This document shows, piece by piece, positions 1-64,000 of a DNA stretch of 64,000 nucleotides. Positions within the stretch are counted from its first letter, which is position 1, and each line of letters starts with the position of its first letter. A program made the position numbers and the translations under genes. Source of the stretch: a virus; the IMG/VR virus record IMGVR_UViG_3300005731_000180, positions 3,663-67,662 of that record, one strand, 5' to 3'. The notes under the pieces are model-generated. The model was not told where the DNA came from. It made no database searches and saw only the letters and a program-made list of their open reading frames with translations.

Positions 1-54
1 GGAAGCTGAGAAGCAAGCACTAGAAAGAGCAATGTCACTAATAGGAGTTGGAAA

Positions 55-735
55 ATGAGTAAAGAAAAGGTAGACGCTATCCTAACGTCAATGGCCAAGG
101 TGCAACAGTCACTTGACGCTATTAAGAAAGATCAGCAAGGTTACGGATATAAATTCAGAGGGATTGACCAAGTACTGAATACTTTAAATCCACTGTTTAA
201 GGAAAACCAAATCGTAACACTAAGACGTAACGTAAAATCTAACAGAGTGGTTAGAGAGGTTACAACAACTAAAGATATGTTACAAGTCGTGACTGACGAG
301 AATGGACTTCCAATCAAGGACGAAAAGGGAAAGGATATTAAGACGATGCAACCTAAGACTACCACAAAGCAATATGTGGAAGTAATGATGGAAGCTGAGT
401 ACGTATTCAAATCACTTATCGACGGATCGGAAATCGTTACCGAAGGTTTCGGAGAAGGTCAGGACACATCAGGTGGAGATAAGGCATCGTCAATGGCCAC
501 GTCTAATGCATATAAGTACGTAATCTTCGAAATGTTTAACATTGCTACTGACGAGCAGAAAGACTCGGATCAGGTTACAGCAAGTGCCAATAAAAACAAA
601 CAAGAGAAGACAAGTTTTTCTGGGAGAGGTAAGTCCAATTCGGAAAAACCAAAGGAAGCTGCAAAAGAGGAACCTAAGTCCGAAGATAAACCTGCGGATA
701 CAGAAAAACCTAAACGAAGCTTCAGGAGAGAATAA
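55..735 (+). CDS. ERF family single-strand annealing protein
   Basis: GYKFRGIDQVLNTLNPLF and GEGQD..GDKASSMATSNAYKY..F.I.TDE..DSD match ERF-family motifs; charged disordered C-tail; upstream SD aggag. Confidence 0.85.
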   Translation: MSKEKVDAILTSMAKVQQSLDAIKKDQQGYGYKFRGIDQVLNTLNPLFKENQIVTLRRNVKSNRVVREVTTTKDMLQVVTDENGLPIKDEKGKDIKTMQPKTTTKQYVEVMMEAEYVFKSLIDGSEIVTEGFGEGQDTSGGDKASSMATSNAYKYVIFEMFNIATDEQKDSDQVTASANKNKQEKTSFSGRGKSNSEKPKEAAKEEPKSEDKPADTEKPKRSFRRE

Positions 736-1085
736 TGCAGAATAATATTACAGTGGACGGATTAGTAGAGCAGCTAAAAGTGGGACTAGAGGAACTTCGA
801 GAAGTATTGGACTTCGAGGTGGACGACCTTTCCAAGAAGGAGCTAAAACGCTCTGTAAGCAATTTAAGGTCACTCCTTATTGCTACTATGGAACATCCAT
901 TTGAAGGGCAATATGCCCCAATACAGGAGCTCTCAGACGAGATGAAGAAACTACTTCAGAACACTCTAACGCTTAGGAACCTACAAACTGCAATTGTAAT
1001 GCATAGCGTAGCTGATAAGGCATTAGATGAAGTTGAACAGGAAATCATAAAAGAGGCGGAAGCCAGAGAAAAAGGAGACCAGTAA
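735..1085 (+). CDS. hypothetical helical protein
   Basis: Start overlaps ERF stop (TAATG); SD aggaga. Confidence 0.7.
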   Translation: MQNNITVDGLVEQLKVGLEELREVLDFEVDDLSKKELKRSVSNLRSLLIATMEHPFEGQYAPIQELSDEMKKLLQNTLTLRNLQTAIVMHSVADKALDEVEQEIIKEAEAREKGDQ

Positions 1086-1405
1086 TGTACGTAAAACTTG
1101 CTGACATTAAGATGAAAAAGGAACTAGCAGACAAACTAAGTAAAGAGGATAAGGAATTCCTAGAGGATTGCCTCCCTTATCTGTCTATCGAGGTAGATCG
1201 CTACTATGCCAAGGAAATTACTGTAAACGGTAGGGAACCTAAATTGGCGAACAATGGTAGAACTTACCTGAATCCAGACTCGCAGCGTAACTTCGAGGAA
1301 AGGGTGAAGAATTCTGGAAAGGCAGGGGATGATTTCGATGCCAAGTGTCAGAAGGACAGGGAGTTCGGGAAGATTGGCCAAATCCAAATCGAAGTAGAAG
1401 ATTAA
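1085..1405 (+). CDS. hypothetical protein (possibly SSB-like, by position only)
   Basis: Coupled ORF closing the ERF operon; acidic end EVED; function is inference. Confidence 0.55.
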   Translation: MYVKLADIKMKKELADKLSKEDKEFLEDCLPYLSIEVDRYYAKEITVNGREPKLANNGRTYLNPDSQRNFEERVKNSGKAGDDFDAKCQKDREFGKIGQIQIEVED

Positions 1406-1409
1406 CAAG

Positions 1410-1434
1410 GAGCCGAATTTATCGGCTCTTTTTT
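1410..1434 (+). terminator. intrinsic terminator
   Basis: GAGCCGA-attta-TCGGCTC followed by T6. Confidence 0.85.
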
Positions 1435-1435
1435 G

Positions 1436-1464
1436 TTGCATTGGAGAGAAAGAGATGGTACAAT
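1436..1464 (+). promoter_or_regulatory. sigma70-type promoter
   Basis: TTGCAT-N17-TACAAT with extended -10 TG. Confidence 0.7.
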
Positions 1465-1492
1465 GGAAGTAGGATAACTGAGGAGGTTTACA

Positions 1493-1762
1493 GTGTCGAA
1501 TAAAGAGTTTTTCACGGATTGGGTTAGCGAGGTAACTGAAACCAGTGGCGACCTAGGTGCATATTTCAGTATTGAGTCTGCTACAGAGGCGGCATGGGAT
1601 CACCAGCAATCAAAGTTGGACGCTAAGGACGAGCTTTTAAAAGAGGCTGTTGCTATGCTGTTAGAGGAATGTCCAGAAGTTGCAAACTTTTACGACTTGG
1701 TAACTTGTGACAGGTGCCAGTTTCTAAATAAACCAGAAATTAAGCAACTGAGAGGCGAGTAA
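1493..1762 (+). CDS. hypothetical protein
   Basis: SD gaggagg, GTG start. Confidence 0.65.
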   Translation: MSNKEFFTDWVSEVTETSGDLGAYFSIESATEAAWDHQQSKLDAKDELLKEAVAMLLEECPEVANFYDLVTCDRCQFLNKPEIKQLRGE

Positions 1763-2101
1763 ATGGAAATTATAAAAAGCATAGATTGGGCTATTGATAC
1801 TATTAGAAATCAGATTAAGTTTGGACTGACTGACAATCCACTGGCATCAGCAAAAAGAAGAGAAGCTAGAGCTAAGGGTGTTTTGCTTGATTGTAAAAGA
1901 GAAATCCAATCCCTCAAAGATCAACTAGCCCAATCGAAGAAAGACTTAGAAAAAGCTGAAAAGGTTATAGAGTCGATAAGTGACGAGTGTTATTCATGCA
2001 ATCAAGGTGTGTCTTGTTCAGGTATTACTGTTGATGTGATTGAAGAAAAAGCCCGTCAATACTTTCAAGAAAAACAAGACCAATTAAAGGAGTCGGAATG
2101 A
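1763..2101 (+). CDS. hypothetical protein sharing a C-terminal module with 6649..7149
   Basis: LEKAEKVI...EKARQYFQEKQDQLK. Confidence 0.65.
   Translation: MEIIKSIDWAIDTIRNQIKFGLTDNPLASAKRREARAKGVLLDCKREIQSLKDQLAQSKKDLEKAEKVIESISDECYSCNQGVSCSGITVDVIEEKARQYFQEKQDQLKESE
2043..2091 (+). repeat. direct repeat copy 1 (about 48 bp)
   Basis: agaaaaagcccgtcaatactttcaagaaaaacaagaccaattaaagg; near-identical copy at about 7092-7138. Confidence 0.85.
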
Positions 2102-2406
2102 GTCACGTCGAAGATAGGTTACGGATGCGATTCGGCATCACCGATTTACCACCAGGCAAGCTCAAATGGCTTACACTGAACTACGGTGAGGAGGTTATCC
2201 AGAAGGGTGAAGGTACGATATACAAGGTGGACTACGGAGACCAAACCCTGTATCCCGTGGTTGTAAACAAGGACGGAACGAGCGAGTTCATCGTGACAGT
2301 GTTGTGGACTTCCTACGTGGAAATGTTCATCAGGAAGAAGTTCCGTCACAACAAAAAGAAACTGTCCAAAATGTTAGGAAAACTTAGGAGGAAGAGTGGT
2401 AATTAA
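2098..2406 (+). CDS. hypothetical protein
   Basis: ATGA overlap; N-terminal H.EDR..MRFG motif. Confidence 0.6.
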   Translation: MSHVEDRLRMRFGITDLPPGKLKWLTLNYGEEVIQKGEGTIYKVDYGDQTLYPVVVNKDGTSEFIVTVLWTSYVEMFIRKKFRHNKKKLSKMLGKLRRKSGN

Positions 2407-2629
2407 TCCAGAAGAGTTCAAACTACAGCGTCCAACTGTCCAGAAGAATTACTTGGAAAAAGGTCTCGCTAAAGCGTTGGAACTGTCTACCGTATCGGGA
2501 ATTAACCTACTGGCAAGTCTTCACTTTATCTCGGAGCTACCTCTGACAGAGGAGCAAAGTTTGGAGGTGGAGGGATATATTGCAGATTTGGAGAAGTTTT
2601 ACGATGTTACGTTAAGGAGAGGAGAATGA
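2396..2629 (+). CDS. hypothetical protein
   Basis: SD aggagg; coupled to helicase. Confidence 0.6.
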   Translation: MVINPEEFKLQRPTVQKNYLEKGLAKALELSTVSGINLLASLHFISELPLTEEQSLEVEGYIADLEKFYDVTLRRGE

Positions 2630-3699
2630 GTTTCACAAATAAGAGGAAGAGTCAGCTTGGTGTACGTAGCCTTGGGGATATGATACGAAGTGGGGAGGTT
2701 AAGGACACCTCTTATAGTCCGTTAAGCGTAGATACGAGTAAGTTCATCTTAGGGCCAGATTGGTTGGATGACTTGATTAGAAGGTGGTCTAGGGGCGACC
2801 TGGTTGGTGTTTTGGCTGGTGCAGGAGTTGGTAAAACAACGGTAATTCTTAACATTTTATACCATATATTAAAGAATAATGAAGACAAAGAAGACGCATT
2901 TGTTACCTTTGTTTCCTTAGAACTTACTGCACAAGAAGTTGCAGATAAGTGGTTTAGAATTTGTGGTGAAGATCAACACCTAATCGACAGGTTTTACATT
3001 ATTGAGAACTACGACGAAAATGACAAATGTAAAGAGTTAACTCCATCAAAAATTAAAGTAGAGCTAAGTAAGATAATTGACAGTACTAGTGGCGATTTAC
3101 TAGCATTTGTTATTGACCATTTACACGAAATAGAAAACAACGGTTCTACTGACTATAATCCTGTAGTAAAGTCATTAAAAAATGTTGCAGTAGAAACTAA
3201 CTCAGTAGGATTTATTTTATCACAAACTACTAAAGGTAAAGGTATCGGAGATATTCCAATTCCTAAAGATGGATGTTACGGATGTTCTCGTTTTGAATGG
3301 CTTTGCTCTTATATCATTTCTGTGTCTCAACCTTTACTAAGAGTAAGTTCAAAATGTTCTTTATCGGTAGTAGCTTTACAATACTCTAAGATTAGATACA
3401 AGAATAAAACTGATAATCTAAAAGAGATGATGAATTACTTATTCCATTATGACTTTGATACGCAGAGAATTACACCTCTAAATCCTACTCAAAAATCAGA
3501 ATTCGCTATATGGTATGAGCAAGTACTGGAATTAAGAGATGCTGAAGAGAAGTTTAAGACACACCAGTATGACATATCTACGACTATTAAGAATAAAGAT
3601 GGAAAAGAAGTAGACATTAATAGAATTGTTGGAGGAACGAAACCAGAGTCCGACGAAGAGTATGTTAAGAAAACAACTTCTCGAAGCTTTAGGAGATAA
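2626..3699 (+). CDS. DnaB-like (SF4) replicative helicase
   Basis: Walker A GAGVGKT, FVSLEL (H1a), VIDHL (Walker B), LKNVA....GFILSQ (H3). Confidence 0.85.
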   Translation: MSFTNKRKSQLGVRSLGDMIRSGEVKDTSYSPLSVDTSKFILGPDWLDDLIRRWSRGDLVGVLAGAGVGKTTVILNILYHILKNNEDKEDAFVTFVSLELTAQEVADKWFRICGEDQHLIDRFYIIENYDENDKCKELTPSKIKVELSKIIDSTSGDLLAFVIDHLHEIENNGSTDYNPVVKSLKNVAVETNSVGFILSQTTKGKGIGDIPIPKDGCYGCSRFEWLCSYIISVSQPLLRVSSKCSLSVVALQYSKIRYKNKTDNLKEMMNYLFHYDFDTQRITPLNPTQKSEFAIWYEQVLELRDAEEKFKTHQYDISTTIKNKDGKEVDINRIVGGTKPESDEEYVKKTTSRSFRR

Positions 3700-3701
3700 A
3701 C

Positions 3702-3974
3702 ATGCCCAGCCCGAAGAGATTACCACTTGTGGAACGTCTTAAAACAAAACTAAAGAGTAACCCTAACGTAAACCTTGTAGATATGAATATACCGCTTGGA
3801 AATGGAACTGAAATTCCTAGATTAAAAGACATACTTGAGGAGAATGTTGACGAGAAGTATTATTTGAAGCATAGTATAGTTCAGAAGATTGTGGAGGAGG
3901 TCTCGTTCAGGGAGAGACTGGTCTCTATAAAATTAGACAAAGAAGGAAATAATATTTATAAGGAGGAGAAGTAA
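3702..3974 (+). CDS. protein resembling the post-motif-VIII segment of C5 DNA methyltransferases
   Basis: PRLKDILEENVDEKYYL resembles the segment that follows QNRER..IG in many C5-MTases; own SD aggaga. Confidence 0.6.
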   Translation: MPSPKRLPLVERLKTKLKSNPNVNLVDMNIPLGNGTEIPRLKDILEENVDEKYYLKHSIVQKIVEEVSFRERLVSIKLDKEGNNIYKEEK

Positions 3975-4252
3975 TGAGTGTATTTTTATTAAGTATTATG
4001 AGTATAGTTGCGTTATTATTTATTATTACTGGCTCTGAGATTGGTATAGGATTTGTACTAGGATTATCACTAGCCCTAGTGGCTACTTTAATATCTTTTA
4101 ATTACGATAGTACCGACTACGTGTCGGTGCAAAAAGCAGCGAAGGTATGTACTAAATACAATACTACGCTAGATGTAATTTACCACGACGGAGACTTTAA
4201 ATGCGTTAACGGTGCAGAGTTTGATAAGAAGGCTTACTCAGGTAAGGAGTAG
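3974..4252 (+). CDS. 2-TM membrane protein, paralog of 11982..12272
   Basis: Two hydrophobic helices; shared HDGDFKCVNGAEFD. Confidence 0.7.
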   Translation: MSVFLLSIMSIVALLFIITGSEIGIGFVLGLSLALVATLISFNYDSTDYVSVQKAAKVCTKYNTTLDVIYHDGDFKCVNGAEFDKKAYSGKE

Positions 4253-4387
4253 TATGTATGTGGATATTTTTTTAGTATTATAGTAATTGTTTATTTTTGT
4301 TATACCGAGTATAGAGAGGATAAACATGAATAGAAGTCGTCAAAAACGGCATGGAGCTTTGGGAAGGTCTGGTATGGAGTTAGATTT

Positions 4388-4624
4388 ATGAAAAATAGTA
4401 ATATTATGATTACATTAACTGTATTAGCACTGATCTTGGTAGTTGATTTCCTAAGACCTACAGATGATACAGATAAGTCTAGATTTAAGCGTTCAGGTAT
4501 GTATCTATATATCGACCACGGCACAGGCTGTCATTACCTAGCAGGAGATGGTTTCTTCGGTAAGCAGGTTTTGATTCCTAGACTTGATAAAAACGGTAAG
4601 CATGTTTGTGAGGGTGGTAAGTAA
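4388..4624 (+). CDS. small membrane-anchored phage protein
   Basis: N-terminal TM, DDTD..RSG..LYIDHGTGCHYL motif. Confidence 0.65.
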   Translation: MKNSNIMITLTVLALILVVDFLRPTDDTDKSRFKRSGMYLYIDHGTGCHYLAGDGFFGKQVLIPRLDKNGKHVCEGGK

Positions 4625-4878
4625 TGAGTTTATCAGTTGTGTTATTAGTGTGGTTTTTAGTTGGAAGCTTTATAACAAATCTGACTTGGGTGATGAGTGA
4701 TCTTAAGCACCGACTAATAAAGGACAATGGTAAGTATGATTCAGATTACTATTCTAGAATATACTCTAGAGGGTTGATTATAGGTTTTATATTAGGGCCG
4801 ATTACAGCCGTCCTAGCTTATAAGATATTTAAAGAACACGTTACAGAGTTAGAAGAATTTGAGAAGAGCGGTGAATGA
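4624..4878 (+). CDS. membrane protein
   Basis: Two hydrophobic segments; coupled start. Confidence 0.6.
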   Translation: MSLSVVLLVWFLVGSFITNLTWVMSDLKHRLIKDNGKYDSDYYSRIYSRGLIIGFILGPITAVLAYKIFKEHVTELEEFEKSGE

Positions 4879-5141
4879 ATCGACTAACTGAATCTATAGG
4901 CTTTATAGGAGCTTTATTCCTAGGCTTTTGCGCCGTACCTGAAGTGTACTTAGCCCTTACCACAGGTAAAACAGGCCTTAGTTGGTCTTTTCTATCAATC
5001 TGGCAAGGTGGAGAGATAATGCTTCTTATTTACACGTTGATGAAGAGTAAGGAAGTGAAGCTGTGGCCTTTATTCCTGAATTATGGAGCTAATATTATAT
5101 TGATTGGGATTATTATGGCAGTTAAGGGAAGATTGATATGA
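4875..5141 (+). CDS. PQ-loop / SemiSWEET-like 3-TM protein
   Basis: IG.IGA...FCAVPEV.....TG...GLSW.FL..W..GE.....Y...PLF.NY pattern; PE instead of PQ. Confidence 0.7.
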   Translation: MNRLTESIGFIGALFLGFCAVPEVYLALTTGKTGLSWSFLSIWQGGEIMLLIYTLMKSKEVKLWPLFLNYGANIILIGIIMAVKGRLI

Positions 5142-5338
5142 GTACTCAATGGGCAGTTTGGGTATTAGGTGTCGTATTTTATTTAATGCCATTGATAATA
5201 TGTTGGTGGATTGCTGAACCTTTTAAAGGCCGTCACCTAGATATTACTATGGCTTATATATTTATCGGAGTATTTCCAGTGTTGAATATATTACTGGTCA
5301 TCTCTAGTATTAGGCAATTTAGGAGAAACGGTGAGTAA
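5138..5338 (+). CDS. membrane protein
   Basis: Two TM helices. Confidence 0.6.
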   Translation: MSTQWAVWVLGVVFYLMPLIICWWIAEPFKGRHLDITMAYIFIGVFPVLNILLVISSIRQFRRNGE

Positions 5339-6332
5339 CGAAGAGAGAGAGATACTCAAGGTCTGGGATAAGACTTCTACCGGACGTAAAAGCCAGTGTG
5401 CTTCTATTTATCATACAGATGGAATATTTCCGACTATAAGCGCAGGAACTCACGGGTATTCAATGGGACAGATTATGGAAGAACACACAATAGCGTATTC
5501 AAAGTCACACCGCAAGACTTATATAGACGCAAGGGGAGTTATTGATGAACATGCCAACACCCTTTCGACAGGAGATGGATGTTCAAATCAATCAACTGGA
5601 ACTTACGTATTTACCAAGTCGAAGGAGCAGTTCACTTACGACAACGTAAGAATTCGTAAGCTGACACCTCTGGAAACAGAAAGACTGCAAGGTTATTCTG
5701 ACAATTGGACTAAGTATGCTAAACGAGAGGACGGCACCGTTTACGAATTATCTAACACGAGACGCTACAAACTATGCGGTAACGGAATAAGTGCCACTGT
5801 TACTCAGACGATCTTTCCGAAAGTATTCGGTAACGATAAGCTGAGAGTATTGGACTTGTTCTCTGGATGCCATGGAACAGGTATGCTGCTTCCAGATAAC
5901 TTCCAAGTAGTAGGTTTCTCTGAGGTGGACAAATACGCTAGTGACCTCCTGCGTTACAGGTATCCAGAAGTGCCGAACTTTGGAGATGTAACAAAGCTCG
6001 TCAACCTAGAGCTTCCAGAATTCGACCTACTGACATTCGGGTATCCATGTCAGGATGTTAGCAGCTCGGGACTGAATAAAGGCTCAGAAGGGAATAGAAC
6101 GTCTCTTGTTTGGGATGTATGCGATCTTATCGAAAAGACCCGACCTCGTTTCATTGCTGCGGAGAATGTTAAGAATCACTTGTCCAAAAGGCATGAGGAG
6201 TTTTTCACTGCTGTATTGGAAAGGTTATCTAATTTGGGATACGAATTGGATTTCGAAGTGGTAAACAGTAAGTACTTCGGACTTGCCCAGAACAGAGAGC
6301 GTGTGTTTATTATCGGTAAACTTAAAAAGTAG
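5331..6332 (+). CDS. circularly permuted DNA (cytosine-5) methyltransferase
   Basis: Order TRD - IX (RKLTPLETERLQGY) - X (YKLCGNGI) - I (LDLFSGCHG) - IV (GYPCQ) - VI (ENV) - VIII (QNRERVFIIG), then stop. Confidence 0.9.
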   Translation: MSNEEREILKVWDKTSTGRKSQCASIYHTDGIFPTISAGTHGYSMGQIMEEHTIAYSKSHRKTYIDARGVIDEHANTLSTGDGCSNQSTGTYVFTKSKEQFTYDNVRIRKLTPLETERLQGYSDNWTKYAKREDGTVYELSNTRRYKLCGNGISATVTQTIFPKVFGNDKLRVLDLFSGCHGTGMLLPDNFQVVGFSEVDKYASDLLRYRYPEVPNFGDVTKLVNLELPEFDLLTFGYPCQDVSSSGLNKGSEGNRTSLVWDVCDLIEKTRPRFIAAENVKNHLSKRHEEFFTAVLERLSNLGYELDFEVVNSKYFGLAQNRERVFIIGKLKK

Positions 6333-6361
6333 TTGACTTCCTTATAGGAGTCTGTTAGAAT
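6333..6361 (+). promoter_or_regulatory. sigma70-type promoter
   Basis: TTGACT-N17-TAGAAT with extended -10 TG. Confidence 0.75.
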
Positions 6362-6379
6362 GGTTACAGGAGGTACAAA

Positions 6380-6592
6380 ATGACTAATTATTCGCACCTA
6401 TGGAATGATTTACCCGAAGAGGAAAGAAAAAGACTGATGCCTTATCAGATTGAGTGTCAAATTAGACATACTAAAGCGGCAAGGTTAAAAGCAGTAAGAG
6501 CTCACGAAAGACATTTAAGAGAAATTGACGAACTAGTTAAATACCTTGAAAGTAGGTTAAAAGAGATAGAGGCACAAAATGGCTGTAGATAA
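6380..6592 (+). CDS. hypothetical protein
   Basis: SD aggaggt directly after promoter. Confidence 0.65.
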   Translation: MTNYSHLWNDLPEEERKRLMPYQIECQIRHTKAARLKAVRAHERHLREIDELVKYLESRLKEIEAQNGCR

Positions 6593-6648
6593 TAGGTATG
6601 ATACGATGCCGATTGTATTAGATTGGCTAGATAAAATAGAGGTACAAA

Positions 6649-7149
6649 ATGAGCAAACTTAAAACTTTTAGTGAATGGATTAAAGATGAAGTAACATTCA
6701 GTGATGAATGTTTACAATCCATGCAAGTAGGCTATGAAGCAGGAATTAAAGAAGCAACGAGTCATTTCCAAAAAGGCGAAGATTTATCTGATATCTCTAT
6801 CGCAGGTATGCCTATGACTGTTGAACATGTAGCAGAGTTGCTTAATAAACATGTTATTGAAATATCGCAGAAGAATAAAGAGGTATGTGAACTTGAAGCT
6901 AGAATTTTAGCAGTCGAAGAAAAGAAAAACTTTCTAGAAAAGAGTTTGGAAAAGGCTGAGGAGGTTGTAAGGTTCTATCAGGCTGGCTATCACTTGAAAG
7001 TATCAAATACTAGAGGTGAAGTGATTGACTTCGATGTAGATGCTGGGCCTTTTTATAACACAATTACAACTCTTGAAGATATAGATAGAGGAGAAAAAGC
7101 CCGTCAATATTTTAAAGAAAAACAAGACCAGTTAAAGGGGGAGAAGTGA
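6649..7149 (+). CDS. hypothetical coiled-coil protein sharing a module with 1763..2101
   Basis: LEKAEEVV...EKARQYFKEKQDQLK. Confidence 0.65.
   Translation: MSKLKTFSEWIKDEVTFSDECLQSMQVGYEAGIKEATSHFQKGEDLSDISIAGMPMTVEHVAELLNKHVIEISQKNKEVCELEARILAVEEKKNFLEKSLEKAEEVVRFYQAGYHLKVSNTRGEVIDFDVDAGPFYNTITTLEDIDRGEKARQYFKEKQDQLKGEK
7092..7138 (+). repeat. direct repeat copy 2
   Basis: agaaaaagcccgtcaatattttaaagaaaaacaagaccagttaaagg. Confidence 0.85.
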
Positions 7150-7325
7150 GTAGGCAATTCAAGTGTAAAAAATGCGAAAGCGAAGAAGTTGCAATTAAAC
7201 TAAAGGATTATATATCTCATGCGTTTCACGATGAGAGATGTGATGAGTTTTTATCATGTCATTGTAAGAGATGCGGTCACTGGTGGAAAGAAAAGCCATC
7301 GGACAAACTAGAGGGGGAGAAGTGA
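7146..7325 (+). CDS. 59-aa zinc-ribbon protein (not in ORF track)
   Basis: GTGA overlap; MSRQFKCKKC...CKRCGHWWKEKPSDKLEGEK. Confidence 0.6.
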   Translation: MSRQFKCKKCESEEVAIKLKDYISHAFHDERCDEFLSCHCKRCGHWWKEKPSDKLEGEK

Positions 7326-7504
7326 AATATATATGTTTAATACTTGGCTGCAATCATAAAGTTTGCACAGAAACAAAGTGGTTTGGAGATGATTTATTTC
7401 AGGGCTTTAAATGTAGCCGATGCGGAACTCCTTCGACTTACTGGGGTCACGTTATAAATATGCGTGATTGCAATGCAATGATTAACCCTGAGGGCACAAA
7501 ATGA
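7322..7504 (+). CDS. small Cys-rich protein
   Basis: Likely GTG start at 7322; ICLILGCNH...CSRCG. Confidence 0.55.
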   Translation: MKYICLILGCNHKVCTETKWFGDDLFQGFKCSRCGTPSTYWGHVINMRDCNAMINPEGTK

Positions 7505-7821
7505 ACAATCTTAAGAATGAAGAGGGAGTGATGTTAAAAGATAGCATTTACAAAATAGAAGAAAATAAAACAATTGTTGCCTTTGGTTCTGGTGCGATTA
7601 TGACAGGTCAGTCATGGGACAAAAAGAATCAGGTTATGGTTCATTTTTGCGACACCAAGGAAAAGCACATCATTGGTGCAAACAAGAGTAGCGAGACAAC
7701 ATGGAAAGAGCTTGAAAGAGGGCAAACTATTATTTTTGGCTTTAACAAGCTTGAATCAATAGATGTTGTTATAGAAGAACTGTTGGATGCTAGAAGTAAA
7801 TTTCTAGAGCTGAATCCTTAA
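7501..7821 (+). CDS. hypothetical protein
   Basis: ORF in coupled operon. Confidence 0.6.
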   Translation: MNNLKNEEGVMLKDSIYKIEENKTIVAFGSGAIMTGQSWDKKNQVMVHFCDTKEKHIIGANKSSETTWKELERGQTIIFGFNKLESIDVVIEELLDARSKFLELNP

Positions 7822-7833
7822 GGAGTCTAACCA

Positions 7834-8139
7834 ATGACCGTCAATTTAGAGAATTGTAATGAGATAATAGCTGAGTTTATGGGTGTGAAGCCATTGTCTC
7901 AAACTTATAAAAACCTAGGTGGCAAAGATTATTCTGAATCCCTAGATTCCCTCGTTCCTGCTTGGGAGAAGTATAATTTAGTCCCTAGTTACGACAAAAT
8001 GGGTGACTACTGGTCTTGTGAAATGTTGCAAGGGTCTACACTTGGTAAGAGCTATGAAAATGGTATTTCTAAAAAGATTGAGGAAGCGACAGCAATAGCA
8101 ACAGCAAAAGCAATACAGGAGCTTAATAATGGGAAGTAA
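7834..8139 (+). CDS. hypothetical protein (possibly phage ABA-sandwich-like)
   Basis: NEIIAEFMG...YS.S.D.L..AWEK...A.AIA.AKA pattern. Confidence 0.5.
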   Translation: MTVNLENCNEIIAEFMGVKPLSQTYKNLGGKDYSESLDSLVPAWEKYNLVPSYDKMGDYWSCEMLQGSTLGKSYENGISKKIEEATAIATAKAIQELNNGK

Positions 8140-8380
8140 AAAAGAATTTACATTACACAACGGTAAAGGTGTTTTATATGGTAGGTATTCTACTGATGAA
8201 TTTGCAAGAAAATTCAAAGAACTATCAGATAGATTGACTGAAGCCGAAAAGACTATAATCAATATTCTAAACGAGTCCGACAAGGACTATGGAATGAGCG
8301 AACCTGCTAAATTTCAAGTTAGAAGAATAAGAACTATATGTAATGAGTATCTTGAGGAAATTAATGAAAACATCAACTAA
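8129..8380 (+). CDS. hypothetical protein
   Basis: SD aggag. Confidence 0.55.
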   Translation: MGSKKEFTLHNGKGVLYGRYSTDEFARKFKELSDRLTEAEKTIINILNESDKDYGMSEPAKFQVRRIRTICNEYLEEINENIN

Positions 8381-8488
8381 AGAATACCTGTCAATCCCAA
8401 TTTCCATACTAGCACCTGTAATCGTACTAGCGAGCAGTACCTACAGTATCGCAAGAAATTGGATTAAGTCCAACTTCAGGAGGAGGTA

Positions 8489-8956
8489 GTGAATCGAGTA
8501 CGAATCGACAAACTCAACCTGGACTCCAAGAAACCGCAAGAATGTAGCTCGAATTTCATCACAGCATTTGTAGACGGAAGCCACTGCCCTAAGACTAAAG
8601 CGTGGGGAGTCGGAATATGGATAAAGCACAACTCTGACAAAGGTGATATAATCTCAGAAGGCGGAAAGGGATTCAAGTCCGCATTTCAGACAGAAAGCTT
8701 CGGACTAAAGCTACTTAAGAAAAGGTTACTAGCGGACTACGACTTGGAAGGGAAGGTAATCATAATCCAATGCGACTGTATCCCTGCCCTAAACAAGTTC
8801 GAATACCAAGACCTGCTAACAATTGGAAAAGCGAAACATGTTAAGCTGAAGCACGTCAAGGCCCATACGTATAACAAAACGAAGAGAAGTTACATAAACG
8901 AACTGGTAGACAAAGTGGCATACCGAGAAATGAATAAGTGGAGGTCTAAGAAGTGA
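8489..8956 (+). CDS. ribonuclease HI-like protein
   Basis: FVDGS, E, IQCDC, LKHVKAH, NELVDKVA RNase H motifs. Confidence 0.85.
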   Translation: MNRVRIDKLNLDSKKPQECSSNFITAFVDGSHCPKTKAWGVGIWIKHNSDKGDIISEGGKGFKSAFQTESFGLKLLKKRLLADYDLEGKVIIIQCDCIPALNKFEYQDLLTIGKAKHVKLKHVKAHTYNKTKRSYINELVDKVAYREMNKWRSKK

Positions 8957-9870
8957 TACTGACTATATTTCCAAAAATCAATAAACATCCCACACCAGAG
9001 GAGAAACCCAAGCTATCCAAATTTGCTTCCAAGCCGCATAACGGTGAGGAGAGACACTTCGACAACGAAGAGCAGTTATTTGATTTGGTGACTTCCTACG
9101 GTTGGTCTCCTTCCGTATTTAAGGGATACCGTAATAACGCTAATTTTAGCTTCTGTGACGTTCTAGCCTTGGACATAGACTCAGGTATGCGTTTACAGGA
9201 TGCAGAGCTTATATGCAAGAATAAAGGCCTCTGTGCCCTTATTTCTCCTAGCCCTTCTTTTACGGAGGAGCTACACAAATTCCGCATAATTTTCCCTTTG
9301 GTGAGACGTATTACCGATCCAGAAGTATTTTCAGCTACTTGGAAAAGATTAGGCGAATATTTCCCAGAAATTGACGAACAGTGTAAGGATATGGCAAGGT
9401 TTTACTTTCCGTGTAAGCCTGACATGGACAATACTGTGTGGATAGACGGTGATTTCTTGGAACCTGTGAAACCTGTTAAAAAAGTAGTTGACTCTCGGGT
9501 AAGAAGGGAGTATAATTTAGTTACCACGGATGGATTAGAGAGCAAGGACGCTCTCACTTTCCTTTACGGAGAGTTGCCAAGTAAGGTGTCTGAAGCGGTA
9601 GTTCACTTTCTGGAAAATGCTCATACAGGTCTGGAAGGTGAGTGGATTAACAGCTTAAACGCATGTTGTTTTACTTTGGCCTCCCAAGGAATCGAGCATG
9701 AGAAAATTTGGCAAGCGGTAGAAGAGGTTGCACCAGAAGCGTTGGACGAGAAGGACGAGTACCAGATTGAGAGAGCTCTACGTGACGGAGACGAAGCGTT
9801 TCAGCTTAAGGAAGAACAAGAAGGAATACAAGGTACCAGAACGGAATTAAACATAAGGAGAAGAAGGTGA
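8953..9870 (+). CDS. AEP/PrimPol-like primase
   Basis: LALDID, SPS...HKFRIIFPL, D..CKD.ARFYFP; helical C-terminal domain. Confidence 0.65.
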   Translation: MILTIFPKINKHPTPEEKPKLSKFASKPHNGEERHFDNEEQLFDLVTSYGWSPSVFKGYRNNANFSFCDVLALDIDSGMRLQDAELICKNKGLCALISPSPSFTEELHKFRIIFPLVRRITDPEVFSATWKRLGEYFPEIDEQCKDMARFYFPCKPDMDNTVWIDGDFLEPVKPVKKVVDSRVRREYNLVTTDGLESKDALTFLYGELPSKVSEAVVHFLENAHTGLEGEWINSLNACCFTLASQGIEHEKIWQAVEEVAPEALDEKDEYQIERALRDGDEAFQLKEEQEGIQGTRTELNIRRRR

Positions 9871-10253
9871 GTGGATTTGTAGTTTATGTAGAACAAGGTG
9901 CTGTAAAACATAAGCAATTTGTGTCTGAAAAGGCGAGAGATTGTTTTGTGAGGGATTTTCTATTAGATAGTCAAAATAATGATGATAGTTTTGTGGAATT
10001 TATCGGCGATGGTACTATAAGTCGTGCTGAAGAATTTTATGGAAAGTCTGAAAAAGAGCAGGAAAAGCGAGAGATAAAAGTTGGAGATATGGTTAGAGTT
10101 ATTGAAGACGAACAGCATTTTTTAAAATCACTCGAAATCGGTAAGGTCGTAAGTGTAGGTGAAAATGTTGTCCGAATTGCTTCTATTAATCCTAGTCATT
10201 GTGATGGGATATGGATGACTAGTCTGACAAATGTGGAGCTTGTAAATGAGTAA
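9867..10253 (+). CDS. hypothetical protein with SH3-like C-terminus
   Basis: IKVGDMVRVI...GKVVSV. Confidence 0.55.
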   Translation: MSGFVVYVEQGAVKHKQFVSEKARDCFVRDFLLDSQNNDDSFVEFIGDGTISRAEEFYGKSEKEQEKREIKVGDMVRVIEDEQHFLKSLEIGKVVSVGENVVRIASINPSHCDGIWMTSLTNVELVNE

Positions 10254-10562
10254 GGTATTTGAATTCCCATCATTCGGTGATGGAGACGACGACTATACAA
10301 TCCAAGATGGTATTACGATCCGTCCAGTAAGCAATGGATATATCCTCGAAGTACAAAATGACGAAGAAGACTTAACTGAAGTCTACCTTGATAAGAAAAA
10401 ACTTATTGACAGATTAAACGAGTTACTGTAAAATGAGCAACGTAATAATAGCGACCCTAGTAACAATATTTATCTTGGTCGTTGGTATACTAATAGCTGA
10501 AGATAATATAGAACTTCCAATTATACTAATCGGTATGATAGTAGGTTTTGGAGTAATAAGGA

Positions 10563-10904
10563 GTGATGGAGATGAGCATTAAATTTCCCCTAAAAATGAC
10601 ACAATTGAAAGAAGGTAAGCTTTACGAGAGAGAAAAGGGTGGATTCGTAATGCTAAAGAGTGATGGGCAGTTTTATTTTGCCAATGACGAAGAGTTTGAC
10701 TTTAACGAAATTACTGACCTAAACTTACTGAACTGCGGTTTCGAACTTAGCGGACTAAAGCCGCCTAAAACGCTACGTGAAATCTTTGTGGACTACACAG
10801 ACGACAATAGAACGCAGCAGAGAGAGAATAACTTCAGAAGGTTACTTGAGAAGTTCGTAGAAGAGATTGAAGTACTAAAGTCTAAGCTAAAGGACATGGA
10901 ATGA
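10563..10904 (+). CDS. hypothetical protein
   Basis: ORF in operon. Confidence 0.55.
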   Translation: MMEMSIKFPLKMTQLKEGKLYEREKGGFVMLKSDGQFYFANDEEFDFNEITDLNLLNCGFELSGLKPPKTLREIFVDYTDDNRTQQRENNFRRLLEKFVEEIEVLKSKLKDME

Positions 10905-11401
10905 TTAGAGTAACTTGTCCGCATTGTGACATTGAGTACGGAATTAGTCCAGAAAGAGAAGTGGAACATGACGACTACTTCGCAATGACGTGTATCAGTT
11001 GTGAGGGTGACTTCCTAGTAAACGGACTCGGAGAAGCTAAGGCCCTTACACCAGACGAAATGGAAGCAGTTCTAAATGAGTTCGATAGACAGGAAGAAGA
11101 GGGATACTTTCCAACACCTTCACTAGTTGCCGAGACTAAGATGAACGGTACAGAGGTGGACTCTTTGCTGAGTATCTACAGCCTTACGGATAACTTGGAA
11201 GGTCTGGATGACGAATCGCTAGTGGACGAAATTGACGAGATTATGAGATTATTCGTGAAGGAATTGGACTACCAGTACAATACCGAGTATGCAGAGTGTA
11301 TCCGCATGTTTAATGTATCACGAAAGCTGAATAAGTCGGATCGTAAGCTATTAGAGAACTGTTACAAGCTTACGTACGGTGTTGGGTGTGGAAGGATTTA
11401 G
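10901..11401 (+). CDS. zinc-ribbon protein
   Basis: N-terminal CPHC...CISC. Confidence 0.6.
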   Translation: MIRVTCPHCDIEYGISPEREVEHDDYFAMTCISCEGDFLVNGLGEAKALTPDEMEAVLNEFDRQEEEGYFPTPSLVAETKMNGTEVDSLLSIYSLTDNLEGLDDESLVDEIDEIMRLFVKELDYQYNTEYAECIRMFNVSRKLNKSDRKLLENCYKLTYGVGCGRI

Positions 11402-11564
11402 GTATGACAAAAGAAGAGTTGGCAGATATTATTGAGGACATTGTTTGGGACACTTACGACTATGATCTTGTTTCTGGACATTCTATTAGTGGTGAAACTA
11501 TTATTGAGGAGTTGGAGAAGTTAGGGTTCCATTTTACAAATTATTTTCCAGAGGAGAAAGAAGA

Positions 11565-11792
11565 ATGATATATCCTACAGAAACTATAAAGAGTTGGTCA
11601 AAAAAGTACGAAATTAATCCAATAGAAGATGAATGTCCGAAGTGTGGAATTAAAAGAGTTGCAAATATCCCATTTGCTGATGGTGTTTTAAGAGGGTTTA
11701 TTTCTGAAGTACATGAATGTGGAGAGCGTTACACATTGGTGACTTTTGTTGATACTACTAACCAACTAGTGGATTTATTTAGAAATGGATAA
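11565..11792 (+). CDS. small zinc-binding protein
   Basis: CPKC...HEC. Confidence 0.55.
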   Translation: MIYPTETIKSWSKKYEINPIEDECPKCGIKRVANIPFADGVLRGFISEVHECGERYTLVTFVDTTNQLVDLFRNG

Positions 11793-11981
11793 CCTTCCAA
11801 TCCCGATATTCAGCAACCTGCTGATATACAAGAGTTATCAAGGCTTTTCTGTAGAGCTTTGTTTAACTGAGCCGTATTGTCCAAATGGAGAGGTTCCACT
11901 CGTTTTTGTAATGTGTGGGTTTATCGAGTTTATTGTGGAGAGTAAGTGGCTTTATAGGAAGATTTACGAAAGGAGATTTAG

Positions 11982-12272
11982 ATGCTAACAATTATTTTAC
12001 TAGGGTTATTAAGTTTTATCACCGCATTAATTGCAGATAGTTCGAAAGAAGATGGAGCTTTTGGACTATTTTTTGGTTTATTGATAGGCTTATTGGTTTC
12101 TTCTATTGGTTTTAATTTTGATTACACAAAAGCGTCTACTTTTAGAAACGCAGAGAGTGTATGCGTTAAGTCAGGTTCTAAGCTGAAATTAATTCAACAT
12201 GATGGAGACTTTAAGTGCGTCAATGGTGCAGAGTTCGATAGGGATGTATTAAAGGAAGTCAAGGGTGAGTAA
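11982..12272 (+). CDS. 2-TM membrane protein, paralog of 3974..4252
   Basis: Shared FN.D...C...HDGDFKCVNGAEFD. Confidence 0.7.
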   Translation: MLTIILLGLLSFITALIADSSKEDGAFGLFFGLLIGLLVSSIGFNFDYTKASTFRNAESVCVKSGSKLKLIQHDGDFKCVNGAEFDRDVLKEVKGE

Positions 12273-12280
12273 GGTTACGC

Positions 12281-12309
12281 TTGACGACATTAAGAGGATG
12301 TACTATAAT
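12281..12309 (+). promoter_or_regulatory. sigma70-type promoter upstream of DNA polymerase
   Basis: TTGACG-N17-TATAAT. Confidence 0.75.
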
Positions 12310-12392
12310 GGGGATGATCCAATTAGGTTGTTCAGGTTACAGACCAGGTACTTGAAGTTCGGCGAGTTTATAGGATTTTTGGAGGGGTAGGT

Positions 12393-14735
12393 TTGATTAG
12401 AATGAGGTCAAATTCAGTAGTAGCTAAAGACTATAAGACAGTAAACTCTTTAGAACTATTTGAAGAGTTACTAGAACATATAGATAAGTACGACTATCAC
12501 GCTTTCGATGTGGAAACAACAGGACTAGATGTTCACGAAGATATCGTGATAGGTTACGGAATTTGCGGTAAAGCAGGACAAGCTTATTATGTTCCTATTT
12601 ACTGGTGGGATGTTTTAGAACAAGAATTAAAGAAATTCGATTGGGAATTTGACACCACATTACCACTTAGAAAATTGAAGGACATTCTTACTTGGAATGG
12701 TAGTTACGATATTCAAATCACAAAGAACGACTTAGGTATCGACTTATTAAATAACTTAGCATCAGAAGTAATGCTAATGAAGCACACTCTTCAGGAAGAA
12801 GGGCCATTCAAGCTAAAAGAGTCGGCAATAGAAGAACAGCACAATCTTGGACTAGACGTAGAAAAAGCGGCTAACGAGGAACAACTTATTCTTAAAGAGA
12901 ATATTGAAAAGAATGGTGGAAAGGCTACTAAAACTAACTATGAACTGTATAAAGCGGATATGCCAATAATAGCTACCTATTGTTGTGCTGACGTTGACTT
13001 AACTTTTAGGCTACACGAGCTCTATTACGACCGACTAGAAGAAGAAGGACTTTGGGAATTCTTCTATATAGACGAAGTGATGCCTCTGTATAAAGAAGTG
13101 ACTATTCCGATGGAAGCCATAGGAGTGCGTCTTGATCTTCCATTAATTGAAAAAGTGGACAAAGAGATACAAGTTGATATTGCCAAATATAAAGAAACAG
13201 TCATTGAAGGTCTTAAGAAGTCCGACGGTTTCGACGATTGGGTGGAATCATTCGCTGCTAAAAAATTCCCAGTAAAAAAGGGCGGCTCTTTTGGAAACAA
13301 ACTAGCAGAAGTGTTAGGTTTACCTTTTCCAAAGTCTGAGAAAACTGGAAAGTATTCTATTACTAAGAAGACTAAAGAGCTTATAAAAGAATCCCATCCT
13401 GATATTTACGCATTTTACGAAACAGAGAAAGGTAAAGAACCAGAGCTAAGTAAAGAACTTACTAAGAAGGTTCAGAGAGAGTTACTATCAGAACTGACAG
13501 AAGGTAACTTAATTTCGATAAACAGTAAACAGCAGATGGCAGATTTGGTATTCGGATACTTAGGGGTAAAGCCTATTGGAAAGAAAGGCAAGTCTGGTCA
13601 CTACAGTTTTACTGAAAGTACGACAGACGAGATCGCAGACAAGTACGGTTTCGATTGGGCCAAGGATTTGCAGATTTACAATAAGCTTGCTATTAAGATT
13701 AAGCCTACATATATCGACAGGTTCTACCAAAATCATAAAGACGGGTACTTTTACTTTAATTATAAGCAACATGGAACGATATCTGGACGTTATGGGTCAG
13801 ATGCTCAACAAATCCCAAGACCGATGGAAGAAGGTGAGGCTCCTGAGATTATCATAAAGTATGTTAACCAATTAAGGAAGTTTTTCATTGCCAGAGAAGG
13901 ACATGTGTTCATAGACGATGATTATGAGTCGCTAGAGCCGCATGTGTTCGCTCACGTATCTACAGACGAGAGGCTTAGGGATATTTTTAGAAAGGGTCAC
14001 GACTTCTATTCTTCTATTGCTATTCCAACAGAAGGTTTAACTGGAGTTAGTGCTGATAAAAAGGCTGACAATTACTTAGGAAAGGTTGATAAAACTAAAA
14101 GACAGGCAGCCAAGAAGTATGCCCTGGGTATCGTTTATGGATTAGGAGATTATGCTTTATCAAAAGATTTAGAAATTTCGCAAGAAGAGGCTCAAGAAAA
14201 GATAGATAATTACTTAAACGGATTTCCAGACCTAGCTAAGTGGATGAAAGATTCTGAAAGGATGGCAAAAACTTTGGGATATGTTAAGACTCAAACAGGT
14301 AGAATTCGACACTTACCAAAAGTTAAAGAACTATATGAAAGGCACGGAGATAAACTTCTTGACTATAAATACAGGAATAAGCTAATACATCAGAAAAAAG
14401 CTACGTTAGGGAAGGAAGAGGCTAATAAACTTGTTACTGGGTGGTATTTAGACTATAAGAATGGACTAAATAATGCCAAAAATGTGCAGATTCAAGGATT
14501 AGCTGGTTCTATAGTGAATAGAGCTATGATCGCTGTTGTTCGAGAGTTTAAAAAAAGAGGTATAAAAGGAGTTCCAATAGCTCAGGTACACGATCAAGCT
14601 ATTTTTGAAGTTCCAGAAGAAGTTAAAGAGTTGTCTATGGAAATTGTACAAGATAAAATGGAAAACATCACCAAACTTAGCGTAGACTTGAAGGCTATTC
14701 CTGAGTTAGCGAATAATTGGGCAGACGGACATTAA
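12393..14735 (+). CDS. polA: family A DNA polymerase with 3'-5' exonuclease
   Basis: ExoI FDVETTG, ExoII WNGSYD, ExoIII YCCAD; TISGRY; motif A DYESLE, B RQAAKKYALGIVYG, C QVHDQ. Confidence 0.95.
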   Translation: MIRMRSNSVVAKDYKTVNSLELFEELLEHIDKYDYHAFDVETTGLDVHEDIVIGYGICGKAGQAYYVPIYWWDVLEQELKKFDWEFDTTLPLRKLKDILTWNGSYDIQITKNDLGIDLLNNLASEVMLMKHTLQEEGPFKLKESAIEEQHNLGLDVEKAANEEQLILKENIEKNGGKATKTNYELYKADMPIIATYCCADVDLTFRLHELYYDRLEEEGLWEFFYIDEVMPLYKEVTIPMEAIGVRLDLPLIEKVDKEIQVDIAKYKETVIEGLKKSDGFDDWVESFAAKKFPVKKGGSFGNKLAEVLGLPFPKSEKTGKYSITKKTKELIKESHPDIYAFYETEKGKEPELSKELTKKVQRELLSELTEGNLISINSKQQMADLVFGYLGVKPIGKKGKSGHYSFTESTTDEIADKYGFDWAKDLQIYNKLAIKIKPTYIDRFYQNHKDGYFYFNYKQHGTISGRYGSDAQQIPRPMEEGEAPEIIIKYVNQLRKFFIAREGHVFIDDDYESLEPHVFAHVSTDERLRDIFRKGHDFYSSIAIPTEGLTGVSADKKADNYLGKVDKTKRQAAKKYALGIVYGLGDYALSKDLEISQEEAQEKIDNYLNGFPDLAKWMKDSERMAKTLGYVKTQTGRIRHLPKVKELYERHGDKLLDYKYRNKLIHQKKATLGKEEANKLVTGWYLDYKNGLNNAKNVQIQGLAGSIVNRAMIAVVREFKKRGIKGVPIAQVHDQAIFEVPEEVKELSMEIVQDKMENITKLSVDLKAIPELANNWADGH

Positions 14736-14736
14736 T

Positions 14737-15219
14737 ATGGATATGAAGACTTGTAAAAAGTGCCATAAAAAACTGCCTGTCACTTCTTTCTACAAAGGAA
14801 GAAGTGGGTGTATAACTTGTAGAAAAGCTTATATGAAAACTTATAGAGAGGAAAATAATTATAATAAACTTTATTATGAAAAGAATAAGGAAAAAGATAA
14901 GAAAAGATGTTTAGAAAATTATTATAAAAACAAAGATGATCCAAGTAAAAAACTAAAGTGGAGAGAAAGTCAACTAAAGATTAAATATAACTTAACTATA
15001 GATGATTGGAACCTTATGTACGAGGAGCAGGATTATTTATGTGCTATCTGTAAAACAGACGAACCAAAAGGAAACGGATTGTTTCATGTAGATCACTGCC
15101 ACTCCTCTGGAAAAGTGAGAGGATTATTATGTCATCATTGTAATGTAGCTTTAGGGTCTTTTAAGGATGATATTGAAGTATTAGAACGAGCTATACGTTA
15201 TCTGAAAGATAATTCTTGA
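14737..15219 (+). CDS. endonuclease VII-type HNH (putative homing endonuclease)
   Basis: CAIC...HVDHCHSSGKVRGLLCHHCNVALG; AT-rich; abuts polA. Confidence 0.85.
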   Translation: MDMKTCKKCHKKLPVTSFYKGRSGCITCRKAYMKTYREENNYNKLYYEKNKEKDKKRCLENYYKNKDDPSKKLKWRESQLKIKYNLTIDDWNLMYEEQDYLCAICKTDEPKGNGLFHVDHCHSSGKVRGLLCHHCNVALGSFKDDIEVLERAIRYLKDNS

Positions 15220-15244
15220 CACCTCCTCATTTATCAACTATAAT
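15216..15244 (+). promoter_or_regulatory. sigma70-type promoter
   Basis: TTGACA-N17-TATAAT, perfect consensus. Confidence 0.85.
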
Positions 15245-15284
15245 CTAAAGAGTAACAGGGAAATAATTCCCAAGGAGCAGTAAG

Positions 15285-15497
15285 ATGAAAAAATATCGTG
15301 TATTCCTTCCAATTTTTGCAACATCCATAGAAGTAGTAGAAGCTAACTCACCAGAAGAGGCATTAGAGTTAGCTAGTGGTACACCTAGTGTATGTTACCA
15401 CTGTAGCAAAGAAGTGGAACTATCTGAAATTGATTTCGAGACATTGGATAACACTAAACTGGAAGAAATGGTTTTCGAACTAGACGAGGATGAATAA
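15285..15497 (+). CDS. hypothetical protein
   Basis: SD aaggag; VEANSPEEA motif common in small phage proteins. Confidence 0.6.
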   Translation: MKKYRVFLPIFATSIEVVEANSPEEALELASGTPSVCYHCSKEVELSEIDFETLDNTKLEEMVFELDEDE

Positions 15498-15674
15498 TGA
15501 AGCGAAGTGAAACCGTGGGAACCCGAGGAGGAAGCGTGAGAACCGAAGTAAACATCAAACTAACACTGGAAACCCTAGACCACTCGGAATACTGCACCCT
15601 CATGGATATAATCGAGTCAGCATTGGAAACCCAATCAGGAGTTGTAGACGTAGAGGTAAAATCGGAGGAGTACT

Positions 15675-15974
15675 ATGAGTAAGACATTGCTAATAGAATT
15701 GCATAACGGAGAGCTAACAGATACGATATTTGAAGTTGTAGAGCCGCAACATGACGAAGCTCCATGCAAGCTGGTTTACAGTGAGTTAGGAAATTGGACT
15801 AAGAAAGGTTCTGATGCATACAAACTAGAAATAGTAGGTACTACCTACACATTTACTGACTGTTTTACAAAAAAGAAGTTTAAATTAGATATTTGTCAGT
15901 TAGCTGCACTAATTCAACTGGCAAATTTACACTCTAACAACCTGTCAGAATACAAACTATTTAAGGAGCTTTAA
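15675..15974 (+). CDS. hypothetical protein
   Basis: SD ggagga. Confidence 0.55.
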   Translation: MSKTLLIELHNGELTDTIFEVVEPQHDEAPCKLVYSELGNWTKKGSDAYKLEIVGTTYTFTDCFTKKKFKLDICQLAALIQLANLHSNNLSEYKLFKEL

Positions 15975-16172
15975 AATGAGCTGTAAGCCTTGCGGAGAGA
16001 ATCCATGTAACCAACCATGGTGCAGCTTTACAGAGCTCTACGACGTAACCTGCGGCTGCTGTGGACGTGTTAGCATAGTAACATGGAAGGATGCTGTCGA
16101 GAATGGGCCAATTTGCTGCCCAACTGAGGATTATGAGATCGCAGAATCTTCAGTAAATTTAGTGGAGGAAGA

Positions 16173-16508
16173 ATGAGTAGCGATTATGGACTAAAACCAT
16201 GTCCTTTTTGTGGTTGTGACGATGTATTAGATCATTCTAGTTGTTTTTTCGTCACTGTGAAATGTAAATTATGTGGAGCTACTATTAAAGACGGTACGGT
16301 GCCTGTACTTGTAAAAAAAGACAAAATACCTATCGGAATAACAGACGATATGCTATATGAAGCTACAGGTTTTTGTTTACGTTCAGAAAACGGTGATATT
16401 TTAGAGTACCCTAAACATGGGTATGTAGGAATTAATATAAAAAAGTCCTTATATAGGTTCGGTGTTTCTTGTAGATGGAATAGGAGAAGTAATGAAAATA
16501 AAATTTAG
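16173..16508 (+). CDS. Lar-like restriction-alleviation zinc-finger protein
   Basis: LKPCPFCG...VKCKLCGA...WNRR. Confidence 0.65.
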   Translation: MSSDYGLKPCPFCGCDDVLDHSSCFFVTVKCKLCGATIKDGTVPVLVKKDKIPIGITDDMLYEATGFCLRSENGDILEYPKHGYVGINIKKSLYRFGVSCRWNRRSNENKI

Positions 16509-17136
16509 AAGATCATATCCAGATCATACAGAGGTTACGTTAGAAACTGACAATGTAAAACTAGATATTGGGTATTTTGATGAAGAGGAATTATCCACAT
16601 TTCTATCAAATTTACAAATAGTTATTTTAGACGAACTAACTTACAATGATTATAAGTGGTGGATTGATTTAATAAAAGATGAAGTAGAAAGAGCTGATTA
16701 TAGTTTGGTGGAGAGGAAATGAAATTTATATGGAATATAGCATTTATATTTACTATCGGTTTTACTGTTGTGTCACTTATTTATTTAGTAACTATATTAA
16801 TCGGCGGTTTTGAGTTCAATAGAGAATTATATTCAGGTATCTATGTCGCATGTTGTATTGTTTCGATTTCAGCAGGAAATGTAATCACTCAAGTCGATGA
16901 TGAGTATATTGCAAAGGATTTAAAGGATTACTTATTTAAAGGAAAGGAAGAATGACTAAAGAAGAGTTTATAAACGAAGCGTACCGCAGAGCAGATAATG
17001 CAGGTAGGATAGATGATGAATTAGTGATCAGATTCTACTTGGACATGTTCCTTAAAATGGGTATGGCACCTCCCGAGATGGAAGGTAAGTACGTAGACGG
17101 AAGGGTGCAAAAACGAGGATGGGAAGAGGAGCCTTT

Positions 17137-17517
17137 ATGTTAGACTCGATATTCAGAATAGCTAACAAGCTCATTCCAGATAAAAACAAGAAATACGATG
17201 CACTAATCGAAATGTCCAAGTCGGACTCAGAAGCTACTCGTGCAGATGCTGCAATTCTCGTAAAAGAAATGGAAACTGGTAGCGGCTCTTGGAGACCACG
17301 AGTGGCATACTTACTTTGTGCGTATTTCCTCATATTCTCTGGATTGTACTTCCTGGCACCTGCGATAATCGTAATGGGTGACTTGAACATGTACTACCTA
17401 GAACCTACTCCAGACGCAATGTTTTCGCTACTAATCGCTTCTGTAATCCTACTCTCACTGGTAATCGGAAGGGAAATCGTGAAGCTTATACGAGCTTTAA
17501 AGGGTAAGATTCTGTAA
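17137..17517 (+). CDS. putative 3TM (GTA-type) holin
   Basis: KLIPD...E...SWRP followed by TM helices ending ..GRE..K; likely start MLDSI after SD gagga. Confidence 0.55.
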   Translation: MLDSIFRIANKLIPDKNKKYDALIEMSKSDSEATRADAAILVKEMETGSGSWRPRVAYLLCAYFLIFSGLYFLAPAIIVMGDLNMYYLEPTPDAMFSLLIASVILLSLVIGREIVKLIRALKGKIL

Positions 17518-17518
17518 C

Positions 17519-17547
17519 TTGACACGGAAATCGCAACATGGTATAAT
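17519..17547 (+). promoter_or_regulatory. sigma70-type promoter
   Basis: TTGACA-N17-TATAAT with extended -10 TG. Confidence 0.85.
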
Positions 17548-17565
17548 CCACTTGGAGGGAGTAAT

Positions 17566-17739
17566 ATGGACGAAGTAAAGCTAACATTCACAGAATTCGA
17601 CGAACTGAAAGACAAGCTGTTCCAATTAGAGCAGGATAACGCTGAGTTGGAGAAGAAGGACATAGCGGAGAAGTTTATCAATGCTCTGAGATGCGAGGCA
17701 GCATACGAGAATTACAAGAAGAGATTCGAAGATGAATAA
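17566..17739 (+). CDS. 57-aa coiled-coil protein (not in ORF track)
   Basis: SD ggaggga; MDEVKLTFTEFDELKDKLFQLEQDN... Confidence 0.6.
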   Translation: MDEVKLTFTEFDELKDKLFQLEQDNAELEKKDIAEKFINALRCEAAYENYKKRFEDE

Positions 17740-18097
17740 ATCAGAAGCACTACTAAAGCACTACGCTACTATGAATATTGCCAGAGAACTAATGTACAGC
17801 TTTGCCACAAAAGAACACGGAATTTCAGCAGCAGTTGATTTTGAGTACGCAATTCACGTAGCCGAAAAAATGTACGAAATCCAAGAGAAACGACAGCAAG
17901 AAATTATGAAGGAATTCGAAGATGAAAAATAAACATGTAAACCCACCGCTTCACAAGATCGTACTCGGATACATCTCGCTATGCATCCCTGCTGCAATGT
18001 TGGCCAGAGTAGTAAGGTTCCTTACTGGAAGGAAAGGGACACCACTCGAAGTGGGACTGATGGAATACTATTATGACATGGAAAAGAGGTTACTGAA

Positions 18098-18550
18098 ATG
18101 ATTCTAGCTGACACAAGTAACATTATCCAATTGGCACCATTTGTGGACTACCTTTACGAAGTTCTTCCGAATAACTACAACAAGGATCAGGCAAGTGTTT
18201 ACCTAAAAGACGGGACTTGGGAAGTTGTAATCAAAACCGACTGTAAGGATTCCATGTTCCATCGTGGAACGGTTACGGCTACTGCAAGGTTTGACAAGAT
18301 CGAGGATGTAGTCGGTTGTCTCGCTGATAGGTATTTTAATCTCCAACTTTTTGAGATTCACCTCCACCAAGCAACTATCAACAAAGCTCTGGTAGCTAAA
18401 TTGGATTACGAGCGTATAGTAGAAGTTGTTGGAGAGGAAGCGGTATGTCAAGCTGAAGAAGGATGGAATAACTTTGCTAATACTATCGTGAAATATGTGG
18501 ATAAAATCGAGAGGAAAAAGAATATCAAACTCGTGGAGGAAATGAAATGA
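18098..18550 (+). CDS. hypothetical protein
   Basis: SD gaggt; coupled to next gene. Confidence 0.6.
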   Translation: MILADTSNIIQLAPFVDYLYEVLPNNYNKDQASVYLKDGTWEVVIKTDCKDSMFHRGTVTATARFDKIEDVVGCLADRYFNLQLFEIHLHQATINKALVAKLDYERIVEVVGEEAVCQAEEGWNNFANTIVKYVDKIERKKNIKLVEEMK

Positions 18551-19797
18551 AAGCACTATCTTATACAGACGAGCAGTTGAAATGGATTTTAGAGAACGGA
18601 TCGTCAGAGCTTACTTGGGCTGAACTAGCAGAAGAATTTGAGAAAGAATTCGGGATTAAGAAGACTGGAAATGCAATTAGGAAGACTTACTCTCTATGGG
18701 AAGGTCACGAATTTTCCAATGATGAGATGTTGAAGAATATCAGGTCTGCTCACAGTGCCAAGAAGCAGAAAGGAAAAGTGGCCAAGGAAAATAGGCTACT
18801 GCTGGATTACTTGGATCAGCAGGAAGAGATGATTGAATCGTTCAAAGAAATTCTTAAAGCTAATCCTCTTAAGGTACATAAACCTGTAAAGAATAAGAAG
18901 AAGAAAAAGAAAACACAAAGAGCAATTATTATGCACCTATCGGACACGCATTTTCAGTCAATGATTGATGAAGATGAAATGGCAGGTCTAAATAAATATA
19001 CTAATATAGAAGAAGCTAGAAGACTTGCATTTTTTACAAAAGAAGTATGTGAGTTTAAGGAAGAGTACAGAGACGAGACTGAACTTGTTATCGTGTGCAA
19101 TGGCGACCTTGGCCAAGGCATTATCCATGATATTGAAAATACACCTCCTATGACCACTCAATTCTCTGCAATGTTACACTTACTAACCCAAGCTATATCT
19201 TACGCTTCTACAAAGTTTAAAAAAGTAAGAGTAATTTGTACTGTAGGTAATCACTTAAGAATGATGCATAAAAGTAATAAAGGAAGACAGACTCGTGAAA
19301 AGTGGGATTCTTTTGCCACAATGTTACACGTAGCACTTAAGTATGCTCTACTAAGTCATACTAATGTAGAATTTGAAATACCTATAGCCCCTTTTGCCTA
19401 TACTGACATTCTTGGACATAAATTCTTTATAACACACTCAGACACAGTTCTTAATATTGGTTATCCTGGTAAGTCAATTAATGTTGAAACTGCTAAGAAT
19501 AAAATTAACGACCTGAAAGAAGGACTTGGACACATTGACGTAGTTCTTGCTGGCCATGTACACGTAGATACGAAGCAAGTTCTTATTAATGGAACTACTT
19601 TACTAACTAATGGTTCTATGTCAGGTATTGATCCTTTCGCATTAAGTATTGGAATTACAAAGTCATTACCTACTCAGCAGTTATTCGAAGTCACAAAAGA
19701 ACATCCAGTAGGTGATCTAAGAAGTATCCACTTAAACCAAGCAGATAAGATAAAATCTCTGGATAAAATAGTAGAACCGTTTAAAGGTAAGTTTTAA
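18547..19797 (+). CDS. calcineurin-like metallophosphoesterase with N-terminal HTH/coiled coil
   Basis: LSDTH, NGD, GNH, THSD, GHVH motifs. Confidence 0.85.
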   Translation: MKALSYTDEQLKWILENGSSELTWAELAEEFEKEFGIKKTGNAIRKTYSLWEGHEFSNDEMLKNIRSAHSAKKQKGKVAKENRLLLDYLDQQEEMIESFKEILKANPLKVHKPVKNKKKKKKTQRAIIMHLSDTHFQSMIDEDEMAGLNKYTNIEEARRLAFFTKEVCEFKEEYRDETELVIVCNGDLGQGIIHDIENTPPMTTQFSAMLHLLTQAISYASTKFKKVRVICTVGNHLRMMHKSNKGRQTREKWDSFATMLHVALKYALLSHTNVEFEIPIAPFAYTDILGHKFFITHSDTVLNIGYPGKSINVETAKNKINDLKEGLGHIDVVLAGHVHVDTKQVLINGTTLLTNGSMSGIDPFALSIGITKSLPTQQLFEVTKEHPVGDLRSIHLNQADKIKSLDKIVEPFKGKF

Positions 19798-19816
19798 AGA
19801 TAGGGAGAAATAACCT

Positions 19817-20383
19817 ATGTCGAAGGTAAAAGACGACCTTGAACTGGCTCACTCATGCGATATCTACCTCCCTACAAGGACTATATTTCTTACTGGTGAG
19901 GTGGATCAGTCTATGTACGAGGCAATGATAAAGAATCTCCATGTCCTAGACACATCCTCTGGAACAGTAACAATCTACTTCAACTCAGAAGGTGGAGAGG
20001 TTACTCACGGCTTGGGAATCTACAATGCCATTGTTGGAATGAAGAATCACGTCAGAGGTATCGTCTGGGGCAGTGCCGAGTCTATAGCCTCTGTAATCCT
20101 TCAGGGCTGCGATGAGAGGATTATGCTACCTCACACCTATCTAATGGTTCACGATGGATCAGACGGGCATATAGAGGCTCCTAGACACGTTCAAAAGAAG
20201 TGGCAAGAGTTCGAGGACTACCAGATGAAACTTATTGAGGATATCTACCTCGAAAAGATCAAGACCCAATATAAAAGATTCTCAAGAAAACGCTTGCAAG
20301 ACCTTCTGAAAACTGATACAATTTTATTACCAGATCAGGCAATAAAGCTTGGATTGGTGGATTTAATACAGGAGGTTGTGTGA
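19817..20383 (+). CDS. clpP: ClpP-like protease proteolytic subunit
   Basis: RTIFLTGEVD, NSEGG, AESIAS (Ser), LMVHD (His), A.KLGLVD. Confidence 0.85.
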   Translation: MSKVKDDLELAHSCDIYLPTRTIFLTGEVDQSMYEAMIKNLHVLDTSSGTVTIYFNSEGGEVTHGLGIYNAIVGMKNHVRGIVWGSAESIASVILQGCDERIMLPHTYLMVHDGSDGHIEAPRHVQKKWQEFEDYQMKLIEDIYLEKIKTQYKRFSRKRLQDLLKTDTILLPDQAIKLGLVDLIQEVV

Positions 20384-20880
20384 ATACTGATTATTATTCA
20401 GTAAGTGTGGATGCTACGGCAGATAAAGTGAGCAAGGATATTAAAGGCGAATTGCCTATCTGTAATTGCCAATATCATAATAAAGAAGAAGTTATGCATA
20501 TCACAACTGAGACTGACGGAGAGTGTGATAATTGCGGTCATTACGTATTCTGGGGAACTACTAAAGATATTACTCAGGCTACTCCAAGTAAAAGTGGTAA
20601 GTTTAGGAAATCAAAATACTCAGAGTCTATTATGAAAGATATTTCTGTAGACTTAAAGAACGGAGTAACAGTTAAGGACGTTTGTGTTAAGTATGAAGTT
20701 AGTAAAACCTTTGTATATAAAATCAGAAAAGAAGTGCTAGGAAGTAAATATAAGCAAGAGTTGATTAACAAAGTCAGAGATAGAATCAATGAAGGTGTTA
20801 CCCAAGTTGCAGTTAGTAAGGAATTTGGTATTTCACAAAGTACTATCAGAAAGTGGAAAACTAATGAATGGAAAGAGTAG
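20380..20880 (+). CDS. zinc-ribbon plus double-HTH protein
   Basis: CNC...H...CDNCGHYVFWGT; HTHs VKDVCVKYEVSKTFVYKI and QVAVSKEFGISQSTIRKW. Confidence 0.7.
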   Translation: MNTDYYSVSVDATADKVSKDIKGELPICNCQYHNKEEVMHITTETDGECDNCGHYVFWGTTKDITQATPSKSGKFRKSKYSESIMKDISVDLKNGVTVKDVCVKYEVSKTFVYKIRKEVLGSKYKQELINKVRDRINEGVTQVAVSKEFGISQSTIRKWKTNEWKE

Positions 20881-20888
20881 AGGTCTAA

Positions 20889-21272
20889 GTGGCAATCAAA
20901 GGTAAGTACCAAAGAAGCGGTAGAACTAATTCGAGAAAAAAGATTGCACTTTGTAACTGTAAACTTCCTGTCGAACATGAATATGCAGGATACCACAAGA
21001 CATTAGAGAAGGATGGTATTTGCTCCTACTGTGAGCATTATGTTTTTTGGGGAACCAAAGAAGATATGACTAAAGACCTAAAAGAAGTCAAGCATAATAA
21101 AATAAGGACATTCGGCAAAGACAAATATACGCTAGAGTATAAGAATCAGGTGCGTGAAAAGTATGAAGATTCAACCTACAAAGTGGATCAAGTATGTAAA
21201 ATGTTCAACCTTCCGAGAAGTACTATAATGGCTTGGAAAAAGAAATACGGTTGGAAAGCTAGGAGACGATAG
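20889..21272 (+). CDS. zinc-ribbon plus HTH protein, paralog of 20380..20880
   Basis: CNC...H...CSYCEHYVFWGT; HTH VDQVCKMFNLPRSTIMAW. Confidence 0.7.
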   Translation: MAIKGKYQRSGRTNSRKKIALCNCKLPVEHEYAGYHKTLEKDGICSYCEHYVFWGTKEDMTKDLKEVKHNKIRTFGKDKYTLEYKNQVREKYEDSTYKVDQVCKMFNLPRSTIMAWKKKYGWKARRR

Positions 21273-22255
21273 TGAATGATTTTGTAAAATGGTTTCAATT
21301 AAAATATCCTAAATTAGTAGGGGCCATGAAATCCTGTAGTCACCACTACGATAAGCAAAATCTAAATCCATACCACCTAGAAGACGACGTATGGACTCAT
21401 ACGATGATGGTCTGTCAGAAAGCCGAGAACGAGTCACGACATGTCCAAATAGCAGCTCTACTTCATGACATTGGAAAAGTGTTAACCAGAAAGGAGAATC
21501 ACGAAAAGAAACGTGTTTCGTTTTTTGGTCACGAGAGTATGAGTGCCTTTTTATCCTTAGATATCCTAAAAGAACTTAAGTTATCGGACTCGCAGATAGT
21601 CGAGATTTTCCAACTAATCTGTTTGCATACAGAACCCTTCAAGCTGACGGAAGACGAGCTAAACAAGAGACTGATATCCAATATTGACCTTGCAGAGAAC
21701 CTAGTTAGACTAAATAAGGTAGACGGAGAGGGAAGGTTTTACGACAACGAATCAGATCGTGAAGTATCTCTTAGTCCGCAGGTTAGCATCGACTGTAATA
21801 AAAAATCCTCAGAGGTGACATTTCTAGTCGGACTTCCGTGTTCTGGTAAGTCTACTTTTGCCAAAGAAGCAGATATTGTATTAAGTAGGGATGATCTCGT
21901 GGAAGAGTTGGGAACTGGAGATACCTATTTGGAGTGTTGGAAAACGGTAGACCAGAAAGAAGTAGATAAGGAATTACAGTCCAGGTTCAGAAAGCTCGTA
22001 AAGGAAGGTAAAAGTTTTACGATTGATATGACGAACTTGAATAGGAAATCGAGAAGAAAATGGCTAAATCAATTACCTGCTTGCTATTCCAAGAAAGCTG
22101 TGGTATTATTAACAGGACTAGCAGAGTTAAAAAAACGTAATGAAGCTAGAGAGGGTAAAACTATACCAGAAGATGTTATCGAAAATATGTGTAAGAGTTT
22201 CTACCCACCTATGTTTGACGAATTTAACATTATAGAATGGAGAGTAAGTAAATGA
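21272..22255 (+). CDS. HD-domain phosphohydrolase fused to P-loop polynucleotide kinase (RNA end healing)
   Basis: YHLE..VWTHT, ALLHDIGK, GHE; GLPCSGKST, SRDD, DMTNL..R. Confidence 0.85.
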   Translation: MNDFVKWFQLKYPKLVGAMKSCSHHYDKQNLNPYHLEDDVWTHTMMVCQKAENESRHVQIAALLHDIGKVLTRKENHEKKRVSFFGHESMSAFLSLDILKELKLSDSQIVEIFQLICLHTEPFKLTEDELNKRLISNIDLAENLVRLNKVDGEGRFYDNESDREVSLSPQVSIDCNKKSSEVTFLVGLPCSGKSTFAKEADIVLSRDDLVEELGTGDTYLECWKTVDQKEVDKELQSRFRKLVKEGKSFTIDMTNLNRKSRRKWLNQLPACYSKKAVVLLTGLAELKKRNEAREGKTIPEDVIENMCKSFYPPMFDEFNIIEWRVSK

Positions 22256-22317
22256 AAGTAATTATGAAAGCATACGCAGGGTCGCACTTATTTGGAACAA
22301 ATACAGAAAACATATAA
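22252..22317 (+). pseudogene. N-terminal remnant of a Pol-beta-superfamily (RlaP/NrdC.11-like) nucleotidyltransferase
   Basis: ATGA-coupled MKVIMKAYAGSHLFGTNTENI*; GSH.FGTNT precedes the catalytic SDxD in this family. Confidence 0.6.
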
Positions 22318-22369
22318 CATTCGACTTGTGATGTATTTTATAATATAGGTAATACATATAGGAATAAGT

Positions 22370-22960
22370 GTGGGAAAGTTTATAGATAGAACTGGTCAAA
22401 AATTTGGAAGATTGACAGTAATAGAGAGGTTTATTGAAGAAGGAAAACCAAGACGAAGAACTCAATGGAAAGTTAGTTGTGAATGTGGAACAGAAAAGGT
22501 AGTGGATAGTGATAACATGGTTGCTGGTAAAATAAAAAGTTGTGGTTGTCTGGCTTTAGAAAAAAATAAAACAAACTTTAAAGGTAAAACTCCAGCTAAT
22601 ACTTTAGAAAAAGGAGAAGGTTCTTTGTCCTGCTTAATTAATAAATATAAGGTAGGAGCTAGAAGAAGAGGTTTTGAATATAATTTGACTAGAGAAGAGT
22701 TTAGAAAACTAAGTAAACAAAATTGTAATTATTGTGGTTTGGAACCTTCAAAATCTATACAAGGTCAAAGGTCTAATGGAGAATACACATACAATGGAAT
22801 AGATCGAATTGATTCGTCTAAAGGTTATTTTAAGGAAAATTGTGTACCTTGCTGTGAATTTTGTAATAAAGCTAAATTAAATCATTCATTAGAAGAATTT
22901 AATAATTGGATTGAGCGAATAATAAATTTTAGAAAGGAAAAAGAAAATGATAACTTATAA
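22370..22960 (+). CDS. HNH homing endonuclease
   Basis: DRTGQKFGRLTV, CECG, SCGC, C.YCG, GIDRIDSSKGY..ENCVPCC..CN.AK. Confidence 0.85.
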   Translation: MGKFIDRTGQKFGRLTVIERFIEEGKPRRRTQWKVSCECGTEKVVDSDNMVAGKIKSCGCLALEKNKTNFKGKTPANTLEKGEGSLSCLINKYKVGARRRGFEYNLTREEFRKLSKQNCNYCGLEPSKSIQGQRSNGEYTYNGIDRIDSSKGYFKENCVPCCEFCNKAKLNHSLEEFNNWIERIINFRKEKENDNL

Positions 22961-24035
22961 GCCAAACTTTACAGAATTAGAAAAACTATCAGAAGAAGGT
23001 TACTTAAGAAAGGTCGTAAGTCCTTGCAACAAGTTAGTACTTTTTAATTATACCGATAAATGCACCTTCGAGAGAAAGTGGAATAAGCATACCCTAAACT
23101 CTCGTGGAACAGTGTACGAAATCGAGTCTGGAAAGACTGTAGCACGTGCTTTCCAAAAGTTTTTCAACTTCTCAGAATTAACTTCATGTAAGCAGAAGAC
23201 TATCTTAAACGGTAGTGGAGTGTATGCAAGTTATACATCTCACGAAAAGGCAGACGGTTCATTAGGAATCATCTACCACTATGATGGAACTTGGAGAGTA
23301 AACACTAGAGGTAGTTTTACTTCAGACCAAGCTATCAGAGGTGCCGAGATTTTAAAGAACTACGATATTTCCAAGTTAAACAAAAACTTAACCTACCTCT
23401 GTGAAATAATCTACCCTGAGAATAAAATCATTGTGGAATACGGAGACGTAGAAAAGTTGGTACTACTGGCAGCTTTTGGAACTGAATCAGGAAGGGAAGT
23501 ATTACTTGACGGATTTAACCAACCGTTTGAAGTGGCTGAAACTTACAGTCACACAATCAAGGAAATGATCGAACTTCAGAAGACTATTCCAAAAGATCAA
23601 GAGGGATTCGTAGTTAGATTTTCCAATGGTGAACGTGTCAAATTTAAGGGACACGAATATCTCCAAATTGCAAGGATTCTGAAAAACTGCTCACCGTTAG
23701 CTTTATGGGAAAATATGTCAGACGGTATTGTCGATAGGAAGTTTCTTGAGACAATTCCAGAAGAGATTTATCCAGAAGTGGAACCTATTGTAGAGAAGCT
23801 GGAAGTAAATTATTATCTTACATTATTTCATTTAAGTTTAGAAGCAGGACGAGTTTCATTAGATATCGGAACATCCGAATTAAATAGCAACGAAGACAGG
23901 AAGAAGTTAGGACTTTACCTTAAAGAAAATAGAGTAAAACATTCTTCTGCTATGTTTCCTTATTTCCTGAAACAGTACGACAGAGTTCAAGACTATATAA
24001 TGAAAACTATCCGCCCTACTGGTAACGTATTATGA
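22947..24035 (+). CDS. RNA ligase, T4 Rnl1-like
   Basis: LFNYT, RG....ARAF.KFFN, motif I EKADGSLG, TRGSF, motif IV EGFVV, motif V KFK..EY. Confidence 0.9.
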   Translation: MITYKPNFTELEKLSEEGYLRKVVSPCNKLVLFNYTDKCTFERKWNKHTLNSRGTVYEIESGKTVARAFQKFFNFSELTSCKQKTILNGSGVYASYTSHEKADGSLGIIYHYDGTWRVNTRGSFTSDQAIRGAEILKNYDISKLNKNLTYLCEIIYPENKIIVEYGDVEKLVLLAAFGTESGREVLLDGFNQPFEVAETYSHTIKEMIELQKTIPKDQEGFVVRFSNGERVKFKGHEYLQIARILKNCSPLALWENMSDGIVDRKFLETIPEEIYPEVEPIVEKLEVNYYLTLFHLSLEAGRVSLDIGTSELNSNEDRKKLGLYLKENRVKHSSAMFPYFLKQYDRVQDYIMKTIRPTGNVL

Positions 24036-24277
24036 AATTCTCAGTCCTATACCTACTACTGTCCGTAAACCTGTTCGCAGTAGCTTACTATAGCGAAGTG
24101 AAAGAGGTTGACAGTGGTGTGAAGAAAATGGAAATCGAGAGGTCGTGCCAAGCAGGTGTACTGTTTTACGTGACACAGTACCCAGAGGAGCTTCCACTTG
24201 CTGAAAAGAATACCAGAATAAGGTATATCTCGAAGGTGTGTGGAAAGTTAGCTAAAACTTACATGGAGATAAAATGA
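24032..24277 (+). CDS. secreted or membrane hypothetical protein
   Basis: N-terminal hydrophobic segment. Confidence 0.5.
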   Translation: MKFSVLYLLLSVNLFAVAYYSEVKEVDSGVKKMEIERSCQAGVLFYVTQYPEELPLAEKNTRIRYISKVCGKLAKTYMEIK

Positions 24278-24555
24278 GCTTCACTAGTAGTAGTACCTTA
24301 AATGATTTACAGAATTTCCTATTTATACGACATAGTATAAATATATACCAAGACCCTTCAACATGTGGGTATGTTTTGGAGAAGGTGTTGCGTAGTGGCG
24401 ATATTTCACGACCTGTGGAAGTTACGCTTTATGGTGAAGATTTGCTTAGATACCGTTTTGAACATGTTATCAAAAAGTATGTACTTGAATTATTGGGACA
24501 GTGCGAGACTGTTAAAATTAGTACAAAGTTTTTTACAGGAGTTGAGCTGAAATGA
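24274..24555 (+). CDS. hypothetical protein
   Basis: ATGA coupling. Confidence 0.5.
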   Translation: MSFTSSSTLNDLQNFLFIRHSINIYQDPSTCGYVLEKVLRSGDISRPVEVTLYGEDLLRYRFEHVIKKYVLELLGQCETVKISTKFFTGVELK

Positions 24556-24787
24556 TAACTTTTAAAAGAGAAGTTAATGCCTAAAAGAGACAAATCAAAG
24601 TATATCTTCGGCGAGGTGGTAAAGTCGTTCTTTGGAGTAATTACTGTACGAATAGTATGTGACTGTAGGGCTTTTAGAGAAGGCGAAGAAGTTATAATTA
24701 AAGGTAGACATAAGTTCCCAATCGGTAGCCTAGTTGGAGTGTATTTTAATGGTAGTTATGTTGCAAGGACACTTGCTCTAATTCGAG

Positions 24788-25240
24788 GTGGAAGTGAAGC
24801 TGAGTAAACTTGAGGCTTTTATGGCCATTGCAGAAGACATTGCAGCCCTATCTCCCGATATCCACACAAAAGTTGGCTCTATAGCAGTACATCCCGAGAC
24901 CTACGACTGTATCCTGCCTAGCTACAATGGATACATTTCGGAAGCTAACGACCAGGTAATCCCTAAAACGAGACCAGAGAAATACGAATACATGATCCAT
25001 TCTGAAATGAATATGATCTGCCAAGCTGCCAAGAAAGGGAGAGCTTTGGATGGTTACTGGTCTATCCAAACACTGAGTCCATGCACTAGCTGTATGCGGA
25101 TTCTGTACCAATCTGGAATACGTACAATAGTATTTAAGGACAAATATCGGGACTTCGATAAACAAAAAGAGATGTTAGACTTAAATTTAACCTTGACTCG
25201 AATTGGAAACTTTGTTAAAATAGTTCTAGAGCCGAAGTAA
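24788..25240 (+). CDS. dCMP deaminase
   Basis: S.D..TKVG, YNG, HSEMN, TLSPCTSC. Confidence 0.9.
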   Translation: MEVKLSKLEAFMAIAEDIAALSPDIHTKVGSIAVHPETYDCILPSYNGYISEANDQVIPKTRPEKYEYMIHSEMNMICQAAKKGRALDGYWSIQTLSPCTSCMRILYQSGIRTIVFKDKYRDFDKQKEMLDLNLTLTRIGNFVKIVLEPK

Positions 25241-25256
25241 GGCAAAGGAGAAAATT

Positions 25257-26048
25257 ATGTATTTTATGAATAAGCCATGTGATATTATTAAAGAAATTAA
25301 TGATTATGAAACATTAGTAGAAGTTTACGAAGAAGTGTATGATGAATTTGTAGGTTCTTTTGAGTCATCGGTAAGAATGATAGTACCTTCTAAAGATTTA
25401 CATAAACGTCCAGTTAATGTGTCTGATGTATTCGAAAAAACCAAAAAAGAAGCTATCGAGTCTGTTAAAGAAGAGACTACTAGGTTAATCGAAGAAAGGA
25501 AAACTAAATTAAATACTATTGAAAGTTCTATAAAAGACTTGGAGAATAAAAAGAACATCCTTTTAAAATCACTCGAACAATTAGATAATAGTGACCAAAT
25601 AACGAAGTTGCTGACTAATGATTTTAATTTTATTGTAGTAACTAATGGTTATTTATTCGGAATGTATCCTAAAGATAAGTTTATAGGAAGTGGTGTGGAA
25701 TATGCAAACGAAGGTGAATTAAATGCAATTTCTTATAGATCAGTAGGTAATAAGAAAGTTAAACCTATGTTAATGCAATACAGAGATAGTTCTGGTAATC
25801 GTTATCCTATGGACATAGCAGATACTGAGGAAGAAGCAAAAGAATTATGTTTAAAGTACTGGCTTTTACTTGATGATTACGATAAAGGAAGACATTTAGA
25901 CAAAATGATAGACTTTGGTTTTGGTGACATTCAGGAAGTTAAAGAGTTTTCTGAAAAAGAAAACAAAGTTGAACAAGAGAGAATTTTAAAAGATATTAAT
26001 GAAACTAAGAAAAAACTACAGAACTTGGAAAGTAAGTTAAAAAGATAA
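25257..26048 (+). CDS. hypothetical coiled-coil protein
   Basis: SD aaggag; 263 aa. Confidence 0.65.
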   Translation: MYFMNKPCDIIKEINDYETLVEVYEEVYDEFVGSFESSVRMIVPSKDLHKRPVNVSDVFEKTKKEAIESVKEETTRLIEERKTKLNTIESSIKDLENKKNILLKSLEQLDNSDQITKLLTNDFNFIVVTNGYLFGMYPKDKFIGSGVEYANEGELNAISYRSVGNKKVKPMLMQYRDSSGNRYPMDIADTEEEAKELCLKYWLLLDDYDKGRHLDKMIDFGFGDIQEVKEFSEKENKVEQERILKDINETKKKLQNLESKLKR

Positions 26049-26063
26049 GGCAAGGGAGAGTAA

Positions 26064-26456
26064 GTGAATGAGATAATATTTTTAGCAGTAATGGTATTAG
26101 TTCTAACTGTATTGTTAATTGTAGTTAGGTATTTTTTTAGTAAATCTGAAAAAGAATACGAACAAAGAAAAGCTGACCTCGAAAAGAAGGTCTCATTCGC
26201 TAAAGCAGCTCCTCCGTGTAGGGTTTACTTCATCGACAAAGATGGAAAGCAGAAAAAGACTAAATTATTCAAGGCTTATGTATTCAAAGATTTGTACTTT
26301 GAGTTTGTAGATTTTCCTAAAACAGTCGCAGAGAAGTATATCAAAAACTCCTTCAAAGATGGATATTTAACCGACGAAAAAGGCAAGCACTACCCATCAT
26401 GTAACATAAAGCAAGTTTGGGTCAGTGAGGAGATTCAAGATGACAGTGTGGAATAA
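26064..26456 (+). CDS. membrane-anchored hypothetical protein
   Basis: N-terminal TM. Confidence 0.6.
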   Translation: MNEIIFLAVMVLVLTVLLIVVRYFFSKSEKEYEQRKADLEKKVSFAKAAPPCRVYFIDKDGKQKKTKLFKAYVFKDLYFEFVDFPKTVAEKYIKNSFKDGYLTDEKGKHYPSCNIKQVWVSEEIQDDSVE

Positions 26457-26817
26457 AGACGAGACTCTGGAGTTGGTAAAGCTAAACAAAAGTGGTATGC
26501 CAATTAGAGAAATCCGTAAAGAATTACATCTAAAATTTGGAAACAAGAGAACTCAAGCATCGGTTTACGGTAAGCTGAAAAACATTAAGAGACACGGTAT
26601 CCCGACATTTCCTGAGCCAGTAAGCATTAAGACACTTCAGGAGGTGCGAGACGAGCATATATACGACACGTACATCCACTTTAACGAGAACGGTCTGAAG
26701 GCTGCCAAGAGCTTAGGAGTGACGGAAAAGACGTTCTGTAGGCTTATTAGAAATGCGAAGATGAAAGTAAAAGCAGATTGGGAAAGATTTGCTGAAGAAG
26801 TAGGGAGGGAGGAGTAA
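26440..26817 (+). CDS. two-HTH putative transcription regulator (GcrA-like N-terminus, Fis-like C-terminus)
   Basis: W.KDE..EL..L..SG....EI..EL....RT..SV.GK; N..KAAKSLGV...TF.RL; ATG 26440 after SD gaggag. Confidence 0.55.
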   Translation: MTVWNKDETLELVKLNKSGMPIREIRKELHLKFGNKRTQASVYGKLKNIKRHGIPTFPEPVSIKTLQEVRDEHIYDTYIHFNENGLKAAKSLGVTEKTFCRLIRNAKMKVKADWERFAEEVGREE

Positions 26818-27128
26818 TGTTTTACGACGATAGGGTAGAAGAATGGATTAGACACCATAAAACTGAGTTGACTAGTCTTAGTAAAAGTGGTAAAAAGGTA
26901 TGTTTTTTACGTAATAAGTTTTTAAGGTTATATGAGATTTACATACGATATACTTATACTAGTTTTATTGGATTTCGTTTTAACGAACTTTATGAGGTGA
27001 AGTATAATGATGTTATAGTTCCTACTAGAGATGCTAAAAAGTTATTTAAACTTGCCGAGTCTATAATGAAAGATAATGAGAAAGCAGCGTTAGAAAGAAT
27101 AACAAAATATGCATTGGAGAACCTGTGA
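26817..27128 (+). CDS. hypothetical protein
   Basis: SD ggagg, coupled. Confidence 0.55.
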   Translation: MFYDDRVEEWIRHHKTELTSLSKSGKKVCFLRNKFLRLYEIYIRYTYTSFIGFRFNELYEVKYNDVIVPTRDAKKLFKLAESIMKDNEKAALERITKYALENL

Positions 27129-27565
27129 AACTTAAGTTCAAAAAACTACACCCCAAAGCAAAAGCTCCTGTAAGACAGCATACTCAGGACGCAGGTTTTG
27201 ACCTGACGGTAACAGAAAAAATCCTAAATGGTTACTACAACCAAGTGGAATACGGATTCGGAATTGCTGTAGAGATTCCCGACAACCATGTTGGACTACT
27301 ATTTCCAAGAAGCTCTGTCTACAGGAAGGACTTGACACTGAGCAATTGTGTGGGAGTTTTGGATGCCTGTTATCGTGGAGAAATCAGAGCTATCTTCCGT
27401 AAGACGAGGGAATGTGACTCTGCATACTCAGCAAAGGTTTACGAAGTGGGAGAAAGAGCGATACAGCTTGTTATAGTCCCATTGGCAAATATTACAGAAA
27501 CAGAAGAAGTTGACGAACTGACACCTACTGACAGAGGTGAAGGTGGATTCGGTTCAACGAATTAA
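27125..27565 (+). CDS. dut: trimeric dUTPase
   Basis: AGFDL, PRSS, GVLDACYRGEI, GERAIQL, RGEGGFGST. Confidence 0.95.
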   Translation: MKLKFKKLHPKAKAPVRQHTQDAGFDLTVTEKILNGYYNQVEYGFGIAVEIPDNHVGLLFPRSSVYRKDLTLSNCVGVLDACYRGEIRAIFRKTRECDSAYSAKVYEVGERAIQLVIVPLANITETEEVDELTPTDRGEGGFGSTN

Positions 27566-27578
27566 TAAGGAGCAGAAA

Positions 27579-27842
27579 ATGAAATGTATTTTTACTGGAC
27601 AAGAAACGAAGAACAAAACACGTAACCTGCCTGTATCCAGAGAAGGTCGTAAAGTTATGCGTGAGCGTCAGCTTATCATGGCAGAAGCGAAGCTGGAGGA
27701 GCATCACAAGTTTATCGAGTCTCTAAACGAAAAGGGACAGTTCTCTGATCCGCTAATCGCACAGACTACGGTTAAGGATTTTATGCCAAGTATTACTGAA
27801 GTTTTACAAGAGCAAGTTAGACAAAATAACTTAGAAGAGTAG
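27579..27842 (+). CDS. hypothetical protein
   Basis: Likely start MKCIFTG after SD aaggag. Confidence 0.55.
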   Translation: MKCIFTGQETKNKTRNLPVSREGRKVMRERQLIMAEAKLEEHHKFIESLNEKGQFSDPLIAQTTVKDFMPSITEVLQEQVRQNNLEE

Positions 27843-27846
27843 CAAG

Positions 27847-27869
27847 GAGCCGAGAAAATCGGCTCTTTT
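27847..27869 (+). terminator. intrinsic terminator with the same stem as 1410-1434
   Basis: GAGCCGA-gaaaa-TCGGCTC-TTTT. Confidence 0.8.
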
Positions 27870-27872
27870 CCC

Positions 27873-27901
27873 TTGACACAAATTCCCGACTCTGCTATAA
27901 T
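27873..27901 (+). promoter_or_regulatory. sigma70-type promoter
   Basis: TTGACA-N17-TATAAT with extended -10 TG. Confidence 0.85.
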
Positions 27902-27918
27902 ACCTAAAAGGGAGCTAA

Positions 27919-28233
27919 ATGACAAAATCAAAGCACAGAGTTTACCCAAAAGATAACGAAGAGAAACTAAAAGAAGCTAACAGAGAGTTAAGGGCTAAGG
28001 TCAAAAAGCTCACTAAGTTGGTTAAGAAACTAAATGACGAGAAAGAGCAGCTAGAGCGAACATTTGGACGAAACATTGCACAAATCGACAGACTTACTGA
28101 AAGTTTATCTGTGGAGGAGACAATTGAAGTTGCTAATGGGAGAGTTCTGGAACCTAAGACTAAAGAATCTGTCATTGCTGATATGAAACAAAGATTTGGA
28201 GGAAATAATGCAAAAACTTCTGACAAGAATTAA
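27919..28233 (+). CDS. coiled-coil protein
   Basis: SD gggag; heptad-like K/E/L stretch. Confidence 0.6.
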   Translation: MTKSKHRVYPKDNEEKLKEANRELRAKVKKLTKLVKKLNDEKEQLERTFGRNIAQIDRLTESLSVEETIEVANGRVLEPKTKESVIADMKQRFGGNNAKTSDKN

Positions 28234-28534
28234 GGACTTTTATAGGGACTTGCTAAGGCCAGTACGTAACAAGTTCTTACAGATATACCTTCATAAGCCA
28301 GTAATTGTTTACTTAAATACACCTGGTTGCGAAGATGGAGGAATATACGTTGTAGACGACTATAGCGGATTGGACAACATGCTGAAACTGATTCCAGACT
28401 CAGAAGAAGATTCCATGTTTGAGGTTCCAATTCTAGTTAAACCGTACCACGTACAAGTTTACTCACTGGACAAAAAGCAATTCCTAGCTTTGAGTTTGTT
28501 AAATATAATGGCCAAGATTGGTGGTAGGTTTTAA
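28196..28534 (+). CDS. hypothetical protein
   Basis: ORF in operon. Confidence 0.5.
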   Translation: MEEIMQKLLTRIKDFYRDLLRPVRNKFLQIYLHKPVIVYLNTPGCEDGGIYVVDDYSGLDNMLKLIPDSEEDSMFEVPILVKPYHVQVYSLDKKQFLALSLLNIMAKIGGRF

Positions 28535-28917
28535 TGGATAAGAAGTGGAAATCAAAGATCATCAACGCTCTTAGGAAGTTATCCTTCTCCTATCCTCCAC
28601 GTAACGAGGCCAAGAAGAAACGTAAGGTAGCTCCTGCTATTTACAGTTGTGCTATTTGCGAAGTTCACTGCTACGATGGGAAGTCAGAAAAGGCTTACGA
28701 GAAGCACAAGGAAACGTATCCAGACTTGGTGTACGGAATCGTGCTGGATCACATCGAGCCAGTAGTCGATCTTAAAAAGGGATTTGGAAATTGGAACGAA
28801 TTCATGGAAGGATTATTCTGCGACGAGGAAAACTTCCAAGCAATTTGTAACCAATGTCACGATATAAAGACGAAAAAGGAAAACGAAGAGAGGGTACTCT
28901 CAAGGAGAAAAAAGTGA
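28534..28917 (+). CDS. HNH endonuclease
   Basis: CAIC, LDHIEPVV, ENFQAICNQCHDIKT. Confidence 0.85.
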   Translation: MDKKWKSKIINALRKLSFSYPPRNEAKKKRKVAPAIYSCAICEVHCYDGKSEKAYEKHKETYPDLVYGIVLDHIEPVVDLKKGFGNWNEFMEGLFCDEENFQAICNQCHDIKTKKENEERVLSRRKK

Positions 28918-29636
28918 AAAAACTAGCTTTAAGACTTGGACTGATGACAGTAGTCGCACTTTTGCTAACAGTAGGCTCTGTAACAGTTTCATTTGTTATG
29001 CCTCAAGTTGTAGAAAATTACGTAAGAGCGAATGTTGGAACTGAGGTGGTTAAAATTGTTGGAGTAGGCGGTACTGGCTCAGGGTTCTACATTAAATACA
29101 AAGACAAGAACCTAATTGTAACTAATAAGCATGTATGTCAGCTTAAGACTCCAGATGACCAATTATGGACAATCGACTACGGTAAAGATACAAAAGTTAT
29201 AAGAAAAGTTTTAATTCTCTCAGAAGAACATGATTTATGTTTACTAACTGGAGATGAAAACAACCATGGACTATCTGTTTCTGATAAACAAATGGAAGTT
29301 GGAACTAAGAGTTACTTAGTAGGTCATCCTACAGGACAACCTTTGACGGTATCTTACGGTACATACATAGGAGATAAAACAATCTCAATGCCTGTGCCTA
29401 CACCTATTAATACTAAATACGGTATTGTTTACCTTCCGTTTCTGACAGACTTTGAAACTAACCAATTTCATCAATACGCTAGACCTGGTAGTTCTGGTTC
29501 TCCAATCACGGACATTTACGGAAATGTAGTTGCTGTTTTATTTGCAGGTATTAATAACGATAGCTTCAAGTCTTTTGGAGTACCGTCAAGATTTCTAGTA
29601 AACCTAATTAAAAAATATGACGAACAAACTAGATAA
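28914..29636 (+). CDS. membrane-anchored trypsin-like serine protease
   Basis: GTGSGF, TNKHV (His), HDL (Asp), PGSSGSP (Ser); N-terminal TM; GTG start 28914 after SD aggag. Confidence 0.85.
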   Translation: MKKLALRLGLMTVVALLLTVGSVTVSFVMPQVVENYVRANVGTEVVKIVGVGGTGSGFYIKYKDKNLIVTNKHVCQLKTPDDQLWTIDYGKDTKVIRKVLILSEEHDLCLLTGDENNHGLSVSDKQMEVGTKSYLVGHPTGQPLTVSYGTYIGDKTISMPVPTPINTKYGIVYLPFLTDFETNQFHQYARPGSSGSPITDIYGNVVAVLFAGINNDSFKSFGVPSRFLVNLIKKYDEQTR

Positions 29637-30006
29637 AGAATACTTACAACAGTTCCTCGACGATAATACAGTCGAGGAGCTTATTCAGGAAAGCGGTAAA
29701 GGCGAATTTAAAGACCCTACCGTAATCAAGTTCTGTCAATCCTACTCCCTCAAATCAGGGGAAATCAGGGTGCCAAGTTGGTTGATCTACATGGTGTATC
29801 GTTCTCGATTTACCAGAGTAGGTAACGCTTTTAAGGTAAAACCTGTGGCATTTTTCCGAACATTTAAAAAGCTGTTCACACAAACACGATCTGGCAACCA
29901 GAGGTATTACTTACTAAATACCGACTTTAACTTGGAACCTGAAGATTGGGATAACTTCAAATACTACTACAGGATGTATTACATAAAAAAAGTGGACAAG
30001 GAATAA
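29617..30006 (+). CDS. hypothetical protein, possible winged-helix DNA-binding domain
   Basis: IY.VY......K..AFFRTF.K.F...RSG..RYY pattern. Confidence 0.5.
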   Translation: MTNKLDKEYLQQFLDDNTVEELIQESGKGEFKDPTVIKFCQSYSLKSGEIRVPSWLIYMVYRSRFTRVGNAFKVKPVAFFRTFKKLFTQTRSGNQRYYLLNTDFNLEPEDWDNFKYYYRMYYIKKVDKE

Positions 30007-30021
30007 TTACTGTGGTATAAT
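29993..30021 (+). promoter_or_regulatory. sigma70-type promoter
   Basis: TGGACA-N17-TATAAT with extended -10 TG. Confidence 0.7.
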
Positions 30022-30027
30022 CCCAAA

Positions 30028-30873
30028 GTGTTACTACTTTCAGCTAAGGATTCTCTTATTATTATGTCAAATAGTCGAGAAAAAGAAAAACATTCATCGT
30101 TAATGAAAAAATACACACTCAAGTCACGACAAGAGTTGATAGACTTTGACTATCTAGATCAACTTAGTGATAGTGAGTTGGATTTCCTTAATCAGTTCAT
30201 TGCAGAAACCGTACACACGTCTTTCTCTAACAACCCTGAGATTAAAAGGCTCACAGAGATCATCACGTCCATTGTGGAGTGTCCTGACGTAAAAGACATA
30301 GCTAGAGAAGTAAGTATTTTAAAGCAGCTTAAAAAGGATTCTAAGACCTCTGAGGAGGAAGCTAATATTGGTAAGAAAATAAAAGAACTTACTGAGGAAA
30401 AGCGTGTCCTAATGGTAAAGAATAAGCGAGTAAATAGGGATATTATCCAAGACCTAGAGAACCAGATTCAAGAGATTAGGAACCAGACTCTATTGTATCC
30501 TAATAAAGAAGATCATAAAGAGTTTTACAACGCTAATAACGACCGTAATGCCGACATTTATAACTTGGCAGCTAGAACTAAATCCCTATTCCAACTGGAA
30601 CCACAGCAATTCGACACATATTATTCCAATTCAATGAAAGTGGACTACGAGCTATATCGTATAGATTCGATGGAAAGAGCTGAAATCGAAGAACTAGAGG
30701 CCTTAGTTTACGAAAAGCTAAGGACTATAAACACAAGCGATAGTAAGCGTCTTATGAGAAAGTTGGACAGATGCCACAATCACGAGGATGTGGCACAGAT
30801 GTTGGGTGAAATATGTGAGGAATACGAAGTCCGACTAAAAGCATTAGATTGGACTTTTAAGAGGTCTAATTAA
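30028..30873 (+). CDS. hypothetical helical protein, last gene of the + arm
   Basis: Has its own promoter; start may be downstream ATG 30064. Confidence 0.65.
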   Translation: MLLLSAKDSLIIMSNSREKEKHSSLMKKYTLKSRQELIDFDYLDQLSDSELDFLNQFIAETVHTSFSNNPEIKRLTEIITSIVECPDVKDIAREVSILKQLKKDSKTSEEEANIGKKIKELTEEKRVLMVKNKRVNRDIIQDLENQIQEIRNQTLLYPNKEDHKEFYNANNDRNADIYNLAARTKSLFQLEPQQFDTYYSNSMKVDYELYRIDSMERAEIEELEALVYEKLRTINTSDSKRLMRKLDRCHNHEDVAQMLGEICEEYEVRLKALDWTFKRSN

Positions 30874-31225
30874 TTGTCTGTGTTATTTTAAGGATTGTGT
30901 AGATAGTACCTGCTACTACTGAAACAATACCTAATACCTTGGAAATATCGGTAACGTAAGAAGTGAATACTTCTCTTTTCTTTTTCTTCTCTTCACGAAT
31001 AGATTTTCTTATTAAGTGATCCTGTGTCATCTCTTTTAACTGCGGAACAAGGTCTTCCAATTGATCTATGATCTTCTGATCCCCTGCAATATGTTCCTGG
31101 ACAAGCTCGATATGATCCTCATATTTACGTGCCATATTCTTAAACTCCGACTCCAGACCAATAACTTTGTCCGAAGTTTTGTCAAGCTTATCTTCCATTC
31201 TGTTAAATCTTTCCTCACTTATCAT
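30866..31225 (-). CDS. coiled coil plus C-terminal TM protein (possible lysis gene)
   Basis: SD gagga; TM VLGIVSVVAGTIYTIL. Confidence 0.55.
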   Translation of the reverse strand: MISEERFNRMEDKLDKTSDKVIGLESEFKNMARKYEDHIELVQEHIAGDQKIIDQLEDLVPQLKEMTQDHLIRKSIREEKKKKREVFTSYVTDISKVLGIVSVVAGTIYTILKITQTIN

Positions 31226-31250
31226 CGTTCCTCCGTGAAACTAATAGAAT

Positions 31251-33215
31251 TTACTCTTTGTCTTTCGTGTCCAAGTCCAAAATTCCTCTAAGGTCTTGTC
31301 TAAATGCTGGCTGCTGTGTGATAGCGTGCATCCTAATGGCTTTTTGAACTGGATCGTCCATCTTTGAAATATCCTGTATTACTTTTGAAAATCTCATTTT
31401 CCCAGCGTTCTCTAGTGCTTTTCCAAGCGACTCTAAAGATTTACTATCAGTATTCTGCATCCACTTAGACATAGATGATACCATTGCTTGAGCTTCTGTA
31501 GAACCTTTTCCGACCATTTCACGTACTGATTTCGATAACTCTGTAATAGGTCTAGCTGCTTGTTTAGCTTTACCAGTAACCTTTCCTGCTGTAGTTAGTC
31601 CAACTGCTGCTGCACCTCTAGGGAATGTAGTAAAGAAACCTGCACCTTGCGGATTTAAGTATTGGAGAACCTGCACACCTGCGTTAATCTCTTTGATTTG
31701 ACTTCTAATCTCATCTGCGAATTTTCCAAGTCCTGATTCGTTAAGTAGGTCACTGATTTCTTTCTCACTCATCATTGCAGAAATATCGTAAGTTTCGTCA
31801 GATAATTTCTTGATTAAAGCCTCTCCAGCTTTTGCTTTCTCTGCACCTTTGATCTTAACTCGTCCCGACATTGTAGAAGTACCTGCGTATGCTTCTAAGT
31901 CAGATAGTGCGCTATATTTGTCTTTGTTGCGGAGGAATTCATTAACTCTATCTGGATATTTCTTTGTTAACTGTTCGATAACCTCGTCGTCCACGATATT
32001 GTCAATTCTCTTTGAGAAGTCTCTCATAATCGCAAGTAGTTCTTTATCTTTGATATCTTCAGCACCGTCAATAAAGTTAGTCGTCATTGCCTTAAGTTCG
32101 TCTGATATTTTAGAGGCCTTTTTAAGATCAAGAGCCGATAGGTCTGCGTTTTGTGTCTTAATTGACTTAAGATAATCCGCTACCTTTTTAAAGTCTTTTG
32201 CTGTTTTGGAAGTAGATGAAGGAAGATTACTTCTGAACTTCTCTAATACGTCGTCGATTTCACCAAAAGCTGTGTCTAGTTTTACTTCAGCTTGTTCTGT
32301 AGCAAGTTTACGTAGTCCACCTATTTGCTGACCAATTTCAGTTCTACTTTTTCTAACTGTATTTACGATATTATCTGCTAAACCTTTGGCTCTACCTTGG
32401 ACTTCTTTTGAAATACCTTTAATCCCACCTGAACCTGGTCTCATTGCTCTTGTGAACATTTTCTTAGCGGCAGTTAATGGATCAGCTTCTTTAGAAATAG
32501 CTTCAACTTCTTCTTTTAAAAACTTGGCACCTTTTCCGACACCTGGCACAGACTTTAATAATTTCCCTGCTCCTAGACCTAGACCTGCTGATAGTGTTCC
32601 TATTTGGGCACCTTCTGACAGTTCTTTCATTGTACCTTCGATATCGCCTTCTAGTAGCCTAGCATCTCCTCTAGACGCTTCTGAAGCAGCACCTTCCAAT
32701 GCTCCAACTCCAAGTACTTTAGCTACCTCTCCTGCTTTTGTGGCAGCTTTTCCAGTAACACCTAATGCTTTTGCTGGTAGTGCCATTTGTGCTAACTCAG
32801 AAGTAATTCCACCTGTTGTAGCTGCGATTGGACTTCTTTCTCTAGCTTCTTCTGCTGATTTTTGAATTGACTCCTTTCCGCCGTAGTAACCTTCTTTGAA
32901 AGTTTCCCAAGCTGAACCTGGTGTCTTCTCTTTTACATCAAAACCTTCTGCTCTAAGCTTTTTATCCACATCCGATTCTGGTGCAATATATTTGGAAAGT
33001 AAATCGTAAACTCCTGAAGAGATACCTCCAGCAACTCTACCTACTGTAGTATCTGCCATTCCTGTTAAAAAGTCTTGTGCAGTTTCCACAGCTCCACCGT
33101 CTTGCGGTGCAGCAGCTTCAGCTCCGACTTCTTCCCAAGATTCTGTATCTTCCCAAGTTGGAGTTTGGTCAACTGTTTCCCAATTTTCTGTGTCTTCCCA
33201 TTTTGGATCAGCCAT
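31251..33215 (-). CDS. putative DNA ejection / internal virion protein
   Basis: N-terminal WEDTE.WE.V repeat, Ala/Gly-rich helices, end of tail module. Confidence 0.6.
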   Translation of the reverse strand: MADPKWEDTENWETVDQTPTWEDTESWEEVGAEAAAPQDGGAVETAQDFLTGMADTTVGRVAGGISSGVYDLLSKYIAPESDVDKKLRAEGFDVKEKTPGSAWETFKEGYYGGKESIQKSAEEARERSPIAATTGGITSELAQMALPAKALGVTGKAATKAGEVAKVLGVGALEGAASEASRGDARLLEGDIEGTMKELSEGAQIGTLSAGLGLGAGKLLKSVPGVGKGAKFLKEEVEAISKEADPLTAAKKMFTRAMRPGSGGIKGISKEVQGRAKGLADNIVNTVRKSRTEIGQQIGGLRKLATEQAEVKLDTAFGEIDDVLEKFRSNLPSSTSKTAKDFKKVADYLKSIKTQNADLSALDLKKASKISDELKAMTTNFIDGAEDIKDKELLAIMRDFSKRIDNIVDDEVIEQLTKKYPDRVNEFLRNKDKYSALSDLEAYAGTSTMSGRVKIKGAEKAKAGEALIKKLSDETYDISAMMSEKEISDLLNESGLGKFADEIRSQIKEINAGVQVLQYLNPQGAGFFTTFPRGAAAVGLTTAGKVTGKAKQAARPITELSKSVREMVGKGSTEAQAMVSSMSKWMQNTDSKSLESLGKALENAGKMRFSKVIQDISKMDDPVQKAIRMHAITQQPAFRQDLRGILDLDTKDKE

Positions 33216-33223
33216 ATTATTTC

Positions 33224-34624
33224 CTATTCGTATCTTAAAAATTTCTTTGTGTCTGCGTCAAATACTGCAACTCTTCCAGATTTAGGGTCTCTTTTTCTGA
33301 CTTCGTTTACAGCCTTTTCTTCTTTAGGTTGCTTGTCAACATTCCCTTTAAAGTCTTTTAGAGTACCTTTGCTTTCGTATTCTTTTATTGCTCTTTCTTT
33401 TTGTTCTGCTCTCTTTTTAACATCACTGATAAATGACTTTATACGCTTGATATTCTCTTCAGCTCCAAGTTTCGGGTTAAAGCTTCTTTCTAAGAATTGC
33501 TTCCCTTCTTTCTCAGTAAACTGTGCACCTAATGTCTTTCTTAAGTCTTGTTGGATAATTTGTTCAAGTCTATCTTTTACATCTTGAAGTCTTGGATTAA
33601 CTACCGAACGTACCCAATCAATTCCACCTGACGTTTCTACTAGTTTGTCCAATGGCCCTGTGAACATATCTTTGTTGTCGCTGATATCTTTTAGAACTTC
33701 GTCAAGTCTTCCAATATCACCTTGGGCTTGAGCGAATCCCCCACCTGCAACGTAATCAGCATAGTCTTTGGCAAACGCTTTATCAACTGCTTTCTGTCCT
33801 TCTGTGAGACCTTGAGACTTCTCAGCAGCTTTAGCGATAGTCTGTTCCAACTTAGCTTCTCTATCCTGTTGTGCGAGTTCTCTTTTAAGTTGTCTATCTT
33901 TTTCTTTTTCAGATAAATCTGTTTTCTCTTTTTCTTCTGCACGTGCCATAGAAAGTTGATTAAGTAATCTACCGTATGCTGTTTGCTGGTCTTCTTTAGC
34001 TTGTCTAGCAAACTCTGGTGACTTAACTTGGACTTGCTTTAGCATTTCCATTGGAGTTCTAGCTGCACGTGAAGCAGCAGCTTGGTCATACTTACCTAGC
34101 GACTGGTTTAATGTATTTAGGAATCCGAGTAAGGCATCTTTCTTTCTTGCAGACTCTGAATCACCTTTACTACCTTCTTGTAATTCTTTTATTTGAGCAA
34201 GAATATCTTCGTATGGACTTTTAGCTTCCTCTTTTTTCTGTGCAAGTTTTTCCTTTACCGCAGATTTTACAGACTCTGGTTTAGCTTGGTCGATTTGTTT
34301 GGCAAGTCTGTCAGCTTCCGATACTTCCTCAACTTCTTGCTGTGCCATTTGGTTTAGCATGTTAGCTTCTTGTGCATTTGCTGAAGGCTCAGAAGGCATC
34401 CTAGACATTATCTTTTTGGACATTCTTGGTTGTTCTTTTTGTCCAAGTAATTCTTCTAAAACTGGACTACCTGATTCTTGTTTAGGTTCTTCTGGCATGA
34501 TCTGAGGATTCATAATCGCAGAAATATCGTCCTCCTGTTGTGGAGTAAGAACTGAATTCATGTCCTCTTCTTTCGGTCTCATTATCCCGACAGTGTTGAG
34601 TAAATCTTTTAGTTTATCGACCAT
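33224..34624 (-). CDS. putative ejection protein
   Basis: Helical; LTEGQKAVDKAFAKDY..Y..GG and LR.TLGAQFTEKEG blocks; position. Confidence 0.55.
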   Translation of the reverse strand: MVDKLKDLLNTVGIMRPKEEDMNSVLTPQQEDDISAIMNPQIMPEEPKQESGSPVLEELLGQKEQPRMSKKIMSRMPSEPSANAQEANMLNQMAQQEVEEVSEADRLAKQIDQAKPESVKSAVKEKLAQKKEEAKSPYEDILAQIKELQEGSKGDSESARKKDALLGFLNTLNQSLGKYDQAAASRAARTPMEMLKQVQVKSPEFARQAKEDQQTAYGRLLNQLSMARAEEKEKTDLSEKEKDRQLKRELAQQDREAKLEQTIAKAAEKSQGLTEGQKAVDKAFAKDYADYVAGGGFAQAQGDIGRLDEVLKDISDNKDMFTGPLDKLVETSGGIDWVRSVVNPRLQDVKDRLEQIIQQDLRKTLGAQFTEKEGKQFLERSFNPKLGAEENIKRIKSFISDVKKRAEQKERAIKEYESKGTLKDFKGNVDKQPKEEKAVNEVRKRDPKSGRVAVFDADTKKFLRYE

Positions 34625-34632
34625 AATTTATC

Positions 34633-35148
34633 CTATATTAATTCGTTACAATTTTTTGCTTTATCTAATTTATTTTGAAATATTTGTTTTAGTTGTCCAA
34701 CAGTTCTATCACCTATCAACCTTCTGTTATGCTGATATTCTTTTTGGAACTTGTCCTTAACTACAGTTTCATCACTAGTTGTTAAGAATCTATAACCACT
34801 TGGAATTCCAAAGAAATGTAAAATATACAGATTACGGTAAGTTACAGGTAGTCCTTTACGCTTTAAATAGTTGGAATGTTCTTTAGTTAGCAAGGCAGCT
34901 AACTTAGTGTTTAGCTTAGGTGAAAATACGTCACCAGAGAGCTTATATCGCCTTTTAAGAGCTTCTTCTGTAGGTCTGGTAACTTGGTATAACCCCTTAG
35001 CTTTAGTGGCTTTATTTACGGCTTTTGGATTCCAATTAGACTCGATTTTGGCAATCTTGCACATATAATCAGGCTCCACTCCAACTGAAGTGGAAACCTG
35101 TTGTACTACTGTTACTAGTGAAAATAGTGCTGTAAAAAGTATTGCCAT
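34633..35148 (-). CDS. lytic transglycosylase (SLT/lysozyme-like) with N-terminal hydrophobic anchor
   Basis: IAKIESNWNPKA, AKGLYQ, LY..HFFG. Confidence 0.85.
   Translation of the reverse strand: MAILFTALFSLVTVVQQVSTSVGVEPDYMCKIAKIESNWNPKAVNKATKAKGLYQVTRPTEEALKRRYKLSGDVFSPKLNTKLAALLTKEHSNYLKRKGLPVTYRNLYILHFFGIPSGYRFLTTSDETVVKDKFQKEYQHNRRLIGDRTVGQLKQIFQNKLDKAKNCNELI
34776..34796 (-). promoter_or_regulatory. candidate late promoter, internal to SLT gene
   Basis: + strand TAGTTGTTAA-N7-TAAC. Confidence 0.55.
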
Positions 35149-36677
35149 TATTTCTTGCTACCTACCATTTGGAGAAGCTTTCTCAGTCCGTCTAGTTCTG
35201 CCTTAGCATCTGCTCCATCTTTTAGCATTTCTTTGTTTCTGTCCTGCATCATAACAGTATTAACTGATTCTCCAGAGTTAATTCTATCTGGAAGTAAATC
35301 CCCTGAGTAAGAGTCACCTTCGATAATTCGTCCTTCTTCCATTTCTTCAGGACTTCTAAGGCCACGTAAAACTTCTAATAGTTCGTCTTGTGCATTATCG
35401 TTTACCGCAAGTTCTCCGTTGTCGATAGCTTCGTCTACTCTTCCACCATCTGCCATTCTCTCAGAACTTTCTATCATCTGCTCCTCGATACCACCATTCG
35501 CATACATATCACGTTCTTCGTGTGTCATTGGATGGATAAGGTCGTTAACGTCAGATTCAGCTTGTCCAGAAGCTCCTGCAAACTCACCAGGTTGGATACC
35601 TTCCATAACCTCTTCGTCTTTCATTTCCGACTTTTTAGTAAGCTCACTTAAAGCTTGTAGTGCTTGAATGAACTCCGCAGGTACTTCCTTATTATTATAC
35701 ATGTTCTCTGTTTCCTTGTCAATATCTTCTGCTAACCCACCGTTTTCGTATTTAACTCCACCATTATTCATATAGCTTGCACCTGCTGTTGCTGCTCCTA
35801 GAAGAAGTCCTCTAGTTCCTGCCGCTTCTGCTTGTGCTGCCTGAGCTTGTGACTGTGCCTGTTGTCCATAAGCTTGTGCTACATTTCCCATTGCACTTTG
35901 CATACCAGTAGCTTTTTGTAACTGATTCTGGTATTGCTGTTGGATTAATCCTTTATTAGCTGCTTGTTGTTGGTTTAACGTAGATGCTCTTTGATTTTCA
36001 ATAGCCTGTCTCTGAGCAAGGTTAGCTTGTTGGGCTTGTGCTCTTTGCATTGCGTTAAATTGGTTAATAGCATCTCTAGCTTTTGCTGCTGAACTTTGTT
36101 CTTGGAATTGCTGACCTCTGAAGGCTCCAGCTTGTTGTCCAAGTTGAGAAAGTGCTGCCCTTCTCGCTTGCGCTTGTTGGATTGCCAATCTGTCAGCTCC
36201 CTCTGCTGCTCTACTTGCAGAAGCTTGCGAACTTGCCAATCTAGCTGCTAATTCCTGACCTCCACCAGATACACCTCTTTGTGCCATGTCTGATAAGATG
36301 GATTGCTGTCTTGCTTTTTCTTCTGCTCCGACTTGTCTTTGCAATTGTCTCATAGCAGCTCTATCTTCCTCACTAAATCCCTTTTCTGAAAGTTCTTTAA
36401 GTTGAGTTAGAGCAGACCTTTGAGCTTCTTCCGACTGTGCATCAGGAGCAATATCCGCAAGTGATGTGTCACCTAGTTGTTCTGCTTGTTGCAGACCTAC
36501 TAATTGTGGGATTTCGAGAGCTAGTTTTTGTTTTTCAATATCAGGAATTTGGAGCTTGTCCAGTTCTTCCATAGCTCTCTTATACATCTGCATTTGAGAC
36601 GCTGCTGCTCCTGCTCCTGCATTTGGGTCTGCTGTCAGTCCTAGAGCTTGAGTTGCACCACTCACTAATTTACCCAT
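35148..36677 (-). CDS. putative pilot/ejection protein
   Basis: Gln/Ala-rich helical body; xxNGG/MADGG motifs; GD..P.RINSGE.V C-terminus. Confidence 0.6.
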   Translation of the reverse strand: MGKLVSGATQALGLTADPNAGAGAAASQMQMYKRAMEELDKLQIPDIEKQKLALEIPQLVGLQQAEQLGDTSLADIAPDAQSEEAQRSALTQLKELSEKGFSEEDRAAMRQLQRQVGAEEKARQQSILSDMAQRGVSGGGQELAARLASSQASASRAAEGADRLAIQQAQARRAALSQLGQQAGAFRGQQFQEQSSAAKARDAINQFNAMQRAQAQQANLAQRQAIENQRASTLNQQQAANKGLIQQQYQNQLQKATGMQSAMGNVAQAYGQQAQSQAQAAQAEAAGTRGLLLGAATAGASYMNNGGVKYENGGLAEDIDKETENMYNNKEVPAEFIQALQALSELTKKSEMKDEEVMEGIQPGEFAGASGQAESDVNDLIHPMTHEERDMYANGGIEEQMIESSERMADGGRVDEAIDNGELAVNDNAQDELLEVLRGLRSPEEMEEGRIIEGDSYSGDLLPDRINSGESVNTVMMQDRNKEMLKDGADAKAELDGLRKLLQMVGSKK

Positions 36678-36680
36678 TAT

Positions 36681-37016
36681 TTACTCCTTTAAGTCTTTAA
36701 TAAAATATGTTTGTTCGTCTGTTCCACTAATTATTTTATAACCGTTTGATTTAATAAATTGGACAGCTTCTTTATAGTTTAATGCGTTATTCGCTGCCGT
36801 ACACATTATCCCGATTTTTCCATTTAACCTTGCGATAGCTTCAATCTGTTTTCCAAATTGTGAACCTGCTTTAGTTCGTCTATAAGGTTTGGCGATAAAA
36901 AGGTCTACAATAAAAAGGTAATCTCCATCGAACTTGTAGCTGATAAATCCCTTATCATTCTCTATCGTAATAGCACCTTCTCTTTCTTCGACATATTGTG
37001 CGTAAAAGCTACTCAT
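36681..37016 (-). CDS. GNAT-fold acetyltransferase (virion module)
   Basis: FIVDLFI..PYRR..AGS, F..SNGYK. Confidence 0.7.
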   Translation of the reverse strand: MSSFYAQYVEEREGAITIENDKGFISYKFDGDYLFIVDLFIAKPYRRTKAGSQFGKQIEAIARLNGKIGIMCTAANNALNYKEAVQFIKSNGYKIISGTDEQTYFIKDLKE

Positions 37017-38635
37017 TACTTTTCCAATAACTTTCTAAGAAGTTGGGCTTTAGATTGCTTTACTGCTCCATTAGCTGCCTGTATAGGTGAAAGTACCTGA
37101 TTAGGATTGTACTTTGATTGGAGTCCTAAGTAATCCTTATATGTTCCGCTATCTTGAATTGCCGATAAAAGTCTAGACAAGTTATATCGTTGTTTATTTT
37201 CATCTAGACCTGTTGTAGTTATTGTGCTAATTCCTGAACTTCTACTTCCTATTCTACGTGTTTCTTGTGGATTATATGTTTGCTCTGTAACACCTAAGTT
37301 TGCTAGTAATCTTCTATCAGAATCCGATAATGCACCTTGAGAACCTTTTCTTATTACGTCCAAACCTTGCGTAAATAAATCCTGAGCTCCTTGTGATCCT
37401 AACTGCTTAAGTCCTACCCATCCACCTAAGTCTAATCCTAAATTCTCACCAGCTCTTTGATATCCTAAACCTGCCATACCTTGCTCGTATTCAGACTTTC
37501 TCTGTCCAATAATATCTTGTAGTGCTTTTAATCCTGTTGGGTCTTCAGCTCCAACTTGTGTCGGGTCTAAAATAATATCTTGCTCTCTACCTGCTAATCT
37601 GGCTAAAGCTTGCGATCTTGCTAAGTCTTCTGCTGTGGCCAATGAACTTGCAGTAGCTTGTCTTAAGTAAGTAGACGGATCAACTCCATATAATCTATCG
37701 TATCCAAGTTGGTCAATATTTTCTTGAGTAAGTTGTCCACTTTCAAAAGCTTGTTTAAGGTTATTAATTCCTTCAAGTCTTCCTTCAACTTGTCCTCTTA
37801 ATGCTTCTGTAGCCTGTTCTGCTCCAGATGTAAGTTGTTGACGGATATCTGCCGCACCTGCTGACAATTCTCCACGTTGAGCTAGAGCTTGCTTTCTGGC
37901 CTCTGCCAAAGCCTGTTGCTGTTGTTTAGCAGCATCTTGAGCTTGTGTTACAATTCTTTCTCCAGCTTGTCTGTCACCACTTAGAATAAGTTCATCTAGT
38001 GCCGACTGTCCTGCTGTATATTTTTGTCCTTGTCCAGCAAAAGCTTGTCTCAGAAGGTCAGATTTACGTCCTGTAGCCGCTTGCTGTGCAATGTTACCTA
38101 GCCTTTGAGCTTGTGCTTTGGCTTGCGTTAAATCCAATTCTGGAGTCTGTGCTTTCATTTGAGAAGCTTGTTGGAACTGCTGTATAGCTTGGTCTTCTAA
38201 TTGTTGACCTGCACCGATATTCTGCGCTTGCTGTAATGCACTTTGAGCTTGTTGAAATGCTCTCTGTTGCATATCACGTTGTTGATTTACTTTAGACATA
38301 AAGTCTGACTGTTGCTTCTGAATTTGCTGTCCAACTGCCTGAGCCTGACTTTGTGTTGCTTTTTCCACACCTTGGGAAATACTTTGAGGCTTGTTAGCCG
38401 CTACGTATTTACGTAAGTCAGCACCCATTCCAGAACCTTTTGTAGACTTTGGAGCAGGAGCTTGAGTTGGCGAACCAGAGGCACTTGCAGGAGCCTGTGA
38501 ACCGCCCATAGGAGCTTGCTGTCCTTGTTGTTGTGGCGCAGCTTGTCCTCCCATAGATTGGGCTTGAGAACTTGGGCCAAGAGTATTCATCCTAGCTAAT
38601 TCGTCATTATCGTTCTTAGTCTTGAAAAATGCCAT
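37016..38635 (-). CDS. putative internal virion protein
   Basis: Q/A-rich helical protein after a late motif. Confidence 0.55.
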   Translation of the reverse strand: MAFFKTKNDNDELARMNTLGPSSQAQSMGGQAAPQQQGQQAPMGGSQAPASASGSPTQAPAPKSTKGSGMGADLRKYVAANKPQSISQGVEKATQSQAQAVGQQIQKQQSDFMSKVNQQRDMQQRAFQQAQSALQQAQNIGAGQQLEDQAIQQFQQASQMKAQTPELDLTQAKAQAQRLGNIAQQAATGRKSDLLRQAFAGQGQKYTAGQSALDELILSGDRQAGERIVTQAQDAAKQQQQALAEARKQALAQRGELSAGAADIRQQLTSGAEQATEALRGQVEGRLEGINNLKQAFESGQLTQENIDQLGYDRLYGVDPSTYLRQATASSLATAEDLARSQALARLAGREQDIILDPTQVGAEDPTGLKALQDIIGQRKSEYEQGMAGLGYQRAGENLGLDLGGWVGLKQLGSQGAQDLFTQGLDVIRKGSQGALSDSDRRLLANLGVTEQTYNPQETRRIGSRSSGISTITTTGLDENKQRYNLSRLLSAIQDSGTYKDYLGLQSKYNPNQVLSPIQAANGAVKQSKAQLLRKLLEK

Positions 38636-38658
38636 GTTACCTCTTTATTTTATACTAA

Positions 38659-38679
38659 TAGTTGTTAAATTATCGTAAC
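38659..38679 (-). promoter_or_regulatory. candidate late promoter
   Basis: + strand TAGTTGTTAA-N7-TAAC, 24 nt upstream of ATG 38635. Confidence 0.7.
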
Positions 38680-38692
38680 CTATTGTTATTCT

Positions 38693-39115
38693 TTATGAAA
38701 ATTCCAACTTAAGGATGATTTGGTACTTGTTATTGGCCTGTAAACCTGCTACGTGCTTGATTTCGTATCCACCTGTTCCAAGTGAAGAAAAGGTTACAAA
38801 AGGAGCAGAAGTTGGATAAATAGCTGCATTTGTTAGGTTTAATGCAGAAACTACCTGTGAACCTATAGCCCCAACATTAGAACTGAACTGTGTCTTTGTC
38901 GTAGGAACTCCATTAGAGTTTACAGTAACTTCAAATTGGACTAACTTGGACTTCAGGTTAGTAAAATCCAAGTTACCGTTTACGACGTTGATTATCTGCT
39001 CGATGTGGTGATTAAATGAAGAGGCGATATATCCGATTACCTGACGTTGTTCGTCATTAAAGTTTCCTTCTTCCGTCAATCTTCTTAGGTTATCTAATTG
39101 TGACATTATCTCCAC
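38693..39115 (-). CDS. putative tail protein
   Basis: Follows nozzle gene; NGNLDF.N motif. Confidence 0.5.
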   Translation of the reverse strand: MEIMSQLDNLRRLTEEGNFNDEQRQVIGYIASSFNHHIEQIINVVNGNLDFTNLKSKLVQFEVTVNSNGVPTTKTQFSSNVGAIGSQVVSALNLTNAAIYPTSAPFVTFSSLGTGGYEIKHVAGLQANNKYQIILKLEFS

Positions 39116-42100
39116 CTTCTCTTCGAGATTGATCTAGGATTCATGGTAATACCAACAATCTTAAACTTCTCTCTAGCGTTTACGTGTTTGAATCTGATTC
39201 TCAAATATCCGCATTTCTGCTTATTTCTTGGAACAATTCTTCTGATAGGAGTTTCAGAACCTCTTCCTCCAAAGTTTGATGAACCAAAGCTACCGTTACC
39301 AAAGTCTCCAATATCTCTAGCTAGGAAGTCCGAAAACTCAAAGGCCTGTGAAATGTCGGAATTAAATCCAATTGTTCCAGAATAAAAGTTTGTCTGATCG
39401 AACATTAATGTTGCATCTTGAACTTGCTTAAGTAACTGCGGGTCTCCGAAATGCTGTGGTGCCCACTCAATATCTGTTTGGATACCTTCGTAGATTAAAA
39501 CAGTTCCTTGTAGGAAAGCAGAGTTTTTATTGACACTAACAGTATTTCCTGAAAAGGGTATATTTGTAACAATAGCTTCATAAGTGACAGTTTTAGTATA
39601 AGTCGTATATGATTTAATAGAAGTGTCACAACTCGGATCATTTAGCTCACCTATTAGCGTATTAAACTCTGTTAATAAAGTAGTAAAGTTACTTGAGTAC
39701 GAAGTAGCAGTTACCGTTCCTGATGAATCATCTGCAACAAGTTTTGTATTTAGATCGTTCATTTTGTTTGTAATATTGTCGCCAGGTGATGCTTCTAACG
39801 TCGAGAAGTAATCTGTATCATCCAAACCAGAATCAATATCCAATCTCTTTAAAAGAGAGTTAAAACGATTTAGAGTAACTGTCTGGGCTTGGTAAACAAC
39901 ATCTCCCACTGTTACATTACTCGCATTAGAGAGTGTTAATTCAAGGTCTCCAATTGCATTAGTCGGAAGTGTTAAGGCAAAATCCAAGTCAGCATAATCG
40001 CTTCTATCGTCGTCTTTTCTTTCTCGTCTAATTATATTATCTGCTCCATCTCCGATATACATTTTATCATCTGAAGTATTAACTAGTCCGCATGTTCCAC
40101 CTATTGTCCACCTTGTCCAAGAACGAGTGAAATAATTGTAACGGTACATTTGTGTTGCTACAGTATCTCCTGTTTCTGTAGGTAGTGCAATTAAGTAACT
40201 TCTATCCGACTCGTAAGCTATTGCGAAAGAAGTAAGTTTATAATCGTACCTTGGGTTAGTAACACCTAGAATCTTATCCTCAATATCCGTTGAAATAATA
40301 AATGGAGATGACTCTGTAATAGTCGCAATTCCTTGGGACGTTAGAGCGTAAATTTGGTTGTTCAAAATAACTGCCGTATCAGGAGCTAGTACTTGTACTG
40401 AAGATTCTACTAGTCGTGAATTGAACGGAGAAGACGTACCTGTTACTAGATAAATCCCATCTTCTTTCATAACGATTAGGTTATCTCGTAGTGCCAAAAT
40501 TCTCTGAATTGCCTTATCTTTAGGGCCAATGTCAATAAAGTTTACTAATGGAACTGCTTCTGGTTTTCCAAACTTAGAGTAATACAATCTGTTCCCTGCT
40601 ACTTCATTATCAGATTCCACATCTGCTAAAAACCAAGTACCTGTAGTACCTGCTCCTGTTACGTTTACTGGAATTGAGAAAGTGTTTGGATCAATTACCG
40701 TTACTGTATATTTTCCTAAAAGAGCAGGAGTAGAGTCTGTACCGTAAATAAATACTTCCTGCCCAGAAACAAGTCCATGAGTAGCTGATGTTATTACAGA
40801 TGGATTTGCTGCACTAATTCCTGTGATAGTGTTAGTCTGTGATAAAGTTGGATCAAACTCTGCGCCATTAGCGTCTAAGCTTCCTAAAAAGAAACTTCCA
40901 TCTGCTAGTTCTCTAGATTCCAGAGAAATAATACCAGGTAAATCATCCGGACTTGACAAGTAAGTAGCTCTAACTGGAGAACTCGTATCCTTGTTTATAA
41001 TCTTAACAAGTGATCTAGCAGTTTCATCAATTGCCTGTCCAACAGAAGCTAAACTTGAAAGAAGAACTTCATTTGAAGCTGAATCCTCTCCATCACCAGC
41101 CGTTGAAGGAGCAGCGAAAGTAAATCCTGTAGGTGTCGAACCGTCTACTGCGTTGTCAACATTTCCGTTCTTATTCCAAGTAACTGTTACTGTAGCAGTT
41201 GAAACTGAAGTCGAGAATTCTCCCGAAGCTAGTAAAGCTGCTGATAAAGCTGTAGCAACATCTCCTACTGTGTCGTTTGTGTTGATATCTACTCGTATCC
41301 CGACTCTTGCAGTTACTTCAGGATCAGATGCACCTGCACCAGTAGAAAACCAAACATAGTATTTTCTTTCATTTCTTGCTGTATTAATTAAAAAATATGT
41401 ACCGTCTAGTGAGTCCGAAACATCGGCAACAGTGGTAATATCTTGTACCTGTGTAGCTCCAACAAACGTGTACTCTCTAGAGGTATCTCCGTTACCTATT
41501 ACGATTCCAGAAGTTCCAGAAACGAAGTCATCTACCGATAATACTCTTAGTTGTAGTCTGTGGAAAGTAGATGTGTTTGCGTAGAACATGAAGTTCTTAA
41601 ATAGCTCAACATCTTTTGCTACAGGCGGTTTCTCATTGGCTTGTAAGATACCTTCTCCGTTTACAGGGTTTGTATATAAAAATGCACCTTGCTCTCTGAA
41701 TGACTCAGGAGTGGCATCACTTACAGATATCTCTTTTGCTGATAGTTCTGAAGTAGTTGGAAAATCTTCGAATAAGAAGTTGTGTTCATCACCTGGTTCG
41801 ATATCATCAAGTGTAAGGCCTTCTGGAGTTGTGACTACTCCTGTTCTGTAAACTTGGTAAAAGTAATCAGTTGAGTCTACTTCAGTTGGGATTGTAAAAG
41901 TAAGGTTAACATTAGCTGCTGTCCCTGTTACAATAGAACCTTGCTCTGTTACTGAGATAGTAAACCCTGTTCCGTTTACAGACGAGTCTGAAGCATCTGT
42001 GAGGTTTTCTCCTGCTTCTGTAGACGTTACTGTGATTACATTACTTGCCACTTCAACCGTGAAAGGTAAGTTAGATATAGCAGCAGCTACTAATATAGCA

Positions 42101-42891
42101 ACATCATCTGCTGTAGTAGCACCTGAAATGTCAACTTTTACTTTAGTCTTACCGAAAGTATCAGAATCAGTTGGCTCTGTTCCAGAACCTGTTTTATCCA
42201 TCCATAACATGTAATCAACAGTTGACGAACTAATAAAGAAATACGTTAAGTCAGTAATAGAAGCCGAGGCCACTGTAGTTATTGAAATAGTCTCAGATAA
42301 GTTAACATCTGACGTACTATTAGTGATTACTAATCTAGAACTTGGACTTCCTAGTATTATGTTATTGTTATTATCTCGCTTACCCCAAACAATCCTGTAA
42401 GCTACTTTTGAACTTGATGGAAGAAAACCTGCTGTCGTAAAGTCTAACTGACCTTCCAAGTCTAAAGCTTTAGGCCCTCCTGCTTGTTCAATAGACCCTG
42501 CTACAATCTGTGACGCAGAAGTAGCTGATATCTTTTTAATCCCTGAATTTGAGGTCATATAAAAGTTACCATTAGATTCTTTACCTTTAATTCTGGCAGT
42601 TCCAGAAGGCTCAGTAAGTGACTCTGTGAAAGACGTAAAAGTACCTGTAGAGTCGTCAAATTGTAAAGTAGACCCAAAGTGTCTTAGGATTCTATCTTTA
42701 TATACAAGTAACTGTTTAGCTCTATCAGTAGAACTTGGTAGTTCGTCTCCGTATTGGCTAAGTCCTCTTCTTGGCTCTGCTACATCTGGAGTATCAATAA
42801 CGATATTATCAGCCTTAGTTAGATAACCGTCATTGTTTGATAGCTCGTTGTCGAAGGTTTTTAGTCCTCGACATTTTAGAATAGTTCCCAT
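39106..42891 (-). CDS. tail nozzle / tubular protein B-like, with inserted repeat domains
   Basis: 1261 aa, beta-rich; NRLYYSK...PEAVP, RDNLIVMKEDGIY; ITGISAANPSVITSATHGL (FCCH-like) domain. Confidence 0.7.
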   Translation of the reverse strand: MGTILKCRGLKTFDNELSNNDGYLTKADNIVIDTPDVAEPRRGLSQYGDELPSSTDRAKQLLVYKDRILRHFGSTLQFDDSTGTFTSFTESLTEPSGTARIKGKESNGNFYMTSNSGIKKISATSASQIVAGSIEQAGGPKALDLEGQLDFTTAGFLPSSSKVAYRIVWGKRDNNNNIILGSPSSRLVITNSTSDVNLSETISITTVASASITDLTYFFISSSTVDYMLWMDKTGSGTEPTDSDTFGKTKVKVDISGATTADDVAILVAAAISNLPFTVEVASNVITVTSTEAGENLTDASDSSVNGTGFTISVTEQGSIVTGTAANVNLTFTIPTEVDSTDYFYQVYRTGVVTTPEGLTLDDIEPGDEHNFLFEDFPTTSELSAKEISVSDATPESFREQGAFLYTNPVNGEGILQANEKPPVAKDVELFKNFMFYANTSTFHRLQLRVLSVDDFVSGTSGIVIGNGDTSREYTFVGATQVQDITTVADVSDSLDGTYFLINTARNERKYYVWFSTGAGASDPEVTARVGIRVDINTNDTVGDVATALSAALLASGEFSTSVSTATVTVTWNKNGNVDNAVDGSTPTGFTFAAPSTAGDGEDSASNEVLLSSLASVGQAIDETARSLVKIINKDTSSPVRATYLSSPDDLPGIISLESRELADGSFFLGSLDANGAEFDPTLSQTNTITGISAANPSVITSATHGLVSGQEVFIYGTDSTPALLGKYTVTVIDPNTFSIPVNVTGAGTTGTWFLADVESDNEVAGNRLYYSKFGKPEAVPLVNFIDIGPKDKAIQRILALRDNLIVMKEDGIYLVTGTSSPFNSRLVESSVQVLAPDTAVILNNQIYALTSQGIATITESSPFIISTDIEDKILGVTNPRYDYKLTSFAIAYESDRSYLIALPTETGDTVATQMYRYNYFTRSWTRWTIGGTCGLVNTSDDKMYIGDGADNIIRRERKDDDRSDYADLDFALTLPTNAIGDLELTLSNASNVTVGDVVYQAQTVTLNRFNSLLKRLDIDSGLDDTDYFSTLEASPGDNITNKMNDLNTKLVADDSSGTVTATSYSSNFTTLLTEFNTLIGELNDPSCDTSIKSYTTYTKTVTYEAIVTNIPFSGNTVSVNKNSAFLQGTVLIYEGIQTDIEWAPQHFGDPQLLKQVQDATLMFDQTNFYSGTIGFNSDISQAFEFSDFLARDIGDFGNGSFGSSNFGGRGSETPIRRIVPRNKQKCGYLRIRFKHVNAREKFKIVGITMNPRSISKRRWR

Positions 42892-42893
42892 TA

Positions 42894-43883
42894 TTAATAT
42901 CCACTTTTATTAAACCCACCTCTTTGTTGACTGAGAGTTGAGTGTCTGTTTACGATCTTCTTGTTACTTCCATCTACTCTATCGTTCAAGATAGTACTTA
43001 AACTCTTTTCCATCTTAGAAAGTTGCCTCTCTAGAGATTGTTTAGCTTGCTCGTCGTTAAGACCCTCTGCTACTGAAATGGCCACTAACTGAGCTAACAC
43101 AGAATGAAGTTCTGTTGGGACATTTGGCACAGGTGTTTCCTGTGTAGCTGTTAGGTAGTCTCCTACCGCTAAGTCTGACGGAATAGTGTCTGGATCGCTG
43201 ATAGTTACAGTTTTCATTGAACTAGACACTGCCGATACAGTAATGTCATATCCAAGAATATTATGCGGACTCTTGTATTTAACAAAGTCACACCCTTCTG
43301 TGACTAGTCCAGAAAAATCAGTTGGGAAGTTTGACATGGTAATTATTCCAGTGTCTCTATCAATTGCTGTAATCTTTCCTACTTCGCTTTCTTTTACCAT
43401 CATACTAGGCTGCATGTAGTAGTACATTCTAAGACTTCCAGAGCTTACTGGAAAATCATTCAACAACTTCACGTTGTTATCCTCCAACATATAGCTGAAA
43501 CCTTGTTCATCCCAAGACGTGAAACCTCTAGACCCTTGATAAGCATAGTGATCTGGAAGGTCGATTCTATGCATCTCGTAAATTACCTGATTGGCAAACT
43601 CAACTGTTGGGTCTTGTACATAGAATATGTCTCTTAATTTATTTCCAGCAGCTCTCGAAGGAATATCGTATGTGTAAGTGTTTTGGACAAGTGATACGTC
43701 TTCTTTCGTCACTAAGTACTCTTCATATTTTGAAATGATTTCTGTAGCAAGAAAAACATCCATCTCGTTATTCATCATCTCGATTAAATCTTCATCAGTA
43801 TATGAGTCATCATCTGACGGAATAAAAGCTTTTCTGCGAATAGTTCGAAGTAGCTTATCTGTTGTTAAGGCTTTCTTAGACAT
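42894..43883 (-). CDS. tail adaptor / tubular protein A-like
   Basis: LL..IRR.A..P, YDIPSRA, P.VP.ELH..L; immediately upstream of nozzle gene. Confidence 0.6.
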   Translation of the reverse strand: MSKKALTTDKLLRTIRRKAFIPSDDDSYTDEDLIEMMNNEMDVFLATEIISKYEEYLVTKEDVSLVQNTYTYDIPSRAAGNKLRDIFYVQDPTVEFANQVIYEMHRIDLPDHYAYQGSRGFTSWDEQGFSYMLEDNNVKLLNDFPVSSGSLRMYYYMQPSMMVKESEVGKITAIDRDTGIITMSNFPTDFSGLVTEGCDFVKYKSPHNILGYDITVSAVSSSMKTVTISDPDTIPSDLAVGDYLTATQETPVPNVPTELHSVLAQLVAISVAEGLNDEQAKQSLERQLSKMEKSLSTILNDRVDGSNKKIVNRHSTLSQQRGGFNKSGY

Positions 43884-43892
43884 GGCTTATCC

Positions 43893-44228
43893 TTATTTAG
43901 TCTTAAGTTTCATCAATTTTTTAAGCTTCTCTTTCAGAGAATCTGGCATTTCGTAAGAATCTTCTTTTTCCATTAACTTTACGTCTTTGATTTTATCAGC
44001 TTCTTCTTTTAGTTCTTTTGGCAATTTGTATCCGCCGTTTTCGTATTTCTTTTTACCACCGTTCATGGCTTTCATTTCTTTACGTTTTTTGATTAGCTTC
44101 TCTGCCATAGATAGGCCTTTCTCAAGTCCTTCTTTAGAGTCAGAAATTACTGAAACCTTTTGGACTCCTCCGTCCTTCATTTCTTTCATTTTCTTAAGCA
44201 TTTTCTTACGTTTTTCACATTGATCCAT
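43893..44228 (-). CDS. Lys/Met-rich small late protein with xxGG motifs
   Basis: MKDGG, AMNGG, YENGG; SD aaggag. Confidence 0.65.
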   Translation of the reverse strand: MDQCEKRKKMLKKMKEMKDGGVQKVSVISDSKEGLEKGLSMAEKLIKKRKEMKAMNGGKKKYENGGYKLPKELKEEADKIKDVKLMEKEDSYEMPDSLKEKLKKLMKLKTK

Positions 44229-44277
44229 GTCTGATTCTCCTTATTTCGACTACTTACATTTTTCTTGACTGTATATA

Positions 44278-44298
44278 TAGTTGTTAAAATGGGATAAG
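44278..44298 (-). promoter_or_regulatory. candidate late promoter
   Basis: + strand TAGTTGTTAA-N7-TAAG. Confidence 0.7.
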
Positions 44299-44310
44299 TA
44301 CGTGGTATTA

Positions 44311-44586
44311 TTACCATTCACCTATAATAATTGCGGTTATTCCAGCTCCAGTGGTCACTTTCCAACCACCTGAGTTTTCGGACTGTATATCCAACTCTAG
44401 CGAGACAGGAAGTACTGTACTATCAGCATCATAGATTGGCATAGCCGTATCTCCTCCGTCTTGTATTTTTAACTGACCTGTGATTACTTCAGAAGACGGA
44501 ACTACTACAACACGATGGATAATATCTCCCATCTTACCTGAGCCTAGCGTTACGGTTTGATTCTCTCCTACGTATTTGTATGCCAT
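44311..44586 (-). CDS. small beta-rich virion protein
   Basis: SD aggag; composition. Confidence 0.55.
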   Translation of the reverse strand: MAYKYVGENQTVTLGSGKMGDIIHRVVVVPSSEVITGQLKIQDGGDTAMPIYDADSTVLPVSLELDIQSENSGGWKVTTGAGITAIIIGEW

Positions 44587-44595
44587 ATTTGTCTC

Positions 44596-47361
44596 CTAAA
44601 CTTCTATATCAATAAACTCAAACTCCACAGCGATCGTAGTATTGTTATCCGATACGTCGAATACCCTCCACTTCATATCAGTTTTCTCTTCCAATAAAAT
44701 TCCACCCTTCGGAATACTTTCATACCCTAATGAGTTAGTAATTTCGATATTACGCTTTGTTTGAAATGCTTCATTCTCTTTGCGTACCATAAATCCTACG
44801 TTAGCAGAACCGTTAGAACCTGATGTTCTAGTCATACTTGCTTTAAGGCCGAGTACGAGACGTTTCTTTCCTGCTGGAACTGTGTCTGCTCCTAAAGTAG
44901 ATTGGTTTGTTCCAGTTGGCATTACTGCAAATATTTGTGAAGGTGTTCCTGTCCAAGATGCGGTGATACTTCCTTGATTAAATTCAGCACTACCTGCTGT
45001 TACAACTTCCATTCTGGATACTCGCCAGTAAGAATTCACCGTAGTAACTGCTGTAGTTCCATTTAGAGTTATTATTTCATTAATTTCGTTATAACTTCCG
45101 TCTAATCCGTAAATCCTTAACGTCCTGGCACCTGTACCTGCTGATGTGTCATTTCCGCTACTAGAATCTACATCCAATGTTGTAGCTGAACCAGTAGTAG
45201 GTTGACCTGTATATACTCCTCCGTTGTTCCAAATATCTTCAGGAGTAGACCCTGTATCTATATCAGGGTTCCTACCAAACTTTGTATTAATCTTCGCATC
45301 CGAATAATTTCCTAATGCAACGTCTGTATAAAAGTCTGAGGTCTGTAAAGCTCCTTGATCGTTTGTACCTACGTTTACGTAAGTAGAATCTGAAGCTCTC
45401 TTTCCAACAATAACTGAACGATTTAGTGTTACAATTGAGTTTGCTGGAACAAAAGATTCCATCTTAAGCATCTGACCTGTTTGCGGTTGAGTCTCTAACT
45501 TAAATCTAAAGTGGAATTCGGTCTGTGCAACACCTGATGTGTTTACAAACTGTATCTGGAAATATGGAGCTAAAGTTGAAGTAGCAAACCAATTAAGGTC
45601 GTCAGTTGGATCATAAGGTGAGGTAAATGTTCTAATAAGTTGTGTACCTGCGGCATCCGCATACCAAAATCCATTAATAGTTCCAACCTGATCGGCTTTG
45701 AATTCACCGATTACTTGAGAAAACTCTTCTACGTTTACTATATCAGAAGTAAAACTAGCACCAATGCCTAAAGGAGTATTTGAACTAGCTGTCGAATAGT
45801 ATCCACTTTGTCTTTCGTTAGCATATACTCCATCTGGATTCTTACCAGCATTTACCGTTCTGTTTACATTAACAAGCGAGTTTGTCGGAACAAAAGCCTC
45901 TAAACTTAACATCTGTCCATGTTTTGAACTAGTGTCCAACTTCGACCAAAAGTGAAACTCTGTCTGAGGAGTTGCACCGTTTGTGTAGATTAGACGAATA
46001 TATCGTGAAAAGGTTACAGAAGAGAACCAGCTAATATCGTTATTTGGAACGTATGGTACAGTGAATGATCTAAGAGCTTGTGTTCCTGCTGCATCTGCAT
46101 ACCATGTTCCAACAAGTGTTCCTGTTTGGTCTGCTCTTAACTCTGTACTAATTTGAGAGTAACCTTCACAGTCGATTATCCCACTATCGAACACTCCTCC
46201 AGAACCTAACGTAGCGTTAGTTGAAACTGCGTCAACATATCCTGATTGTCTCGTATTTTCATACATGTTATTAGGATTTAGACCTGTATTTACTGACCTT
46301 GTTAGGTAAGCGTCAGAGTCCAGTGGAATATTGGAATCTAGTTTGAATTCCAACTTGTTAAATTGTCCGAGAGAGGTCTGTAGTCTGAAAGCGGTCATAT
46401 TGGAACCTGACGTATTCACTGCTACAACACGATACCATTCACGGCCCATAATTAGCCTTCTAGGAGTTCCAAATGTTACCCCTGCCTCGTAGTCGTATTT
46501 TAAGCTAGAGTCGATTCCTGCTGCCGTTCCTGCCGTATAAACAGGTTGTCCTAAAGTAGTTGACAGTTCTGTATTAGCAAACTGAACGTACCAAGAGAAA
46601 TCCTGATCCGCATAAGGTGACACCAAAATCTCGGGACATTGCCTCCTAGTCCAAGGGCCATAGAAAACTTCCCCTGCATTTAGAGGAGTAGACGTACTAT
46701 TATCTTCATCCACGAATAAACAATCTCTGTCCAAAAACACTGTTCTGTTAACTTCGTCGTAAACGTACTTGTATCCTTCTGGTGCAGTTAAGTCTTTGTC
46801 CAGTAATAATTCAGAACTACCTTGTGCTAATACTGTAAAAGTAAATCCCGTGTTGTTGTCTGAAATGTCGTCTGTAGCTCCAAGAACTTTATTAGTAATC
46901 TCTATAGCACCTTCCAAATCCTGTACGGTAAAGTCCGTACCTGCTACAGAAGCTATCACAGTTTTTGTTGCGAAGCTGATAATCTTTTCATTATCACCAG
47001 AGCTAATTGGAACTTCGATTCCTGTTTTTCCGACTACAGCAGGATCAGTTCCTCCAGAGTCCACGTTGTACCAGACGTAGTATTGCGTTTTGTTTAGCGC
47101 AGAGTTTAAGTTAAAATATTTGTTATTCAGTGAACCTGAAACGTCCGAATTGAATTCCACTCTCGACTTCTCGAAGTCAGAATCAAGGTAGAACTTGATA
47201 TTGGTTACATTTTCCTGGGAATCTAATGTAGTCTCTACACGGTTCCAGTAGGAACCTACGATATTGTTTACATCTATAACACGCTTCGCACTAATCGAAT
47301 CTTCGTGTTCGATTTTAGACGTTAACGTAGCGTCAAATTGGGATGGATTCTTAGTACTCAT
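44596..47361 (-). CDS. multidomain virion fibre/decoration protein with internal repeats
   Basis: About 145-aa repeats (NERQSGY...WYADAAGTQ...QTEFHF...GQML..E.FVP.NS); KFGRNPDIDT C-terminal domain. Confidence 0.65.
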   Translation of the reverse strand: MSTKNPSQFDATLTSKIEHEDSISAKRVIDVNNIVGSYWNRVETTLDSQENVTNIKFYLDSDFEKSRVEFNSDVSGSLNNKYFNLNSALNKTQYYVWYNVDSGGTDPAVVGKTGIEVPISSGDNEKIISFATKTVIASVAGTDFTVQDLEGAIEITNKVLGATDDISDNNTGFTFTVLAQGSSELLLDKDLTAPEGYKYVYDEVNRTVFLDRDCLFVDEDNSTSTPLNAGEVFYGPWTRRQCPEILVSPYADQDFSWYVQFANTELSTTLGQPVYTAGTAAGIDSSLKYDYEAGVTFGTPRRLIMGREWYRVVAVNTSGSNMTAFRLQTSLGQFNKLEFKLDSNIPLDSDAYLTRSVNTGLNPNNMYENTRQSGYVDAVSTNATLGSGGVFDSGIIDCEGYSQISTELRADQTGTLVGTWYADAAGTQALRSFTVPYVPNNDISWFSSVTFSRYIRLIYTNGATPQTEFHFWSKLDTSSKHGQMLSLEAFVPTNSLVNVNRTVNAGKNPDGVYANERQSGYYSTASSNTPLGIGASFTSDIVNVEEFSQVIGEFKADQVGTINGFWYADAAGTQLIRTFTSPYDPTDDLNWFATSTLAPYFQIQFVNTSGVAQTEFHFRFKLETQPQTGQMLKMESFVPANSIVTLNRSVIVGKRASDSTYVNVGTNDQGALQTSDFYTDVALGNYSDAKINTKFGRNPDIDTGSTPEDIWNNGGVYTGQPTTGSATTLDVDSSSGNDTSAGTGARTLRIYGLDGSYNEINEIITLNGTTAVTTVNSYWRVSRMEVVTAGSAEFNQGSITASWTGTPSQIFAVMPTGTNQSTLGADTVPAGKKRLVLGLKASMTRTSGSNGSANVGFMVRKENEAFQTKRNIEITNSLGYESIPKGGILLEEKTDMKWRVFDVSDNNTTIAVEFEFIDIEV

Positions 47362-47810
47362 TACTTCTCTCCAATCTTCTTAGTCTTTCCCCACAGGTCT
47401 TTACATGCCCAATAACGTGCGGATAGTTTATCTTTAGCCGAATCACATCCATGTCTCGACCTAAAGTTTTTCTTTGCTTCTTTGGAATAATTATGTTTGT
47501 AACCCGTAGCTCCATAATGGATTAGCTTTTCCTTTCCGTTATCACAAGCTTTTACCATTTTCTTTTTACCGTCTCTATTTGAGGACTTCGGAGAGTTACA
47601 CTTCATGTCCTTCTTACCACCGTTTTTGAAGTACTCTTTACGAGCCTTTCTGTCGGCTTTAGAAGCTTCTATTGCAGCAATCTGACGTAGAGCTTCAGCT
47701 TTTGACTTATGAGTTCCTAGAGTCTTCTTATCTTTAGAATCTCGAACTAAGAACTTGTTTCCTTGTTTTTTTAACATAATTGTCGCACCATTAAGGTTTT
47801 GGGTTGTCAA
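47361..47810 (-). CDS. basic two-domain late protein
   Basis: KTLGTH.SKAEA.RQ..AIE domain plus KK.VKAC..GK..LIHYGA.GY...FRSRH.C....SARYW domain, linked by FKNGG. Confidence 0.6.
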   Translation of the reverse strand: MTTQNLNGATIMLKKQGNKFLVRDSKDKKTLGTHKSKAEALRQIAAIEASKADRKARKEYFKNGGKKDMKCNSPKSSNRDGKKKMVKACDNGKEKLIHYGATGYKHNYSKEAKKNFRSRHGCDSAKDKLSARYWACKDLWGKTKKIGEK

Positions 47811-48306
47811 TCTTTATCTGCTCTCTAAGAGCTAAGTATTCTTCCATCTTTTCAGGTCGTCCTGCCTCTTTTTCAGCTAAGGCTTCTAGAAGTAAGCTAT
47901 CAATCTTAGCGTACTCTGATTTACGATTATCCAACCAAGCTGTAGCATTTAACTCATCTAATAATGACTGGTAAGATGTTTCTAACGCAACCATCATCGA
48001 CTCAGCTTCTACTTTATCCGCTTTAAGTACTTGTTGATTGAAGTAAGCCAGTGGGTTTGAAATATTGGAAGCTCCTGCTAGTAGTCCTTTATCTTCCATT
48101 GCATCGAAGCGAGCTTTAAGATCATCAATTCTAGCCACTTCCGCTAGTCTAGCTTCTTCGGCTTCAGTCAGTTCTTGTTTGTAGATTACTAGTTCAGCTT
48201 CTAACTGCTCGACTGTTGCTTCCTCATCCTCTGCTAATTCTAATCTAGAACGAAGGATAAGTACGCAATCTTCAATTGTTAGGTCTTGTATTTCTTGTAA
48301 CGTCAT
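47791..48306 (-). CDS. putative tail fibre chaperone
   Basis: Directly after fibre gene; W...R..EY...Y...R..IK..NPKP end. Confidence 0.55.
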   Translation of the reverse strand: MTLQEIQDLTIEDCVLILRSRLELAEDEEATVEQLEAELVIYKQELTEAEEARLAEVARIDDLKARFDAMEDKGLLAGASNISNPLAYFNQQVLKADKVEAESMMVALETSYQSLLDELNATAWLDNRKSEYAKIDSLLLEALAEKEAGRPEKMEEYLALREQIKIDNPKP

Positions 48307-48314
48307 AAGCCCTC

Positions 48315-51300
48315 CTATGTCCTCTTAGTTATCTTTACTTGAGTATAAATTTCATCATCACCAAATGAAGTCGCTAAACCAAAACCACTTGTTGCTAATG
48401 TTGACGTACATCTATGTTGAACTTCAAATGTCTTAGGTGAAGTTAATGTTAAACTGCAAATTCCTTTAGAGCGATTAGTAACCGCTACCCCACTAATACC
48501 GTCTACGATTTCAGAAGACCCTATAGATACTACTGCTGCATCAGTTATGTTGTATAATCTAGACTTATGACCACTCACAGCATTGCCTCCATTACATGCC
48601 GCAGGAGCAGTCCACTCAATATCATATACACCAGAATCTAAAGTAAACTGATTAGATGCTAGGGAACCGAACTTAGAGAAGTCACCTTCAGATGTGTTCA
48701 AGTCTCTTGTTTGGTATGAACCTGAAGTAAATGTGCCACCTGCTGTACCAGAAGATTTAACATCCTTCAAATACCCCACTAACGGTTTAGGCACGCCGAG
48801 TAAGTCTCCTACTCCGATTTTAGATATAGTAAGTTGTGTTCTTGCATCCGTAGTATTTAATTCACTGTCAGTATGGGCTCTAATAATGTCGCCTTTATTT
48901 AATATACCTGACCATGCTACGGTACCTGAGTCTGGTGCGGCTGAGGGAAGTTCTGCGCTACATAACCTATCTATTACATTTGTTAAAGAGTCAATAGATG
49001 TTGTTAATTCTGATGAATTTAAACTTATACCGAATATATCATCGTTACCAGCAGTATTAACATCAGTATAACTAATAAAATACACTCCAGTATGGTTGAT
49101 AGTAATTTCTGTACCACTAGCTGCACTATCTGTAACAGTCATAGAACCATTAGTAGTATCTTGTGTTGAAGCTATAGAAGAAAATGATGATGCTCCGTCT
49201 ATAGCAATATTAGAGAACCTTCTAATATGAGTGTTAGTTGACCCGTGGCCATTACTAGTACCAAGTCTAACCATTGAGTTAGAAGCATTGCGAGCGTTGT
49301 ATGAAATAATATTCTCTGTATTTGTAACCCATCCATCAATAGGTACTTCTATTTTTATATTTATGTACTGATTACTTAGTAAAAACCCTGTACCGAGAGA
49401 TTTATCAAAAGCTGATCCTGTTGTCTGATAAGTTAAAAACATTTTATTAGTATCACTTCCATCATAAAAGATAATACCTTCACGATCCGTACTAGATATA
49501 GCATTTGTACCTGATGTTGTGGTACTCCATCTACCAATTGCATACCTTGAACTACCTTTCATAAGTGTTGTATCAATATTTAAACTAGAAGGTAAAGTAA
49601 TACTACAATCTGACGCTGCAACTGTACCTGCCCTAAATGCACCTTCAACTATTAAATTCTGACCTAACCTACGTTGAGTTACATCTATCTCAGTAACCGT
49701 TCCAAAACCAGAACTAAATGTGGGTGTATAATCTTCTCTATCTGTAGCATTTAAAGTATCTTTACTAATAAAAGGCGAAGAAGTACCTGTAATGTCATCT
49801 ACTAAAAGAATCTTAGTATTATTACCTGTTACAACTTGAAAACCGTACTTAATAGCAGTCACTCCGTCTGGGACATGAGCCTGTGCAGAGAATCTTTGGG
49901 CTCTACTAGAAGCTTTCAGGAATAGAGTCGCTTCTGCAATTTCCGCACTATTAGTCGCATCGTAAATTACAAAACGAATATCATCATCATCACCGTCATA
50001 CTTATAATAGAACTCGAACCCGATAGTGTTTTCTTGCTGCTTCTCTCCAACAGTAATACTTCCACCTGCAATCCAATCGTTTGTAGAAGAAGTACTCATT
50101 GTATATTTCAGTCCTTGGTCTCCGTTTATTGGAGTTACTGTATCAAGAGCAAGTGTTCCATCTAATGTTCCACCGTTATCGAAAGTAGCGTTATTACCTG
50201 ATGTGTAGTCATCAATTCCGTTGTTCTCGTGATCTTCTGTGAAGAATACGTCCAATCCTCCTCCACCTGAACCTGTACCGATAGCAGTCCAACCTGCTCC
50301 GTTATTGAAAACTGGAGTTCCAAGAGTCGTATCGTATGCGATTAAAGCTTCTGTATCAGTAAGTATGTCGAGGTTAGTTGTTGTATCTTTTGGAAGGACT
50401 ATACGAGATGTATTACTCGCAGTACCTCCGTCAATGTCTGGAGTATTAATGTCTGGAGAAGTTAGCGTCTTGTTGGTAAGAGTTTGTGTGTCAGTAGTAC
50501 CGACCACATTTCCAGCAACTCCATGAACACCAGAAGTCGGATTATCAACCTCACTTCCATGTGTCAGTCCTGATATTGTATTACTTCCTGCTGCTATAGT
50601 CTTATTAGTGAGCGTGTCAGTCGTATCTTGTCCAACTAAAGTCGTTGTCGCATCTGGAAGAGTTACTACTCTGTTAGCAGTTTGAGCTGCTGTTATAGTC
50701 GTCTTAGTCGCAGTAGTTCCACCTGCATCAAAGTCAATCTTCTTAGTCGAATCCGTTGCATCTTGTACTTCAAATGCATCATCTTGTGCGTTGATCGTGT
50801 TACTGTCTCCAATAGTTTTATTAGTCAAAGTAGTTGTACTTGAAGCTGTTACAACTGTTGAATCAACTGCTACTGTTACAGTTTGTCCTGTTACAGATGT
50901 GTCAATTCCAGTTCCACCTGATATAGTCAAAGTTTGCGAGTCTAGGTCAACTGAACCAGTACCAGAGTCTCCTACTATATCCAAGTCTTGTGCAGTAACT
51001 TGTGCATCAACATACGCTTTAATAGATTGCTGTGTAGCAAGTTTTGTATCAGAGTTAGATACCATATCATCTTCATCTAGGATAGCTGTACCTGATACTG
51101 ATGTATTGATAACAGGGCTTGTAAGCGTCTTATTAGTCAGTGTATCAGCTGTATCCTGTCCGACTAGGGTAGTATCAGCATCGGGCATTGTAACCGTTCT
51201 ATTAGCCGTTTGTGCTGCTGCTATAGTAGTTTTTCGTTGAAGCGGTTCCACCTGCATCGAAGTCGATCTTTTTAGTAGAGTCTGTAGCGTCCTGAACTTC

Positions 51301-51516
51301 AAAAGCATCGTCCTGTGCATTGATTGTGTTGCTATCTCCAATCGTCTTATTTTCCAGAGTTTGAGTTTGGTCGTTAGTTACTACTTCTCTTTCTGCCGAG
51401 TCGATATATGTTTTGATTTTGGAAGACTTATTTTTAAGTTCACCTTCTTTTGAAAGCGCATCAGTATCTGCTCTAAGGATAATCCCTTTATCTACTCTCA
51501 TTGGTTTTTTTGCCAT
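48315..51516 (-). CDS. tail fibre, split by a 1-nt frameshift at 51230-51234 (ORFs 51202..51516 and 48315..51341; 1066 aa if fused)
   Basis: TQTL.NKT repeats in both ORFs; the repeat TIGDSNTINAQDDAFEVQDATDSTKKIDFDAGGT..TKTTI.AAQTANR continues across the frame switch. Confidence 0.8.
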
Positions 51517-51528
51517 GATTATCTCCTA

Positions 51529-52008
51529 TTAATTTATAATTGCTTTAGCTCTAAATACAGCAGTAATTGTATCTGTATTCGTCTTGTCTTCAGAAACGTA
51601 TGTCACCTGTCCTGTACTGTCGATATCTAGAACAACACCAGGCTCTCCGCCACTACCTTCTACGCTAGTAATCGAGATAACGAAATCCGACCCGTCGTAA
51701 TTTCCAAATAACTGTCCTGACTCCGTTTGGTCTGGTGTAGCATCTGTAAAGCTTCTTGTAATGGTATATTCAGCAAATATATACTTAACTTCTGCCGTAT
51801 CAAAACTGAATCCTGTTACGTTTCCTGTTGTGTTATTTGCCAAGATTGCTGTAGTTTGTGTGATATCTTGTGGCCCTTGTACAGAACCTAGTGCATCCTC
51901 TACTGCTTTGTAGAACTCTACAAGGGATTCTCCCCAAGCTGTTGACTCAGAGTCTCCTGAATCTGGCATAGTGATGATTTTGTTACCGATTTGGATATCG
52001 AATGACAT
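51529..52008 (-). CDS. virion structural protein
   Basis: Likely start MSFDIQIG at 52008, after a late motif. Confidence 0.6.
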   Translation of the reverse strand: MSFDIQIGNKIITMPDSGDSESTAWGESLVEFYKAVEDALGSVQGPQDITQTTAILANNTTGNVTGFSFDTAEVKYIFAEYTITRSFTDATPDQTESGQLFGNYDGSDFVISITSVEGSGGEPGVVLDIDSTGQVTYVSEDKTNTDTITAVFRAKAIIN

Positions 52009-52045
52009 AGGCGGAATTCCTTTGTTTGTTGTGTATATACAGTTA

Positions 52046-52066
52046 TAGTTGTTAAAGTGGTGTAAG
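52046..52066 (-). promoter_or_regulatory. candidate late promoter
   Basis: + strand TAGTTGTTAA-N7-TAAG. Confidence 0.7.
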
Positions 52067-52098
52067 TAATTGGAATTATGGAAAGTGGGAAAGTACAC

Positions 52099-52127
52099 TT
52101 GATAAAAGTAAAAAACAGTGTTAAAAT
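52099..52127 (+). promoter_or_regulatory. sigma70-type promoter of GIY-YIG gene
   Basis: TTGATA-N17-TAAAAT with extended -10 TG. Confidence 0.65.
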
Positions 52128-52145
52128 GTCAATAAGGAGCTATTA

Positions 52146-53006
52146 ATGTATTATATCTATAAAATAACTAGTCCAAGTGGTAAAAATTACATAGGAATTA
52201 CTAAAAATCTAACAAGAAGAAAACGTGAACATACTATCAATGCCAATAAAAACACTGATAGACTCAACAGAAGGAAAATAGTAAAGGCTTATAAAAAGTA
52301 TGGTGCTGATGATATGTCTTTTGAGCATATATTTTGTGCTTTTAATCAGGAATGTGCTAAAGAAATCGAAATTGAACTCATAAAATATTATAACTGTTTT
52401 AATAAAGGGTATAATATGACAGAAGGTGGAGACAGTACTACAATCACTAGACAGTTTACTGAAAAAGAAGTAGACGAAATAAGAGACCTTCTTGAATTTT
52501 CTAACATGTCTCAGAATATGATAGCAAAACAATATAATACGACTAGAACTAGAATACATGCTATAAAATATAATAAAGAATATTGTGACCTAGGTAAAGC
52601 TAGAGTTATAAATCGACCTGTAAATACGCAAGTTAGAGGAAATAAAGTATCATTATCTAAACTGGACGATGATAAAGTAAGAGATATCTTAGTTAGGTAT
52701 GAACAAAAGCGTGAAAGAGTAAAGGATATTTGTAATTTATTCGGAATAACAAGACAAACACTATATTCTATTGTATTAAATAAAACTTGGAAACATGTAA
52801 AACGTGAATTTAAGATAACAAGAAGACATAGAGGTAATAGTAAATTTACAGAGAAACAGGTTAGAAAACTTTGGAAAATGAAAAAACTAGGATATAGTAT
52901 AAGAGAGATTGCCGATCACTATAATTTAAATTATACAACCCTTCATTCTATATTTAACGGTAAAAACTGGAAAGACTTGTATGAAGAGTATAACGAAAGT
53001 GAATAA
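52146..53006 (+). mobile_element. free-standing GIY-YIG homing endonuclease with three HTH repeats
   Basis: YYIYKIT...GKNYIGIT...R..EH, E...I, GYNMTEGG; antisense to late arm; AT-rich. Confidence 0.85.
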
Positions 53007-53033
53007 AAAAAGGAGAGGCATTAACCTCTCCTT
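53005..53033 (-). terminator. intrinsic terminator after major capsid gene
   Basis: AAGGAGAGG-6nt-CCTCTCCTT stem; A-run on + gives a U-tail on the - strand. Confidence 0.8.
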
Positions 53034-53054
53034 AGTATAACTATGTAGTAAGTC

Positions 53055-54296
53055 TTATGACTCAATGAAATTTAGAAGTGCAGTTCTTCCTGGCTTAGCA
53101 GTGAATAGAGCGATATCAGCGTAAGCTCTGAACTCGTATCCTGCTGTCTTCTCAAGAAGTCTTACCATCTTGTCATCAAGACCTGGTTGGTTGAAAGTAA
53201 CGTCTGATGAACCAATCTTTAGGAAGTCACCTGGTACCATCATGTATGCATAACCTTCTTTACAGAATATTGTAGATACAATCTTGATCTTACCATTTGG
53301 CCCAAAGAATGTGATGTTCTCAGTACCTTGCTCAAGTCCAGAAGACTTGTAAGAGCTATCGAATTCTCTCTTAGCAGCTAGGTCAGAAAGTAGGTTCTTC
53401 CAAGAAAGAGGGTTACAAAGTACGCAAACTTCTTCCTTCTTAAGTCCTTTTTCCATCATTCTAGCGATACCTTCTTCAATCTTATCGAAAGATAGTACGG
53501 CCTCTCCTCCTGAGAAGTTTGTACCAACATTTACAGTGTTCCCTCTGAAAAGAGAGTACTGAGATGCGTCGATTCCGAAAAGAGTTCCAGTTGTGTTAGA
53601 ACAGATTTTGTGAAGTCCAACTGCTTCTTGGTTGTAAGCACCTTTGTGGTAAATCACGTCAGTAGCTACTGTACCAGCAGGAAGTCCGTCAACTGTTACT
53701 TGTTTAGCACTCATGTCAACAGAAGAAACATTTGTTTCACCTCTTTTAACACCTGCTGCACTTCTAATCTCAATTGGCATATTCTCAGACCCAGCCCATA
53801 GACCTGCGGCCCATTCGTGATCTTCGATTTTGATAACATTAGAAGAAACTGACTCAACAATTCCGATTCCTGATTGACCGTACATGAAGATGATTTCTAG
53901 ACGAACCATGAAAGATTCGAACATATTTTCAACAATGTACTTTGTTTCTTGTACGAAAGCTGCTTCTTTTCCTGAAGCTGCTCTAGAAGCTGCGTCTACT
54001 GAAAGAACAGAGCTAAGGTGGATTGAACTACCTTTAACTTGTGCTTCGTCGTGTGCTGCTGCTACCGCAGAGTTTAGGTCGTAAGCTGCTCCACCTGTTC
54101 CTCCGTAAGAGAAACCAAATTCGTATCCAAGAGCTACTGGTTGGTTATAAAACTTTCCACCTCTTTTGCTAGACTTGATAAACTTTACCATGTTGTAAAG
54201 CTCAACTCCAGAAGGCTTTAGGTTTTCGATTTGTTCCGCATATACGTCTTTAAAATGTCCGTTTAGCGTCGATTCTGTATTAGCTGATGCTGCCAT
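53055..54296 (-). CDS. major capsid protein
   Basis: 413 aa, downstream of scaffold, followed by a terminator; LNGHFKDVY start, T..LFGID...Y..F motif. Confidence 0.8.
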   Translation of the reverse strand: MAASANTESTLNGHFKDVYAEQIENLKPSGVELYNMVKFIKSSKRGGKFYNQPVALGYEFGFSYGGTGGAAYDLNSAVAAAHDEAQVKGSSIHLSSVLSVDAASRAASGKEAAFVQETKYIVENMFESFMVRLEIIFMYGQSGIGIVESVSSNVIKIEDHEWAAGLWAGSENMPIEIRSAAGVKRGETNVSSVDMSAKQVTVDGLPAGTVATDVIYHKGAYNQEAVGLHKICSNTTGTLFGIDASQYSLFRGNTVNVGTNFSGGEAVLSFDKIEEGIARMMEKGLKKEEVCVLCNPLSWKNLLSDLAAKREFDSSYKSSGLEQGTENITFFGPNGKIKIVSTIFCKEGYAYMMVPGDFLKIGSSDVTFNQPGLDDKMVRLLEKTAGYEFRAYADIALFTAKPGRTALLNFIES

Positions 54297-54310
54297 TTCT
54301 TATCTCCTTA

Positions 54311-54775
54311 TTATGCTTTGTAAACAACTTTAACTAAAAGTGTTGGCGACTCAGAAGCAAGGTTAAGTCCTGTTCCTGCAATATCAATTGCAACATTTCC
54401 ACCTGCTGTAAGCCAATCTGACCCTACTTTTGCTACAGTTAGAGAAGTAGCTAATGCTGTCTGCTCAGTAACTTGTACCTCAAGTACCTTTTCAAGTGCA
54501 CCTTCAGCAAGCTTTGATCCGTCAATGATGATTCCAAATTGAGAGTCACCTGTTGAGTTATCTACTGCTGTAGTGAAACTTCCTGATAAGTCTTCGATAG
54601 CATCTGCTTCTGAAACTTTACCTTCTGTTCTTAGTTTAAGAGCTGATGGAATGTCTGAAGAGTGTACCTTGTCGGCTGGTGTTGCGTTAGCCGTGATTGT
54701 ACATTCAACAATAAGCTCTCTAGTTCTGTCTAGAGCGTCAGCTACTAGATTGTCTGCTGTGTTTGCTATTGCCAT
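54311..54775 (-). CDS. capsid-associated (decoration/minor) protein
   Basis: Between scaffold and MCP; SD aggag. Confidence 0.5.
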   Translation of the reverse strand: MAIANTADNLVADALDRTRELIVECTITANATPADKVHSSDIPSALKLRTEGKVSEADAIEDLSGSFTTAVDNSTGDSQFGIIIDGSKLAEGALEKVLEVQVTEQTALATSLTVAKVGSDWLTAGGNVAIDIAGTGLNLASESPTLLVKVVYKA

Positions 54776-54965
54776 TTTTAATCTCCTGTAAAAATGATGT
54801 AGTTAATAATAAAAAATCACGGTGTCACTTTCTTTCTCTTAGTAAGGTATTCTTAAAGTCCTGTTAAGGATATTCGAGAAGCCAGCTAAAATAATCAATC
54901 GCTAACCATATAAAGAGGTTAAGCTTTTACCCTTAACCCCTTGATTTTCTCACCTAATTCAAAAG

Positions 54966-54986
54966 TAGTTGTTAAAACTTTGTAAC
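54966..54986 (-). promoter_or_regulatory. candidate late promoter for the capsid operon
   Basis: + strand TAGTTGTTAA-N7-TAAC. Confidence 0.7.
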
Positions 54987-55000
54987 TACTTGTTATTACA

Positions 55001-56119
55001 TTATGCGTTGTACTGTTCTTGTAATTTCTTGAAGAAATCTGCCGAACTTACTGATCTTTCTTTCTCTTTAGGCTGTGAAGAAGATTGCTTCGATTTAGAG
55101 CTATCTTTGTTCAGACTACTCACGTTTACTGGTGGAGTGATCTTCTTTTTCTGAGCCTCTTTCTTGGCCTTACGAGAAATGCTGTACTTTTCCAAGAAAT
55201 CTTCAGGTGCTTCTTTGATGAATGATCCAATCTCTTCAAAATATTCCTGCTCCACAAGTGGAAGAACATCTGCGATTGTTACATCTGGAAATAGTGGTTC
55301 ACCTGTAATTTCGTCTACTTGACTTTCTGCCCAATCAAGAGCGTCTGCTGCACGAGAGATGAACTTAGGATTCTTTGGAATAGTTACGTTACTCATTTTC
55401 CAAGCATTATCAATCTCTTCCTGAAGCTGTGCCATTTGTTGCTCTTGCATCCTAGCTTGCTCAATAGCAGTTTTCTCGTCTTCGATTTTCTTAAGCTTTT
55501 CACGATACTCTTCCAATTCCTTTTGGATTTTCTCTCTTTCTCTCTGTTCAGGTGTCTTCTGCTCGTCTTCGATTTTCTTCATAATGTGACCAGCAGCGAT
55601 ATCATCAACATTTACTCCAAGTTCAGCTAATGCACTAATAGGATCGTTAATTAGTTCCTCTAAAGCCTTTTGATAAGTTTGTTGAAGTTCTTTAGCCTCT
55701 TTGGCTTTCTCTGTAAATGCCATAGACTTTTGAAGTTCTCTTTTGATAGCTTCTTCATCCGAAAGGTCAATCTCTCTTTCAACAGTCTTACCATTTACTT
55801 TAAGCTCAAACTTTCGCACCATGCTTTTCAGTTCTTCAGTTGAAGCTCCTGCGGCTGCTGCTGCTTCTAGTTCATCTTGAAGTTCTTCTTCTGTTTCTGC
55901 TTCCGAATTAGCGACGTGTTCAGAGTCATCTTCTGAACCATCTTCTTCTTCTCCAGAAAGCTCTGCTTCTGCATCTTCTTCCGAACCATCTTCTGTTGAA
56001 TCTAATTCCGAGTCTGTTTCTAATTCTGCTCCTGAATCATCTGCTGAAGCTTCTGGTGCTGAACCACCTTCTCCTTCAAATTCTTCCATGAGCATGTGTT
56101 GGTACCTGTCTTTAAACAT
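55001..56119 (-). CDS. capsid scaffolding protein
   Basis: Acidic N-terminus, ELKVNGKTVE, coiled coils; start MFKDRY after SD aaggag. Confidence 0.75.
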   Translation of the reverse strand: MFKDRYQHMLMEEFEGEGGSAPEASADDSGAELETDSELDSTEDGSEEDAEAELSGEEEDGSEDDSEHVANSEAETEEELQDELEAAAAAGASTEELKSMVRKFELKVNGKTVEREIDLSDEEAIKRELQKSMAFTEKAKEAKELQQTYQKALEELINDPISALAELGVNVDDIAAGHIMKKIEDEQKTPEQREREKIQKELEEYREKLKKIEDEKTAIEQARMQEQQMAQLQEEIDNAWKMSNVTIPKNPKFISRAADALDWAESQVDEITGEPLFPDVTIADVLPLVEQEYFEEIGSFIKEAPEDFLEKYSISRKAKKEAQKKKITPPVNVSSLNKDSSKSKQSSSQPKEKERSVSSADFFKKLQEQYNA

Positions 56120-56203
56120 CTTCGTTCTCCTTTTGTCGTCTGTTACGATAGACAATAAGTGGCCAATCCATACGGGTATGACCTGAGTTATTATAAATTA
56201 CCG

Positions 56204-58291
56204 CTATCCTTGCGGTGTTAAAGGTTGTCCTGTTGCTGGATCAACTGGAGGAGTAGGCATACTTACTCCTGCTGCTGCTGCGTTTTGTACTGCTTGCGGA
56301 TTGTATCCCATCTCTGCTTGTTGTGCTACTTCTGATGCTGGTAAAGGCCCACCTGGTGCTGGAGGTGGAGGAGTAGACGGAACAGGAGGTTGTTTCGCAA
56401 GTGTTTTACTATCTAAATATTTCTGTGCTTCTGTAGCTTGTAAGTCTTTGTGTTCTTGGATGTGAGCTAGAACCCTTGTAACGAGTTCATTATCAAATCT
56501 CAAAGAAGAATCAGACAATACAGAAATGTGTTCTGCAATGTGCATATCGTGATCGTCGATAGCAATAGCAATAACGTCATCCCCTGCTACTAGTGCTTCG
56601 TTTTCTGATTTAATTAACTGCATCTTTTTAGTAGGTGCTTCTGTCATAGTTTCTAAATTCCCTGAGTTCAGTACTGAGAAGTATTGTTCAGGAGTTGTAA
56701 TAAGTCCCATCTGAATTAAGTTCTGAGCCATTTCAGAACGTCCAGCAGTTGTATTTGATAGTGGGTTTCCAACATCAACGATAACTCTCTGAACTCTATC
56801 TAAACTGTCTCTACTAAATTCACGTACTCTAGCTGCGTTAGATTTACCAACAATCTCAGCAATTCTAGGAGCTTCTGCATAGTCTTGTAAGATTTCCACA
56901 ATTGCCGAACCTACGTCTTCCATAAGCTGAACGTACTCTTGTTGGAAACCTGAAATATATTGTAAAGCTTGTGATTGGATTAGTGCAAGTGCATTACCTG
57001 AACGTAAGTTCTGCTCAGGATTACCTCTTGTTACTGCGTTAATCCCTGAAATAGTTTCCATTGCTTTTTCTACAATTCCAAGATAATTAAATGCTTCTGC
57101 TGGAGATCGTGTAAGGTTAAGTGCTTCAGGTCTTCCTCCTGTTGGCCCTTCCATTGGTGTGTAATCAATGAAATTAAGTCCACCAGCTATCTCTGAGACT
57201 TTTATATTACTTCCATCTGGTACAAGTACGTTTTGAACTCCAAAAGCTGTTAGATTCGTCAATACAGTACTGTACATCGAGTTTGCAGCTTGTTGTAGAG
57301 GCATTAAATCCCATAATGGAGTATATCCTCTAGATGTTCCAATATAGTTAGATGGTGCAATACGGAAAACAGGTAATCTTCTATATGGCATAGGCCCATC
57401 TTCTAGGAAGATTTCGTCGTTGATATAAAGTAGATATCTTCCATTTGGAGTTGATTCTGTTCTTTTGTGGAATAATTCGTAAACCGCAATATCGTCTGTT
57501 TCGTCAATTTTTGATAGTGAGATTTTTCCTCTCTTCTCAGACTTATCTCTAGTTTCCACTTCAAGAATCTTGTCCGCAAGTTCAGGATATTTTGATGCGA
57601 GGTTGTGACGGTTTACAAAAGTTCGGATTACAACCCACTCTTGGTCATCCCAACAGTCTTTACCGAAATCAAACATAACATTGAGAGGGTCTAGAGATTT
57701 GAACTCCAAATCCCCCTCATAAACAGGTATTCTTTCTAACTTGTTACCTATTTTGTCGATTAAATTACCTTCTTCGTCTTTTAGTTCGTTTCCATCATCG
57801 TCGTAAAATGGCTCAGGCTCAACAAAATCATAAGCTTTACCTTTTGTTGCGTTCCATTCTACCTTTAGGTATCCTGAAGCTAATACGATACCTTTTTCTG
57901 CTGTATCTTTTAACTTCTTCTCAACCTTCTTCTGACGCATATAGTATTCTAATAAGTCGTTTGCCAAATCCACCTGTACTTGCGACTTGTGGTCTGTGTT
58001 TACCGCTTTAGCCTGAAAAGCTGGCCTATTAGAAGTTACCATTGTAAGAATATGTCTAGCAATGTTGTGATAGTGGTTTACTGCAATATTAACTAGTTCT
58101 CCAGATTCCCCACCGTATGAGATTCCATGATCTTCTTTGTAGTAAATTCCATGGTAATAGTCCCATGAACGCTTCACTTTCTCTAAATAAGCATCACTAA
58201 CCATACCTTTGAACCATTCATTACCTTTGGCTTGTAGATATTCGATGGCTTCTTTAGCTTCATCATTGGCAAAATATACGTCATTACTCAT
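56204..58291 (-). CDS. portal protein
   Basis: 695 aa after TerL; P22-like features (LMPLQQ..N, METISGIN...RG), Pro-rich tail. Confidence 0.85.
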   Translation of the reverse strand: MSNDVYFANDEAKEAIEYLQAKGNEWFKGMVSDAYLEKVKRSWDYYHGIYYKEDHGISYGGESGELVNIAVNHYHNIARHILTMVTSNRPAFQAKAVNTDHKSQVQVDLANDLLEYYMRQKKVEKKLKDTAEKGIVLASGYLKVEWNATKGKAYDFVEPEPFYDDDGNELKDEEGNLIDKIGNKLERIPVYEGDLEFKSLDPLNVMFDFGKDCWDDQEWVVIRTFVNRHNLASKYPELADKILEVETRDKSEKRGKISLSKIDETDDIAVYELFHKRTESTPNGRYLLYINDEIFLEDGPMPYRRLPVFRIAPSNYIGTSRGYTPLWDLMPLQQAANSMYSTVLTNLTAFGVQNVLVPDGSNIKVSEIAGGLNFIDYTPMEGPTGGRPEALNLTRSPAEAFNYLGIVEKAMETISGINAVTRGNPEQNLRSGNALALIQSQALQYISGFQQEYVQLMEDVGSAIVEILQDYAEAPRIAEIVGKSNAARVREFSRDSLDRVQRVIVDVGNPLSNTTAGRSEMAQNLIQMGLITTPEQYFSVLNSGNLETMTEAPTKKMQLIKSENEALVAGDDVIAIAIDDHDMHIAEHISVLSDSSLRFDNELVTRVLAHIQEHKDLQATEAQKYLDSKTLAKQPPVPSTPPPPAPGGPLPASEVAQQAEMGYNPQAVQNAAAAGVSMPTPPVDPATGQPLTPQG

Positions 58292-58322
58292 ATCTTATTT
58301 CCTTATATTATGTGCTTAAGTA

Positions 58323-58343
58323 TAGTTGTTAATTTAGTATAAG
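58323..58343 (-). promoter_or_regulatory. candidate late promoter
   Basis: + strand TAGTTGTTAA-N7-TAAG, 32 nt upstream of portal ATG. Confidence 0.7.
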
Positions 58344-58352
58344 TTATTGAGA

Positions 58353-59870
58353 TTATTTCCTTCTTGTTGGAAATCCCATACGTCTAGCTAACTTGCTCCT
58401 GTCAGTCTCGAAAGCTCCATCAGGGTAAATCACTCGATCACCAACTGGCATACCGTAACCAGGTGGGAATGGATTGTGATGTTCATTTATATTTCTTACC
58501 AAGTAGACCAAAGCATCAACTAAATCGCCGTGATGCGTCTTGTATCCGTTTGGGTTTCCTTTTTTGACTTTTGTTTTGGCAAATTCATTCTTAATTTTAC
58601 CGTCTCTAGCTGTTTTCCATTTAGTAGTTTCTAGTTGGAAAATAAGCTGCTTACATTTAGGATTAATCTTGATGGAACCTTCACGTAACATTCTACAAAT
58701 CTTATCAACTACCGATTGTTTATCATGCTTTTTTGTGGCTTTAAAATTAAGTCCATACTCAGTATTAAGGTCGTTAATTAAAATCTTGTTGTTGTTATCC
58801 ATTATCCTTCTGTAAGGTTCTATCTTCTGTCCAAAACTATTAGTCCAATTTAACTTCTCTTTTCTTTTGATAGTATCAGAAATTTCCTTAGTGGTGATAC
58901 TTTCACTTTCATGCTCCCCACCAAGCGTAGCTTCATCCTCTATAACAAGTTCTTTTCTGTGATAATCCCAATAAGCAAATAACATACCAGTTAAATCGGT
59001 AGCAGCAGGGTCTCCTGATGTATATGCATCAAAAAAGTCGGGTCTTTTGTAGTCCTCTGTTACCACGTCATTCTTAACGTCATCATTAAACGTATGGATT
59101 ACCATGTCACTTCTATCTACAGCAAACTCGCACAAATACTCACACTTAAACTTAGGGCCAGAGAAATCTCCATATCTTTTACGTAATCTTTTCTCAAGCT
59201 TCGGACTCCAAAATGGCGACTCGAATACCGTAAATTTAATTAGCGTTCCTTCCTGCATTTTTGGAATAATGTATTCTGTGTGGAATAAGTGAGCAGGGTC
59301 TTTGTAGTTCGGTGTTGATGCTAGTACGATATCACCATCAGTGGTATCTGTTGTAGGAGAGAGAACTGAGTTAACAACATAGTCTAACTCGTCTACGAAT
59401 CCAGCTTCATCAACAATACATAAGTGAGCATACCCACCTCTAAGTGCATCTGCGTTCTGATTATTTACTGCTGCAATTTGAATTTCTGATCCATTTGGAA
59501 ATACTAGCTTACCTTCTGCTTGTTTCCATTCTGGTCGCAAGTTTTCAGGCATAGTTTCCTGAATAATTGGAATATTTTTTGTAATAATTTCGGCAACCTG
59601 TTTCTTTGTTGGACAGGCATACTTTACAACTGCTCTAGGTGTTCTTAGACAAACTTCATAGGCCCAACATGTCAATACGAAAGACTTACCAAAACGTCTT
59701 GAACAGAGAATTGTAGCAATATCACCTTCTCCCTTCTTGACTAGCTCAATAAGTGTCTCTTTAACTTTATGTTGATTACCTTTTAAGAGAAACCTTAAAT
59801 CCCCTTTTTCCCAGAACTTCTTTATCAGTTGTTCTTCTGTGAATTTAGGTTGAAGTTTTCTAGTTGTCAT
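58353..59870 (-). CDS. terL: terminase large subunit
   Basis: SRRFGKS, LRG, CIVDEAG, ASTP, EYLCEF, nuclease GDPA...HGDLVDALVY. Confidence 0.92.
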   Translation of the reverse strand: MTTRKLQPKFTEEQLIKKFWEKGDLRFLLKGNQHKVKETLIELVKKGEGDIATILCSRRFGKSFVLTCWAYEVCLRTPRAVVKYACPTKKQVAEIITKNIPIIQETMPENLRPEWKQAEGKLVFPNGSEIQIAAVNNQNADALRGGYAHLCIVDEAGFVDELDYVVNSVLSPTTDTTDGDIVLASTPNYKDPAHLFHTEYIIPKMQEGTLIKFTVFESPFWSPKLEKRLRKRYGDFSGPKFKCEYLCEFAVDRSDMVIHTFNDDVKNDVVTEDYKRPDFFDAYTSGDPAATDLTGMLFAYWDYHRKELVIEDEATLGGEHESESITTKEISDTIKRKEKLNWTNSFGQKIEPYRRIMDNNNKILINDLNTEYGLNFKATKKHDKQSVVDKICRMLREGSIKINPKCKQLIFQLETTKWKTARDGKIKNEFAKTKVKKGNPNGYKTHHGDLVDALVYLVRNINEHHNPFPPGYGMPVGDRVIYPDGAFETDRSKLARRMGFPTRRK

Positions 59871-60241
59871 TTATTTTCCTTACCACCTTGAAGTAGTTTC
59901 CATTGCTTTAGTAACTCATCTTCAGATAGTTCCTTACCTTTAGCTTGCTTCTTAGACCTCTTAATAGTTCCACCTCGAATGTCCATTAAAGCTTTGGTAA
60001 GTATCTTGTAAACGTCAGCTTCTTCTTTGGTAAACGTACACTGCTCTGATATTTCTCGTAACCTTTCCAATTGTTGCATGGCAATAACCTCTGCATCTGG
60101 AATGTCTTCAATATCCGACTCTTCGATACCAAAATCATCTAACGTAACTTTAAGCTTCATGTTGCGTTTTTTGAGTTCTCGAACCTCTTCATTGAGATTG
60201 GCCAACTCTGCCAACAGTTCAGCTTCTTTAATTTGATCCAT
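59867..60241 (-). CDS. putative terminase small subunit
   Basis: Overlaps TerL start; helical; ELSEDELL C-terminus; mostly positional. Confidence 0.45.
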   Translation of the reverse strand: MDQIKEAELLAELANLNEEVRELKKRNMKLKVTLDDFGIEESDIEDIPDAEVIAMQQLERLREISEQCTFTKEEADVYKILTKALMDIRGGTIKRSKKQAKGKELSEDELLKQWKLLQGGKENK

Positions 60242-60402
60242 TATTCTTCCTCTTCGTGAAGTTCTTTGATAAGTTGATGTACTTCTTCTAGGGTTCTAGC
60301 AAACGTAACAATTCCTTTGTCGTTTGATCTAACTAACCAAGTTCCATTTGGTGTATATCTGATAAAGTACGACTCGTCCTTGAGTAACTTTTCCTTTTCC
60401 AT
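60241..60402 (-). CDS. 53-aa hypothetical protein (not in ORF track)
   Basis: MEKEKLLKDESYFIRYTPNGTWLVRS...; stop overlaps next start. Confidence 0.55.
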   Translation of the reverse strand: MEKEKLLKDESYFIRYTPNGTWLVRSNDKGIVTFARTLEEVHQLIKELHEEEE

Positions 60403-60406
60403 TTGA

Positions 60407-60652
60407 TTACCTTTTAAAGAAATCCGATAATGCTTTTAACATCTTGTCTCTTTTCTTAGAGCCAGACTTTTCTTCATCTTTCTTTTTGATGCTTTCGTAA
60501 CTTTCACCTGTATATGCTTTGTCAGGCTTAAAGTGTGATCTCTGAATTGTTTTTTCCCAACCTTCAGGTCTCGTAAACGTCTTTTTTCCACCATTAAAGT
60601 ACTTTCCTGATGCTAATTTCTTCATCATGTCACTTTTTTTGCACTTACCCAT
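60407..60652 (-). CDS. Lys-rich small late protein with YFNGG motif
   Basis: SD aaggag. Confidence 0.6.
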   Translation of the reverse strand: MGKCKKSDMMKKLASGKYFNGGKKTFTRPEGWEKTIQRSHFKPDKAYTGESYESIKKKDEEKSGSKKRDKMLKALSDFFKR

Positions 60653-60671
60653 TACTTTTTCTCCTTAAGTA

Positions 60672-60992
60672 CTAGAATTCATACCGTTTTAGTGCATTAT
60701 TACCTGAACTTAACGGATTAGTTTCCCTTTTCTCCAATTTTAATAATTTAATCTTCGCTTCTTCCAATTTAATCTTATTCTGAATCTCATCTAGCTCTGT
60801 TTCTTCTTTTGGTTCCACTATCTTTGAATCTAAGTACAGTTTTAAGGCACGTATTCCTATCTCTAGTGCATTTAAAGCACATAACCCTAGTACAACCATA
60901 GAACTGTGTGTAGTAACTCCTAGAATCCCAATATAAACTAGTGAGATAATTAATAAAATTAAAAAAGGTGACTTTAATCTATCCATAATCAT
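60672..60992 (-). CDS. 2-TM membrane protein
   Basis: Likely start MIMDRLK after SD aaggaagg. Confidence 0.55.
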   Translation of the reverse strand: MIMDRLKSPFLILLIISLVYIGILGVTTHSSMVVLGLCALNALEIGIRALKLYLDSKIVEPKEETELDEIQNKIKLEEAKIKLLKLEKRETNPLSSGNNALKRYEF

Positions 60993-61019
60993 AACATCCT
61001 TCCTTGAATTACGTACATA

Positions 61020-61041
61020 TAGTTTGTTAATTACTAATAAG
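61020..61041 (-). promoter_or_regulatory. candidate late promoter (variant)
   Basis: + strand TAGTTTGTTAA-N7-TAAG; heads the terminase operon. Confidence 0.6.
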
Positions 61042-61084
61042 TATTTGTTTTTATTATTTTTTATTGGTGTATAAGGGTTACTTG

Positions 61085-61113
61085 TTGACAGAAACACAAA
61101 ACTGTGATACAAT
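61085..61113 (+). promoter_or_regulatory. sigma70-type promoter
   Basis: TTGACA-N17-TACAAT with extended -10 TG. Confidence 0.8.
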
Positions 61114-61458
61114 CTTACCAAGTCTAGGTTACGCAGAGTTTTATCGGACTATAAATACAGAATAGAACCTGAGCAGGATTGAAGAGCGTTGTAGAAGTAG
61201 AGATAAAAGATACACAACTACTCGACATATTCCATAAACTAAAGATGAACTAACTGTATTCGCTACTCTAGTTTGTTGCTACTTCTTCTAGCCCATGCGG
61301 TGATATTATAATTCTTGGGATTAGTAGACGGATAACAGAGAACATCTTGACATTCAACTAACAGTACGAATTAGATACACAAGAAACAGTCGGCTATATG
61401 TATATATCACCGTAAAAGTATCTAAAATGATTCTTATTATCAAAATTGAGGGTAGGAG

Positions 61459-61992
61459 ATGGATTACAGGTTGACAGCAAAGGAAGAGTGGTATTTCAGA
61501 AAGAGAGGACTGGACTTTGAGGACATGGAGAGGTTATTCTTGGAAAGTGTCGGCTCTGGGTATGTCGAGCCTAAGTATTGTATCAGGAGAATGAAGCAGT
61601 TAGTGTCCGATATGCCTGTACTAAGAATAGATAATGAAGGAAGATGCTCGTGTAAAGGCCTGTTGCTCTGTGAGACTATCAGTAGAAGGATAGAGAAAGA
61701 TGGTGATATAGTTTCGTATTACCTGTCAGCAAGAGACATAAAGCCTTTAAGAAGAAAAGGAATATCCAACCAAGGTATTGAATCACTCTTCCATAAAGCT
61801 CTTAAAAAGGGATACATAGAACCCGAGACTCTGGTAAGGTCTATGATTGGACTTACGAAACATATCAAGACGAAGAGGAAACTCGGTCATGTGGAGTCAA
61901 TAATTGGACTATGGCTGTTTGTCCCTGATAAGTTAAGAAATAATTTGACAATAGAAAAAAGCTGTAGTAAAATGAACAGAGAAACTAAATGA
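61459..61992 (+). CDS. hypothetical protein with internal duplication
   Basis: RKRGL....MERLF......GYVEP repeated as RRKGI....IESLF......GYIEP. Confidence 0.65.
   Translation: MDYRLTAKEEWYFRKRGLDFEDMERLFLESVGSGYVEPKYCIRRMKQLVSDMPVLRIDNEGRCSCKGLLLCETISRRIEKDGDIVSYYLSARDIKPLRRKGISNQGIESLFHKALKKGYIEPETLVRSMIGLTKHIKTKRKLGHVESIIGLWLFVPDKLRNNLTIEKSCSKMNRETK
61945..61973 (+). promoter_or_regulatory. sigma70-type promoter
   Basis: TTGACA-N17-TAAAAT. Confidence 0.7.
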
Positions 61993-62065
61993 AAAGTTGT
62001 CCAACTGAAGAACTACTAATTGGAATAATCGTATTACTTATTTTGTATTTGATAAAAGGATAGAA

Positions 62066-62266
62066 ATGGAAGATAGTAAAAAAGCCAATTTCGTTTTCTC
62101 TGCGAGAAATCCGATTGCGAAGACATTACCCATCCTCGTAGGACTTAAGCTTGTCGAGCTTGAGGATTTCGAGACAAGGGAGCTAATGTTCTACCACATG
62201 GAACTCGCACAGGAATATGAAGACGCTATCCGCTACGGCTACATAGACCCTCTAAAGTTGGGCTAA
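62066..62266 (+). CDS. hypothetical protein
   Basis: SD aagga. Confidence 0.5.
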   Translation: MEDSKKANFVFSARNPIAKTLPILVGLKLVELEDFETRELMFYHMELAQEYEDAIRYGYIDPLKLG

Positions 62267-62474
62267 CCGAACACAAGTTACCCTACACAACCCAAAACCG
62301 AAGGTTTTACGTTCAAGGCACCATCACGAAGTCGCATCTCAGACCAAGAATGACCCTCAAAATACCCTACACCGCTTAACCCCATCTAATATACCCTTAA
62401 ATCCGACCCTTTTATCATACACAGGTTTAAGGTCGAACTTTCGGGCTATATTAGGTAGTCCGCATATTCATCTG

Positions 62475-62852
62475 TCACTCATCTGTCACATCAACCTGAC
62501 TCGGTGACATTCTTCGCTCTTTTGCCAATTTAGAGTTGTTTCTCCCACCTCGACTTCTCTGCTCCGTAGTCGGCACTCTTTGGTGCGGCCTTATTTCAGT
62601 CTTCAGCTCCACTCCGAGGTCTTTCAGCTTGTCCCTGATGTTGCGATACAACACGGCTTTGTTGGTAATCGACGAATTTTCCAACTCATAGACCACTCTT
62701 CGCTGGTTTACGTTTACGATCTTGAACGACTTAATCTCAGTCCTTTCGTCCTTAACTACGTAATAATACGTCTTGTATCTTGTAGAATAAAGTCGGATTG
62801 ATTTGTCAGTTCCATCTTTCTGCTTTGTGTATTTTATTCGTGTCGTGGACAT
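62475..62852 (-). CDS. basic hypothetical protein
   Basis: SD aaggag; preceded by a late-motif core. Confidence 0.6.
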   Translation of the reverse strand: MSTTRIKYTKQKDGTDKSIRLYSTRYKTYYYVVKDERTEIKSFKIVNVNQRRVVYELENSSITNKAVLYRNIRDKLKDLGVELKTEIRPHQRVPTTEQRSRGGRNNSKLAKERRMSPSQVDVTDE

Positions 62853-62877
62853 ATTTACTCTCCTTGTAATATTTTCC

Positions 62878-62906
62878 TTGACTGTAGTTCAACTATCTGT
62901 TAAAAT
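62878..62906 (+). promoter_or_regulatory. sigma70-type promoter
   Basis: TTGACT-N17-TAAAAT with extended -10 TG. Confidence 0.7.
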
Positions 62907-62929
62907 CTAACTGTAGTAACTTGTATATA

Positions 62930-62950
62930 TAGTTGTTAAAATTGGACAAA
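62930..62950 (-). promoter_or_regulatory. candidate late promoter (core perfect, upstream box degenerate)
   Basis: + strand TAGTTGTTAA-N7-CAAA. Confidence 0.55.
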
Positions 62951-62997
62951 TTGAGTTATTACAAAGAGTTATAAATAAGTAAACTACAGGAGTATAG

Positions 62998-63225
62998 ATG
63001 GACACCAAGGAACTCAGAACCAAAGCCAGAGAGCTAACACGAGAATACAAACCCAACTCTCCAGCTTGGAACCAGGGCATGTCAGACCTCGCATCCGACT
63101 ACTTTCAGTCAGTTGGATTCTCTATAGAAGCAGCTATGCAAATGGATCAAGTAGCAGAACAGATGTGTGACGAGTGGAAAGCTTGCAATATTATCGGCTA
63201 TTTAGAAGGTAACGTAAAGCTATGA
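62998..63225 (+). CDS. hypothetical protein
   Basis: SD aggag. Confidence 0.6.
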   Translation: MDTKELRTKARELTREYKPNSPAWNQGMSDLASDYFQSVGFSIEAAMQMDQVAEQMCDEWKACNIIGYLEGNVKL

Positions 63226-63416
63226 AGTTAATCCAAGGAGACTACGTATCCCCTGCTTCAGATTTGCTAGTCCGCATAATTTCCATTGAGGAGCAAAACT
63301 CTCGGACAGCGAAGTTCTCTGCGTATCTGTTCAACAAACATACAATGGAGCTTATTGAAAAGGGCGAATACGAAGTAAGGAAGTCATTCATAACTAATTG
63401 GAAATATAAAGGATAA
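63222..63416 (+). CDS. hypothetical protein
   Basis: ATGA coupling. Confidence 0.55.
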   Translation: MKLIQGDYVSPASDLLVRIISIEEQNSRTAKFSAYLFNKHTMELIEKGEYEVRKSFITNWKYKG

Positions 63417-63417
63417 C

Positions 63418-63804
63418 ATGTCAACAAAACACAACAATAACGAATATCGTAAGTTCGCAGAATCCACAAAGCCACTAGATACCTCTCTAGTAATCCTAGA
63501 ACGCATAACACATCTGTATAACCTATTCGTAGAAGAGGTGGGAGTCCATCCCGAATATATAGAGATTGGAAAAGACGAATACAGAGAGTTATACGAAGCT
63601 AAGTGTACGGGATTAGAAGACCTTGACCTAAGACCAGCAGAAGTCGTATTCTCTGGCTATATGGTAGCAGCAGGGGCCAACAAGGTACTAATTGGTAATT
63701 GGCCAAACTTCAACCTGTTCCATGCACAGAAGAGATACAGTCCAACAGGCTTTCAGAAGTCCATAAATGCCTCTGTAAGCCTTTCTAAGACAAAAGACGA
63801 ATAA
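63418..63804 (+). CDS. hypothetical protein
   Basis: SD aagga. Confidence 0.55.
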   Translation: MSTKHNNNEYRKFAESTKPLDTSLVILERITHLYNLFVEEVGVHPEYIEIGKDEYRELYEAKCTGLEDLDLRPAEVVFSGYMVAAGANKVLIGNWPNFNLFHAQKRYSPTGFQKSINASVSLSKTKDE

Positions 63805-64000
63805 CGTATAGGGTAGAAGCTAGAAACGCTTAGAAAGGAGATAGTGTAGTTACTTGGTTTTTAGGGAAAAATATTATGGGAGAATTGGGTAAATGGTTGG
63901 AATTGGTTTGAGAAAAGTGTATTGGGTTGAAAATTAGCTTAGTTAATGTGACACTGTCATCACTAACTCCCCAATTAAACATGCCCACCTACCCCCCCCC

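Follow-up and report, generated by a model that had tools for sequence, protein, structure and literature searches.

In phages T7, T3 and SP6, promoters span about 20 contiguous bp up to the transcription start: an A/T-rich upstream edge is followed by an 8-nt block that varies between related phages, then by TATA and a purine. The block sets polymerase specificity. Ahead of each block of late genes stands a single copy of the signal, with a short leader. The late promoter of T4, TATAAATA, is a compact A/T-rich signal centred near -10, without a -35 box, that lies just ahead of late genes; on host core polymerase, gp55 reads it together with gp33 and the gp45 clamp. MotA/AsiA of T4 is a case of sigma appropriation. 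Phage-encoded factors of the sigma-70 family, namely gp36 of phiEco32 and gp28 and gp33/34 of SPO1, direct host core polymerase to a phage-specific consensus ahead of middle or late genes.

Here we describe a signal that was analysed in a stretch of 64,000 nucleotides from an uncultured virus (the window; IMG/VR record IMGVR_UViG_3300005731_000180, positions 3,663 to 67,662). It occurs at eight sites which, judging from sequence and placement, are very probably promoters. In sequence layout they resemble the promoters of T7, T3 and SP6: the signal spans about 20 bp up to a presumed start, with an A/T-rich edge, an 8-nt block that varies between related phages, and TATA usually followed by a purine, and one copy with a short leader stands ahead of each late gene block. 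With the T4 late promoter they share the compact A/T-rich form, the missing -35 box and the position just ahead of late genes, but the consensus is TTAACAACTATA or its variants rather than TATAAATA. As with the phage sigma factors, a phage-specific consensus precedes the genes and host core polymerase is the proposed enzyme.

A strand-specific motif in the window

Seven exact copies of TAGTTGTTAA are present in the window, all on the + strand, at positions 34776, 38659, 44278, 52046, 54966, 58323 and 62930. The expectation was 0.37 copies; the maximum in 100 shuffles was 3, and 0/100 reached 7. A variant one base longer, TAGTTTGTTAA, occupies 61020-61030. Every one of the eight positions given in the initial annotation was thus recovered, and neither TAGTTGTTAA nor TAGTTTGTTAA has a further copy elsewhere in the whole 67,662-base record, which is only about 80% complete. 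Allowing one mismatch in TAGTTGTTAA gained only 3 sites (10 found vs 11.4 expected), and the exact copies therefore have no halo of degenerate ones.

Read on the minus strand, the core is TTAACAACTA. TTA-N7-TTAACAA was found 7 times on the minus strand and not once on the plus strand. At 7/8 sites [CG]TTA is found at -11 to -8, exactly 7 nt upstream, as had been noted earlier; the exception is site 62930, which has TTTG instead. A third box, kAATwmC, lies at -23 to -17; A occupies -21 in 8/8 sites and C occupies -17 in 7/8.

A position-weight matrix was trained on relatives only and then run on the window. The 7 exact sites ranked first with 14.6-25.7 bits. The next match, at 10.9 bits, falls inside the shuffle range and overlies a sigma-70 -10 box on the + strand. 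The early arm is thus without any motif site. It has 7 near-consensus TTGACA-17-TATAAT promoters, all of them on the + strand (shuffle mean 0.76), in agreement with the initial annotation. Rather than being equally common in early regions and in both orientations, the motif is confined to one strand and to the region outside the early arm.

Genes downstream of the candidate promoters

All eight sites have the same orientation and stand upstream of minus-strand genes, the next minus-strand start being 23-190 nt from the core. The earlier count of seven intergenic sites was borne out: 34776 alone is inside a gene, a transglycosylase-like ORF (34633-35148), and sites 52046 and 61020 become intra-ORF only if far-upstream GTG or TTG starts are used.

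Candidate late promoter 1 (62924..62962, minus strand as are all the others; core TTAACAACTA at 62930-62939) is without the sTTA box and has the best matrix score, 25.7 bits. It would serve a 125-aa gene (62475-62852) through a 77-nt leader. Candidate 2 (61014..61053) has the longer core TTAACAAACTA (61020-61030), preceded by CTTA at a distance of 7 nt; its predicted targets are small ORFs beginning 27 nt downstream (ATG 60992), the putative small terminase gene (59867-60241) and the large terminase gene (58353-59870). Candidate 3 (58317..58355; core 58323-58332) is located 31 nt ahead of the portal gene (56204-58291), which is followed in the same unit by a 384-aa gene (55001-56155). Candidate 4 (54960..54998; core 54966-54975), with a 190-nt leader containing a hairpin, is assigned to a 154-aa gene (54311-54775) and the major capsid gene (53055-54296). 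The capsid unit ends at an intrinsic terminator (53010..53033, minus strand) made of a 10-bp stem and a T run.

Candidate 5 (52040..52078; core 52046-52055) has its ATG at 52008, 37 nt downstream, and heads a block closing with a fibre-like 1008-aa gene (48315-51341) and those that follow it. Candidate 6 (44272..44310; core 44278-44287; ATG 44228, 49 nt downstream) would drive genes of 111, 329, 1261 and 140 aa, which are conserved virion genes. Candidate 7 (38653..38691; core 38659-38668; ATG 38635, 23 nt downstream) precedes genes of 539, 111 and 509 aa and a transglycosylase-like gene. Candidate 8 (34770..34808), the intragenic site, has the lowest matrix score (14.6 bits) and lies 151 nt from ATG 34624; genes of 466, 654 and 119 aa are its likely targets.

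The motif in related phages

The comparison set comprised 11 genomes including the window, the relatives being uncultured phages. In five relatives, too, TTAACAACTA ranks first among dispersed strand-specific 10-mers. The other five genomes, with portal proteins about 50% identical, carry the variants TAACAACTAG, TTAACAAATATA, TAACAAATAAT and A[AG]CACCCTTATA, and in 11/11 genomes the first rank goes to the motif or one of its variants. The motif falls into three classes that track phage clades. Of 80 loci around portal homologues of about 50% identity, 52 had the exact 10-mer, with 142 copies on the portal strand vs 3 on the other, and a motif variant stands ahead of the portal gene in 47/55 distinct upstream regions of relatives.

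Pooled over the 11 genomes, 99 sites point toward virion genes and 5 the opposite way; many of these are non-independent sites on related contigs, and identical sequences were counted once. At 58/99 sites the next 120 nt contain a Shine-Dalgarno sequence (SD) and the start codon of an ORF that is 45 aa or longer, vs 2504/22000 random positions (11%). Most of the core-to-start distances at these sites are 13-37 nt. The single reverse-oriented site of genome G001 has its own gene 26 nt downstream, indicating that the motif travels with its gene. In several relatives, hairpin and T-run terminators lie directly upstream of the motif. From family conservation, strict orientation, placement before SD and start codons and clade-specific variation we infer promoter function, and the late-promoter reading of the initial annotation is upheld at that strength.

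The family numbers more than 300 viral contigs by portal, and the family of p281, an early-arm protein discussed below, has about 1000 representatives at 50% identity. If the sites are late promoters, they define the switch of the phage to particle production, and the consensus would permit immediate annotation of transcription units in hundreds of uncultured phage genomes.

Architecture of the signal

As judged from the aligned sequences, the family-wide signal is about 20 bp long and consists of a short A/T-rich run, a clade-specific 8-nt block (TTAACAAC, TTAACAAA or AACACCCT), TATA and usually a purine. It extends downstream of the core as TTAACAACTA-TA-(T/G). The window and its subclade add a 16-nt upstream element, kAATwmC-AAnTr-sTTA, at -23 to -8. 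The motif had been described as bipartite; this is real in the window, but the upstream half is not family-wide, being limited to the window and one 78%-identical relative. At least four clade-specific versions of the signal make up a natural specificity series like that of T7, T3 and SP6.

Upstream A/T tracts recur in phase, about every 10.5 bp as far as -45; their spectral power is 23.3 vs a control mean of 0.9, and 0/300 controls were as high. Phasing of this kind is characteristic of promoters that bacterial RNA polymerase contacts through its alpha subunits.

The conserved purine is located 3 nt past ...CTA in several clades and 7 nt past it in others. The distance from core end to ATG is only 13-18 nt at many sites (23 nt at window site 38659), and where it is as short as 13-15 nt the SD lies within that gap. 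At the capsid-operon site, stable hairpins begin 1-7 nt past the core in 4/11 genomes (z <= -4). The transcription start is most likely 1 to 7 nt past the ...CTA of the core. TTAACA was also considered as a sigma-70 -35 box with a -10 box 16-18 nt downstream and was rejected, as a start about 35 nt on would fall inside the gene.

The initial annotation had set the motif apart from sigma-70, sigma-54, T4 late and T7 promoters. For the first three this agrees with our comparison. For T7 it holds in part: positions -7 to -12 differ, and phased A/T tracts reach far upstream here, but ACTATA(G), at the 3' end of the core, is identical to -6 to +1 of annotated T7 promoters and the layout is T7-like.

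Transcription of the late genes

We propose that the eight sites are late promoters of a family common to a large group of uncultured podovirus-like phages with genomes of 70-85 kb. Host multisubunit RNA polymerase would first transcribe the early arm from consensus sigma-70 promoters, and the same polymerase would then transcribe the late genes, redirected by a phage protein that recognises the block and TATA, the role that gp55 has in T4. We put the chances of the whole account, including the two candidate proteins named below, at about even. Use of the host polymerase is suggested by the A/T phasing, by the early sigma-70 promoters and by the failure to find a phage polymerase. T7-type RNA polymerase (PF00940) was found in 0/10 genomes (G000-G008 and G010, three of them with terminal repeats and rated 100% complete), whereas the T7 control gave E 1e-109. 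None of 82 ORFs from the window and 43 early ORFs from G002 had a PHROG labelled as RNA polymerase.

Specificity is probably determined by the phage because the three motif classes follow phage clades. The specificity factor postulated earlier is reasonable on this ground, but a sigma or RNA polymerase gene that could encode it was not found in these searches. Sigma-70 region 2 (PF04542) was found in 0/10 genomes (G000-G003 and G005-G010), while the control was positive in 11/14 bacterial genomes; the phage-encoded sigma factors, in contrast, have recognisable sigma-70 domains. The gp55 families phrog_234 and phrog_12791 were found in 0/4 genomes (G000, G002, G006 and G008; T4 control positive), and no gp33 or sliding-clamp PHROG label was found on the 82 window ORFs, a further difference from T4. 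Nevertheless gp55 itself has no sigma Pfam match, and the proposed small phage protein acting on host core polymerase would resemble it in being missed by sigma-domain profiles.

The T7-like layout could instead mean what it means in T7, namely that a phage-encoded RNA polymerase, here too divergent to be recognised, uses the sites as its promoters. ACTATA at -6 to -1 is identical to the T7 consensus and the next base is G in 8/8 sites of G002, the clade-specific changes sit in the very block that sets the specificity of the T7, T3 and SP6 polymerases, and the leaders are very short, like those of several annotated T7 promoters 11-13 nt ahead of a start codon. Nonetheless we regard this as unlikely. 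Besides the negative PF00940 and PHROG searches, no known polymerase is as small as the only universal early-strand proteins without known role (111-281 aa). The large 1261-aa late protein, though conserved, seems to be structural: its inserted domains are variable, and it has no conserved polymerase-like acidic motifs. The phased A/T tracts reach far upstream, where to our knowledge they have no role for single-subunit enzymes.

Host sigma-70 holoenzyme might also read TATAnn as a -10 box, with a phage activator on the 8-nt block replacing -35 recognition, a sigma appropriation like that by MotA/AsiA of T4. Good -10 hexamers do follow the block (TATAGT in G002; TATAAT, TATATT and TAATAT elsewhere), the phage plainly uses host sigma-70 promoters, and the upstream A/T phasing fits. 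However, position 6 of the hexamer is not a conserved T (A 56, C 8, G 18, T 20; n=102), and a start about 7 nt past the hexamer would cut off the SD at the sites with 13-18 nt between core and ATG. No activator was identified, and the two HTH genes of the window are not conserved in relatives. This mode of recognition is therefore quite improbable. A function other than promoter is very improbable: strict strand specificity and few copies per genome would also suit a strand-specific nicking site, of the kind that T5-like and phiKMV-like phages have, or an RNA-processing or antitermination site in long late RNAs, but the sites are tied to gene starts (58/99 vs 11%), follow terminators, invert with their gene and are lacking in the early arm, and phased A/T tracts upstream would be senseless for an RNA signal.

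Candidate recognition proteins

If a phage protein redirects host polymerase to these late promoters, p129 (29617..30006, + strand) and p281 (30028..30873, + strand) are the best candidates for reader or co-factor. Their putative role is assigned by elimination only, because among the universal genes of the early strand they alone have no known role. Both occur in 11/11 genomes, p129 by iterated profiles. p281 comes last in the early arm, with a near-consensus sigma-70 promoter beside it at 29993-30021; its product is all-helical. p129 has no Pfam or PHROG family, p281 has no family and no fold match, and neither shows likeness to any solved fold. Against gp55, hhalign gave both a probability below 1%.

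A T7-style grammar read by a new class of specificity protein, perhaps a p281/p129 pair without known fold, is a tentative possibility. It is similarly doubtful, though conceivable, that such a reader reprograms host core polymerase in an undescribed way or forms part of a new polymerase. The search for the reader has been narrowed to these two small universal genes. If the reader turns out to be a small protein steering host polymerase to a 12-nt signal, it would represent both a new orthogonal part for transcription and a new way for phages to seize control of transcription.

The bins that contain the relatives carry conflicting host labels. The relatives share genes for rIIA/rIIB, endonuclease VII and RNA ligase with T4.

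A strand-specific motif precedes the virion genes

PHROG matches to the window ORFs show two gene arms. The plus strand arm (1-30873) carries replication and nucleotide-metabolism genes, namely Erf, helicase, primase, family-A DNA polymerase, endonuclease VII and exonuclease, along with ClpP, RNA ligase, dCMP deaminase and dUTPase. The minus-strand arm encodes the large terminase, portal, major capsid, a fibre-like protein and a transglycosylase, and by these matches the unit labels given to the late arm in the initial annotation are broadly right.

The 10-mer TAGTTGTTAA, hereafter the core, reads TTAACAACTA on the minus strand. Seven copies were found in the window, all on the plus strand (34776, 38659, 44278, 52046, 54966, 58323 and 62930), exactly as annotated, compared with 0.37 expected; 0/100 shuffles reached seven. 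With one mismatch allowed only three more sites appeared, and the 10 found versus 11.4 expected are at chance level. The longer variant reported at 61020 is present at 61020-61030 (TTAACAAACTA, one base longer) and is the sole other copy in the entire 67,662-base record. These eight sites were numbered as candidate late promoters 1-8, from 62930 to 34776. The distances to the next minus-strand start codons are 77, 27, 31, 190, 37, 49, 23 and 151 nt, and only 34776 lies within a gene, which leaves 7/8 intergenic as proposed. The TTA half-site, [CG]TTA, was located exactly 7 nt upstream in 7/8 sites, in agreement with the annotated spacing; 62930 has TTTG there. A third box, kAATwmC, lies 5 nt further upstream of [CG]TTA, with A at -21 in 8/8 sites and C at -17 in 7/8.

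A matrix trained solely on relatives placed the seven exact sites in the top ranks of the window scan (14.6-25.7 bits). In the early arm, where the motif had been noted as missing, the same matrix gave no score above noise. The TTGACA/TATAAT promoters attributed to that arm were recovered as seven near-consensus TTGACA-17-TATAAT sites on the plus strand and none on the minus strand (shuffle mean 0.76, maximum 3).

Conservation of the motif among relatives

The window covers bases 3663-67662 of an IMG/VR virus contig with a completeness rating of about 80%. Neither megablast nor a single-protein locus search found cultured relatives in the phage collection, and tblastn with the portal protein returned two distant records from it. 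Portal has at least 1494 metagenomic homologues, mostly about 50% identical. A profile of these homologues matched 319 viral-contig stretches, and 80 of them were retained. The exact 10-mer is present in 52/80 portal loci; 142 of its copies run with the portal gene and 3 against it. In a logo built from 102 distinct sites, an A/T-rich stretch (aaaT) is followed by TTAACAACTA and then by T-A-(T/G)-a-T-a. The sTTA-N7 box is missing from this family-wide logo and recurs in the single 78%-identical relative found (...AATCT..CTTA-N7-TTAACAACTA), where the spacer sequence is different. The upstream box is therefore real but specific to the subclade of the window. A scan of viral contigs with a 14-base pattern was discarded, as the at least 118 stretches had one match each among the matches listed and are chance hits.

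Ten near-complete relatives (G001-G010) were compared with the record of the window (G000); three of them, which carry terminal repeats, have a completeness rating of 100%. In 11/11 genomes the motif or one of its variants is the top dispersed strand-specific 10-mer. The form TTAACAACTA(TA) is found in G000, G001, G002, G004 and G005, TAACAACTAG in G003, TTTAACAAATATA in G008 and G009, TAACAAATAAT in G010, and A[AG]CACCCTTATA in G006 and G007. Both the orientation bias and the placement before genes hold for the pooled sites of the 11 genomes in this search of relatives, which the initial annotation had proposed. When sites were pooled, 99 run with the virion genes and 5 opposite; three of these five are 8-mer matches inside G006 genes, and the one reversed site of G001 lies 26 nt upstream of a gene of its own. 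A Shine-Dalgarno sequence (SD) and an ORF start (ORFs of 45 aa or longer) follow within 120 nt at 58/99 sites, compared with 2504/22000 random positions, and 47/58 of the motif-to-start distances are 13-37 nt. A variant lies no more than 120 nt before the portal start in 47/55 distinct upstream regions and is lacking in the other 8. In several relatives the motif comes directly after terminator-like hairpins with T runs, and the capsid unit of the window ends in a terminator with a 10-bp stem.

Orientation, placement, conservation and terminators together fit a promoter. The same evidence is hard to reconcile with a signal acting at the RNA level or with a packaging signal. The finding is real, and the motif very probably defines a family of late promoters, whose mechanism we infer.

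The portal genes of some relatives contain inteins with Hom_end and LAGLIDADG domains (P0004, P0100 and P0113), and one relative has an intein in ribonucleotide reductase (L210:16496-19300). Bins holding relatives carry conflicting labels, including Saccharibacteria, Flavobacteriaceae, Synechococcus and Bdellovibrionales.

Start point and likeness to T7 promoters

Core-to-ATG gaps of only 13-18 nt contain the SD, so transcription must start within a few bases of the core 3' end. TTAACA was ruled out as a -35 box because the implied starts would be intragenic at many sites.

The capsid-operon promoter (late promoter 4, site 54966; window leader 54776-54965, minus strand) has a leader of 178-209 nt in seven genomes and 114-129 nt in three, lengths that cover G000-G009. 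At this site a stable hairpin begins 1-7 nt after the core in 4/11 genomes (z -4 or lower). In the window leader pairing starts at +12 and z is -2.7; five genomes have no hairpin. Rfam gave no match in the capsid-operon leader. The leader may have a regulatory role or serve as a 5' stabiliser; if the hairpins are 5'-terminal stabilisers, they also point to a start near the core 3' end.

The initial annotation held that the motif does not match T7 promoters, which is only partly borne out by direct comparison. A T7 consensus was built from the 17 promoter start points annotated in the T7 record and aligned at TATA with the eight sites of G002, giving TAATACGACTCACTATA|GGGAGA for T7 and ttTTTAACAACTATA|GTA for G002. 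T7 positions -6 to -1 (ACTATA) are identical in the G002 sites, and the next base is G in 8/8. Clade variants of the motif differ in the 8-nt block before TATA. The block preceding TATA sets polymerase specificity among T7, T3 and SP6. The ACTATA match and the variable 8-nt block thus make the promoter grammar T7-like.

Which polymerase reads the late sites

The T7-type polymerase family PF00940 was absent from the 10 genomes searched (G000-G008 and G010), with T7 gene 1 as control at E 1e-109. Sigma-70 region 2 (PF04542) was likewise absent from 10 genomes (G000-G003 and G005-G010); the control was positive in 11/14 bacterial genomes. T4 gp55 has no sigma Pfam match, so its PHROG families were searched as well and were found in 0/4 genomes, with a positive T4 control. 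No PHROG label for a polymerase or sigma factor fell on the 82 window ORFs or on 43 early-arm ORFs of G002.

At 193 distinct sites A/T tracts recur upstream at about -3, -12.5, -23.5, -34 and -43.5. Spectral power reaches 23.3 at 10-11 bp; 300 random-position controls average 0.9 and do not exceed 4.6, a comparison that is not a clean probability because the sites are related. Promoters that the alpha subunits of bacterial polymerase contact are known to have phased A tracts upstream, and no role for such tracts is known with single-subunit polymerases. The A/T phasing, the intrinsic terminators, the lack of a polymerase gene and the evident use of sigma-70 promoters by the phage favour host polymerase, and we consider it moderately likely that host polymerase reads the late sites together with a phage factor. 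The phage-encoded specificity factor suggested in the initial annotation is moderately favoured on this basis, and no sigma or gp55 gene was found to fill that role in the genomes searched.

Candidate readers of the core

The 11 proteomes were clustered by BLASTP and iterated profiles. Five early-strand families occur in all 11 genomes: exonuclease, helicase, HNH nuclease, p129 (29617-30006, plus strand) and p281 (30028-30873, plus strand). The replication module is otherwise freely swapped, some relatives having a family-B polymerase and some ribonucleotide reductase. By elimination p129 and p281 are candidate readers. The trees of 11 protein families are all roughly congruent and hence single out no co-varying reader. 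The p281 gene is preceded in the window by a near-consensus sigma-70 promoter (29993-30021), and its family has 998 representatives in a library of 1.8 billion proteins. No consistent Pfam family emerged from 98 p281 members, and no match in a PDB profile search had an E below 0.24. Predicted p281 models are confident and all-helical (pLDDT 90 and 88.5). Foldseek with two models returned nothing at E <=0.001, and VIA-align matched the coiled-coil insert only (Z 8.8). For a compact homologue the best VIA-align Z was 3.8, and a few sigma domain-2 chains at Z 2.8-2.9 are at noise level. p129 has 19 detectable homologues, one with PF03288, and no PDB match. Neither p129 nor p281 resembles gp55.

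Other candidates were set aside. The 127-aa product of a universal gene (28534-28917) is an HNH nuclease, and the 617-935-aa early protein of relatives is ribonucleotide reductase. Two window HTH proteins encoded after ClpP (20380-20880 and 20889-21272) have HTH_7 and HTH_23 matches, a weak Sigma70_r4 match (E 0.0086) and Atlas scores below 0.9. They lack homologues in five relatives by BLASTP at 1e-5, so they cannot read the family-wide core; one may speculate that they read the window-specific upstream box. A 1261-aa protein was tentatively rejected as a virion polymerase. This conserved virion protein (39106-42891, minus strand) has 197 residues invariant across six genomes and an inserted repeat domain (Y-F-x-I/L...K-Y-x-V/I-W-F) of variable number, reaching 1622 aa in relatives.

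Phage-specific late promoters are well known, and the finding is therefore ordinary in kind. Its breadth, the T7-like grammar without a polymerase gene and the lack of a recognisable reader are unusual. In full-text searches with the motif strings, the papers listed were all primer or siRNA matches that their titles and abstracts indicate are unrelated; within the literature so searched, the motif was not found in print.

Sigma-70 sites and other features of the late arm

Interspersed among the first late units are near-consensus sigma-70 promoters at 61085, 61945 and 62878 (plus strand) and small plus-strand ORFs, so that the late arm opens as a mosaic of the two transcription classes. A perfect TTGACA-17-TATAAT at 35722 (minus strand) lies inside a 509-aa gene, upstream of a transglycosylase-like gene, and may let early or host-read transcription enter the distal late genes. 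Between the capsid terminator and late promoter 5, the opposite strand carries a gene for a homing endonuclease of the GIY-YIG/HNH type (52146-53006, plus strand), accompanied by a sigma-70-like site at 52099-52127. Rfam and tRNA scans of the window gave no matches. The first gene after late promoter 1 (62475-62852, minus strand) belongs to a small family, RIRY...LKR...LGV, present in 10/11 genomes on either strand. The record starts, outside the window, within a short tandem repeat of 7 GGTCAGCAGCA-like copies (bases 1-70), and its other end is a C run, suggesting that both contig ends are assembly breaks.
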